Positions 1 to 64,000 of a stretch of 64,000 bases of DNA are shown one piece after another. The notes under the pieces are model-generated. The model saw nothing but the letters and a program-made list of their open reading frames with translations. It was not told the origin of the DNA and did not search any database. A program made the translations under genes and the position numbers. Each line of letters starts with the position of its first letter. The first letter of the stretch is position 1. Where the stretch lies: assembly GCA_963804995.1 (NCBI GenBank), contig CAWDSK010000006.1, forward strand, positions 2,080,001 to 2,144,000, read 5' to 3'. This DNA comes from an uncultured Acidobacteriota bacterium (GTDB lineage Bacteria > Acidobacteriota > Terriglobia > UBA7540).

Positions 1-32
1 GCTACGACACCGAATTGCCCCACAGCCTCGCC

Positions 33-62
33 TTGACACGCCTGCAATTCGGCTGGTAGTGT
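33..62 (+). promoter_or_regulatory. putative sigma70 promoter
   Basis: TTGACA (33-38), 18-nt spacer, TGn-TAGTGT (57-62), upstream of the ORF at 102. Confidence 0.4.
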
Positions 63-101
63 CGTTATTTGGTAAGGCAGAATTCTGCGGAGTATCAGGC
101 C

Positions 102-497
102 ATGAAGCTGAAAACTATTTTGACGGCAATCGTTCTCGGAGTAGTGTGGCTGGCGGGTTCAGCAGCCGCCCAACAGCAGGACAAGGACCCCCCCAAGACC
201 GGCAATGCGCGTTTTGGCGATCCCACCTCCATAGCGCGCAATTATCAGGATTATCTTTATGGTGTCATCAAGGAACTTAAACCCGACGAATTGGTCCTGA
301 CCAAGACCAAGGTCGGCACGGACCAGGCGTTTAAGCTGAACAAGAAGACCAAGTTCAGCCAGAACGGCAAAATCAGTTCCTTGGACAAGCTCAGCGTGGG
401 CGACAGGGTTTGGGTGGACGTCGCGACGGATAAGAGGACAGGCGATTTGATCGCCAAGAAAGTTGTCTCCGGGGTTGATATACCAGCAGTTCCGTAA
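102..497 (+). CDS. secreted hypothetical protein, DUF5666/OB-fold-like
   Basis: Signal peptide MKLKTILTAIVLGVVWLAGSAAA; 'GVIKEL...LSVGDRVWV...AKKV' pattern typical of DUF5666-like domains. Confidence 0.65.
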   Translation: MKLKTILTAIVLGVVWLAGSAAAQQQDKDPPKTGNARFGDPTSIARNYQDYLYGVIKELKPDELVLTKTKVGTDQAFKLNKKTKFSQNGKISSLDKLSVGDRVWVDVATDKRTGDLIAKKVVSGVDIPAVP

Positions 498-590
498 AGG
501 GTTGCGCCTGCCTTTCGGCTCAAGCTGCGACACGCCGGGGGGGCGCGGGCCTGATCGAGCCACCCCGTTTCTGCCCTCACGGGCTTCTCA

Positions 591-1541
591 TTGAAGAAAG
601 CTATACTCATTTACAATCCGATTGCCGGGCGGCGTCCCGCCAAGCGCGTGCACGAAATCCGGCAAGCCGCCGCCGTGCTGTGCGACCACGGGATGGAGGT
701 TGAACTGGCTCCTACGGAGCGGCCGGCCATGGCGCAGGATTTGGCGCAGGCCGCGGCCCGGCGGGGCTTCGACCTTGTCCTGGTTTGCGGCGGCGATGGG
801 ACCATTAACGAAGTTATTAATGGACTCGCGCCCAGTCCCATTCCCTTGGGCATACTTCCGGGCGGCACCGCCAACATCCTCGCCAAGGAGTTGCGTCTCC
901 CTCACAATCCCGTAAACGCAGCTCGCCAACTCCTCGGCTGGTCGCCGCGACGCATCGCGCTGGGGCGGGCCCGTTGGGTGGGCGCCCAGTCCCCGCCGGA
1001 GAACGGCCATCGCAGCGCCGAGGCATGCTTCCGGTATTACGCCAGCGTGGCGGGAATTGGTTTTGACGCGCACATCGTCTACAAGCTTTCTTCCAAACTT
1101 AAGGGGGACTTTGGTGTGGCCGGCTATGTGCTGGAGGCTTTACGCCAGCTCGTGCGCTACTCCTTCCCTAAGTTCTCCTGGCGGCTCGACGGCCACGAGT
1201 ACCAAGGCACGTTTGCCGTCGTGCATCGCACTCGACTCTATGCCGGCTGGCTGCATATGGCGCCCACGGCCGACCTGTTTTCGCCGCGCTTCGCCGTGTG
1301 TTCGTTCCCGAGCCGCAGCCGCCTGCGGTACCTGGTTTACGCCCTGGCCGTGCTGGCGCGCCAGCACTTGCGATTGAGCGACGTCACGCTTCACGAGGGT
1401 ACTCCCGTGGACTGTTCCCCCGGGGACTCCTCCACGCCGGTGCGCTTTGAGCTGGACGGGGAACTTGTCGGCACGCTGCCCGTCACCTTTGAGATCGTTC
1501 CGGATGCGCTGACGGTGCTGATGCCGGAAGGGAGGAGCTAG
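591..1541 (+). CDS. diacylglycerol/lipid kinase family protein (YegS/DagK-like)
   Basis: NPIAG, GGDGTINEV, LPGGTAN, GIGFDA and ELDGE motifs. Confidence 0.92.
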   Translation: MKKAILIYNPIAGRRPAKRVHEIRQAAAVLCDHGMEVELAPTERPAMAQDLAQAAARRGFDLVLVCGGDGTINEVINGLAPSPIPLGILPGGTANILAKELRLPHNPVNAARQLLGWSPRRIALGRARWVGAQSPPENGHRSAEACFRYYASVAGIGFDAHIVYKLSSKLKGDFGVAGYVLEALRQLVRYSFPKFSWRLDGHEYQGTFAVVHRTRLYAGWLHMAPTADLFSPRFAVCSFPSRSRLRYLVYALAVLARQHLRLSDVTLHEGTPVDCSPGDSSTPVRFELDGELVGTLPVTFEIVPDALTVLMPEGRS

Positions 1542-1648
1542 AAGTTAGGAGTTAGAAGTTAGAGGTGAGAAGAAAGCCTGCTTGATTCTAGCTTGTGACG
1601 CTTACCTTCTAGCTTCTACCTCCTAGCTTCTAACTTCTAACTCCTGGA
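1539..1648. repeat. inverted pair of 7-bp tandem arrays (TAGAAGT/TAGGAGT ... CTTCTAA/CTCCTAG)
   Basis: About 5 heptamers, a ~35-nt spacer, then about 6 reverse-complement heptamers; related arrays at 7825-8022 and 16577-16605. Confidence 0.85.
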
Positions 1649-1654
1649 TTCTTC

Positions 1655-2671
1655 ATGGATAACCTGACTCACACGCTTACGGCGGTGGCCATCAGCCACA
1701 CGGGGCTCAACCGCAAGACCCGATTCGCCACACTCATTGTCATCCTGGCCGCGAACGCTCCTGACCTCGACATACTGACGGGATTTCGGGACAGTGCGAC
1801 GTACCTTAAGTACCACCGCGGCATCACGCATTCCCTCTTAGGCGTCATCGTTCTTGCATTTATTCTGTGGGGTTGCATCTACTGGGTCGGGAAGAGAGTG
1901 CGGCCCAAGCCCCGCCTTCCCCTGAATGCCCGTTGGCTCATGTTGGCAGCGTTGCTGGGAACCGGCAGCCACCTGCTGCTCGATTTTACGAATTCGTACG
2001 GGGTCCGTCCCTTCCTGCCCTTTAGTGGACGCTGGTATGCCTGGGATATCATGTACATCTTCGATCCCCTGCTGCTCCTCCTGCTGGTGCTGGGCCTGGG
2101 AGTGCCCTGGCTGCTGCGTCTGATTTCTGAAGAAGTCGGGGCACGCAAGCCCAACCTCGCACGTGGCGCGATCTTCGCGCTGAGCGCCATGGTCGCGCTT
2201 TGGGGAGTGCGTGCTTTTGCCCACAGCCGCGCCCTGAGCATCCTCGACAGCCGCACGTATTCTGAGCAGAACCCGCAAAGACTCGACGCCTTCCCCTCCC
2301 CAGGAAATCCCCTGGCGTGGACAGGCGTGGTCGAAACGGATGCGGCTTTAAGTGTACTGTCTGTGAACGCGTTGAATTCGGACCAACCCCCCGAGGAAGT
2401 GCGGTCGTTCAAAAAGCCGGAAGCCTCCGCCGCTCTCGAAGCCGCCATGAGGACTCGGACGGGCCGCATCTTCATGGATTTTGCCCGTTTCCCGTGGGGA
2501 GAAGTTGAGGCTAGTGAAGATGGTTTTCTGGTGAGCCTGCGTGACTTGAGATTCTATCGGGGCATGGCGCGCTCCCGCGGGTTCGTCGTCGACGTTGAAC
2601 TCGACAAAGACCTGCGGGTCCGCTCCGAGTCCTTTTCGTTCAACGCTCCACTGCGGCGGGGTGAGGAGTGA
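1655..2671 (+). CDS. metal-dependent hydrolase, inner-membrane YdjM/DUF457 family
   Basis: MDNLTH, APDLD, HRGITHS, SHLLLD..NSYG motifs; several transmembrane segments. Confidence 0.88.
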   Translation: MDNLTHTLTAVAISHTGLNRKTRFATLIVILAANAPDLDILTGFRDSATYLKYHRGITHSLLGVIVLAFILWGCIYWVGKRVRPKPRLPLNARWLMLAALLGTGSHLLLDFTNSYGVRPFLPFSGRWYAWDIMYIFDPLLLLLLVLGLGVPWLLRLISEEVGARKPNLARGAIFALSAMVALWGVRAFAHSRALSILDSRTYSEQNPQRLDAFPSPGNPLAWTGVVETDAALSVLSVNALNSDQPPEEVRSFKKPEASAALEAAMRTRTGRIFMDFARFPWGEVEASEDGFLVSLRDLRFYRGMARSRGFVVDVELDKDLRVRSESFSFNAPLRRGEE

Positions 2672-2700
2672 ATCAGCCATCGGATCATCGCTGGCTGGCG

Positions 2701-4613
2701 GTTGCGGTAGGGATACCGGTTACCCGGTACCCCCCGCACGGATCCGTACGTGCGCTGGTTAGCGCATACGGCTCTTATCTCGGATGTGTGGCGGCGAACC
2801 GTTGGGATGGCCAAGGATGCACAACGTGCGGAGCAGGCAACCAGCAGGCCGCAAGCTTCCCCAGTCGGTCCCAGTTGAGGCGGTGGCGTTGACTGCGTTG
2901 ACGCAGTTGTGTTCGCCACAGTCGGGTCAACCGTTCCCGAAAGATTCGCAGGCGGTTGAGGTTTCCCGGTACCGCGTGATAGTTGAAGTAGCCTTGCACG
3001 ACCGACCGGAGCCATTTACCCGTATCCGCGATGGGATCGTGCCGACGCTGCCGGAGTTGTTGCTTGAGTTCCTGCAACTTCCCCCGCAGGCGCTTGCTGA
3101 TCGTCTTCCGCTTCACGGTAAATTGCCCCCTCCGGTTCTTCCCGCTGATATGCGTGAAGCCCAGAAAGTCGAACGTCTCCGGCTTACCTTCTCCTCTCCG
3201 TTTCCGGTAAAGTTCGGCAAACGGCCCGAACTCGATCCGGCGCGTTTTGTCAGGATGCAGTTCCAATCCAAACTTCCCCACCCGCTCCCGGAAATCCTCC
3301 AGAAAGCGGTCGGCTTCCGTCTGCGATTGGAATCCAAGGACCGTATCGTCGGCATACCGCACCACGACCACGTCTCCCCGGGCGTGCTTCTTGCGCCACG
3401 CCTGCACCCACAGGTCAAAGACGTAGTGCAGATAGATATTCGCCAGCAGGGGCGAGACCACCGCCCCTTGTGGCGTACCCATCTCCGTCTCCGACCATTC
3501 GCCTTCCTCCCTCACCCCGGCTTTCAGCCATTTCTGGATGAGCCGGAGAATCCGGGGGTCGGCGACGCGATGCTGCACGAACTTGAGCATCCATTCGTGG
3601 GATATCGAATCGAAAAATCCACGAATGTCCGCGTCAAGAACGTAGTTCACGTGCTTCACCGTGAGCGCGTACGAGAGCGCGTCCAGCGCTTGATGCTGGC
3701 TGCATCCCGGTCGAAAGCCATACGAGAAGCCCAGAAAGTCTTCCTCGTAAATCGCCTTGAGGATGGTGACCACGGCCTGTTGGACGATCTTGTCCTCCAG
3801 TGCCGCAACCCCCAACGGACGTTGCCGCCCGTCGCCTTTCGGGATATACGCCCTTCGCGAGGGCTTCGCTCGGAATGCTCCGCGGTGGACCCGGCTGTGC
3901 AGATCGACGAGTCGACCTTCCAGCCCGCTTTCATACTCCTGCCACGTCATGCCGTCTACTCCCGGTGCAGCTTTTCGCTTCAAGGCGTAAAAGCTTTCCC
4001 GCAGCAGATCGACCGTTAAGTGGTGGAGCAAGGCCGTGAACTTCATCTCCCTGTGTTCCTTCGCGGCTTTCCGCACACCCGCGAGTCCCTGGGACACGCG
4101 TGCCCCGCTCTGTGTCGGGTGCGTGTTAGGCCAACGGGTGTTCTCCTTGATCAGCGGCCTTCCCTCCTCATTCTCCGCCAACGGCTTCCCGTCTTTGTTC
4201 AAATGATTCATCGGTACTGTTCCGCTGTCCGACTCCTCGAAAGCGTGCAGGCGGGCTGTACGGCCATCGCCTTTTCCCGCCGTCCGGCCACGATCTACGG
4301 CGGCCGGCGCCTCCGAGGTCTCCCGGTTCTCGTGCAGAAAGTGTCTAGGCGTGTCTGGGGTCTACGACTACGCAGGACTGTGCCGGAACTCGCGTTGGCG
4401 TCCCGGCCTCATGTTGCCTTCCGTTTAGTCTGAAAACGTCGGCGTCCTGATTGGACATTTTCGAAGCTCAATACCCAGCCCACCTATTCCCCTGTTTACG
4501 CTTCACCGTGCGCCTCACGACGCCCAGCGCAAAACTCGGGGCCGAGTGGATCGCTGCTCCTTCCTCGTGAGAAATTTTCATTCTCTGCTTTCTGCCGGTT
4601 TATCCCGGCGCAC
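2701..4613 (-). mobile_element. group II intron 1 (IIB-type), apparently intact, 1913 nt
   Basis: 5' end GTGCG at 4613; domain V GAGCCGTATGCGCTAACCAGCGCACGTACGGATC (AGC triad) and domain VI ending CCCTACCGCAAC at 2701; encodes an RT. Confidence 0.95.
2775..4211 (-). CDS. ltrA: group II intron reverse transcriptase/maturase, no endonuclease domain
   Basis: APGVDG, RPLG, SYGFRPG, GTPQG..SPLLANIYL, RYADD and FDFLGFT motifs; X/maturase domain; no C-terminal HNH. Confidence 0.97.
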   Translation of the reverse strand: MNHLNKDGKPLAENEEGRPLIKENTRWPNTHPTQSGARVSQGLAGVRKAAKEHREMKFTALLHHLTVDLLRESFYALKRKAAPGVDGMTWQEYESGLEGRLVDLHSRVHRGAFRAKPSRRAYIPKGDGRQRPLGVAALEDKIVQQAVVTILKAIYEEDFLGFSYGFRPGCSQHQALDALSYALTVKHVNYVLDADIRGFFDSISHEWMLKFVQHRVADPRILRLIQKWLKAGVREEGEWSETEMGTPQGAVVSPLLANIYLHYVFDLWVQAWRKKHARGDVVVVRYADDTVLGFQSQTEADRFLEDFRERVGKFGLELHPDKTRRIEFGPFAELYRKRRGEGKPETFDFLGFTHISGKNRRGQFTVKRKTISKRLRGKLQELKQQLRQRRHDPIADTGKWLRSVVQGYFNYHAVPGNLNRLRIFRERLTRLWRTQLRQRSQRHRLNWDRLGKLAACWLPAPHVVHPWPSQRFAATHPR

Positions 4614-4838
4614 CAGACCCTAGTTCTTGGGGGTCTGCGATGCCCTGAAGGGACAGGTAAGAGCTGATAACTCATCCCCGTGGTGATGAATTGCTGGAGA
4701 CCAGGACTGTAAGTGGGTTTCGGAATTCTACTGGAGAACTTATCTCAAGATTGACCTTTGGGAATAGTTTCCCTTTGGGACATCGCAGACCCCAAGGTAC
4801 AGGGGTCTGCGCCATCCAGCGGCTTCTTCATTGGCTTC

Positions 4839-5441
4839 TTAGATGACCTGATTTGCAGAAGACCGGCGCTTCCACCACCGGGTAATCAGGGCAAGAGCGA
4901 TGACCAGGACCACCGCGGTCAATGACGCCCGGCCCAAATTGTGACGCAAGTAATCCTGCGCCTGGAGGCCATAGCGCGCGCCCAGCCAGGCATCCGCGCC
5001 AAACCTCAGACCGCGGCCTACCAGGAGCGCCAGCCCAAAACGCAGAGCGTTGACGCGCAGCACGCCGGCGGTGAGAATGAACACCTTCAGGGGCGCCGGT
5101 GGAGGCAGCAGCGCCGCCACCAGAACCGCCACGAAATCGTTCCGCTTGAGCCAGCGCTGAGCGAAGGTGACGGACAGCGGGGTGGTCTTGCGGAAAAACA
5201 ATTTCCCGCCGCCGCGTGCGATCGAATAAAGGACATACGCCCCGCCCATCGAGCCCAGGGTGCTGGCGAGGGCGTAAACGGGCCACCAAGCCGGGCGCTT
5301 GCTGGCCAACACGATCAAGGCCAAATCATTCACGCCAGGAAAGGGAACGAGCGAGGAATCAAGAAACGACATCACGAACAATCCCCATCCCCCGTAGAGG
5401 ACCAGGATCTGACCGAGTTTGGCGGAGAGTGACTTCAGCAT
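4839..5441 (-). CDS. DedA/VTT (YqaA-like) membrane protein
   Basis: GLFVMSFLDSS, STLGSMGG, PPPAPLKVF and GRGLRF motifs. Confidence 0.85.
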   Translation of the reverse strand: MLKSLSAKLGQILVLYGGWGLFVMSFLDSSLVPFPGVNDLALIVLASKRPAWWPVYALASTLGSMGGAYVLYSIARGGGKLFFRKTTPLSVTFAQRWLKRNDFVAVLVAALLPPPAPLKVFILTAGVLRVNALRFGLALLVGRGLRFGADAWLGARYGLQAQDYLRHNLGRASLTAVVLVIALALITRWWKRRSSANQVI

Positions 5442-5706
5442 GCTTTCGAGCTTACACCTTCGAATAAGGGCCGCTCATTCTATGCGCTCCCGCGGCGCAG
5501 CACAACGTGTGATCGCATGGGGGGAGGAGGGACTTGCGCCTTCCCCCACACCCAGGGCCAATCTTTGGGGTTTCCCTAATCAGAAAAACTGATAAGATTA
5601 GTAGGATATCTCTGCACTGGTCTAATGCTTTGGGGCTTCGCTTAAACCCAGCGGGCAATGGTACGCTTCAGGGTACGTCTTTGGGGGAAAACTCAGGAGG
5701 GCAACA

Positions 5707-6771
5707 ATGAAATCGTCCAACGCCGCAACCAATACGGCCAACGTCGCCGAATTATTGTGCGGGACAGGCCAACCGGCGGCAGGGACCCTGGAGGAGCGGG
5801 CGCGGCACGAGGACCCCTCCCTTCTCAAGACCATGTTGGAGCAGATGCTCCTCATCCGCCGCTTCGAGGAAAAATCCGCCGAACTTTATACGCTAGGAAA
5901 AATCGGAGGCTTCTGCCACCTCTACATCGGCCAGGAAGCGGTGGCGGTGGGTGCGCTTTCCACCACCCAACCGGATGATTACATCTTCACTTCCTACCGC
6001 GAGCACGGGCATGCGCTGGTGCGGGGCATGGACCCGGGCGAAATAATGGCGGAACTTTGCGGCAAACAGAGCGGCGTCTCCAAGGGTAAGGGCGGCTCGA
6101 TGCACCTGTTTGACAAGGGGCGCGGTTTTCTGGGTGGACATGGAATTGTCGGCGGGCAAATTCCGCTGGCCGCGGGCACGGCCTTCGCCTCCAAATATCT
6201 GAAGCAATCGCGCGTCACGCTTTGCTTCTTCGGAGAAGCGGCCGTCAACATCGGTTCCTTCCACGAATCCTTGAATCTCGCTGCGCTGTGGAAACTTCCC
6301 GTGGTCTTCATTTGCGAAAACAATCGCTTCGGCATGGGGACTCCCATTGAGCGAGCCTCCTCGCTTTACGAACTTTCGCAAAAGGCTTGCGCCTACAACA
6401 TGGCTCGCACCTGGGTGGACGGCATGGACGTCCTCGCCGTGCGCGAAACCCTGAAGGAAGCTGTCGACCGCGCGCGCCAGGCGAGTGCTCCCACGCTCAT
6501 TGAAGCGCGCACTTACCGCTTCATGGGCCATTCCATGTCCGATCCTTCGCATGGCCACTACCGCACCAAGACGGAAGTGGAAGAGCACCGCCGGCAGGAT
6601 CCCATCAAACAGTTCACCGCGGCTTTAGAGGGGATTGGAGTGGTCAACCCGGGATTTCTTGACGAACTCGACCAGAAGGTTCGCGACATTGTGGAAGAGG
6701 CGGTTGCTTTCGCGGAGCGGAGCCCTGAGCCAGACGCCAAGGAACTCGGCACAGACGTTTACGCGGAATAG
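5707..6771 (+). CDS. pdhA: pyruvate dehydrogenase E1 alpha subunit
   Basis: IGGFCHLYIGQEA, YREHG, GKGGSMH, TPP-binding GEAA...ENN, TYRFMGHSMSD. Confidence 0.96.
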   Translation: MKSSNAATNTANVAELLCGTGQPAAGTLEERARHEDPSLLKTMLEQMLLIRRFEEKSAELYTLGKIGGFCHLYIGQEAVAVGALSTTQPDDYIFTSYREHGHALVRGMDPGEIMAELCGKQSGVSKGKGGSMHLFDKGRGFLGGHGIVGGQIPLAAGTAFASKYLKQSRVTLCFFGEAAVNIGSFHESLNLAALWKLPVVFICENNRFGMGTPIERASSLYELSQKACAYNMARTWVDGMDVLAVRETLKEAVDRARQASAPTLIEARTYRFMGHSMSDPSHGHYRTKTEVEEHRRQDPIKQFTAALEGIGVVNPGFLDELDQKVRDIVEEAVAFAERSPEPDAKELGTDVYAE

Positions 6772-6810
6772 ATTAAGTCACCCCATATTAAGATCGATGC
6801 GGAGCTATTC

Positions 6811-7815
6811 ATGGCAATGATGACTTATCGTGAAGCCCTTAACCAGGCGATGCGCGAGGAAATGCATCGCGACGAGACCGTGGTGCTGATGGGCGAGGAA
6901 GTGGGCTTCTACCAGGGCGCTTACAAGGTCAGCAAAGGACTGCTCGATGAGTTCGGGCCCATGCGGGTGCTCGACACTCCCATCACGGAGCTGGGCTTTA
7001 CGGGGCTCGGCGTGGGCGCGGCGATGGTAGGCGTGCGGCCCATCGTCGAGATGATGACCTTCAACTTCTCGATGTTGGCGCTCGACCAGATCGTGAATAG
7101 CGCGGCGAAAATGCTCTACATGTCAGGCGGGCAGTTTCCCATTCCCATGGTGATTCGCGGTCCCGGAGGCGCCGCGCACCAGCTTGCCGCGCAGCACTCG
7201 CAGTCGCTGGAATCGTGGTTCTGCCACGTTCCCGGCTTGAAGGTGGTGGCACCCTCTACCCCGGCTGACGCGAAGGGCTTACTCAAGACTTCGGTTCGTG
7301 ACAATAACCCAGTGATCTTCATCGAGTCGGAAGTGCTGTACGGGACGCGTGGCGACGTTCCCGAGGGGGATTACCTCATTCCGCTGGGCGTGGCTGACAT
7401 CAAACGCCCCGGCCGCGACGTGACCATCATCGCGCACTCGAAGATGGTGCTGCTGGCGCTCGATGCTGCCGCGGATCTGGCAAAGGAAGGTATCGAGGCT
7501 GAGGTGGTGGACCCGCGCACGCTGCGCCCGCTCGATACCGAGACTATTTTGAACTCCGTAAAGAAGACGAATCGCGTGGTGATTGTCGAGGAAGGCTGGC
7601 CTTACTGCGGAGTGGGCGCGCAGTTTGTGGATACGATCCAGCACGCCGCGTTCGATTACCTCGATGCGCCCATCCTGCGGGTGACCGGTGTCGACGTCCC
7701 CATGCCCTACGCGAAGAACCTGGAACACCTTGCGCAGCCTGATAAACAGCGCGTCAAAGACGCCGTTTACCGCGTGCTCTACCGGCAAGGAGTCGGGGCG
7801 CAAGGGCATGCGTAG
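6811..7815 (+). CDS. pdhB: pyruvate dehydrogenase E1 beta subunit
   Basis: GEEVGFYQGAYKVS, DTPITE, MTFNF, AQHSQ, DYLDAP, PMPYA. Confidence 0.96.
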   Translation: MAMMTYREALNQAMREEMHRDETVVLMGEEVGFYQGAYKVSKGLLDEFGPMRVLDTPITELGFTGLGVGAAMVGVRPIVEMMTFNFSMLALDQIVNSAAKMLYMSGGQFPIPMVIRGPGGAAHQLAAQHSQSLESWFCHVPGLKVVAPSTPADAKGLLKTSVRDNNPVIFIESEVLYGTRGDVPEGDYLIPLGVADIKRPGRDVTIIAHSKMVLLALDAAADLAKEGIEAEVVDPRTLRPLDTETILNSVKKTNRVVIVEEGWPYCGVGAQFVDTIQHAAFDYLDAPILRVTGVDVPMPYAKNLEHLAQPDKQRVKDAVYRVLYRQGVGAQGHA

Positions 7816-7824
7816 GAGAGGATC

Positions 7825-8022
7825 GAAGTTAGAAGTTAGGAGCTAGGAGTCAGAAGCTAGAACTTAGAAACTGGAATCCAGAACTCAGGATTCAGAAACG
7901 AGCGGCGCAGATCATTCGGACCGGCGCAAATTCTCGCCGTCTAAAATGACGAGGAAACCGGGGGGCAAAGGCAGGCGGGATGCTTGCATTCTAGCTCCTA
8001 ACTCCTGGCTCCTAACTTCTAG
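7825..8022. repeat. inverted 7-bp tandem arrays between pdhB and pdhC
   Basis: About 10 TAGAAGT/TAGGAGC-type heptamers at 7825-7897 and about 5 reverse-complement units at 7989-8022. Confidence 0.85.
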
Positions 8023-8058
8023 ATCCCTGCTCCTTTACTTACAAAATGAGGGTTCCCA

Positions 8059-9402
8059 ATGGCCGTTAAGGTAATGATGCCTAAGGGCAGCGATACGATG
8101 ACGGAGGGCAAAGTCCTGAAGTGGCTGAAGAGCGAAGGGGACACGATCTCCACTGGCGACACCGTTGTCGAAATCGAGACCGATAAGGTGGACATGGAAG
8201 TCGAAGCCATGGGCGGCGGCGTGCTCCGCAAGATTTTGGTCGAGAAAGGCAAAGTCGTGCCCGTGGGCGAATTGCTCGCGGTCATCGCGAAGCCCGACGA
8301 GGATATTGCGGCTCTGATCAAGGGCGACGGCAAGGGGTCCTCCGCTCCTCCACCCGCTGCCGCCGGAGCCGGTGCGCCTGCCTCCTCCGGAAAAGCAACG
8401 GCGGCTCCTCCGGCCGTTAGTGCTCCGCCCGAGCCTGCAGTGGGAGGATCTCTGCCAGTTCCTGAGACCGGCGGCCGCGTGATTGCCTCACCCCTGGCGC
8501 GAAAGATGGCGAAGGACATGGGTCTTGAGATTGCCAGCATCGCGGGCTCTGGTCCGGGAGGAAGAATCATTCGCCAGGACGTGGAGCGCAGCGCCGCGTT
8601 GCCTTCGCATGCGCGCACCGCAACCGGCGGCCAGGAAGCTCCCTCGCCTTTGCGCGCGCCAGTTGGAGCGCCTGTGCCCATCGCGCCGCGCCGGGCTCCC
8701 ATTGCTCCCACGGGTCCAGAGTTTTATGATGAGCCGCTCAGCTCCATGCGCAAGGTGATTGCCACGCGCCTGGTGCAGAGCAAGGCTCCGGTGCCGCATT
8801 TCTATCTCACCATCGAAGTGGATATGAAGCGCGCCAAGGAGTTGCGCGAGTCCGCCAACCTTCTCAACGCCGACCTGAAGCTCAGTTACAACGACGTAAT
8901 CTTAAAAGCCTGCGCCGCGGCTTTGCGCCAGCACCCGGAAGTGAACGCTTCATTCCAAGGTGAGTCGATTCGCTATCACAACCGCGTGCACATGGGTATG
9001 GCGGTATCGACGGACGGCGGCGGGCTGATTACGCCCGTCATCCGCAACTGCGATGCGAAGACCTTGCAGGAGATTTCCCGCGAGGCGAAAGAGCTGGCCG
9101 GCCGTGCCCGTACGCGCAAACTGCTTCCTGAGGAATACGTGGGTTCCACCTTCTCCGTCTCGAATCTTGGCATGCTGGGCATCGAGGAGTTTTCCGCGGT
9201 CATTAACCCGCCGGAAGGGGCGATCCTGGCCGTGGGAATGGTGGCAGAGAAACCGGTGGTGGTGGAAGGCCGCGTGGAAGTCGGCTTGCGCTGCCGCCTG
9301 ACGCTCGCCTGCGACCACCGTGTGGTGGACGGCGCCACCAGCGCCAAGTTCCTGCAAACCCTGAAACAGATTCTGGAGAATCCTGTATATCTGGCGTTCT
9401 GA
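8059..9402 (+). CDS. pdhC: dihydrolipoamide acetyltransferase (PDH E2)
   Basis: Lipoyl domain ETDKV, E3-binding ASPLARK...GSGPGGRI, catalytic DHRVVDG. Confidence 0.96.
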   Translation: MAVKVMMPKGSDTMTEGKVLKWLKSEGDTISTGDTVVEIETDKVDMEVEAMGGGVLRKILVEKGKVVPVGELLAVIAKPDEDIAALIKGDGKGSSAPPPAAAGAGAPASSGKATAAPPAVSAPPEPAVGGSLPVPETGGRVIASPLARKMAKDMGLEIASIAGSGPGGRIIRQDVERSAALPSHARTATGGQEAPSPLRAPVGAPVPIAPRRAPIAPTGPEFYDEPLSSMRKVIATRLVQSKAPVPHFYLTIEVDMKRAKELRESANLLNADLKLSYNDVILKACAAALRQHPEVNASFQGESIRYHNRVHMGMAVSTDGGGLITPVIRNCDAKTLQEISREAKELAGRARTRKLLPEEYVGSTFSVSNLGMLGIEEFSAVINPPEGAILAVGMVAEKPVVVEGRVEVGLRCRLTLACDHRVVDGATSAKFLQTLKQILENPVYLAF

Positions 9403-9479
9403 CGCACGGTAGAGCGCAAAACCTCGCTTCGCTGGAAAGGCCGCAGGGCCGGACCGCGGGCCCTGCGCTACTTCTGACT

Positions 9480-10250
9480 ATGCGATTTGAAAAAGAATTG
9501 GAAGTTGCGCAACGCATCGCCGAACAGGCGGGGCGGCTGGCGCTGGAAAGCCAGGCACGTGGATTCCAGTGGGAAGCGAAGCCTGATGATTCTCCCGTGA
9601 CTGCTGTCGACCGCGCCAACGAGCGGCTGATCTGCGGGTTGCTCGAAGAAGCCTTTCCCGACGACGGCATCCTGGGCGAAGAGGGCGCGGCACGTGAATC
9701 GCACAACGGCCGCCGCTGGATTATCGACCCCATCGATGGCACGCGCGACTTTGTGAGGGGCATTCCCACCTGGAGCGTCATGCTGGCGCTCGAAGCGGAG
9801 GGCGAGGTGGTGGTGGGCGTGTGCCACCTGGCGGCGCTCGGGGAACTCCATTCCGCTGCCGCTGGTGTGGGAGCCTTTCGCAACGGAACTCGCATCCACG
9901 CAGCGCCCGCCAAAACGGTTGAGCAAGCCGTGATCTGTGTGACCGCTCTGCGAAACCTCAACGGGCGCGACTTCTCCGACAGGCTGATTCCCTGGATGTC
10001 CCGCTTTTGGGCAGTGCGAAGCATGGGCGGCTGCATGGACGCGATGTGCGTCGCCTCCGGGCGTGCCGATGCTTTTATCGAAGTCGAAGCCAAGGCTTGG
10101 GACCTGGCTCCGCTCAAGATCATTGCCGAGGAAGCCGGTGCGCGCTTCCTCAACTTCAATGGCAAGTCGAGCATCTATGGCGGCAACTGCGTGATCACCA
10201 TTCCTTCCCTCGAAGCCGAGATTCGCCGGTTCCTGGGCATTCCAGATTGA
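9480..10250 (+). CDS. inositol monophosphatase family protein (HisN-like possible)
   Basis: DDSPVT..D, GEE, WIIDPIDGT, WDLA...EEAG motifs. Confidence 0.9.
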   Translation: MRFEKELEVAQRIAEQAGRLALESQARGFQWEAKPDDSPVTAVDRANERLICGLLEEAFPDDGILGEEGAARESHNGRRWIIDPIDGTRDFVRGIPTWSVMLALEAEGEVVVGVCHLAALGELHSAAAGVGAFRNGTRIHAAPAKTVEQAVICVTALRNLNGRDFSDRLIPWMSRFWAVRSMGGCMDAMCVASGRADAFIEVEAKAWDLAPLKIIAEEAGARFLNFNGKSSIYGGNCVITIPSLEAEIRRFLGIPD

Positions 10251-10318
10251 ACCTGAGCGAGGGAAGACTCTCCCCTGCAACCTACCTCCGTGTGCCATCC
10301 GGCTAACCAGTCCATGCA

Positions 10319-10387
10319 GTAGAGGCGGCGGAACCTGTCCTGATCTTAACGGGACGCCGCCATATGGCGAGGTAAACTCGCCGCTAC
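10319..10387. repeat. GTAG-type REP doublet (family A, ...GGCGAGGTAAACTCGCCGCTAC)
   Basis: GTAG...CTAC ends; copies at 25085-25123 (inverted), 33500-33568 and a partial one at 48451-48477. Confidence 0.8.
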
Positions 10388-10480
10388 GACATCAGATTGA
10401 CCCTGCCATCCTCCCAGATGCTTGCATTGTGCAAAATGTGTATAATGGCGGCAGCCCCTCTCTACCTACAAGGAGGCTTT

Positions 10481-11701
10481 ATGCGAACATGGCAACGTGT
10501 GTCGGTGGCCATTTTTGTGTTGGTGCTCTTTGCGCTTCCCTCGTATGCCCAGAGCAGAACGTGCAGCGGCATGAGCATTGGACAACTCACGAGTCTGAAC
10601 GGCTTCGTGCCTTTCCCTGCCGACAATCTTTGGAACACGGATATCGCCAGTGCGCCTGTGGATCCCAATTCTGCCGCTTACCTCAACTTCATTGGAATGG
10701 CCACCACCCTGCACGCTGACTTTGGAGCTGGTACTTATAACGGCCAAAGCATCGGCATACCCTACCAGGTTGAGGCCAACACGCAGCCGTTGGTCAATGT
10801 CGCGCTGGGCGCCTATGCGAGTGAGAGCGACCCGGGTCCCATGCCGATTTCCTCCAACGCCCTGATTGAGGGTTACCCCAAACCCGGAACCGGCGACCGA
10901 CACGTCCTGGTGCTTCAGAACGGCGGTTGCTGGCTCTATGAGCTTTACAACGCCACGTTGTCGAAGAAAGGGGCTTGGAGCGCCAATTCCCCGGCCATCT
11001 GGGATATGTCCGCTGACGAGCAGCGGCCTTACACGTGGACCTCTGCGGACGCCGCAGGGCTGCCGATTTTCGTGGGGTTGGTGCGCTACGATGAAGTTGC
11101 CGCGGGCGCCATCAACCACGCCTTGCGCTTTACCGTGCCCACTACCCAGAAAGCATTCGTGCTGCCCGCCACCCACTGGGCGTCGACTAACACCAGTAGC
11201 AGCGCGCCTCCCATGGGTCTGCGCCTGCGTCTGAAAGCGTCGTTTGATATCTCCGGTTACCCCACGGACGACCAGGTGATTCTGACTTGCCTGAAGAAGT
11301 ACGGCATGATCCTGGCGGATAACGGCAGCGGCATCTTCATCAGCGGCGCCCCGAACAGTAACTGGAACAACAATGATCTCTCCCTGCTCAAACAAATCAC
11401 AGCGGCGAGCTTTGAGGTTGTGGAGACCGGAACCATTTATACCCCCTCCAATGTTCCCACTGGTGCGTCGCCTACGATTTCCAGTTTCACGGCTAACCCC
11501 CCCACGGCAACGAAGGGGCAGTTGGTAACACTCAGTTGGACAACCAGCAATCAGCTCTACAACATCATTTCGCCGCAGGTGGGGCCCGTGCGCGGGACAC
11601 AGATTATCATTCCGGCTCCCTCGTCCACGACCACGTACACTCTCTACTCCACCAACCAGTACGGACGGACGACGCAGACTGTTACTTTGACTGTCCATTA
11701 G
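10481..11701 (+). CDS. secreted hypothetical protein with C-terminal Ig/PKD-like domain
   Basis: AAGGAGG RBS, signal peptide, conserved-looking SADAAGLP..GLVRYDE...HALRFT core, S/T-rich beta-sandwich tail. Confidence 0.8.
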   Translation: MRTWQRVSVAIFVLVLFALPSYAQSRTCSGMSIGQLTSLNGFVPFPADNLWNTDIASAPVDPNSAAYLNFIGMATTLHADFGAGTYNGQSIGIPYQVEANTQPLVNVALGAYASESDPGPMPISSNALIEGYPKPGTGDRHVLVLQNGGCWLYELYNATLSKKGAWSANSPAIWDMSADEQRPYTWTSADAAGLPIFVGLVRYDEVAAGAINHALRFTVPTTQKAFVLPATHWASTNTSSSAPPMGLRLRLKASFDISGYPTDDQVILTCLKKYGMILADNGSGIFISGAPNSNWNNNDLSLLKQITAASFEVVETGTIYTPSNVPTGASPTISSFTANPPTATKGQLVTLSWTTSNQLYNIISPQVGPVRGTQIIIPAPSSTTTYTLYSTNQYGRTTQTVTLTVH

Positions 11702-11726
11702 ATTGAAATCAGTGGCAGGAAAAACC

Positions 11727-11753
11727 AGGGGCGCGGCATCTCGCGCCCCTTTT
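11727..11753 (+). terminator. probable intrinsic terminator
   Basis: AGGGGCGCG-loop-CGCGCCCCT followed by TTT just after the stop codon. Confidence 0.6.
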
Positions 11754-11792
11754 CCATTATTGAAACGTCGTCTTAACGAGGAGGAATGAGGA

Positions 11793-11998
11793 CTGGCGCA
11801 GACCCCGGCTCTTTGGGGTCTGCGATGCCACGAAGAGGCAGTGATGAATTGCGCGTCACACGAGGGGTATAGAATTGTCGTTAGGTGGACGATAAATGCG
11901 CTTGTAGAAGCGTATGGCTCGTTTCACTCTAAACACTGGCCGGGATGGTGTCCATGCGGGACATCGCAGACCCCCAAGAACCGGGGTCTGCGCCAGCC
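11793..11998. repeat. intact (intron-free) family D REPIN
   Basis: CTGGCGCAGACCCC..GGGGTCTGCGATG / spacer / CATCGCAGACCCC..GGGGTCTGCGCCAGCC. Confidence 0.88.
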
Positions 11999-12033
11999 GC
12001 CGTTCTCGGACGCCGCGGCAGCAAGTCCAGCGC

Positions 12034-13326
12034 TCACACGTTCGGGTCGCCGTGAATTTCCACTTCCTCGGGCTCGGGGGTTAGCTCCACGGCTGGAGGA
12101 AGCTTCCCCGCCCAATTCGCCCATGCCCAGAAGATTGCCGTGGTTGAGCTGAGGATGCCCGCCACAAGTCCGATAGTGCGAGGGCTATGGTATTGCGAGG
12201 CGATGCCCGCCGCCGTCATGGACAGGATCATGGTGGACCAAACCAGCGATTCCGTCGTGGAAAACACCCTTCCGCGGAATTCGTCAGGAACATGGCGGAG
12301 CAATTGCGAGGTGTTCAACACCGAACTGACGGCCGTGCCGGCGCGGGAAAGCGCAATGAAGAATAGCGCCGCCCCGAAGCGCGGCATCTGGCTGAACAAC
12401 ACATACGCGCCGCCGTGGATGACGTAGCAGATGGAGATGGTGCGTTTGTAATTTCCAAAGCTGAGGCGCTTTCCCATGTAATGCCCGAAGCCGCCTCCGA
12501 TCAGCAGTCCGAGCCCCGCGAAACTCCAGATGATCCCGATTCCCGCCGGGCCCCGGTTGAAGACCTGTTCCCCGAAAAGTGTGAAGAGGATTTGCGCCGC
12601 GCCTCCTCCCGTCGCCCAGCCCACCCCCACCAGCGCGATGCCCAAAATCAGGGGCGAGGACCGCATGTAGCGCAGGCCCTCTTTGTACTCATGCCAGGGC
12701 CGCACCACCTGCTCCTCAGTCAACGCCTCGCGCTTGGCCCGGAAGCTGCCGGCCACGCGCAATTGCCAGATACAGATTGCCGACGCCAGGAAGGACAGGG
12801 AGTTCAAAACGAACGCCCACTGATATCCCAGGCTCGCCGCGCTCAAGCCCGCCACCATGGTTCCCACGGTTATGGTGGTCCACTGCGTGGTCTGGGTCAG
12901 GGAGTTCGCGGTGTGCAGTTCCTCTCGGTTGGTGATGGTGGGCAGGATGGCTGTGCGGCCGCTGGTGAAGAACGGCGACGCGAACATCAGGATCGCGCTC
13001 AGCCCATAAAGCAGCGATGTTGAGGGATGCCGGACCGTGAGCACGAACGCCAAAGCCACCACGGTGCGGACGAGGTCGCTTGCGATCATGATGCGCTTGC
13101 GGTCGAAACGGTTGAGGATGACGCCTGCCAGCGGCCCCGCCATCACCGCCGGAAAGGCGCGCGACAGCATGACACCGCTTACCACCAGTCCGGAATGGGT
13201 GGTCTCCATCGCCAGGCTGAAAACGGCAATGTTGTTGAAATGATCGCCGATTTCGCTTACGACCTGCCCGATCCAGGTGTAGCGGTAGTTGCGGTTTTGA
13301 CGCAGAAGTTGGACAAAATCATTCAT
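12034..13326 (-). CDS. MFS transporter (MefA/EntS-like)
   Basis: About 12 TM helices; GQVVSEIGD, motif A G..(N)RFDRKRIMI..D, VPDEFRGRV. Confidence 0.9.
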   Translation of the reverse strand: MNDFVQLLRQNRNYRYTWIGQVVSEIGDHFNNIAVFSLAMETTHSGLVVSGVMLSRAFPAVMAGPLAGVILNRFDRKRIMIASDLVRTVVALAFVLTVRHPSTSLLYGLSAILMFASPFFTSGRTAILPTITNREELHTANSLTQTTQWTTITVGTMVAGLSAASLGYQWAFVLNSLSFLASAICIWQLRVAGSFRAKREALTEEQVVRPWHEYKEGLRYMRSSPLILGIALVGVGWATGGGAAQILFTLFGEQVFNRGPAGIGIIWSFAGLGLLIGGGFGHYMGKRLSFGNYKRTISICYVIHGGAYVLFSQMPRFGAALFFIALSRAGTAVSSVLNTSQLLRHVPDEFRGRVFSTTESLVWSTMILSMTAAGIASQYHSPRTIGLVAGILSSTTAIFWAWANWAGKLPPAVELTPEPEEVEIHGDPNV

Positions 13327-13647
13327 CAGTTCATCCGCCGTTGATTGCCGAAAAGGCGGGAATTCGTGCGGGTACCTGCCCCTGAGTGCAAGTCAGACCG
13401 GAACAATATTCTACAACAGCCTTCCGGCGTGCGAGTGGTTTATGCTCACGCGAGCGGAGAACTGGAACAGACACTAACGATAGGGATTTGGAATTATCGG
13501 CCCCGACCAGGGACTTGAATATTTTGCCCTCTCGGGAGAGAGGGTTGTGAATTCAAATCAACGTCCGCCCCTCATCCGACTATGGCCCCCCCTCGGTCGC
13601 CGTGGCGACATCGGGGCCGGATAAGGGGGGCCTGTCCCCGAGTTATT

Positions 13648-16353
13648 TCATCTCGGCAACTTTGCTTCACCAGTGATCTCAAAGTTCAAGCCGACGCCTG
13701 CCGCACTATCCGCAGGCTGAGCGCCACCCACGAAGATGCGGTATTTGCCGGGCGCGACCCGGTGTTCCCCCTGGTCATTCACCATGCTCAGGTCGCGTGG
13801 CTTAAGCGTAAAAGTCATGTGGCGGGATTGCCCTGGAGCAAGGTGGCAACGCTCGAAACCCCGCAGGGCCCGCAAGGGGGCCCCGGGCGTGGGCGGGAAC
13901 TCCAGGTAAAGCTCCGCAACCTCATCACCGGCAGGACCGGAAGTGTTGCGCACGTCCGCCTTAACGGTAAGTTCTTCTCCAGCTTTGAGTTGCGGTGCCG
14001 AAACTTTCAAATTGCTGTACTGGAAGGTCGAATAGCTCAACCCATAGCCGAAGGCATAGAGAGGCTTACCCTGGAAGTAGCGGTAAGTGCGGTTCTGCAT
14101 CGAGTATTCGTCAAAGGGCGGGAGTTGATCGAGGGAAGTGTAGAAAGTAATAGGCAACCGTCCAGCCGGATTATTAATTCCAGCCAGGGTTTCTGCAATC
14201 GCCGTGCCGCCCTCCTCCCCCGGGTACCAAGCTTCCAAGATCGCCGCCGCGTGTTCCTGCACCCAATTCACCGCCAGCGCACTGCCATTTACCAGAACCA
14301 CCACCAGAGGCTTACCCGTAGCGGCCAGGGCTTCCAGCAAATCCTGCTCCGCTTGCGGCAAGGCGATATCGGTGCGGTCGCCGCCGTTGAAGCCGGGCAC
14401 GTGGATGGGCATCTCTTCACCTTCGAGGTCCGGTGAGAGTCCCACGAAAGCCACCGCCACGTCCGAGTGCTTTGCCACATTCACCGCTTCTTCACGCAGA
14501 ACCTCCACCGGCGGTTGCCAGTTCAGAGTGACTCCGGCTGCCCACAGCACGGACTCATGCACATACTCCAGGCGGAAGGCGTGGGGTTGCTGGTCTGTGA
14601 AATGCGCCTGAAAAGTCGTGGGCGCGCCTTGCCGGACGTATTCGCCGATTACGCCCTCCAGCACCGATTTGCCGTCCAGGTAGACCCGATACGTTTCCTT
14701 ATCCTCACACGGCCAGCAATCCGGCTTGCTCACCGTGAACGAGTAATCCCCAGGTCCGGGCGGAGTCAGCGTGCCCGTCCAGCGCACGGCAAAAGCCTTC
14801 ATATCGACTCCCGGCGCGGGCACAGCCGAGTTCCAATCAAACTGGATGCGCGGGTCGACCCGGGTGAGTACAGGCTTCCCGGAGAAGTTGGTATTTGAGA
14901 AATACTCGGCTTTTAGGCCTTGGGAGCCTGTCACAAGGGAGGGATGGAAGACGGTTGTGGGGACCGGAAGAGGCAACTGGCTTAAAAAGGGAGAGCCTTG
15001 CGCGGTGAGAATATCGGCCTTGCCGACAAACAATTTGCGCATGCCGTCCAGAGGATAAACAGGATGAGACGGCACACCGTTGTAGTTGCCTTCGAGCGCC
15101 ACCAGAGACTCCGCGTCCGGTCCGATCACGGCGATGGTATGGAAGCTTGATTTCAGGGGCAGGATGCCATTCTGGTTTTTCAAAAGCACCATCGACTCGC
15201 GCGCCGCCTTCAAGGCCAGCGCCCGGTGTTGGAGTGAATCATTCTCTCGAAAGGGAATGCGATTGAACGCCACGGCGCTCGGGGGGTCAAACATTCCCAG
15301 GCGGATCCGGGCGGTGAAGAGGCGTTTCAAGTCGGTATCGATTTCGCTCTCCTTGATCAAGCCATCCTGCACGGCTTTGACCAGCGCCACGTATTCATGG
15401 CCGCAGGTGGTGTCTGTCCCGGCCAGTGCGGCCAGGGCGGACCCGTGCTCGTTGTCGGGCGTGAATTTGTGGCCCTCGGTGATGTCTCCGACCGCGCCGC
15501 AGTCGGAAGTTACGTACCCTTGAAACTTCCAGGCGTCGCGAAGCGTGGTTTGCAGCAGGAATTTGTTGGCGCATCCCGGCACGCCGTCGATGGAGTTATA
15601 AACGCACATGACGGAATCCGCGTGGCCCTCCACGACCGTGGTGCGGAAGGCGGGCAAGTAAGTGTCCTCCAGGTCGTGCGGCGAAACGTTGACGTTAAAT
15701 GTGTGCCGCTCCGGATCAGGCCCGCTGTGGACCGCATAGTGTTTGGGAGTCGCGATTGCCTTCAAGTACTTGGGATCGTCTCCCTGCACGCCGGTCACAA
15801 ACGCCAAGCCCAGCTTCCCGGTGAGAAACGGATCTTCGCCGAAGGTCTCCTGCCCGCGCCCCCAGCGAGGATCGCGGAAGATGTTGATGTTGGGCGACCA
15901 AAAATCCAGACCGTAGAAGATGCTATGGTTCCCTTCCCGCTGCGCCTGGTTGTATTTGGCGCGACCCTCGGTTGCGATAGTCTCGCCCTCCTGGTGGACC
16001 ATCGCCTGATCCCAGGTCGCTGCCATGCCGATGGCTTGCGGGAATACGGTCGCGTAACCCGAGCGCGCCACCCCGTGCAACGCTTCACTCCACCAGTTGT
16101 AGGAGGGAATGCCCAGCCGGAGGATTTCCGGGGACGTGTATTGCATTTGCTGAACCTTCTCATCCAGGGTCAGGCGTGACACCAGGTCGTCCACGCGCTT
16201 CTCAATGGGCAGCGCGGGATTCCGGAACGCGGGTGTAGCGTTTTCGGTCTGGCTCTGGGCAAAACCTGCAGGCATCAATCCGCAGAAGAGACCGAATGCA
16301 AAGAGCGCAGGAATAATTAATTGGCTAACCGAACGGTTCTTCGTCGTATTCAT
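13648..16353 (-). CDS. GH3 beta-glucosidase/beta-xylosidase with PA14 and Fn3-like domains, secreted
   Basis: WWSEALHG, RDPRWGRGQET, KHYA, nucleophile VTSDC, PA14 insert, EGEE, AWYPG. Confidence 0.95.
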   Translation of the reverse strand: MNTTKNRSVSQLIIPALFAFGLFCGLMPAGFAQSQTENATPAFRNPALPIEKRVDDLVSRLTLDEKVQQMQYTSPEILRLGIPSYNWWSEALHGVARSGYATVFPQAIGMAATWDQAMVHQEGETIATEGRAKYNQAQREGNHSIFYGLDFWSPNINIFRDPRWGRGQETFGEDPFLTGKLGLAFVTGVQGDDPKYLKAIATPKHYAVHSGPDPERHTFNVNVSPHDLEDTYLPAFRTTVVEGHADSVMCVYNSIDGVPGCANKFLLQTTLRDAWKFQGYVTSDCGAVGDITEGHKFTPDNEHGSALAALAGTDTTCGHEYVALVKAVQDGLIKESEIDTDLKRLFTARIRLGMFDPPSAVAFNRIPFRENDSLQHRALALKAARESMVLLKNQNGILPLKSSFHTIAVIGPDAESLVALEGNYNGVPSHPVYPLDGMRKLFVGKADILTAQGSPFLSQLPLPVPTTVFHPSLVTGSQGLKAEYFSNTNFSGKPVLTRVDPRIQFDWNSAVPAPGVDMKAFAVRWTGTLTPPGPGDYSFTVSKPDCWPCEDKETYRVYLDGKSVLEGVIGEYVRQGAPTTFQAHFTDQQPHAFRLEYVHESVLWAAGVTLNWQPPVEVLREEAVNVAKHSDVAVAFVGLSPDLEGEEMPIHVPGFNGGDRTDIALPQAEQDLLEALAATGKPLVVVLVNGSALAVNWVQEHAAAILEAWYPGEEGGTAIAETLAGINNPAGRLPITFYTSLDQLPPFDEYSMQNRTYRYFQGKPLYAFGYGLSYSTFQYSNLKVSAPQLKAGEELTVKADVRNTSGPAGDEVAELYLEFPPTPGAPLRALRGFERCHLAPGQSRHMTFTLKPRDLSMVNDQGEHRVAPGKYRIFVGGAQPADSAAGVGLNFEITGEAKLPR

Positions 16354-16629
16354 GTGAGTTACCTTTAGGTGAATTCAGCCGAACACTATCCTCTGGCAGT
16401 TTGCTGATTCCGGTCGCGCCGGTCACCGATTCCAAGGGGATTGCCGGTCGCGAGCCTACCAGCACCGGCGGCAGAATAGTGGCTGAACAGACCGGGTGAG
16501 TCAACCTGATTCGGCAGGGATAGAATAAGGAAGACTTTCAGCAAGGGTAGCCCAGATCGCTCCATGAGGAGAAATCCCTCCTAGCTTCTAACTTCTCACT
16601 CCTTCGCTTCTGCCCTTCCCGTGGGCACT

Positions 16630-17613
16630 CTATTTCACCAAAGCCCTAAAACTACTGACGCCTTCGGGCCGGGGGTTGGCGATTATGGAATCCAGGGCGC
16701 CGGTTATTCCCTTCAGGTAGCAATCGAAGAAGGCCACAGCGTACTCGGCGATGAGTGGCTGGTACTTTTCATTCAGGTTGGTCCAGGCGAAGTGGCCGGC
16801 GCCGCCAAACTCCACGTAATACTTGGGCGTCGAATTCAAATCGTAGGCGCCACCTGCGCGGCGGACCATGGGTGTGATGGTCACATCCATCGTGCCACCC
16901 TGATACATGACGGGCACGTCGAGGTGCGCCAGGTTCCCTTTCTTGAGAAAGGGGGCACAATAGGGTGACAAGCCCAGAACGGCTTTGATGCGCGGATCCT
17001 TCCAGGACGGCCACGCTCCCGCCACACCGAGGGCCGTGTACCCTCCCAGGGAATGCCCGGCCACGCCGATGCGGTTAGAATCAATGGGCACACCCTCAAA
17101 CGTCCCCGCCGCAAGAACGGCGTCCAGGATGGCTTTGAGGTCGGCAGCACGGTTCTTGTAGGTGGCGTCGCTCCACACATCGGGAAAGTTGAAGGGTTTT
17201 TCGGAGGGGGTGCTGTGGAGTTTTTCAAAGAGCTTGCCCGGATACCATCCCTCCTTTTCCCTGGCGCTGCCGCACCACGCGTCGGGATGATTGGGAGCAA
17301 GAACGAAATACCCGGCATCGGCAAGAGCCTCCACAAGGAGGATAGATTGTGTGTCGCATCCCGTGAAGCCATGGGAAAAGAGGATGAGCGGGTATCCACT
17401 GGGTGGGGCCGTGCCTACGGGTTTCCACAGAGCCACCCTGCGCCCCGCGATGGTGACCTCCGTCACCGGGTGATTCGTGCGGCCCACCATGGCGGTGAAC
17501 TGTTGAAATGCCATGAGGGCCCCACAGAGGATGAGAACCAGCGTAAGAAGAGAGAGACCGAGCCTCTTCAGAACAACCTTTCCCTTCGAGCGCCGATCCG
17601 CCAATATAGACAT
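16630..17613 (-). CDS. alpha/beta hydrolase (dienelactone hydrolase/PAF-AH-like), membrane-anchored
   Basis: FSHGFTG, GHSLGG nucleophile elbow, GTMD, AGHF. Confidence 0.85.
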   Translation of the reverse strand: MSILADRRSKGKVVLKRLGLSLLTLVLILCGALMAFQQFTAMVGRTNHPVTEVTIAGRRVALWKPVGTAPPSGYPLILFSHGFTGCDTQSILLVEALADAGYFVLAPNHPDAWCGSAREKEGWYPGKLFEKLHSTPSEKPFNFPDVWSDATYKNRAADLKAILDAVLAAGTFEGVPIDSNRIGVAGHSLGGYTALGVAGAWPSWKDPRIKAVLGLSPYCAPFLKKGNLAHLDVPVMYQGGTMDVTITPMVRRAGGAYDLNSTPKYYVEFGGAGHFAWTNLNEKYQPLIAEYAVAFFDCYLKGITGALDSIIANPRPEGVSSFRALVK

Positions 17614-17752
17614 CCGGAACTCCTCCGCCTCTGAGCGTACGCAAACTGACGCGCCATATCAAGCTATTGCCAGATTCGGATGAGGGCTGCGGTTATTCTC
17701 TCATGCGCAACAAAAAGCCGCGGACGCCTTCAACGCGTCCACGCTACGCTTG

Positions 17753-17983
17753 CTACAGATTCGTCCACTCTTCCACCGAAACCGCCCGCCCCAAGAGGAT
17801 CTCAACCTCCCGAACCAGCATGCGCAGTTGCGGGACGGAGTATTCGGAATTGGAGGGAATTGCCTGACGCTTCTGGGAGAAAACCATGAATTGGTGGCGG
17901 GTTCCTGAGAAGGGGCCGTCAAAACCCAGGCTACGAAGTTTGCGGATGAAGTCGCCGCGCTTACAGGGCGTCCACCGGCTCAC
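17753..17983 (-). CDS. hicA: HicA family mRNA interferase toxin
   Basis: 76 aa; 'FIRKLRSLGF...GTRHQFM...IP...LRMLVRE' HicA pattern; overlaps the upstream HicB gene. Confidence 0.85.
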   Translation of the reverse strand: MSRWTPCKRGDFIRKLRSLGFDGPFSGTRHQFMVFSQKRQAIPSNSEYSVPQLRMLVREVEILLGRAVSVEEWTNL

Positions 17984-18233
17984 GAGAGGGCTCCTTGTTC
18001 AGGTCGATTCCCTGGAGAACCGGCAAGGGATGTTTCAGTTGGAGCCCCACCAGTATCCAATCCTCCAGTGTGGAGCGCAGTTCGTTCTCACATTCCCGCA
18101 GCGAGCTTCCAAAGACAATGACTCCCGGGCAGGGGGGAATGCGACCAGCGTAGCTTCCATCTTCCAACTTCTCGTAGGTAGCTTGCGCCAGGGCCTCTCC
18201 AACGTAATCACTCAGCACAAACCGTGGAGCCAC
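17961..18233 (-). CDS. hicB: HicB family antitoxin (short, no C-terminal DNA-binding domain)
   Basis: 'YEKLEDGSYAGRIP..PGVI.FG.SL.EC...L...LEDWI' HicB pattern; GTG start inferred. Confidence 0.85.
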   Translation of the reverse strand: MAPRFVLSDYVGEALAQATYEKLEDGSYAGRIPPCPGVIVFGSSLRECENELRSTLEDWILVGLQLKHPLPVLQGIDLNKEPSREPVDAL

Positions 18234-18339
18234 GCGACACCTCCGCCTCTCTGTCCAATTATACCTTTTCCTAACCAAAGGCAGTGCAAACTTGTTCTCC
18301 AAACCGGTAGCGCTTCCGCGACTACCCTTGATTTCCCGC

Positions 18340-19047
18340 CTGCAACCGGTGCAGCAGGCGGATTTGGCCGGCGTGGTAGATATGTGCGTGGAGGAGACCG
18401 TCGAAGGGGGATACGCGTATCGTTACGGCCTGCGGGCGTGGGATCCGCAATACGTCATTCGTCACTTGGTCAACTACACCCTGAAGACGCAGATGGAGGC
18501 GGCCACCGCGCATCAGGAGCGGACGAAGGCCCAGGGGCTGCGCAACTGGATCCTCTGCCTCTTCCCCATCGCGGGATTCGCGCCGGACCCGGTGCAGCGT
18601 GAGTGGGAAGAGAAGACGGGACTCCGCATGGCCTGGGCTTCCGGTGGTTCAGCCTTGTTCGGCATGGCCTTGGCCTTTGCGCTGCGAGGTGCTTCTGAGG
18701 ATTCACGCTTTGTTGCCGTCGTCTACTACCTGGCCCTGGAATCCTTTGCGCGGCTATTCTGGACCGCCATCTCCCGCCGACCGCACGGGTCATTCTTGCT
18801 GACATTGCCGTACATTCTGTGGCAAGGGCTGAAACAAATGGGGCCGCCGAAGTCCGCGGAAGACGCGGGCGCAGTGCACATGAAGAGACAAGATGAAGTG
18901 AGTTGAGATCCGGGCAGAAATTCCCTACGAGTTCGCCCCTGGTATTTCGACACCACCCTGGCTGGGTCAACTCTGGTAGGGTTTAAGGAATGCGAGAACG
19001 GTAGCCGCGCGCTATTTCGGAGCGCAGCACGGAGAATCCGCATGTGA
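18340..19047 (+). pseudogene. fragment of an unknown membrane protein gene
   Basis: Coding-like ORF with TM segments and no convincing start; in-frame TGA at 18904-18906, after which the frame stays open to 19047. Confidence 0.45.
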
Positions 19048-19148
19048 AAAGTCATAGGAAAATAACGCATGAAGGTGGGGAATTAAGTGGGACCTCGCTC
19101 GCTATGCCCCGCGGAGAGCAACAAGTGGGACAGTTCCACACATTGACA
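19045..19148. repeat. dispersed ~105-bp repeat (family I); second copy inverted at 52664-52763
   Basis: 45-bp core 19087-19131 is identical to the reverse complement of 52678-52722; flanks similar. Confidence 0.85.
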
Positions 19149-19522
19149 TATAGTCGCGAACACACAAAGGTTGAGTCGGAGAGCACGCCCTTTCCAGCCT
19201 GACCTTTACACCCCTGGTCGAGGCGGACGTGCAGATTTTTCGCTTCCAGTCCTCACGCCAACGGTACTAAGAACCGCATCCCTAAGTGAATTGACCTTGC
19301 CAATGACCGTTCCGGGTAGGCGCTCTCCAAGGCTTGCGGAGATAAGGATTCCGTGAGCCTGGCCGGTGGCCTGGGCTGAGATGGGCCGCCCCGCTGGGGA
19401 TGGGAAGACATAGGGGCAGGCCTCGCCCTACGGCGCAAAGCCTTCGGGTAGCAGGCCATCCTATGCCCAAGCTCCGGACGGCAGGCCCAAGCCATCGGGC
19501 GACGGGTCGTGCCTGCCCTCAC

Positions 19523-19745
19523 CGTCGGCAGGGCCGACTTCAGGGCACCCATGAGGGGCCCCTACGGTCTGGTAGCCACGGTCAGCGTTTTCCTGACCGT
19601 GGGCCTTTCTCACGCGCAATACCACAGCCACATTTGACCAGGGGTTTTGGGATCAAAGGAAAATCCCACGGACAGAGAAGCACTGTCCGTGGCTACCCCC
19701 TCGTCGGCAGGGCCGACCTCCGGGCACCCATGAGGGGCCCCTACG
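19523..19745. repeat. GGTAGCCACGG REPIN (19571-19697) flanked by 44-bp direct repeats ending CCCCTACG
   Basis: Direct repeats at 19523-19566 and 19702-19745 (2 mismatches); REPIN homologue at 48239-48429. Confidence 0.85.
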
Positions 19746-19782
19746 CTTGCGGCCCCTACTGCGCCTCAGATAGACTTGACTC

Positions 19783-20778
19783 ATGCGCGCGATGTTGCTG
19801 GACAAGCCGCGGCCGGCGGAAGAAAACCCTTTGCGTCTCACCGAGCTTCCGTTGCCCAATCCGGGCGCGGGCGAAATCCGCGTGCAGGTGCGTGCCTGCG
19901 GAGTTTGCCATACCGACCTGCACATCGTGGAAGGCGACCTCGCGCTGCCCAAGCTTCCGGTAGTTCCCGGTCATCAGATTGTCGGCACAGTAGACGCTCT
20001 GGGTGCAGGTGTCAGTGAATTCCGGGCGGGCGACCGCGTAGGTGTTCCCTGGCTCTACTGGACGGACGGCGAGTGCGCATACTGCCGCAAGGGGCTGGAG
20101 AATCTTTGCGACCGCGCGCGCTTTACGGGATTCCATGCCGACGGCGGCTACGCGGAAGCGATGGTGGTGCCCGCCGCGTTTGCTTATGCGCTTCCCGAGG
20201 GCTTTTCGGACCTGCAAGCCGCGCCCTTGCTCTGCGCCGGGATCATCGGCTATCGGGCCTTGCAGCTTTCGAACCTTGAAGCAGGCGGCCGGCTGGGGCT
20301 TTATGGATTTGGGGCTTCGGCGCACATCGTGATTCAAATCGCGCGGCACATGGGATGCGAAGTCTCGGTCTTCACTCGCGCGGAAACGCACCGGCGACTG
20401 GCGCGGGAGCTCGGGGCCGCCTGGGTAGGCGCAGCGGGTGAGCAGCCGCCCGCGCCGCTCGACGCCGCGATTATATTTGCGCCGGCGGGAAAACTCGTCC
20501 CTGAAGCCTTGCGCGCGCTGCGCAAGGGGGGAACGCTGGCGCTTGCCGGCATCACCATGTCCGCCCTTCCTGAGATGGACTACAAACTCCTCTACAACGA
20601 GCGCATTCTGCGCAGCGTGGCCAACAGCACGCGAGACGACGCCCGCAACCTGCTTCGCCTGGCCGCGGAAATTCCCATCCGAACGGAAGTTGAGACCTTT
20701 CCCCTGGCCGATGCAAACCACGCCCTCCAAAATCTTAAGAGCAGCAAAATTCACGGAGCAGGCGTGGTGGTGATCTGA
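19783..20778 (+). CDS. zinc-dependent alcohol dehydrogenase family protein
   Basis: CGVCHTD, GHQIVG, structural-Zn Cys cluster, APLLCAG, GLYGFGASA. Confidence 0.93.
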   Translation: MRAMLLDKPRPAEENPLRLTELPLPNPGAGEIRVQVRACGVCHTDLHIVEGDLALPKLPVVPGHQIVGTVDALGAGVSEFRAGDRVGVPWLYWTDGECAYCRKGLENLCDRARFTGFHADGGYAEAMVVPAAFAYALPEGFSDLQAAPLLCAGIIGYRALQLSNLEAGGRLGLYGFGASAHIVIQIARHMGCEVSVFTRAETHRRLARELGAAWVGAAGEQPPAPLDAAIIFAPAGKLVPEALRALRKGGTLALAGITMSALPEMDYKLLYNERILRSVANSTRDDARNLLRLAAEIPIRTEVETFPLADANHALQNLKSSKIHGAGVVVI

Positions 20779-20791
20779 AAAGGCGCGATGC

Positions 20792-21664
20792 TTATATGGG
20801 GCGTTCGATGCGCATTCCGGTCAGGGACGTCGCCATCTCGCTGATTTTATAAGCGACACCGTGGGAGAACAATCCATCCGTGGGCTTCTCGTCGACGTAA
20901 ACGATATTGGCAGGTACAAAAATGTTGGCGGCCCCGGGCGTGTAAGGCAGGGCGGCCTCGACGGAGGTCCCGATGGGGTACCGCAGGCGGCTCTTGAAGC
21001 GAAAGCCTCCCCGCGAGATGTTTTCGGTTGTGGCGATCGCTTCCCCAATCTCCGGGTGCCGGACCAGGACATCCACCTTCAGGCCGATGCGCGCGTCGCG
21101 TCGCTCATTACTCGTGCGGAGGGGCAGCACCGTCACTGAGCCCATCGCTGCTGCCGCTTCCTTGGCCTCACGGAGCGCGGCCTGTCTCCACAGGCTGGTT
21201 CCCACGCCTTTGCATTGCCGGCAGGACCGCAACAGGCTCTCGTTGGCCAGCAGAACTTCCAGGGCAAAAACATCCAGGTGGACGACTTCCTGGGTGTGGC
21301 AGCGGATGCATTCCAGTAGGACGCGCCCCGCGGCTTCATGGGCCTCCGCCGGCGTGGGAAACTCAATGTCCCAGAGATTCACATGGGAGTCCAAGACTTC
21401 CAGGCCGTAGTAATAGCCTTCATCGACCTCCCCGATCTGCCCCACCACCCGGGTGGTGGTTTCGACGCCGGTCTTGAAGCAGCGCAGGCTCAGCGCTTGC
21501 TGGGGAAGCAGCACGCGCGCGGAAAGGATCTTGGCGCCGTGCCGGCTGACCACCAGGGTCTGAGTCCGTTCGGTGAAGCTCCTGCCACCGGCGTCGACAC
21601 CACTGATTTGAATTCCCAACTCCAGATAGACGCGATCACTGCGGCGTTTTGTTTCAGGATCCAT
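20792..21664 (-). CDS. tandem PilZ-domain protein with CxxC...CxxC linker
   Basis: RRSDR...VSRHG and RRDAR...NISRGG PilZ motifs; CIRC and CRQC between them. Confidence 0.85.
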   Translation of the reverse strand: MDPETKRRSDRVYLELGIQISGVDAGGRSFTERTQTLVVSRHGAKILSARVLLPQQALSLRCFKTGVETTTRVVGQIGEVDEGYYYGLEVLDSHVNLWDIEFPTPAEAHEAAGRVLLECIRCHTQEVVHLDVFALEVLLANESLLRSCRQCKGVGTSLWRQAALREAKEAAAAMGSVTVLPLRTSNERRDARIGLKVDVLVRHPEIGEAIATTENISRGGFRFKSRLRYPIGTSVEAALPYTPGAANIFVPANIVYVDEKPTDGLFSHGVAYKISEMATSLTGMRIERPI

Positions 21665-21730
21665 GGCGCACCTCACATTCGCGACAAGCGCTCTGGATAA
21701 ACTCGCTCGACGTGGCCTTTCAGTGGCCGG

Positions 21731-21759
21731 AATATAGTTGAAGGGCATGGGGTTGTCAA
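21731..21759 (-). promoter_or_regulatory. sigma70-like promoter for the PilZ gene
   Basis: Minus strand TTGACA-17 nt-TATATT. Confidence 0.65.
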
Positions 21760-22103
21760 CTTGGTTTTTCGCCCTGAGTTCTTGATTCTTTGCGCGTCCT
21801 CTCCCTGGTAGCTTCTTTTTTCGGAGCGTCCGCATCCCATTCACACCCATATGAATATTGATGACGGCAACTTTCCGAAGGTTCGGAGGCAAGGTTCAAA
21901 ATGGAAATGTGGACTTACATGATCGCGGTGGGGGCACTTGCGCAGCCGGAAGAGGAGTCATCGCCCGCGACAACTTTGACACCATCGCGGTGCTGGAGCT
22001 TGCGCAGAACTAAAGCGGGGTGTTAACCGGGGCTGCCGGGTGTACACTCACAGTTACCCATGAATCTCAAATGGAAATCGTGGGTGTGTGACCGAAGCTG
22101 GCT

Positions 22104-22571
22104 ATGAATCGTAAACGATGGGTGCTCATGGCAGTGGCGCTATTCTTTGGGGGAGTTCTTGTGGGCTACTTCGTGGGCCAAGCATTCCGACAGAACCCGC
22201 TTCAGAAACAGGAGCGTATTCAGCAAGGACAGTCAGGCACAAAGCTGGGGCCCTGGGAGACGCGGTTCAAGCCCCCCACCTCAATTCGGTTGCCAGATGC
22301 AAACCCCGTGGTCACATTTGAATTTGGGAGAGTCGAACGGGTGGTTTATGACAACCTGACTGTTACAATTACGAATATGACAGGCGGCCAATATACCCTG
22401 TCGTACATGGTTTTCGGTTACGATTCAAAGGGAAGGCGCGTGAGTGAAGGGGAGGCTGAGTTCCAAATCGGCAGCCGCGAGAGCGTGGTCAGAGAAATTC
22501 AGCTACAAACCTATGGGCTGGGACCCCGCCATGCTTCCTCTTTCCTCCTTGTGACAAGGATCGACCAATGA
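22104..22571 (+). CDS. hypothetical membrane-anchored protein with beta-rich (FxLYD-like) domain
   Basis: N-terminal TM helix; 'VTITNMTG...VFGYDSKGRRV' beta-sandwich pattern. Confidence 0.65.
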   Translation: MNRKRWVLMAVALFFGGVLVGYFVGQAFRQNPLQKQERIQQGQSGTKLGPWETRFKPPTSIRLPDANPVVTFEFGRVERVVYDNLTVTITNMTGGQYTLSYMVFGYDSKGRRVSEGEAEFQIGSRESVVREIQLQTYGLGPRHASSFLLVTRIDQ

Positions 22572-22605
22572 TAGGTAAGCCAATGCAGACGGGAGAGAAA
22601 TTCGG

Positions 22606-22821
22606 ATGAAATCGATACAGGAAGCTACTCGACGCTATGTCAAGAAGTCAGTGATGGCTTTCCTGGAAGGTGAGAAAGACCTTAGGTGGATTAGTGGAGT
22701 TCTTCGCCACTCCGGGCTAGCGAAAGAACCGACTAAAGCGATCCTTCTTTCTTTAGGGGATTACGGAGACCGTGGCCGCGCAAAGGCTCTTTTGAATTGG
22801 TTTGAGTCATCTGACCGGTAA
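22606..22821 (+). CDS. small hypothetical protein
   Basis: 71-aa ATG ORF with GGAGAG RBS, co-oriented within the islet. Confidence 0.5.
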   Translation: MKSIQEATRRYVKKSVMAFLEGEKDLRWISGVLRHSGLAKEPTKAILLSLGDYGDRGRAKALLNWFESSDR

Positions 22822-22897
22822 GGAAAGGAAGTCCGCTTGCTAACTTTGTGGGACATCGCAACGGAAGACGCGTACATTGCGTGAGGGGAAGTTTCTC

Positions 22898-23386
22898 ATG
22901 AGTTCGGTCCCTTGCTGGGTATGCCCTTCATGTAATGCATGGGTCTCGGTGGACTTCAGCACCTGCCCAGGTTGCGGGCATTCCTCTCCCTTTACGCATC
23001 CGCCGACTTCGCCTGCCACAGAAACTCGTAGTGGAACGAGTACGGTTTGCAGGATTAAGTTTCTTGTCCAGGGTTCTGAAGCAGAGCCTTACGAGACTGT
23101 ATTTTCCAAGCAAGGTGACAGGGTTACCGCAACATGCTCCTGCCCTGCGGGCGTCAAGGGTCTCAGGGGTATGTGTTGCAAGCATCGAACCAGAATACTT
23201 CGAGGCGGTACCGATGGAATAGTGAGCGCAAATATCGGAGACGTCAAAATTGTGCAGGGATGGATAGCAGGTTCGGACATTGAAATTGCATGTCAGAGGC
23301 TTTCAGAAGGTGAAGCTGATCTTGAACGGGCAAGGAAGAAAGTTGCTGCTGCAAAAAAGGTACTCGCAAAGGTGATGTCGAAATAA
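22898..23386 (+). CDS. zinc ribbon + SWIM zinc finger + coiled-coil protein
   Basis: CPSC...CPGC ribbon; CSC...CKH SWIM signature; C-terminal heptad helix. Confidence 0.7.
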   Translation: MSSVPCWVCPSCNAWVSVDFSTCPGCGHSSPFTHPPTSPATETRSGTSTVCRIKFLVQGSEAEPYETVFSKQGDRVTATCSCPAGVKGLRGMCCKHRTRILRGGTDGIVSANIGDVKIVQGWIAGSDIEIACQRLSEGEADLERARKKVAAAKKVLAKVMSK

Positions 23387-23509
23387 CACCCCGCAAGCCC
23401 CGGATTCCTTGCGATTGTCTGGTAGCGGTCAGAGCAGTCTTGACGTGCAGGACCATCAAATTGCGGGGATGCACCGCCTCAAACGACACCTGTCCGCCGA
23501 AAACCGCGT

Positions 23510-24952
23510 TTATGATCCGACAGGCTCTTTCGGCTTGCGGCGCGTGGAGGGCTTACGGGTTCCCGTCTTCGTTCCTGATTTGGCAGCGCGCGGTTTGCGT
23601 GGCTTGCGCTCCGGAGCAGCCTCGACAGGAGCAACTTCCTCCACAACCGGCGACTCAGGCGGCGCTTCCGGCACCGGAACTTCGTCCGGTTGCTCGATGA
23701 CATCCCAGTTCACATCGGTCTCTACCGGCTGAACTTCCGGCTCAAGAATTTCCGGCGCTTCCGGCGCAACCTCAGTGGGAACAGCCGGGGCCGCGGCAGG
23801 CGCGGTGGCAGGGAATACTCGCCACACACCCTTGCGATCGCGGTGCAAGCGCAGCCAGCCTTCGCGTTGCGCCTGATGGAGAAGGTCAAGCAACCCGCGA
23901 AATCCGGAGCGTTCGTCGATGGAAGCGCCTGCCGCGCGCAAGACCTGGCGAATCTGGCGCAGGTAAACGGGGCGGTTCGGCGCCTTCTCAAAATGGGCAG
24001 GCAGAGCCTGCCGCAATGCCGTCAGGGCTTCCTCCAGGCTGGCGGTGGGAGCGGCGGGGGCAACCGCTTCAACCTGCGCGGCGCTGGGCGCAGCAGCAGC
24101 CTCACTGGCCGCGGTTTCTGCCGCAGGCTCAGCTTCCGCCGCAGCCTCCGCCGTCGGCTCCGGAGGAGCTTCGCGTGTGCCCTCGACCTCCAAAGCTTCC
24201 ACCAGATAACCACGATCGGTGCGGCGCATCTCCACCAGTCCGGCCTTGCGGAGCTTTTGGATAAATTCCAGAAACGACCCGGCGCCGAAGTCGCGCTCGC
24301 TGAAAGTAGCATCGAGCTGCAGCAGGGTGCTCTTCAACAGGCCGAGTTGAGGGGCAACTTCCCGCTCCGCCAGAATCTGCAGGGCGCGCTGGATATTCGG
24401 CAGCGCCGAGGAAATCGCGCGGCTTTCCGAACTGCGGGCGGTGGAACGCTGGGAGCGCGCGCTGCGGGACCCATCGCCTCCGGTCTTGAGCAGATTCTCG
24501 TAAGAGATGAACTCGTGGCAGTTGCGCTGCAGAATGCCGCTGGTGAACTGACGCCCGCCCACCACGAACACCCGCTTGTCATACTGCTTCAGCTTTTCCA
24601 CCAGGGCGATGAAATCGCTGTCGCCTCCCACGATCACAAAAGTGTTGATGTGATCGCGTGTGAAGGCCATTTCCAGGGCGTCGAGCGCCAGATTAATGTC
24701 CGCACCGTTCTTGTCGCCGCGGGGCGTCACGCTGCGCTGCACCATGTGCACGGCGTGTTGGGTCATCTCGCGGCTATACTCGCCGGCGCGCGGCCAGTCG
24801 CCGTAAGCAATCTTGCTGACCACCTCACCGCGTTCCTTAAGGGCCTCCAGAACGATGGAGACGTCGAAATCTTTCCCCATCGTGTCTTTGACACCAATCT
24901 GAATATTGTCGAAGTCAATAAAAACCGCTATCTTCAGTCTTTCTTCCAGCAC
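23510..24952 (-). CDS. NYN (LabA/DUF88) domain protein with LOTUS/OST-HTH domains
   Basis: FIDFDN, AYGDW, KNGADI, GGDSDF; FSERDFG..SF and a second similar HTH; Pro/Ala-rich tail. Confidence 0.92.
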   Translation of the reverse strand: MLEERLKIAVFIDFDNIQIGVKDTMGKDFDVSIVLEALKERGEVVSKIAYGDWPRAGEYSREMTQHAVHMVQRSVTPRGDKNGADINLALDALEMAFTRDHINTFVIVGGDSDFIALVEKLKQYDKRVFVVGGRQFTSGILQRNCHEFISYENLLKTGGDGSRSARSQRSTARSSESRAISSALPNIQRALQILAEREVAPQLGLLKSTLLQLDATFSERDFGAGSFLEFIQKLRKAGLVEMRRTDRGYLVEALEVEGTREAPPEPTAEAAAEAEPAAETAASEAAAAPSAAQVEAVAPAAPTASLEEALTALRQALPAHFEKAPNRPVYLRQIRQVLRAAGASIDERSGFRGLLDLLHQAQREGWLRLHRDRKGVWRVFPATAPAAAPAVPTEVAPEAPEILEPEVQPVETDVNWDVIEQPDEVPVPEAPPESPVVEEVAPVEAAPERKPRKPRAAKSGTKTGTRKPSTRRKPKEPVGS

Positions 24953-25188
24953 ATTCCCTTCTTTCACCCAGGTTGCCCGCGGCAGACTCGGCCGTGGTGG
25001 CACTACTCGGGATGTTACATTACATTTAACATCATACTCCTAAACGTCCCATCTTGGCACTTCCTGAATTAAACGTTTGATGTTGTAGCGGCGAGTTTAC
25101 CTCGCCATAGGGCGGCGTAAAGCTAGACTTGTCCAGATTAGCGAAGCCTTCGAGTGGTCAACGTGGCTCTGCCTCCTGTCATGAAAAA

Positions 25189-25352
25189 GCTCCCCTCCTC
25201 AGATGAGGAGGGGTGGCGCGCCGAGCGCCGGGGTGGTGCTGATGCTTGCCACACGCCGCCCGGCGGATCGAATAACCACCCCGTCGCTATCAGGTGCTCG
25301 CGTAACCACCCCGTCGCCTTCGGCGCCACCCCTCCTAAATCAGGAGGGGAGT
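25189..25352. repeat. REPIN family B (CTCCCCTCCTCAGATGAGGAGGGG...CCACCCC)
   Basis: Homologues at 30099-30195, 44081-44215 and 51190-51335. Confidence 0.85.
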
Positions 25353-25458
25353 TACCCCGCCCATTTTCATCATCAGTGGCGCTCCGAAAGAGAATGGGCG
25401 TCTGTGCGGAAGAGTTATGCCCTTCCGGGTTCGCCCCCAGCGCCTTCGCATGCTGAAT

Positions 25459-26415
25459 TCAACGAAGATACATTAGCGTCTCATCGATAAGCCGCTGGGT
25501 TCCCGCGTAAGGCTCGCCATCGCCTTCCCACTCCATGGAGAAATATCCGCGGTAACCCTCGGCCTGCGCTATGTCAAAGCACTTCTTCACATCGACGCTG
25601 TGGAATTTTCCCGCGTCGTCGCCTTCGGAATCCTTCATGTGCGCGATGTTGTAAGCGTACTTGAACAGGGCCGCCATGGCGCGATCATTGAACTCCTGAT
25701 CGTGGGTCATCATGGAATTGCAGAAATCCGGCAAGGCGCGCAGATAGGGGCTGCTGACTTTTTCGATGATCTGGACGAGGAAGAAGGGGTCTTCCGTCAG
25801 GTTGTCGTCATTCTCCAGCGTGACGATGACCTGCTTTGAGGCACCGTACTCGGCAAGTTGCTTCAAGCTCTCCGCCGCGCGTTCCACGTGCGGGGCAACT
25901 GCGCGCGCGCCCTGGATGTGGGTGCGAATGCTGGGTGAACCAATTACCGCTGCAACGTCCACCCATTTCTTGCCGTTCACGACGGCCGTTTGGCGCTTGG
26001 CCGGGTCGGTATCGTAGAAACAAGCGCGCACGCTGCAGGGGATATCGACGGTGTGGCAATCCGCCTTGGCCACGGCCTCCCGAAGGCGCTTGAGGTAGGC
26101 GGGATCCGTCGAGTAGAAGTGGTCACCCAGGAGTTCGACGTTATGAACGCCAAAGCGCTGGACGATCATGGCGGGAAACTCCGTCAAGTTCATCTTGGTC
26201 GCCTTGGAATCACGGCCATAACGATTGCCGGGAGCGTCGATGAACATGCGAAAGGGCCAGGAGGTAATCGCCAGTCGGTCGTGGGGCCGGGTGGGAAAGG
26301 TCAAATGCGGCTCAGCGGGCTGTGCCCAAAGGCGCGGCGGGAAACCCAGAGTTGCTGCGCCTGCTGCCAGGACAGCCGATTCCTTGAGGAACTGCCGTCG
26401 AGAGTTCTGTTTCAT
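25459..26415 (-). CDS. Tat-exported sugar phosphate isomerase/epimerase (xylose isomerase-like TIM barrel)
   Basis: SRRQFL Tat motif; LEND, LPDFCN, HMKD and SMEWE metal ligands. Confidence 0.88.
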   Translation of the reverse strand: MKQNSRRQFLKESAVLAAGAATLGFPPRLWAQPAEPHLTFPTRPHDRLAITSWPFRMFIDAPGNRYGRDSKATKMNLTEFPAMIVQRFGVHNVELLGDHFYSTDPAYLKRLREAVAKADCHTVDIPCSVRACFYDTDPAKRQTAVVNGKKWVDVAAVIGSPSIRTHIQGARAVAPHVERAAESLKQLAEYGASKQVIVTLENDDNLTEDPFFLVQIIEKVSSPYLRALPDFCNSMMTHDQEFNDRAMAALFKYAYNIAHMKDSEGDDAGKFHSVDVKKCFDIAQAEGYRGYFSMEWEGDGEPYAGTQRLIDETLMYLR

Positions 26416-26561
26416 AAAGTTTTCCTCCTCCACATCAAGGCTGCGAATGAATTCTGCTCAGTGATCCGAGCGCGGTGATAGAATCTGTCTCTCTTTCCGG
26501 GAGTGTCAAGCTGAATTTGGTTGGCGCTCCCCGTGGTAAAAACCCAACCTAGAGGTATACG

Positions 26562-27737
26562 ATGGCAAAAACGGTTAAAGTCGGAATTGTAGGCGCGGGC
26601 TTCGCGGCGCGCTTTCATTGGCAAGGTTACCAGCGCGTCCACAACGTGCCGGTGGAAGTTGTGGGAGTGACCGACCTCTCCGGAAGGTCACGCCAGAAAT
26701 TCCATCACGAGCATAACGTAAAGTCTTTTGCCACCTTTGAGGAGTTGTGCGATGCGGTCGACGTGGTGGATCTTTGCACGCCGCCCTCAACGCACGAAGA
26801 GATGGCGGTTCGAGGCTTCGAACGCGGCAAGCACGTGATTATCGAGAAGCCGTTCACGGGCTATTACGGCCCCGGGACTGCAGATTTCCGCGGCAACACT
26901 TTCAGCAAGGAAGTCATGCTGCGCGAAGCGATGGCAAGCTGCGATCGCATCCTCGCGGCCGCGCGCGCTGCAAAAAGGCGGATCGGCTACGCGGAGAACT
27001 GGGTCTATGCGCCGGCCATTGCCAAGGAGCGCGAGATTCTGATCAAGAGTGGCGGGCAACTGCTTTGGATGATCGGAGATGAATCCCACAGCGGCTCCCA
27101 TTCTCCCTACTACGGCATGTGGAAATTCTCCGGAGGTGGATCGATGGTGGGGAAAGGCTGCCACCCGCTGTCCGCGTTGCTCCACCTGAAGCGGGTGGAA
27201 GGCCAAGCGCGTGATCACAAGCCGATCCGCCCGGCCACCGTCTCCGCGCGCACGCACGAGCTGACGCGCATGAAGAATTTCCGCGATGCGGGTTTCCTGC
27301 GCACCACGTATGATGACATCGAAGATTACTGCCAGATACACGTCACGTTTGAGGACGGCACGGTGGCCGACATTTTTTCTTCGGAGCTTGTCCTGGGGGG
27401 TGTGCACAACTGGCTTGAGGTCTTCGCGAACAATCATCGGACCCGGTGCAATCTTAATCCCGTGGACGCGCTCGAAACTTTCAACCCGCGCGAGGACATC
27501 CTGAAGGACGTTTATCTGACGGAGAAGCTGGGCACCAAGCAGGGCTGGAGCCGTCCCGCGCCGGATGAAGATTGGCAACATGGCTACCCGCAGGAGTTCC
27601 AGGATTTTGTGGAGAGTTTTGCGGCCAACCGCGACCCGCTCGCCAGCGGGGAACTGGCGCGCGACACAATTGCCGTGCTTTACACAGGTTATCTCTCCGC
27701 GGAGCGTCGCGGGACGGAGGTGGAGATTCCTGGTTAG
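26562..27737 (+). CDS. Gfo/Idh/MocA family oxidoreductase
   Basis: GIVGAGF, TPPSTH, IEKP, GGGSMVGKGCH. Confidence 0.92.
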   Translation: MAKTVKVGIVGAGFAARFHWQGYQRVHNVPVEVVGVTDLSGRSRQKFHHEHNVKSFATFEELCDAVDVVDLCTPPSTHEEMAVRGFERGKHVIIEKPFTGYYGPGTADFRGNTFSKEVMLREAMASCDRILAAARAAKRRIGYAENWVYAPAIAKEREILIKSGGQLLWMIGDESHSGSHSPYYGMWKFSGGGSMVGKGCHPLSALLHLKRVEGQARDHKPIRPATVSARTHELTRMKNFRDAGFLRTTYDDIEDYCQIHVTFEDGTVADIFSSELVLGGVHNWLEVFANNHRTRCNLNPVDALETFNPREDILKDVYLTEKLGTKQGWSRPAPDEDWQHGYPQEFQDFVESFAANRDPLASGELARDTIAVLYTGYLSAERRGTEVEIPG

Positions 27738-28019
27738 CCGGGAGTCTTGGCCCCCAGCCAGCTTGACAGGCCCCCCCTGCGGAGGGGGGGGCGGCATGTC
27801 CGACAATTTTTGTCACTTACTATTCCACTCTGTGTCTACCTGTGCTAGGGTATGGCGGGCAGAAAAACGGAACTTCTCTATTTTCATCCAGTCAGGGGTA
27901 ACGCCGAGGACGTAAGTTGGTATCTGACGTGCATTTGAGGGTTTCAGCCCGGGTTCGCTGCAATTGGCATGTAAGCGGATTCGTGTGGTGTGCTTGTCCT
28001 TGGGGGAGGAGAACAGGCA

Positions 28020-28508
28020 ATGCATCGTAACCAAAAGGGGTTCTCGCTAGTCGAGTTGCTGATTGTCGTGACGATTATTTTGATCATCGCTGCGATAGCT
28101 ATCCCAAACTTTATACGCAGCCGGATCGCCGCGAACCAAGCCTCGGCCATCGAGAGCCTGCGGACCATTACCACCGCCGAGGTAACTTATTCCTCGACTT
28201 ATGGCCAGGGGTTTACCCTCACCCTCACGGTACTGGCTCCTCCTCCCAACGGTCAGAGCGCGACCTCAACCGCCGCGGGTTTGCTGGATGATGTGCTCGC
28301 GGCTGGATACAAGAGTGGTTACAGCTTCTTTTATACGCCCACCGACTTCAATGTGAGCACCAACCAGTATTACGGGTACACCGTTCAGGCCAATCCTTCG
28401 ACATACGGCCAGACAGGCGGTATGTATTACTATTGCGACCAGACCGGCGTGATTCGTGGAAACCCGACGACTCAGGCCGCCTCAACCGACACGGCAGTGG
28501 CGAACTAG
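28020..28508 (+). CDS. type IV pilin-like protein
   Basis: Prepilin cleavage motif KG/FSLVELLIVV..I.IIAAIAIP; C-terminal DQTGVIR. Confidence 0.92.
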   Translation: MHRNQKGFSLVELLIVVTIILIIAAIAIPNFIRSRIAANQASAIESLRTITTAEVTYSSTYGQGFTLTLTVLAPPPNGQSATSTAAGLLDDVLAAGYKSGYSFFYTPTDFNVSTNQYYGYTVQANPSTYGQTGGMYYYCDQTGVIRGNPTTQAASTDTAVAN

Positions 28509-28588
28509 GTCGCTGCAACCTCATCCCAGGGCCAATTCTTTCCTCCTTATTCAAACCTCAATCCTCGATGGGTACAAATTGAACTGAT

Positions 28589-28747
28589 AGCCCTCTCCGA
28601 GGGGTCGCAGATTCGCCGTGGCGGAAGAGGGTGGACCGCTGTCCCGATGCATTCTATCGGGAGGCGGGACGGGCCTACGCCCACCGAAGGGGCATCTGGG
28701 AGCAGTAAACCACATTTCAGCTTCGACCCGCAGGCGGGTGAGGGGTT
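28589..28747. repeat. REPIN family C (CCCTCTCC..GAGGG / GGCGGGACGGGTGAGGGG)
   Basis: Homologues at 13527-13630, 46413-46695, 48488-48640, 50863-51060 and 60610-60768. Confidence 0.85.
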
Positions 28748-28779
28748 ACTTCGTCACCTGACGAACGGACCCGCCCCCT

Positions 28780-29997
28780 TCATGGGCAGGCACGGTTTGC
28801 CGCAGCCCGGTAGCCTTTCCCCAGCGCTGCCTTTTGCGTCATGTACTCGCCCGCTTGCGTGTTCCCATACCATCTCGTGCCGGCGCAATGGTAAGTTCCA
28901 GAGTTCGTGTTCACCCAAACCTTGGCGTCCGGATTGCCGGGGGCGGTGGTTTTCTGCACCTCGGGCGGGGGCTTCTTGGCAGGAGTTTTGGGGGAGAGAA
29001 CCCCGTGCCACGCCAAGAGTGCGGCCAGCAGCACAACCAGTGCGGACACTCCCCCCGCGGCGGCGAGCCACACGCGGCGGCGCGGTTTGGTGGCTGTGGC
29101 CGGCTGACCAGCAACGGTAGATGCAGGCTCGGGTGCACCAGAGCTTGGCGACGGGGTGAGGGACCCTGCCAGGGGTGTGCCGGTTCGAAGCGCGGTCATC
29201 ACCTCGCGCACCTGGACGCAGCGCGCCACAGGATCCTTTTCCAGGCAACGCCGCAGAATGGATTGCAGCGGTTCCCCCACCTGCGCAAGCTGGGGCGGGG
29301 CGGCCACCATGATCTCCATGCTCAGCTCGAACGGTGTGGCGCCGCGAAAGGGCAACTCGCCGGTCACCATCTGGTAGAGCAGCACGCCCAGCGCCCACAC
29401 GTCGCTCTCGACGGTGGTGGGGTCGCCGCGCAGGACTTCCGGGGCGAGATAGGGCAGCGTTCCGGCTGTCGCGCCGGCCTCCGCCAGCGGCAGGCGCGAA
29501 CTGGTGACGTCCTTCATGCCGCGGCGCGGAATGCGGCGGCCCAGCCCGAAATCCAGTAGCTTGATATTGCCTTCAGAAGTAACGAGGATGTTTAAACCCT
29601 TTAGATCTCCGTGAATGACCCCGCGCTCGTGGGCGTAGGCCAGTGCGTCGGCAATTTGCGCACCGTAGCGCCGCACTTGCTCCACTGGCATTCCACCTTC
29701 AGGGATCAAGTCTGAGAGCGGCAGCCCGGCGATATACTCCATGGCGATGTAGGCACGCTCGTCCTCTTCTCCCAGGTCGTAGATGGCGGCGATGTGGGGA
29801 TGATTCAGATTGGAAGCCAGGCGCGCCTCACGGAGCAATCGAGCCCAGGCCAGCTCGTCGTTGCGCAGGTTGTCGGCCAGAACCTTGATCGCTACCGTCC
29901 GCTCCAACCGCAGGTCGCGCCCGCGATAGACCACGCCCGAACCGCCTTCGCCCAGGCGGTCTTCAACCTCGTAATGCGCCAGCGTCTTGCCGATCAT
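28780..29997 (-). CDS. Hanks-type Ser/Thr protein kinase with TM helix and small C-terminal domain
   Basis: GEGGSG, VAIK, HGDLK..N, DFG, APE, SDVWALG; TM helix; C-terminal VWVNTNSGTYHC...WYG. Confidence 0.93.
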   Translation of the reverse strand: MIGKTLAHYEVEDRLGEGGSGVVYRGRDLRLERTVAIKVLADNLRNDELAWARLLREARLASNLNHPHIAAIYDLGEEDERAYIAMEYIAGLPLSDLIPEGGMPVEQVRRYGAQIADALAYAHERGVIHGDLKGLNILVTSEGNIKLLDFGLGRRIPRRGMKDVTSSRLPLAEAGATAGTLPYLAPEVLRGDPTTVESDVWALGVLLYQMVTGELPFRGATPFELSMEIMVAAPPQLAQVGEPLQSILRRCLEKDPVARCVQVREVMTALRTGTPLAGSLTPSPSSGAPEPASTVAGQPATATKPRRRVWLAAAGGVSALVVLLAALLAWHGVLSPKTPAKKPPPEVQKTTAPGNPDAKVWVNTNSGTYHCAGTRWYGNTQAGEYMTQKAALGKGYRAAANRACP

Positions 29998-30021
29998 AGG
30001 GGAGGGCACTCCTCGACAGGC

Positions 30022-30050
30022 ATGGTAGCCTCAGGAGGGGCGTTTGTCAA
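30022..30050 (-). promoter_or_regulatory. sigma70-like promoter for the kinase gene
   Basis: Minus strand TTGACA-17 nt-TACCAT. Confidence 0.6.
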
Positions 30051-30382
30051 AAAGGTAATGGTCACATCGCCATCAGGCGCGACCTCGTATCGAAAACAAC
30101 TCCCCCGCTCGGGTGAGGTGGGGTGGCGCGCCGAGCCCCGATAGCGCGTTCTTTCCAAATTGATCATCGGGGCCGAGCGCCGGGGTGGTGCTGACTGGGT
30201 ATAGGGTTGGTGTTGCCCTGGGGCGTTTCGGACCGAGCCTGTGAGGTGTATACTCGCACCTCCACCGTTCGCCCTGCTGGCCTGACTGGGGACGATACGG
30301 CATCTGATCCTCAACAGCAACGGCGTGCGACAGTATTGCAGCGGGTGTTCAAGCTCAAAACACTGGAAAGGACTATCATCCT

Positions 30383-31978
30383 ATGCACAGACGCGACCTA
30401 CTCAAATCCCTTGCTTCTGCGGCTGCGGGACTGACCATCCTCAAGAGCGGTATGCTGCGCGGCGCGACCGCTCCCAGCAACAAACTAAATATCGCTCTCA
30501 TCGGCGCATGGGGCCGGGGCACGGCCCACTATAAATCGCTGCGGAACGAAAATGTCGTGGCGCTCTGCGACGTCAACGATCTGCGCACCAAGGAGGCGCT
30601 CCGGCTCTTCCCGGGCGCCAAGACCTACTACGACTGGCGGCGGTGCCTGGAGCAGAAGGATATCGAGGCGGTGGTCATTTGCACCGCCGACCATCATCAT
30701 GCCTTCATCGCCAACTGGGCGCTCAACCGCAATATGCACGTATTCTGCGAGAAGCCGCTGGGAATCAGCGTGGAAGAAGTGCGGGTGGTGCGTGCGAATT
30801 ACCTCAAGCGCAAGGCCAAGGTGGCCACTCAGCACGGAACGCAGCGGCACGCCTGTCCGAACTTCCAGCGCGTGCGCGAGTTGATTCTGGATGGAGCTAT
30901 CGGAGAGCTGAAGGTGGTGCATAGCTGGGACAGCCGGCAACTGCCGCGGCCGGGATATCCGGAAGGCCAGGGCATGGCGCCGTCGGTGCTGCATTACGCG
31001 GAGTGGATCGGACCCTCACCGGATCATCCCTACACCCCTCAGTACTTCGGCGGCTCGAGCGGCTTGAATTGCCTGTTCTGGAACATGTACCGGGACTTCG
31101 GAGTGGGGCAGATGGGCGACATGGGCGCGCACACCATGGACCTGGTGTGGAACGTCGTTGACGCCGGCGCGCCGATCGCAATCGAGATCGACCCGGAGGT
31201 TAGCGACAAGTACAATCCCGACATATGCCCGGTGAAGTTGAAGGCGCACTTCACCCATCCGGCGAATGCGTGGAGAGGGCCGGTGGAACTGGTGTGGTAC
31301 CAGGGTGGGCTGAAACCGGAGTCTCCCAAGGGCTACATCGATGTGAGCAAGATCGGCAACGGCGCAATCTTCGAAGGCACCAAGGGTACCCTCTTGTGCG
31401 ACTTCACATCCCGCCTGATCATTCCAAACGATGACGACGGGGACCTGACGTACTACCGGCGGCGTTCGAGCCAGGAACTGCTTCCGCTGGTGAATGGCAC
31501 CGGGATGCCAACACAAAAGCCTGCGAAACGGGCGGCCGGAGCGGCCTCAGGACCACCGCCGCTGCCGCCGGGATTCACGGCGCGCCCGAATGCGCAGCCG
31601 GGGCCGAACGGGTTCCCCACGGTCCAGTTCCTCGAGAACGGCCTCCCCGCGGGGCTGGGAATGCCGAACACCGACGTGGATGCAATCCTGGAAGCGGAGA
31701 AGAACGGTCGCCCGCTCGATCCCGATCCCTTCCAGTTGGAGTGGATTGCAGCCTGCAAAGGTAAGTATGACGGGGCGGTCCACGGAACCAGTAGCAAGAC
31801 GCACTGTGATTTTGACTACGCCGGGGTGATGATTGAGCAAATGCTGCTGGGTTTGGTCGCGCATCGCGCCGGGAAGAAGCTGGAGTACGACCCAGTTACT
31901 GGGACGATAACCAACGCGCCGGAAGCGAATGATTATTTGAAGAGGCAGTACCGCAAAAACTGGTCGTTGGACGGTTAG
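30383..31978 (+). CDS. Tat-exported Gfo/Idh/MocA oxidoreductase
   Basis: HRRDLL Tat motif, ALCDV, TADHHH, CEKP, GDMGAH; Pro-rich insertion near the C-terminus. Confidence 0.9.
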   Translation: MHRRDLLKSLASAAAGLTILKSGMLRGATAPSNKLNIALIGAWGRGTAHYKSLRNENVVALCDVNDLRTKEALRLFPGAKTYYDWRRCLEQKDIEAVVICTADHHHAFIANWALNRNMHVFCEKPLGISVEEVRVVRANYLKRKAKVATQHGTQRHACPNFQRVRELILDGAIGELKVVHSWDSRQLPRPGYPEGQGMAPSVLHYAEWIGPSPDHPYTPQYFGGSSGLNCLFWNMYRDFGVGQMGDMGAHTMDLVWNVVDAGAPIAIEIDPEVSDKYNPDICPVKLKAHFTHPANAWRGPVELVWYQGGLKPESPKGYIDVSKIGNGAIFEGTKGTLLCDFTSRLIIPNDDDGDLTYYRRRSSQELLPLVNGTGMPTQKPAKRAAGAASGPPPLPPGFTARPNAQPGPNGFPTVQFLENGLPAGLGMPNTDVDAILEAEKNGRPLDPDPFQLEWIAACKGKYDGAVHGTSSKTHCDFDYAGVMIEQMLLGLVAHRAGKKLEYDPVTGTITNAPEANDYLKRQYRKNWSLDG

Positions 31979-32077
31979 CCAGGCCGGTCGCCACCGTGTC
32001 GCCGCGGCGACCCTGTGGTGACCCGCTCTTGATAATGCTTATGCCCTATACCCCACAAGCGTCAACCTAAGGCCAAC

Positions 32078-33112
32078 TCACATTGTCAGAACTACGCGGA
32101 ACTGTGCGTCGCCGCTCATCATGCGCGCGTATGCCTCCGCCGCTTTTTCGAGCGGATAGGTTTCAATCATGGGGCGCACGCCGGTGAGTTCGGCAAACCG
32201 CAATGTATCCTCAGCATCCGTCGGTGTTCCCGAGGCCCAGCCTTGAATGCTTCGACTTCCATTAATGAGCTGTATCGGTGTGACCTCAATGGGATCAAAT
32301 GCCGCACCCACCACCATGAACTTGCCGTTCGGTCCCAGGCCGTCGATCAGCGCGGACATCGCTTTCGAGCTTGGGGCTGTCGCTAGAATGACCTGTGCGC
32401 CGCCCAGTTTTTGCAATTCTTCTGCGGCGTTCGTCGCTTTGCTATCGATGTACACGCTGGCTCCGAGTTTCTTTGCGAGTGCTGCGTTTTCGGATCCGCG
32501 CCCGACAGCCGCCACCTTATATCCAAACTTATTGGCGAATTGAATTCCGAGGTGACCCAGACCGCCAATACCCTGCACCGCAACCAGGTCGCCAGGGAGC
32601 GCACCGCTGTGCCGCAGCGCATTGAAGGTGGTAATTCCGGCGCAGAGCAGCGGCGCGGCTTCGGCGTCCCCCAAACTTTCCGGTATCGCCGTCAGTGCCT
32701 CGACGGGAGCCACCATGTATTGCTGGTATCCGCCGTCATAGCTGATGCCCGCGATTTTCAGATTACGGCAATTGCGAAAGTCTCCGCGCCGGCACTCAAG
32801 ACACGTTCCGTCGCGGCCGCCGTGCCAGCCGACGCCGGCGCGCTGGCCCTTCTTCCACTCGGAAACACCGGCGCCCACTTCATCAATGATGCCCGCCACT
32901 TCGTGTCCTGGAACGCGGGGATACTGAATTCCCGGCCAGGCGCCTTCTTTCGTAAGTGCGTCACTATGGCAAACGCCACAGGCCTGTACCTTGATGCGCA
33001 CGTGTCCTGCGCCAGGCGTAGGAATCTCGCGCTCGACGATCTGGAAGTCGGCTCCTCCCTTCGGGACCTGCGCCACCTTCATGGGTGCGATTGCGACTTT
33101 TGTTGTTGCCAT
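32078..33112 (-). CDS. zinc-dependent alcohol dehydrogenase (AdhP-like)
   Basis: CGVCHSD, PGHE, CLEC...C, APLLCAG, GIGGLGH. Confidence 0.95.
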   Translation of the reverse strand: MATTKVAIAPMKVAQVPKGGADFQIVEREIPTPGAGHVRIKVQACGVCHSDALTKEGAWPGIQYPRVPGHEVAGIIDEVGAGVSEWKKGQRAGVGWHGGRDGTCLECRRGDFRNCRNLKIAGISYDGGYQQYMVAPVEALTAIPESLGDAEAAPLLCAGITTFNALRHSGALPGDLVAVQGIGGLGHLGIQFANKFGYKVAAVGRGSENAALAKKLGASVYIDSKATNAAEELQKLGGAQVILATAPSSKAMSALIDGLGPNGKFMVVGAAFDPIEVTPIQLINGSRSIQGWASGTPTDAEDTLRFAELTGVRPMIETYPLEKAAEAYARMMSGDAQFRVVLTM

Positions 33113-33194
33113 AAATCCTCCTTTGAATGATCAGACTTTGTCGAAAAGGACTTGCTCTTGTGTGCGAGGCGAGCGAACCTTGCTCTTCGCACTT

Positions 33195-33335
33195 CTATCC
33201 CGCCACCTCGAATATGACTTCCAACTTGACCGAGCTGCCGAGCGGAAGGCTTGCGACGCCATACACCAAACGGCAGGGGCTCTTGTCTTTTCGAAGACGT
33301 CTTCGAGCAACTCCGAAGCGGCATTGAAAACTTCC
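33195..33335 (-). pseudogene. 3' remnant of a RidA/YjgF-family gene
   Basis: ...ASELLEDVF[frameshift]KDKSPCRLVYGVASLPLGSSVKLEVIFEV* resembles RidA C-termini; 5' part missing. Confidence 0.7.
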
Positions 33336-33750
33336 CTCAGCCCTCCACATCTGATGCATCAAAAGGCGCCAAACGCCCACTTTTTTTGGGTTCCAATTTG
33401 CCCCTGCCGCTTTCCGATTCCCTGCTGATTCCACCTTGGTGGCGCACTCGGAGCATCTTTCAAGGGAGTACCCATGCTTGCGTAGTGGTGCAGTTTGATG
33501 TAGAGGCGGCGGCATTCATCCAGATCCGGTCGGGACGCCGCCATTTGGCAAGGTGAACTCGCCGCTACAACATCAAACTACACCACTACCCGCGCTTGAT
33601 ATTGTTTGCGTCTTCCAGGGCTTGTGCTTCCAAATTCTGGAGCGCGGTAGCGCCTCTCGCATCTCAGAGAGTCTGCGGCTTTCCGGTCTTCCGCATTGAT
33701 AGAAATGTGAACGCGCTTCCAGCTTGAAGCCCCAACGGGGCGACCTACCA

Positions 33751-35015
33751 ATAGGGGTAGGGAGACGCGATTGGATTCGGTCCCCCTCCCTCCGAACCGG
33801 ACAGGCGGATTTCCCGCATCCGGCTCTCCAGTCGGTGGTTTTACCTCCGAGAGGATGGACGGACCGAGTCATGGGCGGCGACCAGAGAGAACAGCCCCTG
33901 CTCGGCAAAGAAGGCATTAGGTCAGCGGTGATGGTCGGTGCCGCGGCCTCGGCCCGGGCGTCCCTGGCGGTAGCGCAAGATGCTACGCAGCCGCATGCGG
34001 ACCCAGGAATCCAAGACCTCGAACGCGAAACGACAACTGTGCTGAAAATACTCGAACCAGCCTCGCAGCGTACGGTTCACGTCGGTGAGGATGGCCGCCC
34101 AGCTCTGCCCGGAGCGCCGTCTGTACCACCCGGTCACGCACCGTCGGAATCCCCAAGGGTCGCTTTTCTTTGCTCCCCAATTTGCGGATCCAGTGACGCC
34201 GTATCGCCTGCGGGCGATAGCTACCGTCCGCGAGCGACCGCGAGAGCTTTTCCAGGTTCGCTTCCAGGTGGCGCTCGAACTCTTCCACCGTCACGTGGTC
34301 TACACCGGCGGCTCCCTCGTTGGCCTTCACGCGAGCGAAGGCTTGCCGCAAAGTCGGCAGAGCGCAGACCTTATCCATCAGGCTGTACCACCTGCTTCCT
34401 TTCACTCCCTGTTCGAGAGCCGTCAACATCCGTTCCGTCCCAACCTCGGCTTCGACCCAGGCCCATCGAGCCTGAATCTCTCCGGCGGGGGTAGCTCGTT
34501 TTCCGAGCACTCCGTCCGGGGGGGCTTGCGGTGGTTTGTCCGTCACGTCTCCACCTTCCTGCGCTCCCTTCGCTCCATGGCCGTTACGCCACTTCTTCGC
34601 TACTATGGGCGCGGTGACTCCGGCGTGCACGCGCTCTTCCCGGCCCTTTCCAGGCGGCGGGGGCGGCTCTTCTACACGCCGGTCTCCCTGATTCACGCCA
34701 CCGGCCTTCCGGCCATTCTGTCTCCAATCACCTGCGGGCGCTCCGTCTCACCAAGGCACGTTACCTGTGGGTGGATCGGACCAAGACGGCTTCCCTCTAT
34801 GGGTTGTGCTCCCTCCGGGAACTCGGGGCTTCGTCCTCAGCTGGCAGACTCGCCGCTCCCCGCCGGCCGAATCGAGTTTCTTATCGTACGGACTGGCCGT
34901 TCACCTCCTGCTGCTCTCCACCCCGCCTCGCGGCGACGCAGTTGCAGTCGGTTTCAAGTTACGTTGACTTGGAGAGGACTTCCACCTCTCCGGTCGATGG
35001 CGCTTTCAGGCGCAC
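33751..35015 (-). mobile_element. group II intron 2 (IIB-type), internally deleted, 1265 nt
   Basis: 5' GTGCG at 35015; domain V GAGCCGGATGCGGGAAATCCGCCTGTCCGGTTC; domain VI ending CCCTACCCCTAT at 33751. Confidence 0.92.
33841..34546 (-). pseudogene. ltrA: truncated intron RT/maturase (central RT blocks including YADD deleted, frameshift, nonsense codon)
   Basis: RT0-2 (WYSLMDKV, GAAGVD, RPLGIPTVRDR) fused out of frame to the X domain (NRTLRGWFEYF); TGA where W is expected at 33922. Confidence 0.9.
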
Positions 35016-35404
35016 CAGCCCAGGCCGAAGGTCCGCCAATCTTAATGGAGGACCGAAGGCCTGGGTCAGGCAAACGCAACCAGTTTCCATCCGCAAGCCC
35101 TGAAGGTGCGGGCCAACCGTTGCCTCCCCACTTTCCCAACGGCATTTTCATCTCGATCTGTGGGGCGGAATAGAGGGTTCCCTAGATCGCCCTTTCAGGG
35201 CTTGGCGCGGGAAACAATCCGTTGACCCAGGCCGTTGGCCGGGCTGTGTCAGTTCGCCCCGTTGGGGCTTCCTTGCAAATTAGACACTACCCACCTCTTA
35301 TCCGCCCCGGACCGCTTGCCCAACCTCGTGTTATGATGTGTTTTCGACCCCCAAGGGGTCAGGGGTTTCATCCCACAAACCTAATCTGAGCAGGAGGCAC
35401 TTCG

Positions 35405-36428
35405 ATGAGCTCGACGAAGCAGAACCGTCGCGAGTTTCTGGAGCAGGTGACAATCGGTATGGCGGGCGCGGGCGCTGCCCTATCGGGTGACGCCCTGGGC
35501 GCGCCGGCTGGCGCCCCGGCCCATGGTGAAATGCCATATCGCACGCTGGGGCGCAGCGGTGAAAAAGTTTCCCTGCTGGGCCTCGGTGGATATCACATCG
35601 GCCTCCAGCACGATGAGCAGGAAAGCCTGCGCATCGTCCGCACCGCCATCGACAACGGCGTCAATTTCCTGGACAACTGCTGGGATTACAACGAGGGGGC
35701 GAGCGAAGTCCGCATGGGCAAAGCGCTCCAGGACGGTTACCGGAAAAAGGTCTTCCTGATGACCAAGACCGACGGGCAGTTAAAGGATGCCTGGAATCAG
35801 CAGACTTGAAGATTCCCTACGGCGGCTCCAGACGGAGACGATCGATCTCGTGCAATTTCACGAAGTGATCCGCCCCGGCGACCCCGACCGCATCTTCGGC
35901 CCCGGCGGCGCCATCGAGGCGGCGCTGGCCGCGAAGAAAGCCGGCAAGATCCGCTACATCGGCTTTACCGGCCACAAGGACCCCGACATCCATCTCAAGA
36001 TGCTGAACGCCGGCTTCCAGCACGGCTTCACATTTGACGCCGTCCAGATGCCGCTCAACGTTATGGATATGCACTTCAAGAGCTTCGCCAAGAAAGTGGT
36101 TCCCGTCCTGGTCGAGCACGGGATCGGGGTGCTGGGGATGAAGCCCATGGGAAATGGCATTATCCTCAAGAGCAATACTGCCACTCCTATTGAGTGCCTC
36201 CACTACGCCATGAACCTACAGACGTCGGTGGTCATCAACGGCTGCGATTCGCTCGAGCGGCTGCACCAGGGTCTCGAAGCCGCGCGCACCTTCCGGCCCC
36301 TCGGCCCGAAGGAGCTTGACGCGCTCTACGCCAAGACCGTCGAGGCCGGCCGCGAGGGCCGGTTCGAACCCTTCAAAACCACCAATGAGTTTGACGGCAC
36401 CGTCCACAACCCCGGCTGGCTGGGGTGA
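35405..36428 (+). CDS. Tat-exported aldo/keto reductase, split by a +1 frameshift at ~35804
   Basis: RREFL Tat motif, GLGG, DNCWDY, FLMTK | SLRRLQ..IDL, IRYIGFTGH. Confidence 0.88.
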
Positions 36429-36454
36429 CGGTGGCAAATCGCCGGAGGCCGCCT

Positions 36455-37066
36455 ATGTCCCAGATCACTGCCTTGTTCTTTGACGTGGGCGGCGTGTTGC
36501 TCACCAACGGCTGGGACCGCGGCGCGCGCAACCGGCTTGTCGAGAAGTTCAGTCTGGATGGGGAGGATTTTGAAGACCGGCACCTATTGGTGAGCGCCGC
36601 ACTCGACACCGGGCAACTCGAGCTCGATCATTACCTCAACCGCACTATCTTTTACCGCCCCCGAAACTTTTCGAAGCAAGCGGTGCTCGATTTCATGTAC
36701 GCGCAGTCGCAGCCGTTTCCGGAATCGCTGGCGCTGGTGGCGCGGGTGGCGCAATCCCGCAGGTTTCTCCTGGCAACTCTCAACAATGAGTCGCGCGAGT
36801 TGAATCTCTATCGCATTGAGAAATTCGGTCTGCGGAATTACTTCTCGGTGTTCTTCAGCTCCTGCTTCCTGGGCGTACAGAAACCCAACGCGCAAATTTA
36901 TCGCCTGGCGCTCGACCTTTCGCAGCGGCCGGCGGAGGAATGCGTCTTCATTGACAACCGGCCGCTCAACCTGGAATGTGCGCGGCGCCTGGGCCTGCAG
37001 ACGATTCAGTTTCGGAACGCGGCGCAGCTAGGGGAAGACCTGCGCAGCCTGGGAGTTGAGGTTTAA
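36455..37066 (+). CDS. HAD-family phosphatase (YihX-like)
   Basis: FFDVGGVL, LNN, KP..IY, FIDN. Confidence 0.9.
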   Translation: MSQITALFFDVGGVLLTNGWDRGARNRLVEKFSLDGEDFEDRHLLVSAALDTGQLELDHYLNRTIFYRPRNFSKQAVLDFMYAQSQPFPESLALVARVAQSRRFLLATLNNESRELNLYRIEKFGLRNYFSVFFSSCFLGVQKPNAQIYRLALDLSQRPAEECVFIDNRPLNLECARRLGLQTIQFRNAAQLGEDLRSLGVEV

Positions 37067-37169
37067 CGAGGGAAAACTGTGGTTGGCGCCCTGACGGCGC
37101 CTTGGGGTACGAGGTCTCGATGGGGAAGTTCGAGGGCCTGGCCGATGGCTTTCCCACCCTGCCCCAGGG

Positions 37170-40100
37170 TCATTCCCCCGCCGCTACGTCTGCGGAAAGT
37201 CGCTGGGCGGTTTCCTTAACCTGTTTCAGATCGAGTTTGCCGCTGCCGAGAACCGGCAAGGCGGGCACGGGGAAGAAGTTTTCCTTGCGCGGCACCCACA
37301 ATTTGGGAAGTCCGGAATCACGCATCCGTTTAAGCAATTCGTCAACCGTCAAGCCCAACTCCGTGTGCAATACGACGAAGCGCTCGCCCTTCTGATCGTC
37401 GGAAACCAACGTCACCACGAGCCGCGGCTCCAGGCTGCCGAGCGCACGATGCAGGGCGTCTTCCACCTGGACGTGCGAAACCATCTCACCGCCGATCTTC
37501 GAAAAGCGCGCCAGACGGTCAGTAATCTTGATGAAGCCGTCCTCGTCGAGTTGTCCTACGTCGCCGGTGATGTACCAGCCATCTTCCCAGATGACCTGGC
37601 GGGTTCGGTCAGGTTCGCCGAGGTAGCCGACCATCACACTCGGCCCTTTCACCAGCAACATGCCCTCTTGCCCCGCGTCGAGGGTCGCAAAGGTATCAGG
37701 GCTCACGATGCGCACGGCGACCCCGGGAATCGGGTGGCCGACAGTGCCGCGCTTCGCGCCCACCTGCTTCTGGTCGCTGCCGCTGTAGCCGGAGGTCTCA
37801 ACCGCTACCACCGGGGAAAGCTCGGTGCAGCCGTAGCCTTGAAATAGGTCGAGATGGAATTTCTCGCGGAAGACGTCCGCAAGCTCAGGCTTCATTTTTT
37901 CCGCGCCGACGATGGCCACGCGCAACGAGGCGAGATCCTCCGGCTCCGTGCGGCGCACATATTCCCAGGCGAAGGTCGGGGTAGTGACCAGGATCGTGAC
38001 GTGATACTTCCGGCAAAGTTCACCAATCTTGCGCGCCTCTAACGGGTTCGAGTGATAGGCCACGCCGAAACCGGAAATCGCGGGCAACCACAAACCTATC
38101 GTGAAACCGAAGGAGTGGAAGAAGGGAAGGATGCCCAGCAGGCAATCGCGCCGATCAACGTTGATCGCTTGTTGAACGCCTTCCAGATTGGACACGATGT
38201 TGCGGTGGCTCAGCATCACCCCTTTGGGCGTACCGGTGCTGCCGCTTGAAAAGATCACTGTAGCGAGGGAATCGAGCTTGACGTCGCGTGGGATCAGCCA
38301 GCGCCGCAGCAAGGCGGTGGGAATGAGCCGGGAGACGGCTGCCCAGATCAGCTTATCGCGCTTCCCAAAGCTCTCAGCCACCTCTTCGATCATCACCATG
38401 CCGGGCCGCCTCTCCATCCCAAATCGGTCCAGGAGTTTCTGGGAGGTGTAAATGGTTTTGATTTCGCAGCGCTCGACGGCCACATCCAGCGCCTGGTGGG
38501 AGGCTGTGTAGTTCAGGTTCACCGGCACGCGGCCCGACAAGCTGATGCCAAAATTCAGCAGCGCTGCCGGCACCGAAGGTGGCAACAAAACGCCGACCAT
38601 CTTGTCGCTCGCGCATTGCTCGATCACCCTGCGCCGGAACAAGAGCGCGCCGATGAGCGCCTGACCGAAGTTGACACGGCGGCCGAAAGAATCCGCCATA
38701 GCAAAGCGCCCCCAGTTGCGCCGCGCGTTGTCCAGGAACAATTCCGGCAGCGGACGTTGCGCCCCCTCACGGCGCGCGAAGGCATCGGCACTCAGAGCCA
38801 TGACCGCCTGCCGCACCTGGAAGGCGCTGGCGTTCCCCGCGAGAGGCGCGCCAAAACTTACCGTGACGCGGTAAGGAATGCGGCGTGGCCACTTGAAGAA
38901 GAAGTGACCGCGTTCGAAACTGAAAATGCTTCCCCACACGCGGTCAAGGTGTATGGGCACAATGGGAACCTCCAGGCCGCGCGTAATGCGCTCAAAGCCG
39001 CGACGGAAGCGCAACAGGTTGCCGGTGCGCGTGATCGCCCCCTCCGCGAAGATGCAGACCAGGTGGCCCTCCCGCAAGCGGTCCTGCGCCACGCGTAGGG
39101 ATTCCACCAGCTCGCGCGGCTTGTCGGTTTCGGAAATCGGAATCGCCCCCATCAACTTGGCCAGCCAGTGGATTCCCGTCGTCTCGTAGAAGCGGCGGTA
39201 CATGAGGAAGCGGATGAAGCGCTGCGTGCACGCGGCAATCAGAAACGGATCGGCAAAGGAGATGTGGTTGCACACCAGAAGGGCAGGGCCACGCCGCGGC
39301 AGGTTTTCCGCACCCCGCACCTCAATGCGATAGAAAGTGTGGGTGAGGAGGAACAGGCAGAGACGGATTGCGAAGTCGGGCAGGACGGTGAGAATGTGCG
39401 CCGTGGCCCCAAATGAAATCACCGCCATTACCAATAGAACCTGATTGGGTGGCAATTGGCAGGGGCCGGATAGGAACATGAAGATTCCGGCGCCCAGGAA
39501 TACGCCGGTGAAGGTCAGGACGTTTGAGGCGGCAATGACCCGTCCCTTGGAGTGCTCGCCGGCGTGCGCCTGCAAATAGGACTGGAGAGGAATGATAAAG
39601 ATTCCACCCGAGAAGCCCAACAAGAAATGCCCGAGGAGCGAGTAGGCATAGGAGTGAGGGGTGAAGAAGAGAAGCACTCCGAAGACGCCGAGGCCCACGG
39701 AGCCGATCGGCACCAGGCCCAGCTCCACCCGGTCGCCGGAGAGCTTGCCGGCCACAAACGCGCCCAATCCAATTCCGATCGATACCGTGGCGGTGAGGTA
39801 ACTGATGCCGGTATTACTCAAATGCAGAAGGTCCCGGCCGTAGCCGATAACATTCTGAAGATAGACCGCGCCCAGAAACCAGAAGTAGGCGATAGCCAGA
39901 ACGGTTCGGAAGAGCGCTTGTGAGGCTCGGATTTCCGCGAAGTCGTGCCAGAATTCGCTGAAGGCATTCCAACGGAACTTTTCTCCGGCGGCGATGGCTG
40001 GAACGCGGCTGATGCCCGTAGCCATGACGAGGCCCACCAGAGCCGTGCCGATGAGCAATGCGACGGGAATGTAGGGCCTGGAAAGATATGTGTCCAGGAG

Positions 40101-40604
40101 CAGACCAGCGGCCACCGGCCCCGACACAATCATGGTGTAAACGGTAAGCTGCATCAGACCGTTGGCCCGGGAGAGGTGCGAGTCCGGAAAGATCTGGGGC
40201 AGAATGCCTTCCTTGGCGGGGTCGAGGAAGGCCGCGTGGATGCCCAGCAGGAAGAGTACCGTCAGCATCGCGGTGACGTGCCCCACAAACATGGCGAAGG
40301 TGGCGAGCGCCAGCAAAGTCGCCTCAACAATCTTCATGAAGATGATCACCCGGCGCTTGGAGAAGTGATCGGCCACTTGGCCTGCGTAAGAGGAAAACAC
40401 GATGTAAGGCAGAACGTAGAGCGCGGTGCCGAGCGATATGAAAAGGTTCCGCCGGGCCAGGGAAGCCACGGTGGCGGTGACGAACAGGACCAGGAGTTGC
40501 TTGAAGGTGTTGTCGTCAAACACCGCCAGGGCCTGCGCGGCGAGCAGAAAGACGAATCCCCGGTTTTTCAGGACGTCCGAATATCCCCGCGAAGCAGTTG
40601 GCAT
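37170..40604 (-). CDS. aas: MFS (LplT-like) + acyltransferase + acyl-ACP synthetase fusion (Aas-like)
   Basis: N-terminal MFS; NHISFAD and FAEG acyltransferase motifs; SSGSTGTPKG, GYGCTE and GWYITGD AMP-binding motifs; ATG at 40604 has a GGGGAGG RBS. Confidence 0.92.
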   Translation of the reverse strand: MPTASRGYSDVLKNRGFVFLLAAQALAVFDDNTFKQLLVLFVTATVASLARRNLFISLGTALYVLPYIVFSSYAGQVADHFSKRRVIIFMKIVEATLLALATFAMFVGHVTAMLTVLFLLGIHAAFLDPAKEGILPQIFPDSHLSRANGLMQLTVYTMIVSGPVAAGLLLDTYLSRPYIPVALLIGTALVGLVMATGISRVPAIAAGEKFRWNAFSEFWHDFAEIRASQALFRTVLAIAYFWFLGAVYLQNVIGYGRDLLHLSNTGISYLTATVSIGIGLGAFVAGKLSGDRVELGLVPIGSVGLGVFGVLLFFTPHSYAYSLLGHFLLGFSGGIFIIPLQSYLQAHAGEHSKGRVIAASNVLTFTGVFLGAGIFMFLSGPCQLPPNQVLLVMAVISFGATAHILTVLPDFAIRLCLFLLTHTFYRIEVRGAENLPRRGPALLVCNHISFADPFLIAACTQRFIRFLMYRRFYETTGIHWLAKLMGAIPISETDKPRELVESLRVAQDRLREGHLVCIFAEGAITRTGNLLRFRRGFERITRGLEVPIVPIHLDRVWGSIFSFERGHFFFKWPRRIPYRVTVSFGAPLAGNASAFQVRQAVMALSADAFARREGAQRPLPELFLDNARRNWGRFAMADSFGRRVNFGQALIGALLFRRRVIEQCASDKMVGVLLPPSVPAALLNFGISLSGRVPVNLNYTASHQALDVAVERCEIKTIYTSQKLLDRFGMERRPGMVMIEEVAESFGKRDKLIWAAVSRLIPTALLRRWLIPRDVKLDSLATVIFSSGSTGTPKGVMLSHRNIVSNLEGVQQAINVDRRDCLLGILPFFHSFGFTIGLWLPAISGFGVAYHSNPLEARKIGELCRKYHVTILVTTPTFAWEYVRRTEPEDLASLRVAIVGAEKMKPELADVFREKFHLDLFQGYGCTELSPVVAVETSGYSGSDQKQVGAKRGTVGHPIPGVAVRIVSPDTFATLDAGQEGMLLVKGPSVMVGYLGEPDRTRQVIWEDGWYITGDVGQLDEDGFIKITDRLARFSKIGGEMVSHVQVEDALHRALGSLEPRLVVTLVSDDQKGERFVVLHTELGLTVDELLKRMRDSGLPKLWVPRKENFFPVPALPVLGSGKLDLKQVKETAQRLSADVAAGE

Positions 40605-41084
40605 GTGTTTCCTCCCCGGCACACAATCATTACGGTCGCCGCCCGATGCTGGAATCGCGCACATCGGTTCGGTCCGGACATTGAAATTCTGGGAAGGCCA
40701 TGGAGCGTGGGTGTTCGCTCTCGGCCATTCTAGAGCATTCGGCGCTGGAGCAAAAGTGCATTTCGGTGGCGCGGTGTTCATAACGGCCTCCCGGGGTAGC
40801 GCGCCCACGCCGCCAAGGCTTCGACCCAAACTCTCCAAGGCCATAACAAAGTTACGACGCCGAGTACCAGCGGTCCCACCACCACGACCATAATCTCGAT
40901 TCCCATGTTTTCCACCCTCGCGCTGGAGATTAAGCGAGAGACGCGGGGCGCGGCCACAGGGGGCGTTACAGTTTGCGAAGTGTCACAGGCGTGCGGTTTT
41001 CGCTGCAAGGCCCTATCCGGCTGACGTATATTACATTTCGCATCGAGCCCTGGTGCTGGCGTAAACTCGAGGCGGGCCATCTTT

Positions 41085-41981
41085 ATGGACATTCGCATCA
41101 GCCGGGAAAGTGAAATCCCTCTCCGGCAGCAATTGGCGGAGCAGATTGTATTCCTCATTGCCACGGACCAGCTCCGGCCGGGCCAGGCGCTGCCCAGTGT
41201 GCGGGAATTGGCGCGCCGTCTGAAGATTCACCACAACACTGTGAGCGAGGCTTACCAGGATCTGGTCAGCCGCACGTGGGTGGTGCGCCGGCGCGGCAGC
41301 CGCGTCATTGTCCGCTCGCGCGAAGCAACGGTCCATCCTCTTGCCGCGGGCAGCCTCAACGATCTGATTAACGAGCTGATTCGCGTGGCGCGTGAACAGG
41401 GCTATTCTCTCCAGGCATTGCGCGACCGTCTCCGCCAACGCTTGCTGGCTGAGGCGCCCGACCACATCCTGGTGGTGGAAGCGGATGCGGGCCTGCGCCG
41501 CCTGCTGGCGGAAGAAATCCGCGTGGCGCTCAACTGGCCAGTGGAGGTCTGCTCGCGCCAGGAGTTGGCCGCGAATCCCGGTCTCGCCATTGGCGCGCTC
41601 GCTGTAGCCGCGCACTATGCCATTCCCAACGTCGATGCGCTGCTGCCCCATGACCGTCCCGCCATTCCACTGGCTTTCTCAGCCGCAGATGAGCACCTGG
41701 AATCGATCCGCAAGCGGCGTGAGCCTTCGGTCGTCGCGGTGGTGTCAGTGAGCGAGGGCTTTTTGCAGACGGCGCGCAGTTTGCTGCCGCCCGCCATCGG
41801 CAGCCGCCATGTATTCCAGGAGTTCCTGCTGCCGCTCTCAGACCCCAAAGCCCTCAAAGGCGCCAACGTCGTCTTTGCGGATTCCCTTGCCGTGCGCGAG
41901 GTCAAACATCGCAGCGTCATTACTTATCGGCTGATTGCCCCGGCCTCACTCACCTACCTCGCGAGCGCCGTGAAATCCTAG
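41085..41981 (+). CDS. GntR (YtrA-like) transcriptional regulator with extended C-terminus
   Basis: LPSVRELA..L.IH.NTV..AY winged HTH. Confidence 0.9.
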   Translation: MDIRISRESEIPLRQQLAEQIVFLIATDQLRPGQALPSVRELARRLKIHHNTVSEAYQDLVSRTWVVRRRGSRVIVRSREATVHPLAAGSLNDLINELIRVAREQGYSLQALRDRLRQRLLAEAPDHILVVEADAGLRRLLAEEIRVALNWPVEVCSRQELAANPGLAIGALAVAAHYAIPNVDALLPHDRPAIPLAFSAADEHLESIRKRREPSVVAVVSVSEGFLQTARSLLPPAIGSRHVFQEFLLPLSDPKALKGANVVFADSLAVREVKHRSVITYRLIAPASLTYLASAVKS

Positions 41982-42181
41982 GCCGCGGCGTGGTATGCTG
42001 AATGGGGCCTTTGAAAACAGGCGCCAGGAATCAATCCAACCATAAGTGCGGTCCCGAGTGGATGGGAACTGTCCGCGCCCCCTGCATCATCTAATGTGCT
42101 TGGATCGCAGGACGCCGTTGAGTTGTGAGGTAGCAGTGACGCAGAGATCGCCCCGTCCACCCTTCGAAAGGTCATGACCCC

Positions 42182-42967
42182 GTGAAGAAACCCGGAAGCG
42201 AAAGTTACGTGGAGTTCCCGAACCACCAAGGCAAGACGTTGCGCGGCATGCTGCATCGGCCCATCGGGGTCCTTAACCGGCGGCGCGCCCCGGCCGTCGT
42301 AATGTTCCACGGATTCACCGGTGACCGAATGGAGTCGCATTGGATGTTTGTGAAGTGTGCGCGGGCTCTGGCGCGGGCGGGGATGGCGTCTTTGCGGTTC
42401 GATTTCTCAGGTTCAGGTGAATCCGACGGCGACTTTCGCGACGTGACTCTGCGCGGGGAGATTGCGGAGGGCCGCGCGGCGGTGGAGTTCGTGTGCAGCC
42501 GGAAAGGAATCGACCCGAAACACGTGGGGCTGCTGGGCCTTTCCATGGGTGGAACCGTCGCGGCCACGCTTGCGCACAGCCTCAATGTCAGTTCCGTGGT
42601 GCTCTGGAGCGCGCTGGCGCACACGGCGCGACTTCGCGAACTGATGGCGAAGTCCGTCAAGCCCATTCCCGGCAAACATGGGGCGGTCGAATACGAAGGG
42701 CGCGAAATTTCCCCGCGCTTCCAGGACAACGCTCTGAAGGTTGAGCCCATCCGGCACATCAAACAATACAAAGGTCCCACGCTCGTTATCCATCCCGAAA
42801 AGGACGAGACGGTGCCGCCTTCCCATGCGCGAGACTTTTACCAGGCGGTGGGGACGAAAATCAAAGAGCTCGTCACGATCCCCGGCGCCGACCACGTGTT
42901 CACGTCCATTCCCTGGGAACGCGAAGTCATTGACCGCACCGTGCAGTGGTTCGGACGTTATCTTTAG
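42182..42967 (+). CDS. alpha/beta hydrolase
   Basis: HGFTG, RFDFSGSGES, GLSMGG, DETV, GADH. Confidence 0.92.
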   Translation: MKKPGSESYVEFPNHQGKTLRGMLHRPIGVLNRRRAPAVVMFHGFTGDRMESHWMFVKCARALARAGMASLRFDFSGSGESDGDFRDVTLRGEIAEGRAAVEFVCSRKGIDPKHVGLLGLSMGGTVAATLAHSLNVSSVVLWSALAHTARLRELMAKSVKPIPGKHGAVEYEGREISPRFQDNALKVEPIRHIKQYKGPTLVIHPEKDETVPPSHARDFYQAVGTKIKELVTIPGADHVFTSIPWEREVIDRTVQWFGRYL

Positions 42968-42973
42968 GCACGG

Positions 42974-43007
42974 CGGGGGCTGGATCGCTTGCCCCCGAGC
43001 CCTTTTT
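42974..43007 (+). terminator. possible intrinsic terminator
   Basis: CGGGGGC/GCCCCCG stem followed by a T5 tract. Confidence 0.4.
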
Positions 43008-43241
43008 GGTGCTGTTCTAAGTTAGTGAGGACAGGCATTTGACTTTCGTTTCGCACCGCATGGGTCCGCGATCGGGCTCACCCGGATTAGTCCCCAAAAG
43101 TTGGAACAACAGTACCCAATTTGTTTCAAGAGGATAAGCGTGGTAACCTTTTTACCGCTTGGCGCGTCACATGAATGACGCCTCAAATTCTCACCCCTTG
43201 ATAAAGATCAAGTGTAATAATGCCGATAAGGGAATAGGGGA

Positions 43242-44027
43242 TTGGCCGCAACTATGGTGTATCGACTCCAGTGGACGCTGCACTTGGTTCTTGCCGCATA
43301 TGTAATCCTTGCCGCCGCCCTTTCATCGGCTGTTGCGCAAGAAGCGCCGCAGGCGCCCACGGGAGCAACTCCGCAAGTCCAATCTGAGACTAAGACCAAG
43401 AAAGCAGATACTCCGCCAGACCCCGCAAAACCCCAGAATGACCGGATTTTCTTTGCCTTGCCCAACTACCTGACCGTAGAAAACGCTTCCTCACTCCCCC
43501 CGCTTACTGCCAAGCAAAAATTCAAGATACAAGCCCTCGGCACTTTCGACCCCGTGGAATTGACCTACATTGGCATTGCCGCAGGCATCAACCAGTTCAG
43601 CAACAGTGAGCCTGCCTATGGGCAAGGATTTGTCGGCTATGTGAAGCGCTATGGGACATCGTTTGGCGACACCATGATCGGAAACTTTATGACCGGCGCT
43701 GTGTTCCCTACACTGTTGCGGCAGGATCCTCGCTACTATCAAATGGGAAAGGGAAGGTTCATCCACCGCGCTGCCTACGCCGCTTGCCGGGTTTTCGTCA
43801 CCCGCTCGGATTCCGGTCACAAAGAGTTCAACTTTTCCGAACTCCTCGGCAATGGCGTGGCAGCCGGGATTTCCAACGCCTACCATCCTCGGCCCCGGAC
43901 ATTCATGAATAGCGTGAGTATCTGGGGGACACAGATCGCCTGGGACGCAACTTCTTATGAACTGAAAGAATTCTGGCCCGACCTTCACCGCAAGTTCCGC
44001 AGGCACGCCTCAGCGCCATCACAATAG
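43242..44027 (+). CDS. exported hypothetical protein of a type common in Acidobacteriota
   Basis: Signal peptide; PLTAKQKF, YGQG..GY.KRYG, QDPRY, SNAYHP, EFWPD pattern. Confidence 0.75.
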   Translation: MAATMVYRLQWTLHLVLAAYVILAAALSSAVAQEAPQAPTGATPQVQSETKTKKADTPPDPAKPQNDRIFFALPNYLTVENASSLPPLTAKQKFKIQALGTFDPVELTYIGIAAGINQFSNSEPAYGQGFVGYVKRYGTSFGDTMIGNFMTGAVFPTLLRQDPRYYQMGKGRFIHRAAYAACRVFVTRSDSGHKEFNFSELLGNGVAAGISNAYHPRPRTFMNSVSIWGTQIAWDATSYELKEFWPDLHRKFRRHASAPSQ

Positions 44028-44270
44028 GTTCAGCCCGGAAATCTCACCACGGTTCTGGAAGGGCGGCTTGCCGCCACAATCAGCACCACCCCTTTATCTT
44101 GTCAGCACCACCCCGGCGCTCTGAGCGCCACCCCTCCTCATCTGAGGCGGGGAGTTCCTTAACCACTCCCCTCCTGATTTAGGAGGGGTGGCGCGCCGAG
44201 CGACGGGGTGGTTACACGAGCCCCTCAGGCAACGGGGTGTTTACCGGCAGCGCCTACCTCGCCCACCGCG

Positions 44271-46265
44271 CTATTTCCCGGTTATCTGGGAATAGCGCAG
44301 CTCCTGTTTCACGATGTCACGCGGATAGGCAATCTCCACGTCGTCGATTCTGCCGCCCGCCCCGAAGACCGGGTTGAGGATAGGATTGACGCCGCACCAG
44401 AAGGTGGGCAGATCGAGCCGCTTGAAGCGCGCGAGGACCTGGTCACGCCAGGCGGTATTGAAGTGAATGCCATACTGGTTAATGAGCGCCTTCGCCCCGT
44501 CGTAATCGCCTTCGGCCTTGATGCGCATCAGCTCCGCCAGCAGCATGCCCACGCCCTTACGCATCTGGTCATAGTCTTTCACCGCCAGGTAAACCTTGCC
44601 ATCGCGCTCGATGATCTGGATAGCGCCGGTCTTCTCGCGAATGTAGTGGACGATAAGCTGGGTGCCGCGCCGGTGGTCTTCCTCGATGGTGTCGCCCGTG
44701 GGGAACTCACGCAACTGGGTGAGCGCCGCGCGCGCTTCGCCGTCGTAAGCGGCCTTGGCGACTTCGAGATCAGGGATGGCGTGGATTTCCACGAGCTTGG
44801 GGTCGAAGAAATTCCACAATGCAACGAGGTCAGCGCGGGCTTCCTCGAGCGTCGAGTAATACTCCTTGAGGTAGACGGCCGGTTCCTGGGTGAGTTTCGG
44901 ATTCATCTTGCCGGAGCCGTGGCCCAGCACTTCGTGCATGGCGGTGTAGAGATCGTTCGCCAGGGCCTGGTATTTCTCCGCCCGCGCGCGCTCCTCGTCG
45001 GAAGAGGCGAACTCGCTGGTGGCCTTCATGCCCCGCGCTGCTGTCAGGGCGCGCGTGGTTCCGGTAAAGATGAAACTCTTGCTGCCATACTTGTCGTGGA
45101 TTTCCGCTTCGTTGGGCAGATTTTCGCCGATGGTGGTAACGTCGAAATCCGCGGTCTCAATCAGCGCCTCCACGGTGTTCACGATGGGCGGATGCGGCGC
45201 CTCCATCTTGTACTTGTTGTCCCAGGGTGCGCGTTGCTCAAAGTACTTGGCGTTGGCGGCAAATTCCTTCATCAACTTGTTCATCTTCTCGTCGACGACG
45301 GTTACGTAAGCCTGCGCCGCCCCCTTCAATCCACGCGCGTCCTTGTAAACCTCAATGAAGCCGTTGGTGAAGTCCACCGGGGAGTCATCGTGCACCCAGT
45401 CGATATTGAACTGCCGCCAGTCCGCCGGGTCGCCGGTCTGGTAGTACTGGATCAGATCCCGCAGGACTTTTTTCTTGGCCGTGTCGGCATAGGGCAAGGC
45501 CAGCGTCAGATAGCGAATGGCGCGGTTCAGTTCCGCGGCATAGAGGCCCTGCGGAATCTTCCCGTTCATATTTCCGGTGCGATAGACCTGCTCGATGAGT
45601 TTGCCGTCTTTTTTCACCAGGCGCGAGTTGAGCGGATACTTATCGTGAAAGTCCGTCAGGTCGCTCGTCGCCACGCCCTCGTAAAGATTATTGCCGCTGG
45701 CCACAAGCGGGTCCTCGCCGTTCTTGGGATTCTTCAGCGTGAGGTAGGGCTGAAAGTCAGCGTCGAAGATCGGCTTGCGCAGGTCTTCAAGCTGCTTGTG
45801 GAGCTTGGCCAGCGGGCCCAGCGCGGCGCGATTCCTGAGAGCTTGCTCAGCCGCCGCTTGCAGTTCCTCGTAAGTGAACTCCGGCAGAAACTTCTGCGAG
45901 GTGAAGGAGTTGTGGTTCCCGTGATTCCCCCAATAGAGCTTGGTGTAGTCGGTCAGCTTCTTGAGGACGACCGGGTCAATGCCCCGCGAATGCGTCACGA
46001 TCTCTTCGAGCAGGCGCTTCAGTTCCAGGCCGTATGCGGAGTTCTGGTCGTAAACAATGGGGTCGATGGCGATAGCGGCCAGAGAAAGGAAGTGCGCCAA
46101 CACCTTCTGCTCGCGCGGCAGATCCTTGAAACTCTCCGCCTCAAGCTGCACGAAGCCCGTCTGGCCAACCCGGTCTACCAGAGGGGAAGGCGGGGATGAC
46201 TCCTGGGCGAAGACCACTTGTCCTACCAGAAGTGTAAGCATACAGAGCACGATTTCGTTGCGCAC
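44271..46265 (-). CDS. peptidase M49 (dipeptidyl peptidase III-like), secreted
   Basis: HEVLGH Zn motif, EEARAD, GFIEVY, IGENLPN. Confidence 0.93.
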   Translation of the reverse strand: MRNEIVLCMLTLLVGQVVFAQESSPPSPLVDRVGQTGFVQLEAESFKDLPREQKVLAHFLSLAAIAIDPIVYDQNSAYGLELKRLLEEIVTHSRGIDPVVLKKLTDYTKLYWGNHGNHNSFTSQKFLPEFTYEELQAAAEQALRNRAALGPLAKLHKQLEDLRKPIFDADFQPYLTLKNPKNGEDPLVASGNNLYEGVATSDLTDFHDKYPLNSRLVKKDGKLIEQVYRTGNMNGKIPQGLYAAELNRAIRYLTLALPYADTAKKKVLRDLIQYYQTGDPADWRQFNIDWVHDDSPVDFTNGFIEVYKDARGLKGAAQAYVTVVDEKMNKLMKEFAANAKYFEQRAPWDNKYKMEAPHPPIVNTVEALIETADFDVTTIGENLPNEAEIHDKYGSKSFIFTGTTRALTAARGMKATSEFASSDEERARAEKYQALANDLYTAMHEVLGHGSGKMNPKLTQEPAVYLKEYYSTLEEARADLVALWNFFDPKLVEIHAIPDLEVAKAAYDGEARAALTQLREFPTGDTIEEDHRRGTQLIVHYIREKTGAIQIIERDGKVYLAVKDYDQMRKGVGMLLAELMRIKAEGDYDGAKALINQYGIHFNTAWRDQVLARFKRLDLPTFWCGVNPILNPVFGAGGRIDDVEIAYPRDIVKQELRYSQITGK

Positions 46266-46756
46266 GATTGCCCCCCTAGTGTTCGGAATGTTGTTTTATA
46301 CCAGACTCCCAGCGCCTGAGGCCAGCAGAGAATCCCTGTCCTTATACGAACGTCGTGCCGGCCTTATGGTTTTTGAGTTCCTGGAATTCTCAAACGCCCC
46401 GAACCCCCAAGTGACCCCTCACCCGTCCCGCTCCGGCTGGTAAATGCGCCGGCAGCGGTCCACCCTCTCCCCCCGGAGAGGGCTAGACATCGTAAATCCC
46501 AGCGTTCTCCCTGGGGAAAAGGCCATTATCCGGTTCCGGTCAGGAGAGGGTTATCTCGAAGCCCCCCGAATTGGAGAACCATTCTCTGTGTATGCCGAAC
46601 GAGCACCCCACCTTGAATAACAGCCCTCTCCGAGGGGGAGAGGGTGGACCGCAACCGGCGTTTTCATCAGCCGGGGCGGGACGGGTGAGGGGTTACTTCA
46701 TCATCCGATGAACCGACCCGTACCCAACTAGTTTGTTTGCGGCTCCGCCGCCAGCC

Positions 46757-48202
46757 CTACCCCTGCTCTTTTTCCGCCAAAGCAACGATGCGAGCCAACC
46801 CCGCCAGCACCTGCGGTTCCAGGCGAGGTTCCGGCGGGCTCTTCAGAATCGTCTTCACACGTTCTGCCGCCAGTTCCGCGGAGCTCTTCGCTCCGGCCTC
46901 CATCCAGGCCTCAGGATTCAGCCGCGTCGCGAGCCGCGAAAAGCGAAACTCCCGGCGCATGTATTTCAGGGTGTGGGGTTCCGCCAGGTAATGGTGATTG
47001 GGGCCTACCGCCGCGATCACCTCCAGCCCCAGCGTATCGGCGTTAACGTCAATCCCTTCGCACATGCGGAAGATCCGCTCATAGATGTCGTCGTCGATGA
47101 CCAGTTGTTCCAGGCTGGCGGTCCCCACGGTCGCGAGACTTCCTGCTCCTCCATTCAAGACCGCGCCACTGAGCACGGCGGAATACCCCGTAATCAATTT
47201 CTCCACGGCGGACTGTGCGTCACAAATATGCGAGTCCGTCGTCAAGCCGTTGCTGGCAGTGGGAATTCCATAGCTCCGGCCCAAGTCAACCAATGCAGCC
47301 GCCAGCAGGCCAATCTCCGTATAGCCCATGGAGGCGATGCTGGTGGTCATGTCGAGCACGACGGGGTGGCCGGCGTAGATGATTTTCGTCCCGGGCCGGG
47401 CGAGTTGCGCCACCACGATACCTGCCAGGATTTCCGCATTCATGATGACCAGAGTCCCCGCCAGCGTGATGGGGGCGGTGGCGCCGGTGACCGCGGAAGA
47501 ATTAACGATGATGGGCCAACCGTAATCCGCCGCCGCCAGCACCACATCCATCTGGCCCTGGGAGTAAATGAGCGGGCTGTTGCAGGAGGACATGACGATG
47601 GCTTTGGGGGCTCGCTGGTCCGGAAGCGCTTCGAGCATGCGGACCACCCACTGGATGGTGCGGCCGGAAAAAGGCGCCATCAGGATGGGCTTGGTCGCAA
47701 GGCGCAGCATCGCTTCCGCCGCCCACACGTCGCGAACCTCAAGCGGCACATCCCAGGGGTAGAGTCCGGTGACGAGAGAAAGATTCGGAAGAGCCTCGAC
47801 AACCCGGACCCATGCCTCCAGGTCCTTCCTCAACACCTCGCGGCGCCGCTTCACGTCGTGGTCCGCGATCCAATCGAGCGACATGACCGGTCGCCCCCGC
47901 GGCGGGCTGGTGGGGCTGAGAACCATGTCCCTGGACGGGTGTTGGCCTGTCACCAGAAATTCCGAGGGGACGGTGCGCAAGGTTTTCTCCACCAGCGACG
48001 CCGGGATTTTAGCGTGGTGAGTTCCGGAGGCGACGGTTGCGCCCGCTTCTGCCAGCAGGGTGAGCGCCCTCGGGTGCTCGATCAGAATTCCCACTTCTTC
48101 CAGGACCCGCAACGAACCCTGGCGGATGGAATCAACGTCTTCCTCCGTCAGAACTTGTCGGCGCAAGAGTCTGTTGTGACGTGTAGCGTTTTGTGTCCCC
48201 AT
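46757..48202 (-). CDS. trimethylamine methyltransferase (MttB) family protein, non-pyrrolysine
   Basis: SPL, GATAPITLAG...NAEILAG, PG...Y, D.QSA.EK, EQLVIDD; no in-frame TAG. Confidence 0.9.
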   Translation of the reverse strand: MGTQNATRHNRLLRRQVLTEEDVDSIRQGSLRVLEEVGILIEHPRALTLLAEAGATVASGTHHAKIPASLVEKTLRTVPSEFLVTGQHPSRDMVLSPTSPPRGRPVMSLDWIADHDVKRRREVLRKDLEAWVRVVEALPNLSLVTGLYPWDVPLEVRDVWAAEAMLRLATKPILMAPFSGRTIQWVVRMLEALPDQRAPKAIVMSSCNSPLIYSQGQMDVVLAAADYGWPIIVNSSAVTGATAPITLAGTLVIMNAEILAGIVVAQLARPGTKIIYAGHPVVLDMTTSIASMGYTEIGLLAAALVDLGRSYGIPTASNGLTTDSHICDAQSAVEKLITGYSAVLSGAVLNGGAGSLATVGTASLEQLVIDDDIYERIFRMCEGIDVNADTLGLEVIAAVGPNHHYLAEPHTLKYMRREFRFSRLATRLNPEAWMEAGAKSSAELAAERVKTILKSPPEPRLEPQVLAGLARIVALAEKEQG

Positions 48203-48679
48203 GATTGTCTCCCTGTCTACCCCTCGATTGATTGGCCGGGTAGCCACGGTGTCGCCACGGCGACCCGTTCTGACCGTGGGCTTTTCTCATGCCCGAGATC
48301 CCAGCGGCAACCGCACATCGTCAATCTGAATGGGCACGCCGCTTGGGTCACCCTATGCAACACAAAATTGTTGTAGCTCAACCACCGCCAGAAGAACCCA
48401 CGGTCAGAACGGCACTGACCGTGGCTACCCCGCTTTTTAGCAAACATTTTGGGGCGCAGGTTGAAAGTCGCCGCTACGATCCAAGAGACCCCTCATCCGC
48501 TTCGTACCTCAGCACCTTCTCCCGCCTCGGCGGATCTGCGACCCCTGGGAGAACGTTAGAAATCAAACCGCCCTCTCCGAGGGGAGAGGGTGGACCGCCG
48601 CCGGCGTTCTCACCAGCCGGGGCGGGACGGGTGAGGGGTCACTTTGCCAGTCCATAACCACTTGGTTGCGGCCGCCGCG

Positions 48680-50672
48680 CTACCTCGTCTGCGCTACCGG
48701 CTTGGGAACGAATTTCTCAATACTCACTTCAGCCGGAGCCGCTAACGTCGCCAATACATCCAAATCGAAATACTTGTACAAATCCAGGCAGAAAAGGTCG
48801 GGGGCCTGGTTGTAAGTCACGGGGGCTTCCAGCAAAAACCCCAGGCTCGCCATCCCTTCGTGAACTTTGATCTGGGCGAACAAATCGGGTTCAAGCGCCG
48901 CAGCCACGAGCGCGATCACCTGACTGCGGATTCCCGTGCATTCCACTCGCACTTCCGTGACCCCGGCTTGCTGCCCGACCCAATGCGCGATTTCAATGAG
49001 CTGCGCAGCTTCCATTCCCAGGGGACGAGTCCCGACCGTCGCGAAGATCTGGGAGTAGTCAGCCAGCTCTATACCCTTCCAGGCATCACCCGTGAACATC
49101 AGGTCAAGCGCCAAAACTTTCTCATCGCGATTCACGCGGTCCGACACTTCAGCGCCCGCCGCGCCCTTGCCCTGGTCATTAAGCACGATGGTCACCGGGG
49201 TTTTGGCGGGAGTGACGATTCCCTTCAGGTAAACCCCGTTGGCGCTCAAGCCATTGCTCATTTCAAATAGATAGGATTTTGTTTCGAGGCCCTTGTTCTT
49301 GCTATTGGCGAGTGTCCAGACGCGGGCCAGATGAGCCGGCTGGTAACGGATCACCGAGCTGAGCTGCTTCCGTTGAGCGGCGATCCATGCTGATTTTTGG
49401 GGGTCCTCAACGGGCACAGGCGGACGGCTGATTTCACGGCCCAGTTTCCGTGCCAGGTCAAGGATCGTCAGGTTGTCAGGGGGAAGCCCTACGACCAACT
49501 CATCGTAACTTTTGATCTCAGAGCCTGAGGGAATCTCCTTCTCATCCACCGGCAATTTGAATTGCTGGCTGAAAAACCGGTAAGCCTGCTCGCGGTTATA
49601 GAGTTGGTAATTGTGCGTTGATGGGTCACGATTCTCGTAATACTGGAAGACGTCTTCCTTGCCGTAAAGTTTGAAGAAGGGCCGGATGTTATCAAAAACC
49701 AGACCCTTCACCATGGGACCGCGAAAGCAACAATCGTCTTCGGCGTTATAAACCAGCAAGGTGGGGCGCGGGCTCATCATCGCCGTCAGGTGCGTATAAT
49801 CCACGCCATCGAGCAGGTCCGTACCATTCTGCTCGATGTCCCCCAGGTCGCCGAATTTCCTTGCCTCGATTTTGGTGCCGAGGGAGGCGTAGCCCGCCAC
49901 CGGAACCGAGACCTTCACCCTTTCATCCAGAGCGCTCAACACAATCGTCTGCCAACCGCCGCCGGAGAGGCCGGTAACGCCTAACCGGTCGCGGTCCACG
50001 TTGGGGTGGTTGTAAAGGTAATCGAGTCCGCGCCGCATCTCGAGGTAGAACAATCCCAGTCCGTTTTGACCCACCAGGTCAAGGTGCGCCCCGAACCAAT
50101 GCTGGTTCCCCTCCTTGTGCAATTCGCCAAAATAAAACCATTCGAGGTTCAGGGCCAGGATGCCTCGCTTGGCAAAGTTGATGCAGCGCTTCTGCTTGTA
50201 TTCCACCGATTTTCCCGGCGGCCCCACATGCCCGTTCACATTGAGGATGGCCGGCGCCTTGCCCTGTAGGTGTTCGGGCTCGTAAAGAATGGCTACGGAC
50301 TGGAACCCCGGGACAATCTCATAACGCAATTTGCGCAGCCTGTACCCCTGGCCGGTTTCGATGACGCCCAGGTCTTCGAACTTGGGCGCCGAGTTCACCA
50401 CTTCCTCCGGCCAGCCATGGAACACCACATCCTTCAACAAATGCTGGCGCAAGCGTTGGGCTTCGCCCGTCCACTCAGCGGGCGTGGTGGCAACGGGCGG
50501 CGCGGCGACTCGGCTCAAGAGATACTTCTTCACCTGATATAAGGCCACATTGGGAGCAAGAATCTCTTCCTTCAGGATCGGCTCGAACTTGCTCGGGATC
50601 GGTTTGGGCGAAGAGGAGACCACTGGGTAAGAATAGAAGTGCGAGTAGGAAGAACGTTGCCCGGACTGCCAT
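48680..50672 (-). CDS. secreted acetylxylan esterase-like alpha/beta hydrolase; signal peptide separated by a +1 frameshift at ~50586
   Basis: TGLSGGG, DDCC, THNY; upstream frame gives MAVRATFFLLALLFLPSGLLFAQTDPEQV with an RBS. Confidence 0.82.
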
Positions 50673-51387
50673 CCTCGTCCCCAAGTGAACCCCTTGCTTG
50701 TGGCGGACAGGACTGGTGGCAGGATGATCTTGGTTTCCTGCCTCGCGGTTGACGCCTTTCGAAAATTGCTTGCTGGTTTTCTTCATTGCCATGGGATCCT
50801 CTCTCGATAATTGGTGTCCTAAGTCAGATGCTCCCTGACAAAGTCTCACTGGGTTCAAAGGCGACCCCCTCACCCGCCTGCGGGCCGAAGCCGAGGTCGT
50901 TCACAGTTCCCAAGTGCCCCTTCGGTGGGCGTAGGCCCGTCCCGCCCCGGCTGATGAAAACGCCGGCGGCGGTCCACCCTCTCCCCCAAGGGGGCGAGGG
51001 CAGTAAATTCAAATGAACTCCCCCCTCGCCCCCTTGGGGGAGAGGGGCCGGGGGGAGGGCGTTCTCCAATAATCGGCGAACTTCTGACTCAGGACTCTAG
51101 CCCGGCTTTCTTGATTGCAAGGGCGGGCTTTGGCCTTTGTGGAAAAATTCGCTGGCGGTGTCCTTGCTCAGCACCATGCCTTTTATCTTGTCAGCACCAC
51201 CCCGTCGCTCAGCGCGCCACCCCTCCTCATCTGAGGAGGGGAGTGTTTTTAGGAACTCCCCGCCTAATTTAGGAGGGGTGGCGGTCCGACCGCCGGGGTG
51301 GTTACAACTGCGCGCCGAGCGCCGGGGTGGTTACAATTGCGCGCCGACCATTCCAACAATACCGTTCAGCCGCGACCTATCCTGCTC

Positions 51388-52494
51388 TTACCGGAGCGGT
51401 ATGCGCAAGGGCAATGAGCAACCCCAGTTGGCTGAGACGAACTGTCTGAACTCCTGGTCGGAGCGAATCTGTCGGCTGGAGATGGTGAGGAACAGCCCTT
51501 CCCGAGGCAATTTCCGCAACACTTCCGGGAGATGCTCCACACAATCGCCCACTTGCAAGATGAGGCGGGACCTTTCCAGAATCTCCCGGAACACGGGCAG
51601 CATATCGAGCAGAGTGGGCCCGCCCGTCTCCATCACGATTTGTAATCCGGCGAGGCCCGGGACATTCAGCACATCCTTGTAATGCTTGTAGCCGGTGGCA
51701 TGCAGGTGAAAGAGGACGTAGGCGCCCAGGCGCCGGACCACCTCGGCGTTAAGCTCCATAAAGATGTCGCGGTACGTGGCCGGCGACGCCATGCCCATGG
51801 TGTCTTCCTGAATGGCAATGGTTTTTCCCGGCGCCCAGTAACCGAAAATGTGGCTGTAGCCTCCCAGCTTGGGCTTCACCGTCGCGAAGTGCATTTCGAG
51901 CGCGTCGAGAAACATCTGGTTTACGCGTCGTGCCGCTGCCTTCACCGCCTGGGGATTGTCGTGCAGGTCCATCAGGAAATTCGTGATTCCCCGCATGGCG
52001 GCGAGGACGTCCGAGGGTCCGCGCAAAATCGAGGGGCTGATCCAGCAATCCTGTGGGGCGTGATTCACAAGCCAGGCAGTCTTGCGCTGCATGCAATCAA
52101 ACCAGCCATGGGGAGCGGGGATGGGAACGTTCGCCAACTCGTCGACAGATTCCACAAAGTGCGCGGGCGCGAGTGAGCCCTCGGAGTAACGTACGGGGCA
52201 GCCGGCACAAGCCTCGAGCCACGGGACGGCGCGCCAGGGAGCGGAGAACGCCAGCAGATCGTCACAGGAAACCTGGCGGTCCTTGAACCAATACTCGTAC
52301 TCCGTCATCGCCAAGCCTTCCGTCAAATCCTGCGGAGACACGCTGGGGCTGGGGAAGGGACGCCGCAGGAAACCAATCGGCAGAAAGATGCGGTCGTCGT
52401 AGACTCCCACGGGCGGACGGGCAGACGATTTCCTGTCCCAAAAGGAATCCCGGAAACGCTGGATGGTTTCGGTCAACTGCGCCTGCCCTCTCAT
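51388..52494 (-). CDS. uroporphyrinogen decarboxylase / MtaA-like TIM-barrel family protein
   Basis: RGPSD....RG...FLMDL.D.P, QED...SP..YR, FHLH. Confidence 0.75.
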   Translation of the reverse strand: MRGQAQLTETIQRFRDSFWDRKSSARPPVGVYDDRIFLPIGFLRRPFPSPSVSPQDLTEGLAMTEYEYWFKDRQVSCDDLLAFSAPWRAVPWLEACAGCPVRYSEGSLAPAHFVESVDELANVPIPAPHGWFDCMQRKTAWLVNHAPQDCWISPSILRGPSDVLAAMRGITNFLMDLHDNPQAVKAAARRVNQMFLDALEMHFATVKPKLGGYSHIFGYWAPGKTIAIQEDTMGMASPATYRDIFMELNAEVVRRLGAYVLFHLHATGYKHYKDVLNVPGLAGLQIVMETGGPTLLDMLPVFREILERSRLILQVGDCVEHLPEVLRKLPREGLFLTISSRQIRSDQEFRQFVSANWGCSLPLRIPLR

Positions 52495-52913
52495 GCTGAA
52501 TCACCTTGGCATTTCATGAACATCTTAAAAAGAGAGTTTTGAAACATGCGCAACCCGCGGCGCACCGCCGGGCTTTGCCAGGACGCCAGGAATTGCACTC
52601 GTAAGGGTAACCGTCGGCTGAGCGAAGTCAATCCCCCCAGGCAGTGCATGACCGCAGCATTTCGTCATGTGGGACAAGTCCCACTTGTTGCTCTCCGCGG
52701 GGCATAGCGAGCGAGGTCCCACCAAATTCCCAGTCTTCATGCGTTTTTCACTAGACCTTTTCAGCCCCCTGATTTTTCATTTTCGGCTCCACGGCGCAAA
52801 GCTACACTTCCCGGCGCCGCCGGAGTTCGAATTTGTTATTCGCACTCCTAGTAGCTAGAATAGTTCGCGTCATATTCCGTAGTTGCCGCGTGTGGCTTTA
52901 AAGTTTACCTCCT

Positions 52914-53621
52914 ATGAATCCTGACCTGATTGCAGTAGGCGCGCTTTGGTACATCGTCTTCCTTTTCTCCCTGACCTGCCACGAAGCTTCGCACGCGTTG
53001 GCTGCGCAGTGGGGTGGTGATCCCACGGCCGCGCTGGGCGGGCAAGTGACGCTCAATCCGCTGCCACACATCCGCCGCGAAATCTTCGGCACGGTTATCG
53101 TTCCCATACTCTCCTTCATCATGGGTGGATGGATGATTGGATGGGGCAGCGCGCCTTATGACCCGCGCTGGCGAAATCGTCACCCCCACCGCGCGGCGTG
53201 GATGGCGCTCGCGGGACCAGCGGCGAACGCCGTCCTCATGCTGGTAGCGGCGCTGGGGATTCGCATTGGACTTCTCACTGGCGTGCTGGTGCCGCCGGAA
53301 TCGGTACGCTTTACGCGAGTGGCGGCCGCAGCGGGGCACGGCAGGTTTCTCGAAGGAGTCGCGATTCTTCTCAGCATCATGTTCTCGCTCAATCTCCTGC
53401 TCGCGCTATTCAACTTGCTGCCCATTCCTCCACTCAACGGCAACGGCGCCATCTGTCTGTTGTTCACGGAGGACTTCGCTCGCCGCTTCATGGCCGCCAC
53501 CAACAATCCCTCCCTGGGCATCATCGGCCTGCTGGTCTGCTGGAAAGTCTTTGGATATCTTTACGACCCGCTGTTTTCAGTTGCCCTGAACGTCTTGTAT
53601 CCCGGGGCAGGATATCGGTAG
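52914..53621 (+). CDS. site-2 protease (M50) family protein
   Basis: HEASH, GDPT, LNP..H, ALAGPAAN, FNLLPIPPL(N)G. Confidence 0.9.
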   Translation: MNPDLIAVGALWYIVFLFSLTCHEASHALAAQWGGDPTAALGGQVTLNPLPHIRREIFGTVIVPILSFIMGGWMIGWGSAPYDPRWRNRHPHRAAWMALAGPAANAVLMLVAALGIRIGLLTGVLVPPESVRFTRVAAAAGHGRFLEGVAILLSIMFSLNLLLALFNLLPIPPLNGNGAICLLFTEDFARRFMAATNNPSLGIIGLLVCWKVFGYLYDPLFSVALNVLYPGAGYR

Positions 53622-53636
53622 CAGCGCCCCGACCGG

Positions 53637-53730
53637 TCGTGGCACGGCCGACCTGCCCCGATCCATCGGGGTCTTGGCCGTGCGCACGGGCAGGACCCCG
53701 ACCCGTCGGGGCAAGTCGCCCGTGCCACGA
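53637..53730. repeat. REP doublet TCGTGGCACGG...CCGTGCCACGA with nested palindromes
   Basis: Perfect 11-bp terminal inverted repeat; each arm carries CCCCGA-N4-TCGGGG. Confidence 0.85.
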
Positions 53731-53743
53731 TTAGAAGTCCAAG

Positions 53744-55792
53744 TCACGGATGCGGGCGAAGTTCTTCCAGGCTGGGCAAAGTATCACCCTTCTTGAAAGT
53801 TCTAAACAGGCTCTCCAAGCGCATCTGAAAACGGGTCCAGTATTCGTACTCCATTTGCCACCGGCCGAGTTCGACGCCCAGTCGGTAATTCGTATACTCG
53901 TCTTGCCAGGCGGAATGGTATTTCTCCCGCGTCGTGGTGATCGCATCCAGCAAATCGGCGATACGCCCGTGATCCACCACGCTGGTTTGCCGCAACAGGA
54001 AGCTGATATCGGGGCGGGTGGGATTCTTGCCGGCGGTGCGGAAAAAGCCGGACATCTCCCCGGCGTATTGATACTTCATGCCCGCGTAATCCAACATGCG
54101 CGCGGCCACCAGCAGGCTGGGAAGCGAATAGGTATCCTGGGTAGAGGCAAGGGCCCGCTGCAAGCGCTCCTGGGCATCCTCAGCCAGCAAGCGCTCCTGG
54201 TGCAGACCATCCAGATTGGCCTCGGCGCGCTGGAGTCGAGTGGGATCAAAGGGATCTTCCCACAATCGATAGATCGTTCCTCCTCCCAGAATTTTTGTGA
54301 GCGACCCTTGCGCCGCGCTCAGCTTGTCGAGTGCAGCGGCAACGTCAGCGGCCACACTGGCCGGATACATCTGGGCAGCGTAGTCAGAAAGGAATTGGCT
54401 GCGGTTGACGGGCGCCGTTTGCCACCCCGCCACCGCTCCGTAGGCCATGCCGGGCAGGGCTGTCCGGTAGAGCACCTGGCCCGCGTCGGTCCAACCGGTG
54501 TTCATGATTCCCAGCGCGCCGAACTTGCGGCCGTCCGCGACGAAGCCATCAATGTTGGCGAAGGTGATGGAGTAGTCCGGAGCAATTTCATTCCAGCACC
54601 AGACGGCAGGCGCCACGACCTGCGGAACGTGCTCGCGTGCGAATGGCGCAACGAAGTCGGAGTAATCCGGCAGGGGGTCATAGTGCCAGGGCACCGCGAT
54701 CACACTCTTGGGCAACTGCGAAAACAGGGCGGGATATTTCACGAAGATCTGCGCACCGCTTTTGACATCCGCCCAGAACATGGGGCGCTTGCCCGCCTTC
54801 TGGACCAACTCAAAGGTCTGCTTCATCCGTTCGATGTACAGACTCGAAGGGTCGACCCCGCCAAGGATGTTCCCGGCGCGTTCCAATTCCCAGGGCTCAT
54901 CGAACCCGATATGAAACCACGGGCTGGGGAACAAGGCCGCGAGTTGCTGAATCCAATCTGCCACCAGCGCCTGCGTGCGCTCATTGCGGGGATTGATTTC
55001 ACCACCGTGGGGAATGAGGGCAAGGTCGGCGTAACGTTCCACCCGAAAGAGGTCGTGCAAATGGCCGTAGAGCTCGGCGCAGGGAACTACGTCAACATGC
55101 CGTGCGCGCGCGTAGTCAATGATTCGCCGGACCTGTTCCTCGGTGTACCGTCCGTCGGGGTTGAGCAATTCATAGCCGCGCAGCGCAATGCTCGCTTCGG
55201 AGTAGAAATAGTATTGGTTGGCTTTCCAGCGCGCGAGAAAGTCGATCTGGCGCTTGATCTCGGCTTCCGTCGGCAGCGGCCCATGGCTCATGTCCATCAT
55301 GAAGCCCCGATACGCGAGTGCCGGCCAGTCGTGGATTGACACTTCCGGCAGGTAGGCGTCTCCACCAGTCGCCTCCGCCAACTGGCGCATCGTCTGAACC
55401 CCGTAAAAGAGACCCGCCGAGGATCGCGCCCGAATCTCAGCGCCCCGCGGGTCAATTCGGATTTCGTAAGCTTCGCGGGAATCGGGGCCGGCATGGTCAT
55501 CCGGACCAGGAAGGGCCTCGACGGCGCCGGTGCGAACCAGTGTGACGGCACGATTGCCCGTCGCAACTGGAATCGTTGTCCCCGCCAAGCCCGACAAGGC
55601 GGACGACAACTCTTGCGCAGCGAATTGGTCCTCGGGGCTGGGGTTGGTTCCGACGCTGACGGACAACCCGCGCAGCGGAAGCTGTCCTGATCCGTATTGA
55701 ATTTGCTGCGGCTGGGGCAGGAGGGGCCTGTGTTCGGCCGCGAGACCTATGGCATTACAGCCAATGAGCAATACCAGAAGAACGTGACGCAT
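53744..55792 (-). CDS. GH20 family beta-N-acetylhexosaminidase-like protein, secreted
   Basis: LLPQPQ, EAY, GLFYGVQT, DWP...RGFMMD, HIGFDE catalytic motif. Confidence 0.9.
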   Translation of the reverse strand: MRHVLLVLLIGCNAIGLAAEHRPLLPQPQQIQYGSGQLPLRGLSVSVGTNPSPEDQFAAQELSSALSGLAGTTIPVATGNRAVTLVRTGAVEALPGPDDHAGPDSREAYEIRIDPRGAEIRARSSAGLFYGVQTMRQLAEATGGDAYLPEVSIHDWPALAYRGFMMDMSHGPLPTEAEIKRQIDFLARWKANQYYFYSEASIALRGYELLNPDGRYTEEQVRRIIDYARARHVDVVPCAELYGHLHDLFRVERYADLALIPHGGEINPRNERTQALVADWIQQLAALFPSPWFHIGFDEPWELERAGNILGGVDPSSLYIERMKQTFELVQKAGKRPMFWADVKSGAQIFVKYPALFSQLPKSVIAVPWHYDPLPDYSDFVAPFAREHVPQVVAPAVWCWNEIAPDYSITFANIDGFVADGRKFGALGIMNTGWTDAGQVLYRTALPGMAYGAVAGWQTAPVNRSQFLSDYAAQMYPASVAADVAAALDKLSAAQGSLTKILGGGTIYRLWEDPFDPTRLQRAEANLDGLHQERLLAEDAQERLQRALASTQDTYSLPSLLVAARMLDYAGMKYQYAGEMSGFFRTAGKNPTRPDISFLLRQTSVVDHGRIADLLDAITTTREKYHSAWQDEYTNYRLGVELGRWQMEYEYWTRFQMRLESLFRTFKKGDTLPSLEELRPHP

Positions 55793-56019
55793 GGACTTTC
55801 TCCTCGCGATGAAATCTGTGGCCATCGAGGCCAGTCTTGGGAATAAGCACTCATCCAACAGGGGGCATAGTTTTTGTGGACGCGACAAGGCCGCGCGCAC
55901 CTTGGAATCGTGCGTGATACTAACACGGCATAACTCGGATGGGCGGTGATTTTAGAGCGAGCTTGTCCAAATTACGCTCCTAGGGGCGGGAAGCGATCTG
56001 CGGCTCCGCCGCATGCTGC

Positions 56020-56170
56020 CCTGAAAATGCGCGCAGCGCCTTGGACTGCGGTAGCAGCAGCTACCGCCTTCCGCCTTCGGTCCAGACGGCAAATGTGCAA
56101 GGCGAGGGGGATGCAAGGCGGTAGCTGCTGCTACCGCAGTCCAAGGCGCCATCGGCACAACTATTTCCAT
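56020..56170. repeat. REPIN family E (CCTTGGA.TGCGG...CCGCA.TCCAAGG)
   Basis: Homologue in the opposite orientation at 62880-63035. Confidence 0.82.
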
Positions 56171-56209
56171 GAGAAGGCGGCGGGGCGGGGAGCCGGCAAG
56201 ATTGAGGCG

Positions 56210-57402
56210 TTACGCGTGTCGCCTGCGCCGCCATTCGTCGAGAAACACTTCCAGGTTCCGCCACGTTTGCGGGGCGTCCACGGTAATGTTATCGACTGGC
56301 GAGAGGATGAAACCTGCTGGCCCCAGGGTCTCGATGGCTTCCCGAACGGCGACGCGGATTTCCTCCTCATTGCCCATTTCCACCGTCACCGCTCCTGAGA
56401 CGCCGCCCCACAAGCAGATGCGCTCGGCGGTTTGCTTTTTGAAGGCCGCGAGGTTGGTATACGTGCCCTGAACAGGATCGACACCGATCAGAACATCGAT
56501 TCCCGCTTCCAGGTAGTCGTCGAGCAGAGGCAGAATGCCGTCTCGAGCAGATGTAACCGAACCGCGCGCCGTGCTCATGCGCCAGGGCCGCGTCGCTTTT
56601 GAGGTGCGGCAAAATCACCTGACGATAGAATTTGGGCGTCACGAAATCGCAGCCTTCATACCAAGCCCGGTAGATATACAAGTCCACCTTTCCCGACAGC
56701 ACCACGGCCATGCGTTGCTGGTTCCACAAATGGATCATTTCGAGGAGCTCGACAACAAAGGCGGGCCGGTCGTGGGCGAGCAGCATCAAATTCTCAAACC
56801 CGCAAAGCCAGTTCGCCATATCCCAACCCACGCCCCAACCGCCTGCCAGCAGCACTCCCTGGTCGCGCGCGAAGGCCTGGGCACGCGCGGCTTCGAGCTC
56901 GAACTGCCGGAACGTCTTCGGCATGGGGCGGAGTCAGGAAGTATTGCAGGGCTTCGAGCTCCGCCGAGTCTCCGGTAAGCAGCGGCTTCGTGGCGCGCGG
57001 CACCTGGTAATCGTCTACGAAGGGAATGTGATTGCCATGCGGCCAGTCGTCAGAGAGACGCACACTGGTTTGCAGCTTGCCCGCGGGAGTCGAGTATTCC
57101 TTGTTCAAAACGGAGGTCTGGCCGGGCGCATCCTCCCGCCATTCTCGCAAGCTCACCGCGGGATGAAACCGCACCGGCAGACCTCGTAATTCAGGGTGAT
57201 CGGGCCGCTGGGGGCGTGGCAGGGTGGGAATAAAGAGGAACGAATCCAGTCCCATGGCCCGCTCCGCCTTGACCAGCTCATAAAAATCCTCCCGGCAGCG
57301 GCGGCGCAACGCTGTGAAGCTCATGAACGAACACGGAATGTAATCCGCTTGCTGACATTTGAGGGTCAGCAACATTCGTTCGCGTAACGTGAGTTCCTGC
57401 AT
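56210..57402 (-). CDS. uroporphyrinogen decarboxylase family protein, split by two +1 frameshifts (~56909, ~56541)
   Basis: RERML...D.IP start; LCGFEN; CLWGGV; GFILSP end; three overlapping ORFs join into one. Confidence 0.8.
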
Positions 57403-57407
57403 ATCTT

Positions 57408-57507
57408 CTCTCTGACCTCTGTGGTGAAAAACTTTTGGGGTTGCAGCATACTCTTCATTCCGAAATAAAAGAAGATTCACCACAGAGGAAACCGAAGTCA
57501 CAGAGAA
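57408..57507. repeat. inverted CACAGAG-type repeat element (family H)
   Basis: CTCTCTGACCTCTGTGGTGAA / TTCACCACAGAGG..CACAGAGA. Confidence 0.7.
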
Positions 57508-57603
57508 AAGTACCTCTGCAGAGCGCTTGCCCCGTGGCCGTTCGGGTGTATATTAGCCCCGCCCGAAGTCCGAGGTCGAATTTATGAATGAGGTAAAACT
57601 CAA

Positions 57604-58170
57604 ATGGCCAAGCTATCAGTGCGGTACACGGATTACTTTGCGCAGACAATCCAGCGCATGCGTGAGGACGGATTACTGTTAGTCACGCTGGGCGCGGACG
57701 GAAAACCCAATGTCATGACCATAGGCTGGGGAACCATTGGCTCGATATGGTCACGGCCCATCTTCATCGTGCTCGTCCGGCCCTCGCGACACACCTATAG
57801 CCGGCTGGAACAGGTCAACGATTTCACCGTCAACGTGCCTCCCCGGGAACTGGCAGCGGCAGTGAGTCACTGCGGCACCGTATCGGGAAGAGAGCACGAC
57901 AAGTTTCAAGAGATGCGCTTGACTGCTGTTCCCAGCCGAGAGGTGCGATCCCCTATCATTCAGGAATGTCTTGTGCACTATGAATGCCGGACGGTGCACC
58001 GCAATGACATCGTGCCGGAGGCCTTGGCGCAAGCGGTGCGCGATGAATCCTACCCCCACGGGGATTTCCACCGCGTCTATTTTGGTGAGATTGTCGCCGC
58101 CTACGCCGAGGAGGATGCCGCCCAGCGCCTGCGCGTCCAGCCTATAGGGATTGGCAAGGTTCTTCCCTAA
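57604..58170 (+). CDS. flavin reductase-like family protein
   Basis: NVMTIGWG, VRPSRHT, CGTVSGR..DK, ECR, H.VYFGEI. Confidence 0.92.
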   Translation: MAKLSVRYTDYFAQTIQRMREDGLLLVTLGADGKPNVMTIGWGTIGSIWSRPIFIVLVRPSRHTYSRLEQVNDFTVNVPPRELAAAVSHCGTVSGREHDKFQEMRLTAVPSREVRSPIIQECLVHYECRTVHRNDIVPEALAQAVRDESYPHGDFHRVYFGEIVAAYAEEDAAQRLRVQPIGIGKVLP

Positions 58171-58204
58171 GACGGACGAATCATTCCGATAATAAAATCG
58201 GAAG

Positions 58205-58236
58205 CAGGGACAGGGAGCAGGGAATAGGGAACAGAA
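58205..58236. repeat. short CAGGGA(A/G)-type tandem repeat
   Basis: GCAGGGA CAGGGAG CAGGGAA TAGGGAA CAGAA. Confidence 0.6.
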
Positions 58237-58363
58237 TGACGGGCATGATCAGAGACGTGAATCGCAGAGCTGGGCTCGCTCTGCCAGCCAGCCCACTTAT
58301 TTGGGCGGCTTTTTCTGGCGGACTTTGCCAGCGAGTTCCCGTGTCGGATAGAATGGACAAGTC

Positions 58364-60548
58364 ATGCCGAGACCGCACCCGCGACGATCCGAGCAAAATG
58401 GCCCCGCGCAGGACATAGCTGCGAAACCATCGGGCTCCGTGGACCCGCCACGCACCTCGAAGTCCTCACCCTTCGACAATCCAGAGCTCTACATCAACCG
58501 TGAGCTGAGCCTGCTCGAATTTCAGCGCCGCGTGTTGGAGGAGGCAGAGGACCCGGGCAATCCTCTTCTCGAAAGGATCAAGTTCCTGGCCATTCTCAGC
58601 TCCAATCTGGATGAGTTCTTCATGGTGCGCGTGGCGGGCCTGCTGAAGCAGGTGGCGATGGGCTCGCAGGAAGTTGGAATCGACGGCCGCTCGGCAAGCG
58701 CGCAGCTTCAACTCATTCGCCGGGAGGTTGCAGAGATTGCGAAGGAAGCTCACCGATTATGGCGTGAGGATTTGCGGCCCGCGCTGGCGTGCGCCGGAAT
58801 TCGCATTGTGGAATTCGCCGATCTGTCCGCGGAGCAACAGGCCGCAGCAAACGCTTATTTCCTGCACAACGTTTTCCCGGTTCTGACGCCGCTGGCCTTC
58901 GATGAAAGCCGCCCGTTCCCGCACATCTCCAACCGCAGCGTGAATCTGGCGGTGGTGGTGCGGGACCAGGAAGGTGAAAACCAATTTGCGCGGGTCAAGG
59001 TTCCCGACACGCTGCCCCAACTGGTCCGGGTCAAGGCATCGGTACCCGCTGAGTCCTCGGGGCCGGAGGACTCCTCTGAATTGGTGTTCGTATGGTTAGA
59101 GCAGGTCATCGCGGCCAACCTGCACCTGTTGTTTCCGGGCCTGACGATTGTGGACGCACACCCCTTCCGCGTGACCCGGGATGCCGACGTGGCCATCCAG
59201 GAGCTCGAAAGTGACGACCTGCTCGAAACTATCGAAGAAGCCATGCGCCAGCGCAGGTTCCTGGCGGCGGTGCGCGTGCAAGTGAGCACCAGCATGCCGC
59301 AGAAGATCGTCGACATTCTGACGAACAACATTGAAATCGATCCGCAACAGATCAGCCAAATCGAGAATCCGATCGGGTTCAGCCGCTTGTTCGAGCTGTA
59401 CGCGCTCGAACCGTCCGGACTTGAAAGACAAGCCCTTCGTACCCTTCACCCCTCCCATCTTCGGGCTCGAGTGCCAGGAGGACTTCTTCACTATCCTTCG
59501 CCGTGAGGACATCCTGCTGCATCATCCCTACGATTCGTTTCAGCCCGTGGTCGAGTTTTTGCACCAAGCCGCGCGCGATCCGCAGGTGCTGGCCATCAAG
59601 ATGACCCTCTATCGCGTGGGCCGGAATTCACCCATCGTGGCGGCGCTGCTCGAGGCCAGCGAGAATGGCAAGCAGGTGGCGGCGCTGGTGGAGCTGAAGG
59701 CGCGGTTCGATGAGGAGAGCAATATCGAGTGGGCGCGAACCCTGGAAGATGCGGGCGTGCATGTCGTCTACGGGCTGGTGGGCCTGAAGGTGCACTCCAA
59801 AATCGCGTTGGTCGTCCGGCAGGAGGGCGACGCGATTCGCCGTTATCTGCACCTGGGCACTGGAAATTATAACCCCTCGACTGCACGGCTTTACACGGAC
59901 CTGGGCCTGCTGACTAGCGACGAGGAGCTGGCCGAGGACGCCACGTACTTTTTCAACGCCCTCACCGGCTATTCGGCTAATCATGTTCCCCGCCGGCTGC
60001 TGGCGGCTCCCGTCAATCTAACTGAACGGCTGGAGGAGCTCATCCTGCGCGAAATCAAGCTTCAGGAGAACGGCGAGCAGGGACACCTGATCTTCAAGAT
60101 GAATGCGCTCGAGGACGCGAAAATGATCCGGCTGCTTTACCAGGCGTCGCAGGCGGGAGTGAAGGTCGATCTGCTGGTGCGCGGATTCTGCTGCCTGCGG
60201 CCGGGCCTTCCGGGAGTGAGCGAAAATATCCGCGTCACCAGCATCGTGGGGCGGTTCCTCGAACATAGCCGTATTTACTACTTTAGAAACGGCGGGGCTG
60301 AGGAGGTCTACGTGGGCAGCGCCGATTTGATGCGCCGCAGCCTGCGCCACCGGGTGGAAATCATCTTTCCGGTCCGAAGCCCCAAGCTGGTCGGCCGCCT
60401 CAAGGAAATGCTCTCCATCTATATGGCGGATGAGGCCAAGGCGCGCCACCTCGCAAGCGATGGGACCTACACACGCAATCCCAAAAAGCAGGAGCCCGGC
60501 GCCCTGAGCAGCCAAGCCTGGTTCCTGACCCATCCGGTAATGGAGTAG
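58364..60548 (+). CDS. ppk1: polyphosphate kinase 1, split by a +1 frameshift at ~59409
   Basis: [26 protein letters not shown] | [36 protein letters not shown]. Confidence 0.95.
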
Positions 60549-60828
60549 CTGCGATGCCGCTTACTTAATCTAGTGTGGTGTCCCGGTTAATATTTGACAA
60601 GGCTGTCCGACCCCCTCACCCCCCAGCCCCTCTCCCCCAAAGGGGCGAGGGGAGAGTTAATTCTCCTGCCCTCGCCCCTTTGGGGGAGAGGGTGGCTGGC
60701 CGAGGCGTTCTCATCAGCCGAGGCCAGAAGGGGGCCCCACGTTCTGCTTGTCGTGGGGGTGAGGGGGTTCTACCCATTGTCAACTCTAGCACGCGACACC
60801 ACACCACGAGGGAGGAGTGATCCCCCGG

Positions 60829-62850
60829 CTATGGCTGGGGGGCGCTGCCGTGCTTCCGCTCGACCTCTTCCTTGATCGTGCACAGGGCATGGTTCCACAC
60901 GACGTCGTGCACGAATCCTGGAAACAATAATCTGGCGCCCTTCCACATCATCCGACTCGCGAGGCCCTTACCTCTCTTATAGTCGAAGGCCGTGTAGATG
61001 GAGAGCCTGCGGTTTCCGTCCTTGGTCGGCCCGACGTTGAAGATGAGTTCTCCGTGATCCACCAGTCGCTCATCGGCATGATATAGCAAGGTTTCGAGGC
61101 CGACTCTTTTGGTGAGGCTCAGTTTCGCGCCCAACCCCATTAATCTGTATTGAATCACCGATCCGACCTGGTTGGGCGCCCCCTGGATCTGTTGAATGTC
61201 TAGGAATCGCAGGGTTGCGAACCTCGCCTGGGGTTGGCCGAATTTGGCCAGTTCCTCCAGGATTTCTTCCTCCGAACCCCGTATCTTGATCACGTACATC
61301 CGTTCGAAGTCAGGCGACCTACCGAGCTCCATTCCCAGGCCTGAGGCAAACTGCTCCTTCAGCCACTCGCGCTTCTCCTTCAGCACCACGGTCGGGTAAC
61401 GTCCGTACTCCCCCCATTTCAGGCCGAATAAAGCCTCGAACGCCACATTCCTCAGCGTGACTACAGCACCGGTGAGAATGGAGCGCAGGGCTTTGTAGCC
61501 GCACATCTCCTGGAACACTTCCCGATAGTCGGCCGTGCCGCTCGCGATTTTCCAGAGCACAACGCTCAAAGGCCGGTTCCGCTCGTCTCGCACCTTGGAC
61601 TCCGTGGCAAACGCCTGGTACATAACCCGGCTCACCACTGGCACGGTGAACGCCACCCGGCTTGCGGCGTAGACCATCCGTCCAAAGCGATTGTCGGCCG
61701 CGAGCCACTTGACGGTCTTCCCGTACCCTCTGGCCAGAGACTGCTTGTCGACCCCCTCCTGGAGCACAGTCTCGGCAAGGCGAATAGCCGTGGCGTGGGC
61801 GGAGTAGAGACCGTCTTTGTTCAGCCGCGACCCCACCGCGTCGCCGATGATGGCAAACCGGTTGCCGAAAGGAACTTCCGCAGTGGTCACGGTCATTCTG
61901 GGAGCGCATGCGCAGGCCAGGGGAGCTGAGGCGATGCCGGGCAGGATGCGGTCGATCTGAGGCAGCGTCAGAAAATCGCGGACGATCTGGTGACTGTCGC
62001 GGGGGAGAACCGCCTCGTCAATACACTTGCCGATCATGGCGACGGTCAGGAATCTGCCCTTGGGAATGAGGGCCGTATGCTCAAGGGCGAGGCGTTTCGA
62101 GCCGTACTCCAGAAAGTAGATCTCCTGATGTATATTGCGTTCGAGATAGTCCTGGCCCACGTCGAGCTCGAAGATGAAGGCCTTTCGAGTCTTGCCGGGA
62201 AGGAACGCCGGATTCAAGCGCTGGACCGAGGCGATCAGACCATCGTCACGATAATCGAGGCCACAGTGAGCGTTGATGCCGGCAGCGATTGTCACAAAGG
62301 CGGCATCGAGTGAAACCGTCCCTCCGGAGGGCGTCCGCACCGCCAGGCAAGGCATTCCCGACGCGCCGTAGTCAATCGCCTGGACTTCGCCATACACAAC
62401 GCGCGCACCTTCTCTCACCGCCTCACCGAGCAGAAACCCATCGAACCCCGCAGGCCGGCCCATTCTTCTGCCCGGTAACGAGCCCCTGAAAACTGAGTAC
62501 ATCTGCAGGTCTTTGGGAACCCGCAGCCGGAAGTTCTTCCAATGACCCTGGATCCAGACATAATCGATGCGCCCCTGGATGATCTCTTCGGGAACGACGA
62601 GACCTTGCTCGTGGAGAATTCTATTCAACCTTGGTGAGATAAGGCCCGCGCAGAAGTTGCACCCCTTGCATTGAAAGTCATCAAAACCCAGGGCGGTCGG
62701 ACCACGCTTCTCGACGATGACAACGTCCAGAGTTCGATTCAGGCGCCGGGCTTCCCGAAGCAGATGGATGGCAAAGAACGAACCTGCAGGGCCGCCCCCG
62801 ACGATGGCAACGCGGTCGTTGTTCTGGAGGCGCCAGGATGGAGATGACAT
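60829..62850 (-). CDS. FAD-dependent oxidoreductase (geranylgeranyl reductase-like) with extra C-terminal domain
   Basis: VAIVGGGPAG, VEK, CKGCNFCAG, FDGFLL, IIGDA...DGLYSA. Confidence 0.82.
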   Translation of the reverse strand: MSSPSWRLQNNDRVAIVGGGPAGSFFAIHLLREARRLNRTLDVVIVEKRGPTALGFDDFQCKGCNFCAGLISPRLNRILHEQGLVVPEEIIQGRIDYVWIQGHWKNFRLRVPKDLQMYSVFRGSLPGRRMGRPAGFDGFLLGEAVREGARVVYGEVQAIDYGASGMPCLAVRTPSGGTVSLDAAFVTIAAGINAHCGLDYRDDGLIASVQRLNPAFLPGKTRKAFIFELDVGQDYLERNIHQEIYFLEYGSKRLALEHTALIPKGRFLTVAMIGKCIDEAVLPRDSHQIVRDFLTLPQIDRILPGIASAPLACACAPRMTVTTAEVPFGNRFAIIGDAVGSRLNKDGLYSAHATAIRLAETVLQEGVDKQSLARGYGKTVKWLAADNRFGRMVYAASRVAFTVPVVSRVMYQAFATESKVRDERNRPLSVVLWKIASGTADYREVFQEMCGYKALRSILTGAVVTLRNVAFEALFGLKWGEYGRYPTVVLKEKREWLKEQFASGLGMELGRSPDFERMYVIKIRGSEEEILEELAKFGQPQARFATLRFLDIQQIQGAPNQVGSVIQYRLMGLGAKLSLTKRVGLETLLYHADERLVDHGELIFNVGPTKDGNRRLSIYTAFDYKRGKGLASRMMWKGARLLFPGFVHDVVWNHALCTIKEEVERKHGSAPQP

Positions 62851-63178
62851 TGCAGATCTCGCGCCGTTCGATTCAGGAGATGAAAGGCATCGTGCCAAAG
62901 GCACCTTGGAGTGCGGCGGCTCGACGCCGCCTTGAATTTACGCCGAGGACGATGCCGAAGGCGGCGTCGAGCCGCCGCACTCCAAGGTGCTTCGCACATT
63001 TTCATGTACAGTGGCGAGCCGAAGGCTCATGGGAATCTACGGTGAAAATTGCATTCTTTTACACCTTCGGACGCCCCTGGCACGAAATCTTCGCGCGGCA
63101 ACAACGTCCTCGCGGCTAGCCCCACAGGACATGTAAGCACTTAAATCAAAACCGCTCTAATGAGTTCTTAATCCTCCG

Positions 63179-64000
63179 CTATTCGACCTGTTGAAGGCTC
63201 AGAGCGATCCTCACGCCATTCACCAGGACGACGCTTTGATTGATCAAATCCTGGTTAGTGATTTCGGCGTCCGTAAACTGGCGCAGGGGAGTGAGTGGGC
63301 AGATGAATTCCAACGCTTCGGAAGTGGTGGGGACCGTCCGGGAAAACTCATCGAGGACAGTAACATCGACGCCGCTGATCTCCTGGCCGGAGGGCATTTT
63401 TGCCAGCAGGCCTTTCAGTTGCGGGGCCAGGAAGAGATCAAAACTCTGCGCGGCCCGCTTGTAGATCGAAGTTCCATTGCGGTCGAAAACCGCGGGGTTG
63501 CGGAGGGTGATCTGGAGATAGACCTGCTTGTGAAAGAGGCCAAGGGAGGCGGGCGCGTAGTTCACAAAATGATTATGCGCCAGGCCGTCACTGGTAAGGG
63601 CATCAAGCTGTGGCTGAAATTTCTTTTGCAGTTCGTCGAGCTCAACCGCCGTGGGCGCAGGCGTGACACTGGGCGCGGCTGGAGGAGCGCCGGCGGCGGG
63701 CATGGCGGGAGGCTCCACAGGACGCGGCAGGCGAAAGGTCGGCAGGGTGTCCCGGTAGAGTCCTGCCAGGCGGATATCTGAATCATGTATTGCCGGGGCC
63801 GGGTCAGGCTGTTTACTATCCACGCGCTCGGCGACAACCTTAGGCTCCACCGTGGGAGTCGGGTCTTGCGCCTTGACCTCCGGGTGATCGGTGACCACTT
63901 TAGCCTGGACAGGATGGCCTGGCTCGGGTTTGTCGAGCTTCTCCACGTCAAAGGCTTTCTTCTCACCCAGAGCCAGTCCAAATTCCTTGCCGTCCAGGTA
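63179..64000 (-). CDS. hypothetical protein, 5' end outside the window
   Basis: Long open frame with a Pro-rich linker and globular C-terminus; appears to run off the window edge. Confidence 0.7.
   Translation of the reverse strand, partial: YLDGKEFGLALGEKKAFDVEKLDKPEPGHPVQAKVVTDHPEVKAQDPTPTVEPKVVAERVDSKQPDPAPAIHDSDIRLAGLYRDTLPTFRLPRPVEPPAMPAAGAPPAAPSVTPAPTAVELDELQKKFQPQLDALTSDGLAHNHFVNYAPASLGLFHKQVYLQITLRNPAVFDRNGTSIYKRAAQSFDLFLAPQLKGLLAKMPSGQEISGVDVTVLDEFSRTVPTTSEALEFICPLTPLRQFTDAEITNQDLINQSVVLVNGVRIALSLQQVE

Follow-up and report, generated by a model that had tools for sequence, protein, structure and literature searches.

Two different group II introns in dispersed palindromic repeats of an uncultured Acidobacteriota bacterium

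Described introns and REP-targeting elements

Bacterial group II introns have been reviewed as having three target specificities (PMC4424553). Class C (IIC) introns insert at intrinsic terminators and attC sites (PMC4424553, PMC7923331, PMC12584367), and introns of the g6, U1 and U2 groups have been reported to follow directly on predicted terminators of L or I shape (Miura et al. 2022, PMC8919778). RmInt1 and RmInt2 of Sinorhizobium meliloti belong to class D, are endonuclease-minus and show a lagging-template bias, and RmInt2 inserts into either inverted repeat of ISRm17, which always provides one target in the correct orientation (PMC4615759, PMC8914252). REP sequences are targets of the insertion sequences ISPpu9, ISPpu10, ISPsy8 and IS1397, and the table of the same paper gives a P. 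putida group II intron as REP-associated in only 2 of 9 cases (PMC1525189). In the available parts of the openly readable papers searched, we found no description of REP homing by group II introns, although RmInt2 and the introns of Miura et al. (2022) are related precedents.

The window analysed here is a stretch of 64,000 nucleotides (contig CAWDSK010000006.1, positions 2,080,001 to 2,144,000, assembly GCA_963804995.1), in which a preliminary description had placed two very different introns, A and B, on the minus strand, inside dispersed palindromic repeats, with 5' exons ending GGTCTG and GGGCTG, respectively. Strand and exon ends are as described, and the reverse transcriptases (RTs) are only 36.6% identical, using the longer B fragment on contig C9 for comparison. 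Like A, class E introns such as S.me.I4 lack an endonuclease and combine EBS1 with a short EBS2 (a candidate in A), and the A RT is 57% identical to that of the disrupted S.me.I4 copy on pRmeGR4b (support 100); in the accessible text of the two papers concerned (PMC5894124, PMC8919778) no REP target for class E introns was found described, whereas A is present in REPs in 40 copies. The lagging-template bias and missing endonuclease of RmInt1 and RmInt2 are shared by A, whose inverted REP doublets resemble the two-orientation targets of RmInt2, but these introns are of another class and use IS elements rather than hundreds of short REP hairpins. Intron B and its lineage resemble class C introns in their short EBS1, EBS3, lack of an EBS2 signal and a stem-loop a few bases upstream, but differ in the AGC triad, a 5-nt domain V (DV) loop, the pairing of the 5-nt EBS1, which reaches with its last two partners into the stem, and the targets, GC-rich repeat hairpins that lack a T tail. 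The REP-targeting insertion sequences share the niche of A and B, in which dispersed REPs offer many harmless targets, but are DNA transposons.

Intron A and its REP targets

Intron A (2701..4613, minus strand, 1913 nt) begins with GTGCG at 4613 and ends with AAC at 2701; with its GUGYG 5' end, AY 3' end, domains V-VI and RT/maturase gene it is a group II intron. The ORF (2775..4211, minus strand) encodes 478 aa with a YADD motif, scores 342.9 bits against TIGR04416 (cut-off 300) and contains RVT_1 as its only Pfam domain, the endonuclease domain being absent. The protein is 57-58% identical to three class E-labelled proteins and groups with class E references with support 100 in quick trees, the only kind built (two loci with no readable ORF were omitted), and this grouping, together with the missing endonuclease, makes A a class E intron. 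Domains V-VI (2701..2776, minus strand) carry an AGC triad and score 39.2 bits, just below the Rfam cut-off of 40; in the DV fold a U-A pair closes a loop of 4 nt, which becomes 6 nt if that pair is open, and a 5-nt DV loop is given as a class E feature (PMC3753933). The genome holds 40 copies of A, of which 37 of the 38 full ones keep an intact ORF, which suggests a recent spread.

Repeat targeting, proposed earlier for both lineages, holds for A at every copy that can be read: all 37 readable 5' exons and 39/39 3' exons fit a REP, the insertion always occupying the same position, 2-3 bp from the stem foot, within the 3' arm of a hairpin tagged GTAG/CTGG. In the window, the 5' part of the filled hairpin lies at 4614..4638 and the 3' part, with the CTGG tag complement, at 2690..2700 (both minus strand); the inverted partner in the same 220-bp doublet (4785..4815, plus strand), which is opposed to the fork, is empty, as is the whole of a second doublet of the same family (11793..11996, with REPs at 11823-11793 on the minus and 11966-11996 on the plus strand). 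The precise insertion without target duplication claimed for both introns is borne out by continuous empty alleles, namely 195 empty strict REPs that read straight through for A and the alleles at C2:727087 and C6:152738 for B. Overall, 231 strict copies of the A host repeat were counted (tags GTAG 185, CTGG 40), and with GC-rich hairpins that carry the tetranucleotide tag at their foot and hundreds of mostly intergenic copies it is a REP of the REP/RAYT type. Such REPs flank the RAYT genes at C5:58461 and C6:722534 (NF047646, 111.9 and 117 bits, cut-off 80), and two A copies sit in REPs immediately adjoining RAYT genes; CTGG is not among the REP tags given in the portions of the literature compared.

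The placement of A in REPs is not due to chance, as all 36 scorable insertions fall among 359 motif sites drawn from 9485 GTCYG/C sites (the slash marks the insertion point), and the opposite arms of the same hairpins carry A at 0 of 219. By crude ORF calls, 36 of the 40 copies are intergenic. Of the 14 filled REPs that have a partner, 10 are paired with an empty GTCTG REP; preferential filling of the first REP in a cluster was rejected as a rule, since it fits only 4/7 clusters.

The guide of A was located by covariation over 60 distinct homologous sites. EBS1 (4427..4432, minus strand; CAGACU, intron nt 182-187) pairs with exon positions -1 to -6, its columns being Watson-Crick at 57, 57, 54, 51, 57 and 51 of the 60 sites, and in the intron of a sister genome a G replaces the A facing -2, with C at -2 in all of its sites read. 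A candidate short EBS2 (4454..4457, minus strand, intron nt 157-160) would pair with -9 to -12 in the REP loop; it was recognized by eye from covariation and base counts and was not picked out by the automatic scan. Three GTCTG-complementary stretches in later domain I were discarded as EBS1, being invariant across introns with different targets.

A single-stranded, lagging-template context of the targets is supported, and 33 of the 34 assignable A copies follow the direction of the fork. Filling reached 26/50 for fork-oriented GGTCTG REPs against 1/67 for those opposed to it, and 3/53 for the GGTCCG variant. Fork direction in this 9-contig assembly was derived from contig-level third-position skew (a weak signal), KOPS-like polarity and dnaA, at which the orientation of A copies on C2 switches; C1 and C9, with 6 A copies, carry no fork assignment. 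Strands could not be assigned from local GC skew, for which 80-kb windows gave too much noise (21/96 vs 15/135). Transcription direction was rejected as the cause of the bias, as fork-oriented sites are filled at 17/34 with and 8/22 against the upstream gene, and fork-opposed sites at 1/39 and 0/33. A 53%-identical relative in genome G058 follows the fork in 17 of 18 copies.

Intron B and hairpin-preceded sites

Intron B (33751..35015, minus strand, 1265 nt) is a single copy with intact ribozyme ends, GTGCG at 35015 and AT at 33751, and has the GUGYG and AY termini and domains V-VI (33751..33828, minus strand) of a group II intron, with an AGC triad and the 5-nt DV loop that is an RNA feature of classes F and E. 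Its remnant RT gene (33900..34430, minus strand, limits approximate) has lost 635 nt at 34105 through an internal deletion flanked by a pair of 7-nt direct repeats, and the X domain contains a premature stop; B is non-autonomous. Class C introns carry a CGC triad in DV. This triad is absent from the folds of both A and B, which have AGC, so that neither is IIC, in agreement with the preliminary description. The targets of A likewise differ from those of class C, EBS1 being 6 nt long and stems rare among its relatives. The B lineage shows IIC-type targeting (upstream stem-loop, short IBS1, no EBS2), yet is non-IIC; the single class C reference, a pSymB RT, sits on a long branch, groups with neither intron and is 34% identical to B. 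The B RT falls outside the g2 and g3 references that stood for class F in the comparison (41% and 32%), whose RT segment its lineage lacks, and its closest labelled relative (54%, grouping support 99) is an 'Unclassified' protein of PMC8919778. B may be a U1, a U2 or a basal class F intron, So.us.I2, Ge.ur.I1 and Pe.th.I2 being basal members of that class; in the accessible parts of that paper, unlike in the B family, the hairpins of g6, U1 and U2 introns were not identified as REP-type and EBS pairings were not mapped.

Covariation over 46 distinct sites places EBS1 of B at 34839..34843 (minus strand; CAGCU, intron nt 173-177), pairing with exon -1 to -5, with 42, 43, 44 and 43 of 46 Watson-Crick across the family, and EBS3 at 34728..34728 (minus strand, intron nt 288), pairing with +1 (37/39 Watson-Crick). 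No comparable column was found for -7 to -12 among the 46 sites, where an EBS2 signal was sought. The similar exon ends of A and B had been read as the mark of one strategy, a view that is not supported: EBS1 differs between the introns, and the exons of B relatives end in CTT, CTA or CTG; the likeness is coincidental.

In the window, B is preceded at a distance of 3 nt by the foot of a DNA hairpin (35019..35065, minus strand, z -4.1). The earlier placement of both introns at or just after a hairpin holds with a qualification, A lying inside the 3' arm of the stem and B 3 nt beyond the foot. The host element of 281 bp has a terminal inverted repeat, its upstream part lying at 35016..35271 (minus strand, end hairpin 35256-35268) and its downstream end, the 3' exon, at 33726..33750 (minus strand, end hairpin 33729-33741). 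This dispersed palindromic repeat occurs in 12 strict copies, 4 of them around the Y1 gene at C6:1027102, and in 27 when any loop is allowed, and 9/9 B relatives at 86-90% RT identity occupy it. It is not a REP of the canonical RAYT-associated type: the neighbouring Y1 gene scores 66.1 as an IS200 TnpA (cut-off 55) and 30.6 as a RAYT, failing the cut-off of 80.

Of 46 distinct B-family sites, 36 directly follow a perfect stem of 7 bp or more, compared with 19/223 upstream controls, and the ends of the stem arms cluster 3-5 nt, usually three bases, before the insertion site. The strict test fails at 10/46 sites with bulged or short stems, the window's own B included. Genome G122 holds five B-type copies, 98.6-100% identical, and the hairpins before them are of four different sequences, with nothing but GCTA/C in common. 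In the present genome 19% of (C/T)GCTA/C sites already lie behind such a stem, so that the two ORF-less copies alone prove little. One member of the B clade, on the Paraburkholderia plasmid pBN3, has a 5-bp stem only and lies beside a recombinase element, a REP not being evident there.

Convergence and alternative readings

Taken together, these comparisons make it likely that two unrelated endonuclease-minus introns have converged, by different means, on palindromic repeats associated with transposases, which offer landing sites in abundance and mostly between genes. The support is comparative throughout, consisting of insertion sites, guide covariation, strand bias and hairpin enrichment. 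Intron A would use ordinary RNA-DNA pairing through its 6-nt EBS1 and probably a short EBS2, the latter pairing in the REP loop, together with a fixed 3' exon. The guide of A would have come to match the host REP, and the intron would reverse-splice into a single-stranded lagging-strand template at the fork, where the nascent lagging strand may serve as primer. In the B lineage, the specificity missing from a 5-nt EBS1 and EBS3 would be supplied by a DNA stem-loop with its foot 3-4 nt upstream, presumably recognized by the B-type RNP, which parallels class C introns at terminators, and in GC-rich genomes the hairpins so found would be REP-type repeats. The sites may be largely neutral.

The role earlier ascribed to hairpin structure is well supported for the B lineage but not for A, and this bears on the proposal that neither intron can home without the folded REP hairpin, with EBS2 of A seeding the loop and EBS1 invading the stem, and possibly a TnpA-REP-type protein presenting the site. 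Fork-oriented A-motif sites without a hairpin arm are filled at 0/20, compared with 27/58 with an arm. This contrast tends to favour a structural role, but only 3 of those 20 sites contain the candidate IBS2. The location of this IBS2 in the REP loop, the use of palindromes by class E relatives in at least three separate places of the tree (A's clade, L117 and G058) and the two copies directly beside RAYT genes point the same way. However, filled and empty A sites have the same stem energy, which does not predict filling (p=0.99), the stem would hide IBS1, and most filled REPs are far from all 14 Y1 genes. The geometry also differs among REP-using class E introns, A occupying the tag-proximal arm on the strand opposite the tag and the G058 intron the hairpin foot on the tag-bearing strand. 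Although all readable A copies sit in REPs, a stem is found at just 3/49 relatives at 60-79% identity, most of which use non-hairpin sites, so that A resembles a usual case of homing by sequence that has been redirected to REPs; as relatives are non-independent, p-values overstate. We consider a shared hairpin requirement unlikely.

Sequence-only homing of both introns, with hairpins as passengers because the right-lettered repeats happen to be palindromic and with other insertions purged by selection, fits A well, and the mostly intergenic position of REP sites would bias which insertions survive. It strains at B, whose pairing of about 6 nt offers thousands of sites per genome, many intergenic (5848 and 4874 B-type sites here, 19% and 7% stem-preceded), while the occupied sites keep a fixed distance from stems unrelated in sequence; for both introns jointly it is again improbable. 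In the literature RAYTs are believed to mobilise REP doublets, and repeats already carrying an intron might have spread by transposition or duplication. This is very hard to credit: for A it is refuted by flank diversity, copies 99.6-100% identical to one another lying in different REP subfamilies with differing loops and tags, and the strand bias tracks the intron rather than the REP population.

On the convergence reading, this genome would present a fourth niche with two lineages side by side, which provides a natural paired test of sequence versus structure in target choice. REP targeting would account for the rise of a site-specific intron to 40 copies with few genes disrupted, tie retroelements to REP/RAYT dynamics and extend hairpin-guided insertion, with guides mapped, beyond class C; both systems suggest retargetable single-strand integrators with short guides. 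More tentatively, and leaning slightly against it ourselves, we put forward that bacterial group II introns have, in addition to homing sites, terminators and attC, a fourth general class of target in REP-type repeats, and that they have reached it more than once. Class E introns would time after time re-program EBS1 to match the host REP, and a lineage outside IIC would measure three bases from any REP hairpin foot and read the tag complement with a swappable 5-nt guide, both tracking REP evolution and perhaps interrupting the tag and stem needed by TnpA-REP. The genome's two remaining intron families, with 3 and 6 copies, lie outside these repeats.

Copies and host repeat of intron A

Intron A (4613-2701, minus strand, 1913 nt) and intron B (35015-33751, minus strand, 1265 nt) lie where the preliminary description had placed them, and the AGC triad it ascribed to both is present in each. 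Intron A carries an RT gene of 478 aa that lacks an endonuclease domain and encodes a protein 57-58% identical to proteins labelled class E, the class to which we assign this intron on sequence grounds. A homologue search returned intron RT relatives mostly from Acidobacteriota. The genome of the window (G000, contigs C1-C9) contains 40 copies of intron A with 99.6-100% identity, of which 38 are full length and 37 of these retain an intact ORF. Several contig ends of C2, C6, C7 and C9 fall within or adjoin intron A copies, and the actual number may therefore not be exactly 40.

The proposal that copies of intron A reside in dispersed palindromic repeats was borne out by their junctions: the 5' exon ends in the same type of hairpin in 37/37 copies with 35 readable nucleotides, and the 3' exon starts with CGCYA in all 39 copies having one. 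Read on the opposite strand, the host repeat is a palindrome bearing a GTAG or CTGG tag; the genome contains 231 strict copies, 36 of which are filled (i.e., carry intron A). Since two genes flanked by such palindromes match the model for RAYTs (REP-associated Y1 transposases), we regard the host repeat as a true REP. Intron A is inserted in the strand opposite the tag, within the 3' arm of the hairpin and 2-3 bp from its foot. None of 219 far arms of these hairpins is used, though they present the same six letters; the 3' exon motif and the loop letters are missing from them. Motif sites with a hairpin were filled in 27/58 cases versus 0/20 for those without one, only 3 of the 20 having a candidate IBS2, and stem energy did not differ between filled and empty sites. 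When fork-oriented GTCTG REPs were considered, 19/29 isolated and 8/22 clustered repeats were filled, with a single insertion in six of seven clusters.

Guide, strand and relatives of intron A

For the guide analysis we collected 109 loci (79 + 30) and aligned domain I of the 62 introns with a readable 5' end and >60% identity, which left 60 distinct sites. Intron nucleotides 182-187 form Watson-Crick pairs with exon positions -1 to -6 in 57, 57, 54, 51, 57 and 51 of these 60 sites, and this stretch, CAGACU in intron A, is EBS1; the covariation between EBS1 and target raised in the preliminary description is supported. EBS1 of the sister genome G005 reads CGGACU and its sites have C at -2. Fork-oriented REPs in the genome of the window were filled in 26/50 cases for GGTCTG versus 3/53 for GGTCCG. 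A short EBS2 facing the REP loop is likely located at nucleotides 157-160, as identified by inspection, the automatic scan not having singled it out. Among 37 exons, 34 have a purine at -9, 36 a C at -10 and 34 a purine at -11. Six class E relatives (L046, L164, L166, L168, L169, L173) have non-canonical 5' ends, with a few extra bases before AGCG; their EBS1 still matches the exon, but further upstream.

Replication fork direction was assumed to be minus for C3, C4 and C6 and plus for C5, C7 and C8, with a switch at dnaA in C2. Under this assumption 33/34 assignable copies of intron A follow the fork, six copies on C1 and C9 lying outside the count, and GGTCTG REPs oriented against the fork were filled in 1/67 cases. 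The intron strand would thus correspond to the lagging-strand template, into which RmInt1 likewise inserts (PMC8914252). Lagging-template insertion would also account for the minus-strand position of both introns in the window and for the empty inverted partner REP at 4785-4815.

The REP of intron A is also the target of relatives at 88-93% identity and of one at 83%, and an AT-rich repeat or other sites are occupied by those at 80-84%. The AT-rich dispersed repeat, which is non-palindromic, is the target of L047, L048, L055, L062 and L172 (80-84%), and in G000 it contains two 5' fragments of introns of this kind, at C2:652257 and C1:206552. At 60-79% identity a perfect 7-bp stem was found in only 3/49 distinct sites, and one relative at 76% targets a different palindrome. 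A 53% relative in genome G058, also of class E (C1 loci L174-L191) and starting with GAGCG, inserts in the tag-bearing strand: all 18 copies are located at the foot of a palindrome, of which 563 other exact copies exist, and 17/18 run along the fork. In a quick tree, these REP-using introns are separated by non-users, and we read REP use in this class as repeated retargeting through guide change.

Intron B and its stem-loop targets

Intron B has intact ribozyme ends, a 635-nt deletion of its RT gene at 34105 between two 7-nt direct repeats, and a premature stop in the X domain. No other copy in the genome retains both ends; most of the RT is present in a fragment on C9. Two ORF-less introns of the same lineage (C3:45244-46001, 758 nt; C3:98298-99061, 764 nt) interrupt GCTA|C sites that follow hairpins of the GTAG type, and an intact RT belonging to that lineage was not detected in the assembly. 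By sequence, intron B groups neither with class D or E nor with g2 or g3; it joins a protein labelled Unclassified by Miura et al. (PMC8919778). The host element of intron B is 281 bp long and has inverted ends. The target hairpin has 12 strict copies, four of them around a Y1 transposase recognised by the IS200 model and not by the RAYT model; the hairpin in the window is longer and bulged and fails the strict stem test, but still folds (z -4.1), its end lying 3 nt upstream of the intron.

The 94 family loci (80 metagenomic, 14 genomic) provided 44 usable 5' exons after three with mis-called ends were dropped; adding three own copies and removing one duplicate gave 46 distinct sites. All nine relatives at 86-90% identity whose exon could be read occupy the same position of the same repeat as intron B. 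Nucleotides 173-176 pair with -1 to -4 in 42, 43, 44 and 43 of the 46 sites, nucleotide 177 with -5 in 29 (plus 13 G-U), and nucleotide 288 with +1 in 37/39; no pairing column for -7 to -12 was found among the 46. At 36/46 sites a perfect stem (7 bp or longer) terminates no more than 8 nt away, usually 3-4 nt before the insertion; the corresponding figure for control stretches taken upstream is 19/223. Stem sequences differ, even for five near-identical copies in genome G122, and the few bases following the stem often read as the complement of a REP tag (CTA|C, CTC|C).

Two proposed targeting routes and their precedents

The presence of both introns in palindromic repeats is a real and strong observation, and on the sites the preliminary description stands. 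Its single REP-parasitising route is not supported: intron A would home by sequence into the single-stranded lagging template with a guide matched to the REP, whereas the B lineage would combine a short guide with an upstream stem-loop, in a class C-like manner. The similar exon ends, taken as a sign of a shared route, are a coincidence, because each guide mismatches the site of the other intron at -4. The sites, pairings and strand bias were read from the sequences themselves; structure recognition, priming and neutrality of the sites we infer.

The literature searched, which covered few subscription papers, yielded no description of group II introns homing into REPs. REPs are targeted by IS elements, and a P. 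putida intron is REP-associated in 2/9 cases in one table (PMC1525189); RmInt2 targets IS inverted repeats (PMC4615759), and an intron of class IIB has been reported downstream of an attC site (PMC7923331). Introns of the g6, U1 and U2 types are reported to lie just after predicted terminators, and thus set a precedent for introns other than class C that follow hairpins (PMC8919778). Also consulted were PMC4424553, PMC5894124, PMC12584367, PMC6006769, PMC3733652, bioRxiv 10.64898/2026.09.22.753630, PMC3753933 and PMC3552965. The window adds a side-by-side contrast of two targeting routes.

Two other intron families in the genome do not use these repeats: one near g3 with three copies (C1:97423, C1:290417, C3:1127187) and one near g2 with six (C1:27123, C4:162312, C5:1086362, C5:1125512, C6:297539, C6:295583), of which one pair lies head to tail. 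At C6:668586 and C1:172182 there are short introns or intron remnants whose domain V looks like that of IIC. Within the window, an aldo/keto reductase gene (35405-36428, plus strand) shows up in two overlapping frames of the same Pfam family, which would reflect a frameshift or sequencing error, and degenerate 7-nt tandem repeats separate two genes at 1530-1640.

Follow-up and report, generated by a model that had tools for sequence, protein, structure and literature searches.

Class E (IIE) group II introns, such as S.me.I4 of pRmeGR4b (S. meliloti GR4) and Cl.be.I2, encode a protein without an endonuclease. As far as the accessible parts of the literature describe them, they rely on EBS1 with a weak EBS2 (PMC3753933), have expanded in certain genomes and show only a moderate strand bias, with a ratio of 2 to 5 (PMC8919778). 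RmInt1 and RmInt2 (class D) of S. meliloti also lack an endonuclease; they prefer the lagging-strand template, and their protein reads distal bases of the target. RmInt2 is present in seven copies and uses an IS end as its target, inserting, according to the available sections of PMC4615759 and PMC5894124, in the inverted repeats of ISRm17, which gives a target on either strand. Class C introns (B.h.I1, and those of terminators and attC sites) are described, again in partial texts, as using hairpins on single-stranded DNA (ssDNA) and reaching high copy numbers (PMC1702495, PMC4424553, and PMC8919778), with insertion 3 to 11 nt after stem-loops (PMC1702495). REPs serve as landing sites for ISPpu9, ISPpu10, ISPsy8, and ISPa11, and a table for P. 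putida KT2440 lists two of nine group II introns (22%) as REP associated, the accessible portion of that paper stating no mechanism (PMC1525189). For Thermosynechococcus elongatus, the part at hand of PMC2882425 gives 28 close copies, ~1.3% of the genome; there, target specificity has diverged and heat opens the DNA.

Here we describe a group II intron in a 64,000-nt stretch of DNA (the window) from an uncultured, soil-type Acidobacteriota bacterium. Like the class E introns named above, it has no endonuclease and relies on EBS1 with a weak EBS2, but its strand bias is 35:1. It is present in 40 copies in a self-pairing REP stem, as opposed to the seven RmInt2 copies at an IS end, and 37 of 37 insertions are in REPs, as opposed to 22% in KT2440. 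It differs from class C introns in that EBS1 is 6 nt long, there is covariation of a short EBS2, and the stem itself contains IBS1, at a distance of 2 bp from the foot; from the introns of T. elongatus in that one unchanged EBS1 serves all copies; and from the REP-targeting IS elements in that these move as DNA. The accessible parts of the class E literature (PMC5894124 and PMC3753933) describe neither a REP target nor a comparable burst, the available text of PMC7923331, PMC12584367, and PMC8934634 contains nothing on REP targeting, and a search that left most subscription journals outside its reach found no paper describing a REP-specialized (class E) group II intron. The parts of the system are textbook but their combination is unusual, namely, a 40-copy class E intron on a RAYT-spread REP, with a near-absolute strand rule and its IBS inside the stem, and this combination is real and well supported.

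An intron assigned to class E between two convergent genes

The intron, its domains and the adjacent genes have the following coordinates in the window.

4613 to 2701, minus strand: group II intron, assigned to bacterial class E, 1913 nt (RF02005, ends, copies)
2775 to 4211, minus strand: intron-encoded reverse transcriptase (RT)/maturase, 478 aa, YADD (PF00078, TIGR04416)
2741 to 2774, minus strand: domain V, with an AGC triad and a non-GNRA loop (fold, coordinates, loops of relatives)
2703 to 2739, minus strand: domain VI, with an unpaired A at 2708 (fold)
1655 to 2671, plus strand: YdjM family gene, converging on the intron 3' end (PF04307)
4839 to 5441, minus strand: VTT-domain-like membrane protein gene, upstream of and co-oriented with the intron (PF09335, E = 1e-7, just under the cut-off)

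With GTGCG at 4613 and AAC at 2701 (minus strand), the element has the 5' GUGYG and 3' AY ends of group II introns, together with domains I to VI, a catalytic domain V and a bulged A in domain VI. RF02005 matched it with 170 bits in an Rfam search in which RF00029 stayed below the gathering score. The 100-nt 3' end of the intron folds with a z score of -3.67, and in the predicted fold the A at 2708, eight bases from the 3' end, is the likely branch point. The protein scored 342.9 bits against TIGR04416 (cut-off, 300); PF00078 (RVT_1) was the sole Pfam hit within its 478 aa, in which no endonuclease domain was found, and the end of the ORF directly abuts domain V, consistent with an endonuclease-less class E protein. 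The intron sits between two convergent genes, of which the VTT-like gene could possibly be a source of read-through into it.

RF02005 also matched two other loci (L019 and L023) and the disrupted pRmeGR4b reference intron of Sinorhizobium meliloti, termed class E in the accessible part of PMC5894124. We filed the window intron as class E because its protein is 57% identical to that of the disrupted pRmeGR4b intron and the same Rfam model matches both; identity to the protein of the other intron on pRmeGR4b, which matches RF01999, is 35%. Pairwise protein likeness and the RNA model thus place it in class E. Assignment to class C was rejected on the grounds of the 6-nt EBS1, the EBS2 signal and the likeness to class E, and the insertion point lies inside a stem, as opposed to downstream of a stem-loop as in class C.

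The target is a RAYT-associated REP

Removal of 2701 to 4613 regenerates CTGGCG/CAGACCC (the slash marks the insertion bond here and below), the sequence of the intron-free copy at 11793, as a first-pass annotation of the window had pointed out. That annotation had taken a repeat, its family D, as the homing target. The repeat is indeed the target, but the CTGG type seen in the window is only one of its two subfamilies, and family D as a whole is a RAYT-associated REP. On the opposite strand, the REP hairpin is preceded by GTAG or, in the subfamily of the window, by CTGG, which is non-canonical, the canonical guide tetramer being GT[AG]G according to the available text of PMC6006769. Hairpins of the GTAG and CTGG types number several hundred, all variants counted, and are intergenic. 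Two loci of the genome (L011 and L012) match NF047646 (REP-associated tyrosine transposase) with 117 and 112 bits (cut-off, 80); each has inverted REP copies on both sides, and one REP of each pair holds an intron. In a scan of the genome, the family D type of REP lay within 1.5 kb of 3 of 14 Y1 hits. The REP features of the window are as follows.

4614 to 4639, minus strand: 5' exon, most of the split REP hairpin, with IBS1 GGTCTG at 4619 to 4614 in the 3' arm of the stem (junction, folding)
2695 to 2700, minus strand: 3' exon, the REP foot, consisting of the stem CG and the complement of the CTGG guide-like tetramer (sequence)
4676 to 4783, minus strand: remnant of a RAYT 5' end and upstream region, between two REPs (match to L011)
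4784 to 4814, plus strand: partner REP, empty; target 4809/4810, disfavoured orientation (REP and orientation analysis)
11793 to 11824, minus strand: empty REP; target 11798/11799, favoured orientation, weak IBS2 (REP and orientation analysis)
11965 to 11995, plus strand: empty REP; target 11990/11991, disfavoured orientation (REP and orientation analysis)

The remnant is 72% identical to RAYT locus L011 over 147 nt (E = 2e-17), with a peptide match at E = 0.011. To judge from the sequence, positions 4614 to 4814 are an internally deleted REP-RAYT unit, composed of a REP, a RAYT 5' remnant and a second REP, and a unit of the same build, with a weaker RAYT trace, occupies 11793 to 11995.

Folding and covariation identify EBS1, and covariation a short candidate EBS2

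The candidate exon-binding sites map to domain I as follows.

4438 to 4422, minus strand: ID3 stem-loop CGTTT-TCAGACT-AAACG, followed by GAAGGC (MFE fold, Rfam alignment, covariation)
4432 to 4427, minus strand: EBS1, CAGACU (ID3 loop)
4455 to 4457, minus strand: candidate EBS2 (UGU), opposite exon positions -9 to -11 (3-bp covariation)
4421, minus strand: candidate EBS3, a G of the coordination loop, opposite C+1 (C+1 in all targets)

The stem that had been proposed to display EBS1 is present, with GAAGGC after it, and forms both in the free MFE fold and in the RF02005 alignment. Its CAGACU pairs with the 5' exon end GGTCTG through five Watson-Crick pairs and one G:U pair, as stated earlier. 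When the ID3 loop was scored against its own exon end in 50 related introns, the mean was 5.87, compared to 2.90 (standard deviation, 0.19; highest, 3.6) in 1000 shuffles. The 50 were those with enough exon among 53 parsed of 80 sequences (the window and 79 loci), the 27 unparsed loci being left out and one mis-parsed row that was kept (L018) lowering the mean; they are kin, hence not independent, but comprise 30 different loop sequences and 26 different exon ends. Across them, the pairing starts almost always at the same loop offset. Folding, covariation and the drop in occupancy at one mismatch (see below) confirm the ID3 loop CAGACU as EBS1.

For EBS2 and EBS3, which domain I had also been expected to reveal, the outcome was divided. 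A short EBS2 of ~3 bp covaries with the exon, scoring 2.69 over 34 intron types in the best of two registers, compared to 1.85 when shuffled (0 of 2000 shuffles reached it), and C-10 is found in the exon of 36 of 37 targets. EBS3, in contrast, which we presume by analogy with IIB introns to be the G at 4421, fits C+1 (37 of 37 targets in this genome and 27 of 33 intron types) but does so without covariation, this G staying the same in the six listed relatives whose +1 base differs; the candidate is therefore compatible only.

Forty near-identical copies occupy a single bond

The genome holds 40 copies of the intron (38 complete, 2 truncated at the end of a contig), which are 99.6 to 100% identical and make up about 1.0% of its DNA. 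They differ from one another by 3.5 nt on average, and the protein is intact in 37 of the 38 full copies. Intron copies at unrelated sites, named in the first-pass annotation as the observation that would speak against homing, were not encountered: all 37 copies with both flanks occupy the bond RGTCYG/CGCYA, and the remaining three have REP sequence on the visible side, giving 40 of 40 in REPs wherever a flank is visible, far more than chance would produce. IBS1 is GGTCTG at 32 of the 37 insertions, GGTCCG at 4 and AGTCTG at 1. The bond lies 2 bp from the hairpin foot, with the left arm intact in 34 cases and carrying one mismatch in 3. The outer flanks are unrelated, the loops are diverse, both REP subfamilies are represented, and only 2 of the 37 insertions fall inside long ORFs. 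Among distal bases of the target, A-15 is present in 35 and A-14 in 34 of the 37, and G+2, C+3, and A+5 in all 37.

The burst appears recent, and further spread still looks possible. The view that this is a genuine homing site, from which an intact intron could still spread, is supported by the intact proteins, the low divergence and 28 empty matching sites in the favoured orientation outside contig C9.

Occupancy tracks fork direction and the EBS1 match

Replichores were assigned at contig level from cumulative skew, dnaA, 16S, and rplB, with C9 and its four copies unassigned; this assignment postdates knowledge of the copy orientations, and a windowed-skew version is given too. When occupied and empty family D REPs were counted genome-wide, as had been suggested, 29 of 57 matching sites aligned with the fork were filled and 1 of 77 against it. 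By windowed skew, GGTCTG hairpin sites were filled in 28 of 57 cases with the G-rich strand and in 4 of 85 against it, windowed GC skew being noisy (32/40 and 34/40). Of the 36 assignable copies, 35 follow the fork. The five copies on contig C2 switch strand at dnaA (124 kb), beside the skew minimum (118 kb), and 16S and rplB are on the minus strand of C6, as the skew of C6 predicts. We rejected transcription as the origin of the strand bias, since the direction of the upstream gene makes no difference (16/31 versus 8/16). Three sites in the window had been put forward as vacant homing targets, 4809/4810 (plus), 11798/11799 (minus), and 11990/11991 (plus). All are present and all are empty, and 11798/11799, aligned with the fork, is one of the 28 favourable vacancies, but the pair on the plus strand has the orientation in which 1 of 77 is filled.

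A single EBS1 mismatch is costly. On the favoured strand, hairpins mismatched at -2 (a compensated GGTCCG stem with the same IBS2) are filled in only 3 of 27 cases, compared to 24 of 44 (P = 3e-4). A match to GGTCTG, which had been read as marking a homing site, does reflect a real EBS1 pairing, but six bases are insufficient: 1404 GGTCTG/C sites are empty. Among these are 98 sites in the opposite arm of the hairpin, which also reads GGTCTG/CG with IBS1 and IBS3; none of the 98 is filled, although 70 are favourably oriented. C-10 occurs in none of the opposite-arm sites, and their 3' exon differs from +3 on. Perfect-match AGTCTG hairpins are filled in 1 of 8 cases, IBS2 has a weak effect on occupancy in this genome (P = 0.015 in one test and 0.36 in a later replichore test), and IBS1, IBS2, and C+1 occur together at 160 vacant sites that are not in hairpins; of these, 18 have the favourable orientation and avoid long ORFs. 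Because of these three observations, something beyond the three pairings is needed, this being the protein-read distal bases, the hairpin, or selection. Favoured-strand GGTCTG/CGCYA sites without a left arm are filled in 0 of 14 cases, compared to 29 of 57 (P = 4e-4), but a good IBS2 is present in only 1 of the 14, so that sequence and structure are confounded and genome statistics cannot separate a stem that is opened from a hairpin that serves for docking.

Related introns also lie in hairpin arms

The closest named relatives of the intron are in Acidobacteriota, and an intron match was found in 27 of 61 genomes searched, including 19 of 28 within the genus. The nearest introns, in genomes G002, G005, and G026, are also in REP arms. 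In G002, one copy was seen, with EBS1 CAGACU at AGTCTG. G005 has six copies with EBS1 CGGACU at GGGCCG (4), GGCCCG (1), and GGTCCG (1), and G026 has three with EBS1 CAGACC at GGTCTG; of these three, the first occupies a full REP, the second has a different 3' exon and the third lies in a weak fold. Across congeners, an EBS1 of CGGACU occurs with GGTCCG-type REPs and one of CAGACC with GGTCTG. We rejected the idea that the EBS1 of a species follows its most common REP variant, since this held in one of three genomes tested: empty sites in G005 (32 GGDCCG versus 8 GGTCTG) fit it, but those in G000 (199 versus 99) and G026 (113 versus 23) are against it, EBS1 there matching GGTCTG.

Further out, hairpin targets recur in several branches of a 21-row clade (support, 91/93), involving introns without an ORF as well as a second family of hairpins, and a tree of domain I from 70 sequences did not separate one from several origins of REP targeting. 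A-14 is common to 25 of 34 intron types. Six loci (L026 and L139 to L143) were dropped as non-hairpin controls because a wider fold puts several of them in another hairpin family. In an unrelated sediment run, one contig runs from the intron 5' end into a GTAG-type REP, and contigs from an RNA run match the intron mostly at 90 to 95%, that is, as relatives. Among the contigs of three DNA runs and this RNA run, none spanned the flanks of the window intron or carried its exons ligated, and neither a spliced junction nor an empty allele was seen.

Probable retrohoming into REPs and its alternatives

Taken together, the data are probably best explained by a recent burst of ordinary EBS/IBS retrohoming of an endonuclease-less class E intron, the target of which happens to be the conserved arm of RAYT-spread REPs. 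The element, its intact protein, the single insertion bond, EBS1 with a short EBS2, and the strand rule can be read directly at the sequence level; the steps of splicing and mobility would be those of RmInt1-type introns, by analogy. Intron RNA would splice out with its protein, and the resulting RNP would reverse-splice, at the replication fork, into the lagging-strand template while this is single stranded, with EBS1 pairing to -6 to -1, the 3-base EBS2 to -9 to -11, and EBS3 to +1. The protein would read the distal bases A-15, A-14, G+2, C+3, and A+5, and the nascent lagging strand would prime reverse transcription. Lagging-template retrohoming, reading by the protein and nascent-strand priming are drawn from RmInt1 and RmInt2 as presented in the accessible parts of PMC5894124, PMC4615759, and PMC4424553. 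The hairpin fold would be incidental, or would be opened for pairing by SSB or the protein. REPs are numerous, lie between genes and occur in either orientation, so that insertions would cost little; roughly one half of the sites that can be used has by now been filled.

It is unlikely, although this alternative survives best, that the structure itself assists targeting. The RNP would then dock on the ssDNA REP hairpin and EBS1 would displace the left arm, in a manner similar to class C but with the binding site inside the stem; the hairpin would contribute the specificity that a long EBS2 otherwise gives. Since IBS1 is in the stem and EBS1 nearly copies the left arm, the two compete for IBS1, with predicted energies of -10.1 kcal/mol for the 5' exon RNA hairpin and -6.3 kcal/mol for the EBS1-IBS1 duplex. 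Docking is favoured by the left arm, which has at most one mismatch in 37 of 37 targets, by the 14 unfilled sites lacking that arm and the 18 favourable intergenic sites that are empty despite IBS1, IBS2, and C+1, by an EBS2 of ~3 bp only, and by related introns in G005, G006, G018, and L016, which lie in hairpin arms of at least two repeat families in the same register. The stems of filled sites also tend to be slightly stronger (P = 0.054). However, insertions never enter the opposite arm of the hairpin, occupancy is similar with one mismatch in the arm and with none (2/5 versus 26/52), one copy in this genome sits in a stem of only -4.6 kcal/mol, and congener copies occupy weak or broken hairpins (L130, -4.2 kcal/mol; L133, -6.1 kcal/mol with a long loop). 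Targets in most of the clade are unstructured, 45 of 48 scored junctions in the wider clade folding at -6.8 to 0 kcal/mol, and the abundance and harmlessness of REPs alone would enrich hairpin targets. We consider it rather doubtful that, as an elaboration of this idea, an Acidobacteriota subclade of class E evolved hairpin-invading targeting separately from class C, with EBS1 mimicking and displacing the REP left arm on the lagging-strand template, so that the intron would parasitize the RAYT-REP system, retune its EBS1 to stem variants and split the REP next to the guide tetramer of the RAYT.

It is very improbable that entry into a single REP, or into a few, was followed by passive multiplication of the intron through RAYT movement, tandem duplication or gene conversion. 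A few copies do lie in tandem repeat units (the end of C6, and C7), shared SNPs are mosaic among copies (27 of 36 pairs fail the four-gamete test), and two copies are in REPs beside intact RAYT genes. The diversity of flanks already largely refutes this scenario: flanks and loops differ, two REP subfamilies and three IBS1 variants are hit, and occupancy tracks both the EBS1 match and fork direction. In addition, insertion splits the stem beside the guide tetramer that the RAYT needs, one of the recognition features given in the available part of PMC6006769, presumably to the detriment of RAYT-driven spread.

It is scarcely credible that a repeat-confused long-read metagenome assembly inflated or misplaced the copies, for although polishing with mis-mapped reads could yield mosaic SNPs and several contigs terminate within or next to a copy, a different REP is restored exactly, nucleotide for nucleotide, at each junction, a strand rule that switches at the origin cannot come from an assembler, and congener genomes have similar junctions with their own EBS1.

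The system has several implications. The genome amounts to a natural homing experiment, with more than 100 near-identical targets that differ in orientation or in one base pair, and this experiment yields the lagging-template rule (35/36) and a measured cost of one EBS1 mismatch. It also poses a puzzle, namely, how splicing and insertion can take place at a binding site that is locked in a GC-rich stem. Forty near-identical copies of 1.9 kb are substrates for rearrangement. Finally, the intron shows one way in which a site-specific intron can exceed the limit of a few copies, by using an apparently harmless intergenic repeat that is renewed by another mobile system.

Copies of the target sequence and the intron in the source genome

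The sequence GGTCTG|CGCCA, which spans the bond into which the main intron inserts, is also carried by a multi-copy element of the source genome (at C1:515297 and C2:159331, among others), where it comes without the hairpin and without C-10, an exon base opposite the candidate EBS2. Among the sites listed, this element is present in 11 identical copies, and in this genome no copy of it harbors an intron insertion. Nine SNPs are shared among the 38 full copies of the main intron and are combined as a mosaic, with all four gametes found in 27 of the 36 pairs; gene conversion, template switching and a polishing artefact are candidate sources of this pattern.

The window also holds two further kinds of repeat:

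1513-1653, 7818-8035 and 16577-16603: second repeat family, 7-base units of the AGAAGTT/AGGAGCT type, intergenic, in inverted clusters
19523-19745: third repeat, paired, a 39-nt inverted pair enclosed by 44-nt direct copies

Elsewhere in the genome, 26 tRNA genes are arrayed within about 4 kb (C5:1304904-1309125).

Other group II introns

Besides the main intron, the window carries at about 33750-34700 (-) a degraded group II intron that belongs to a different class; RF00029 matches it at 33751-33828, and RT fragments are spread over separate ORFs. More distant relatives of the main intron, 69-90% identical over short stretches, were found at six positions of the source genome, their flanks being non-REP wherever a true end is visible:

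C1:206552
C1:441114
C2:652257
C5:460087
C6:842676
C9:36920

Several close relatives start with a sequence other than the canonical GTGCG, namely, GAAAGCG (L134-L143 and L026), GTAAGCG (L016) or GAGCG (L015, L028, L036 and L057), the intron start in these cases being set at the best EBS1 pairing. Four introns of about 640-650 nt in other genomes, L134 and L135 (G006), L137 (G005) and L143 (G018), have no ORF and are inserted in the arms of REP or other hairpins in the same register; they are probably mobilized in trans. Instead of a GNRA loop, domain V of the main intron (window 2741-2774) and of its parsed relatives has a UAAYCA-like or UAGCUA-like one, and the tetraloop-receptor contact may be different in this lineage.
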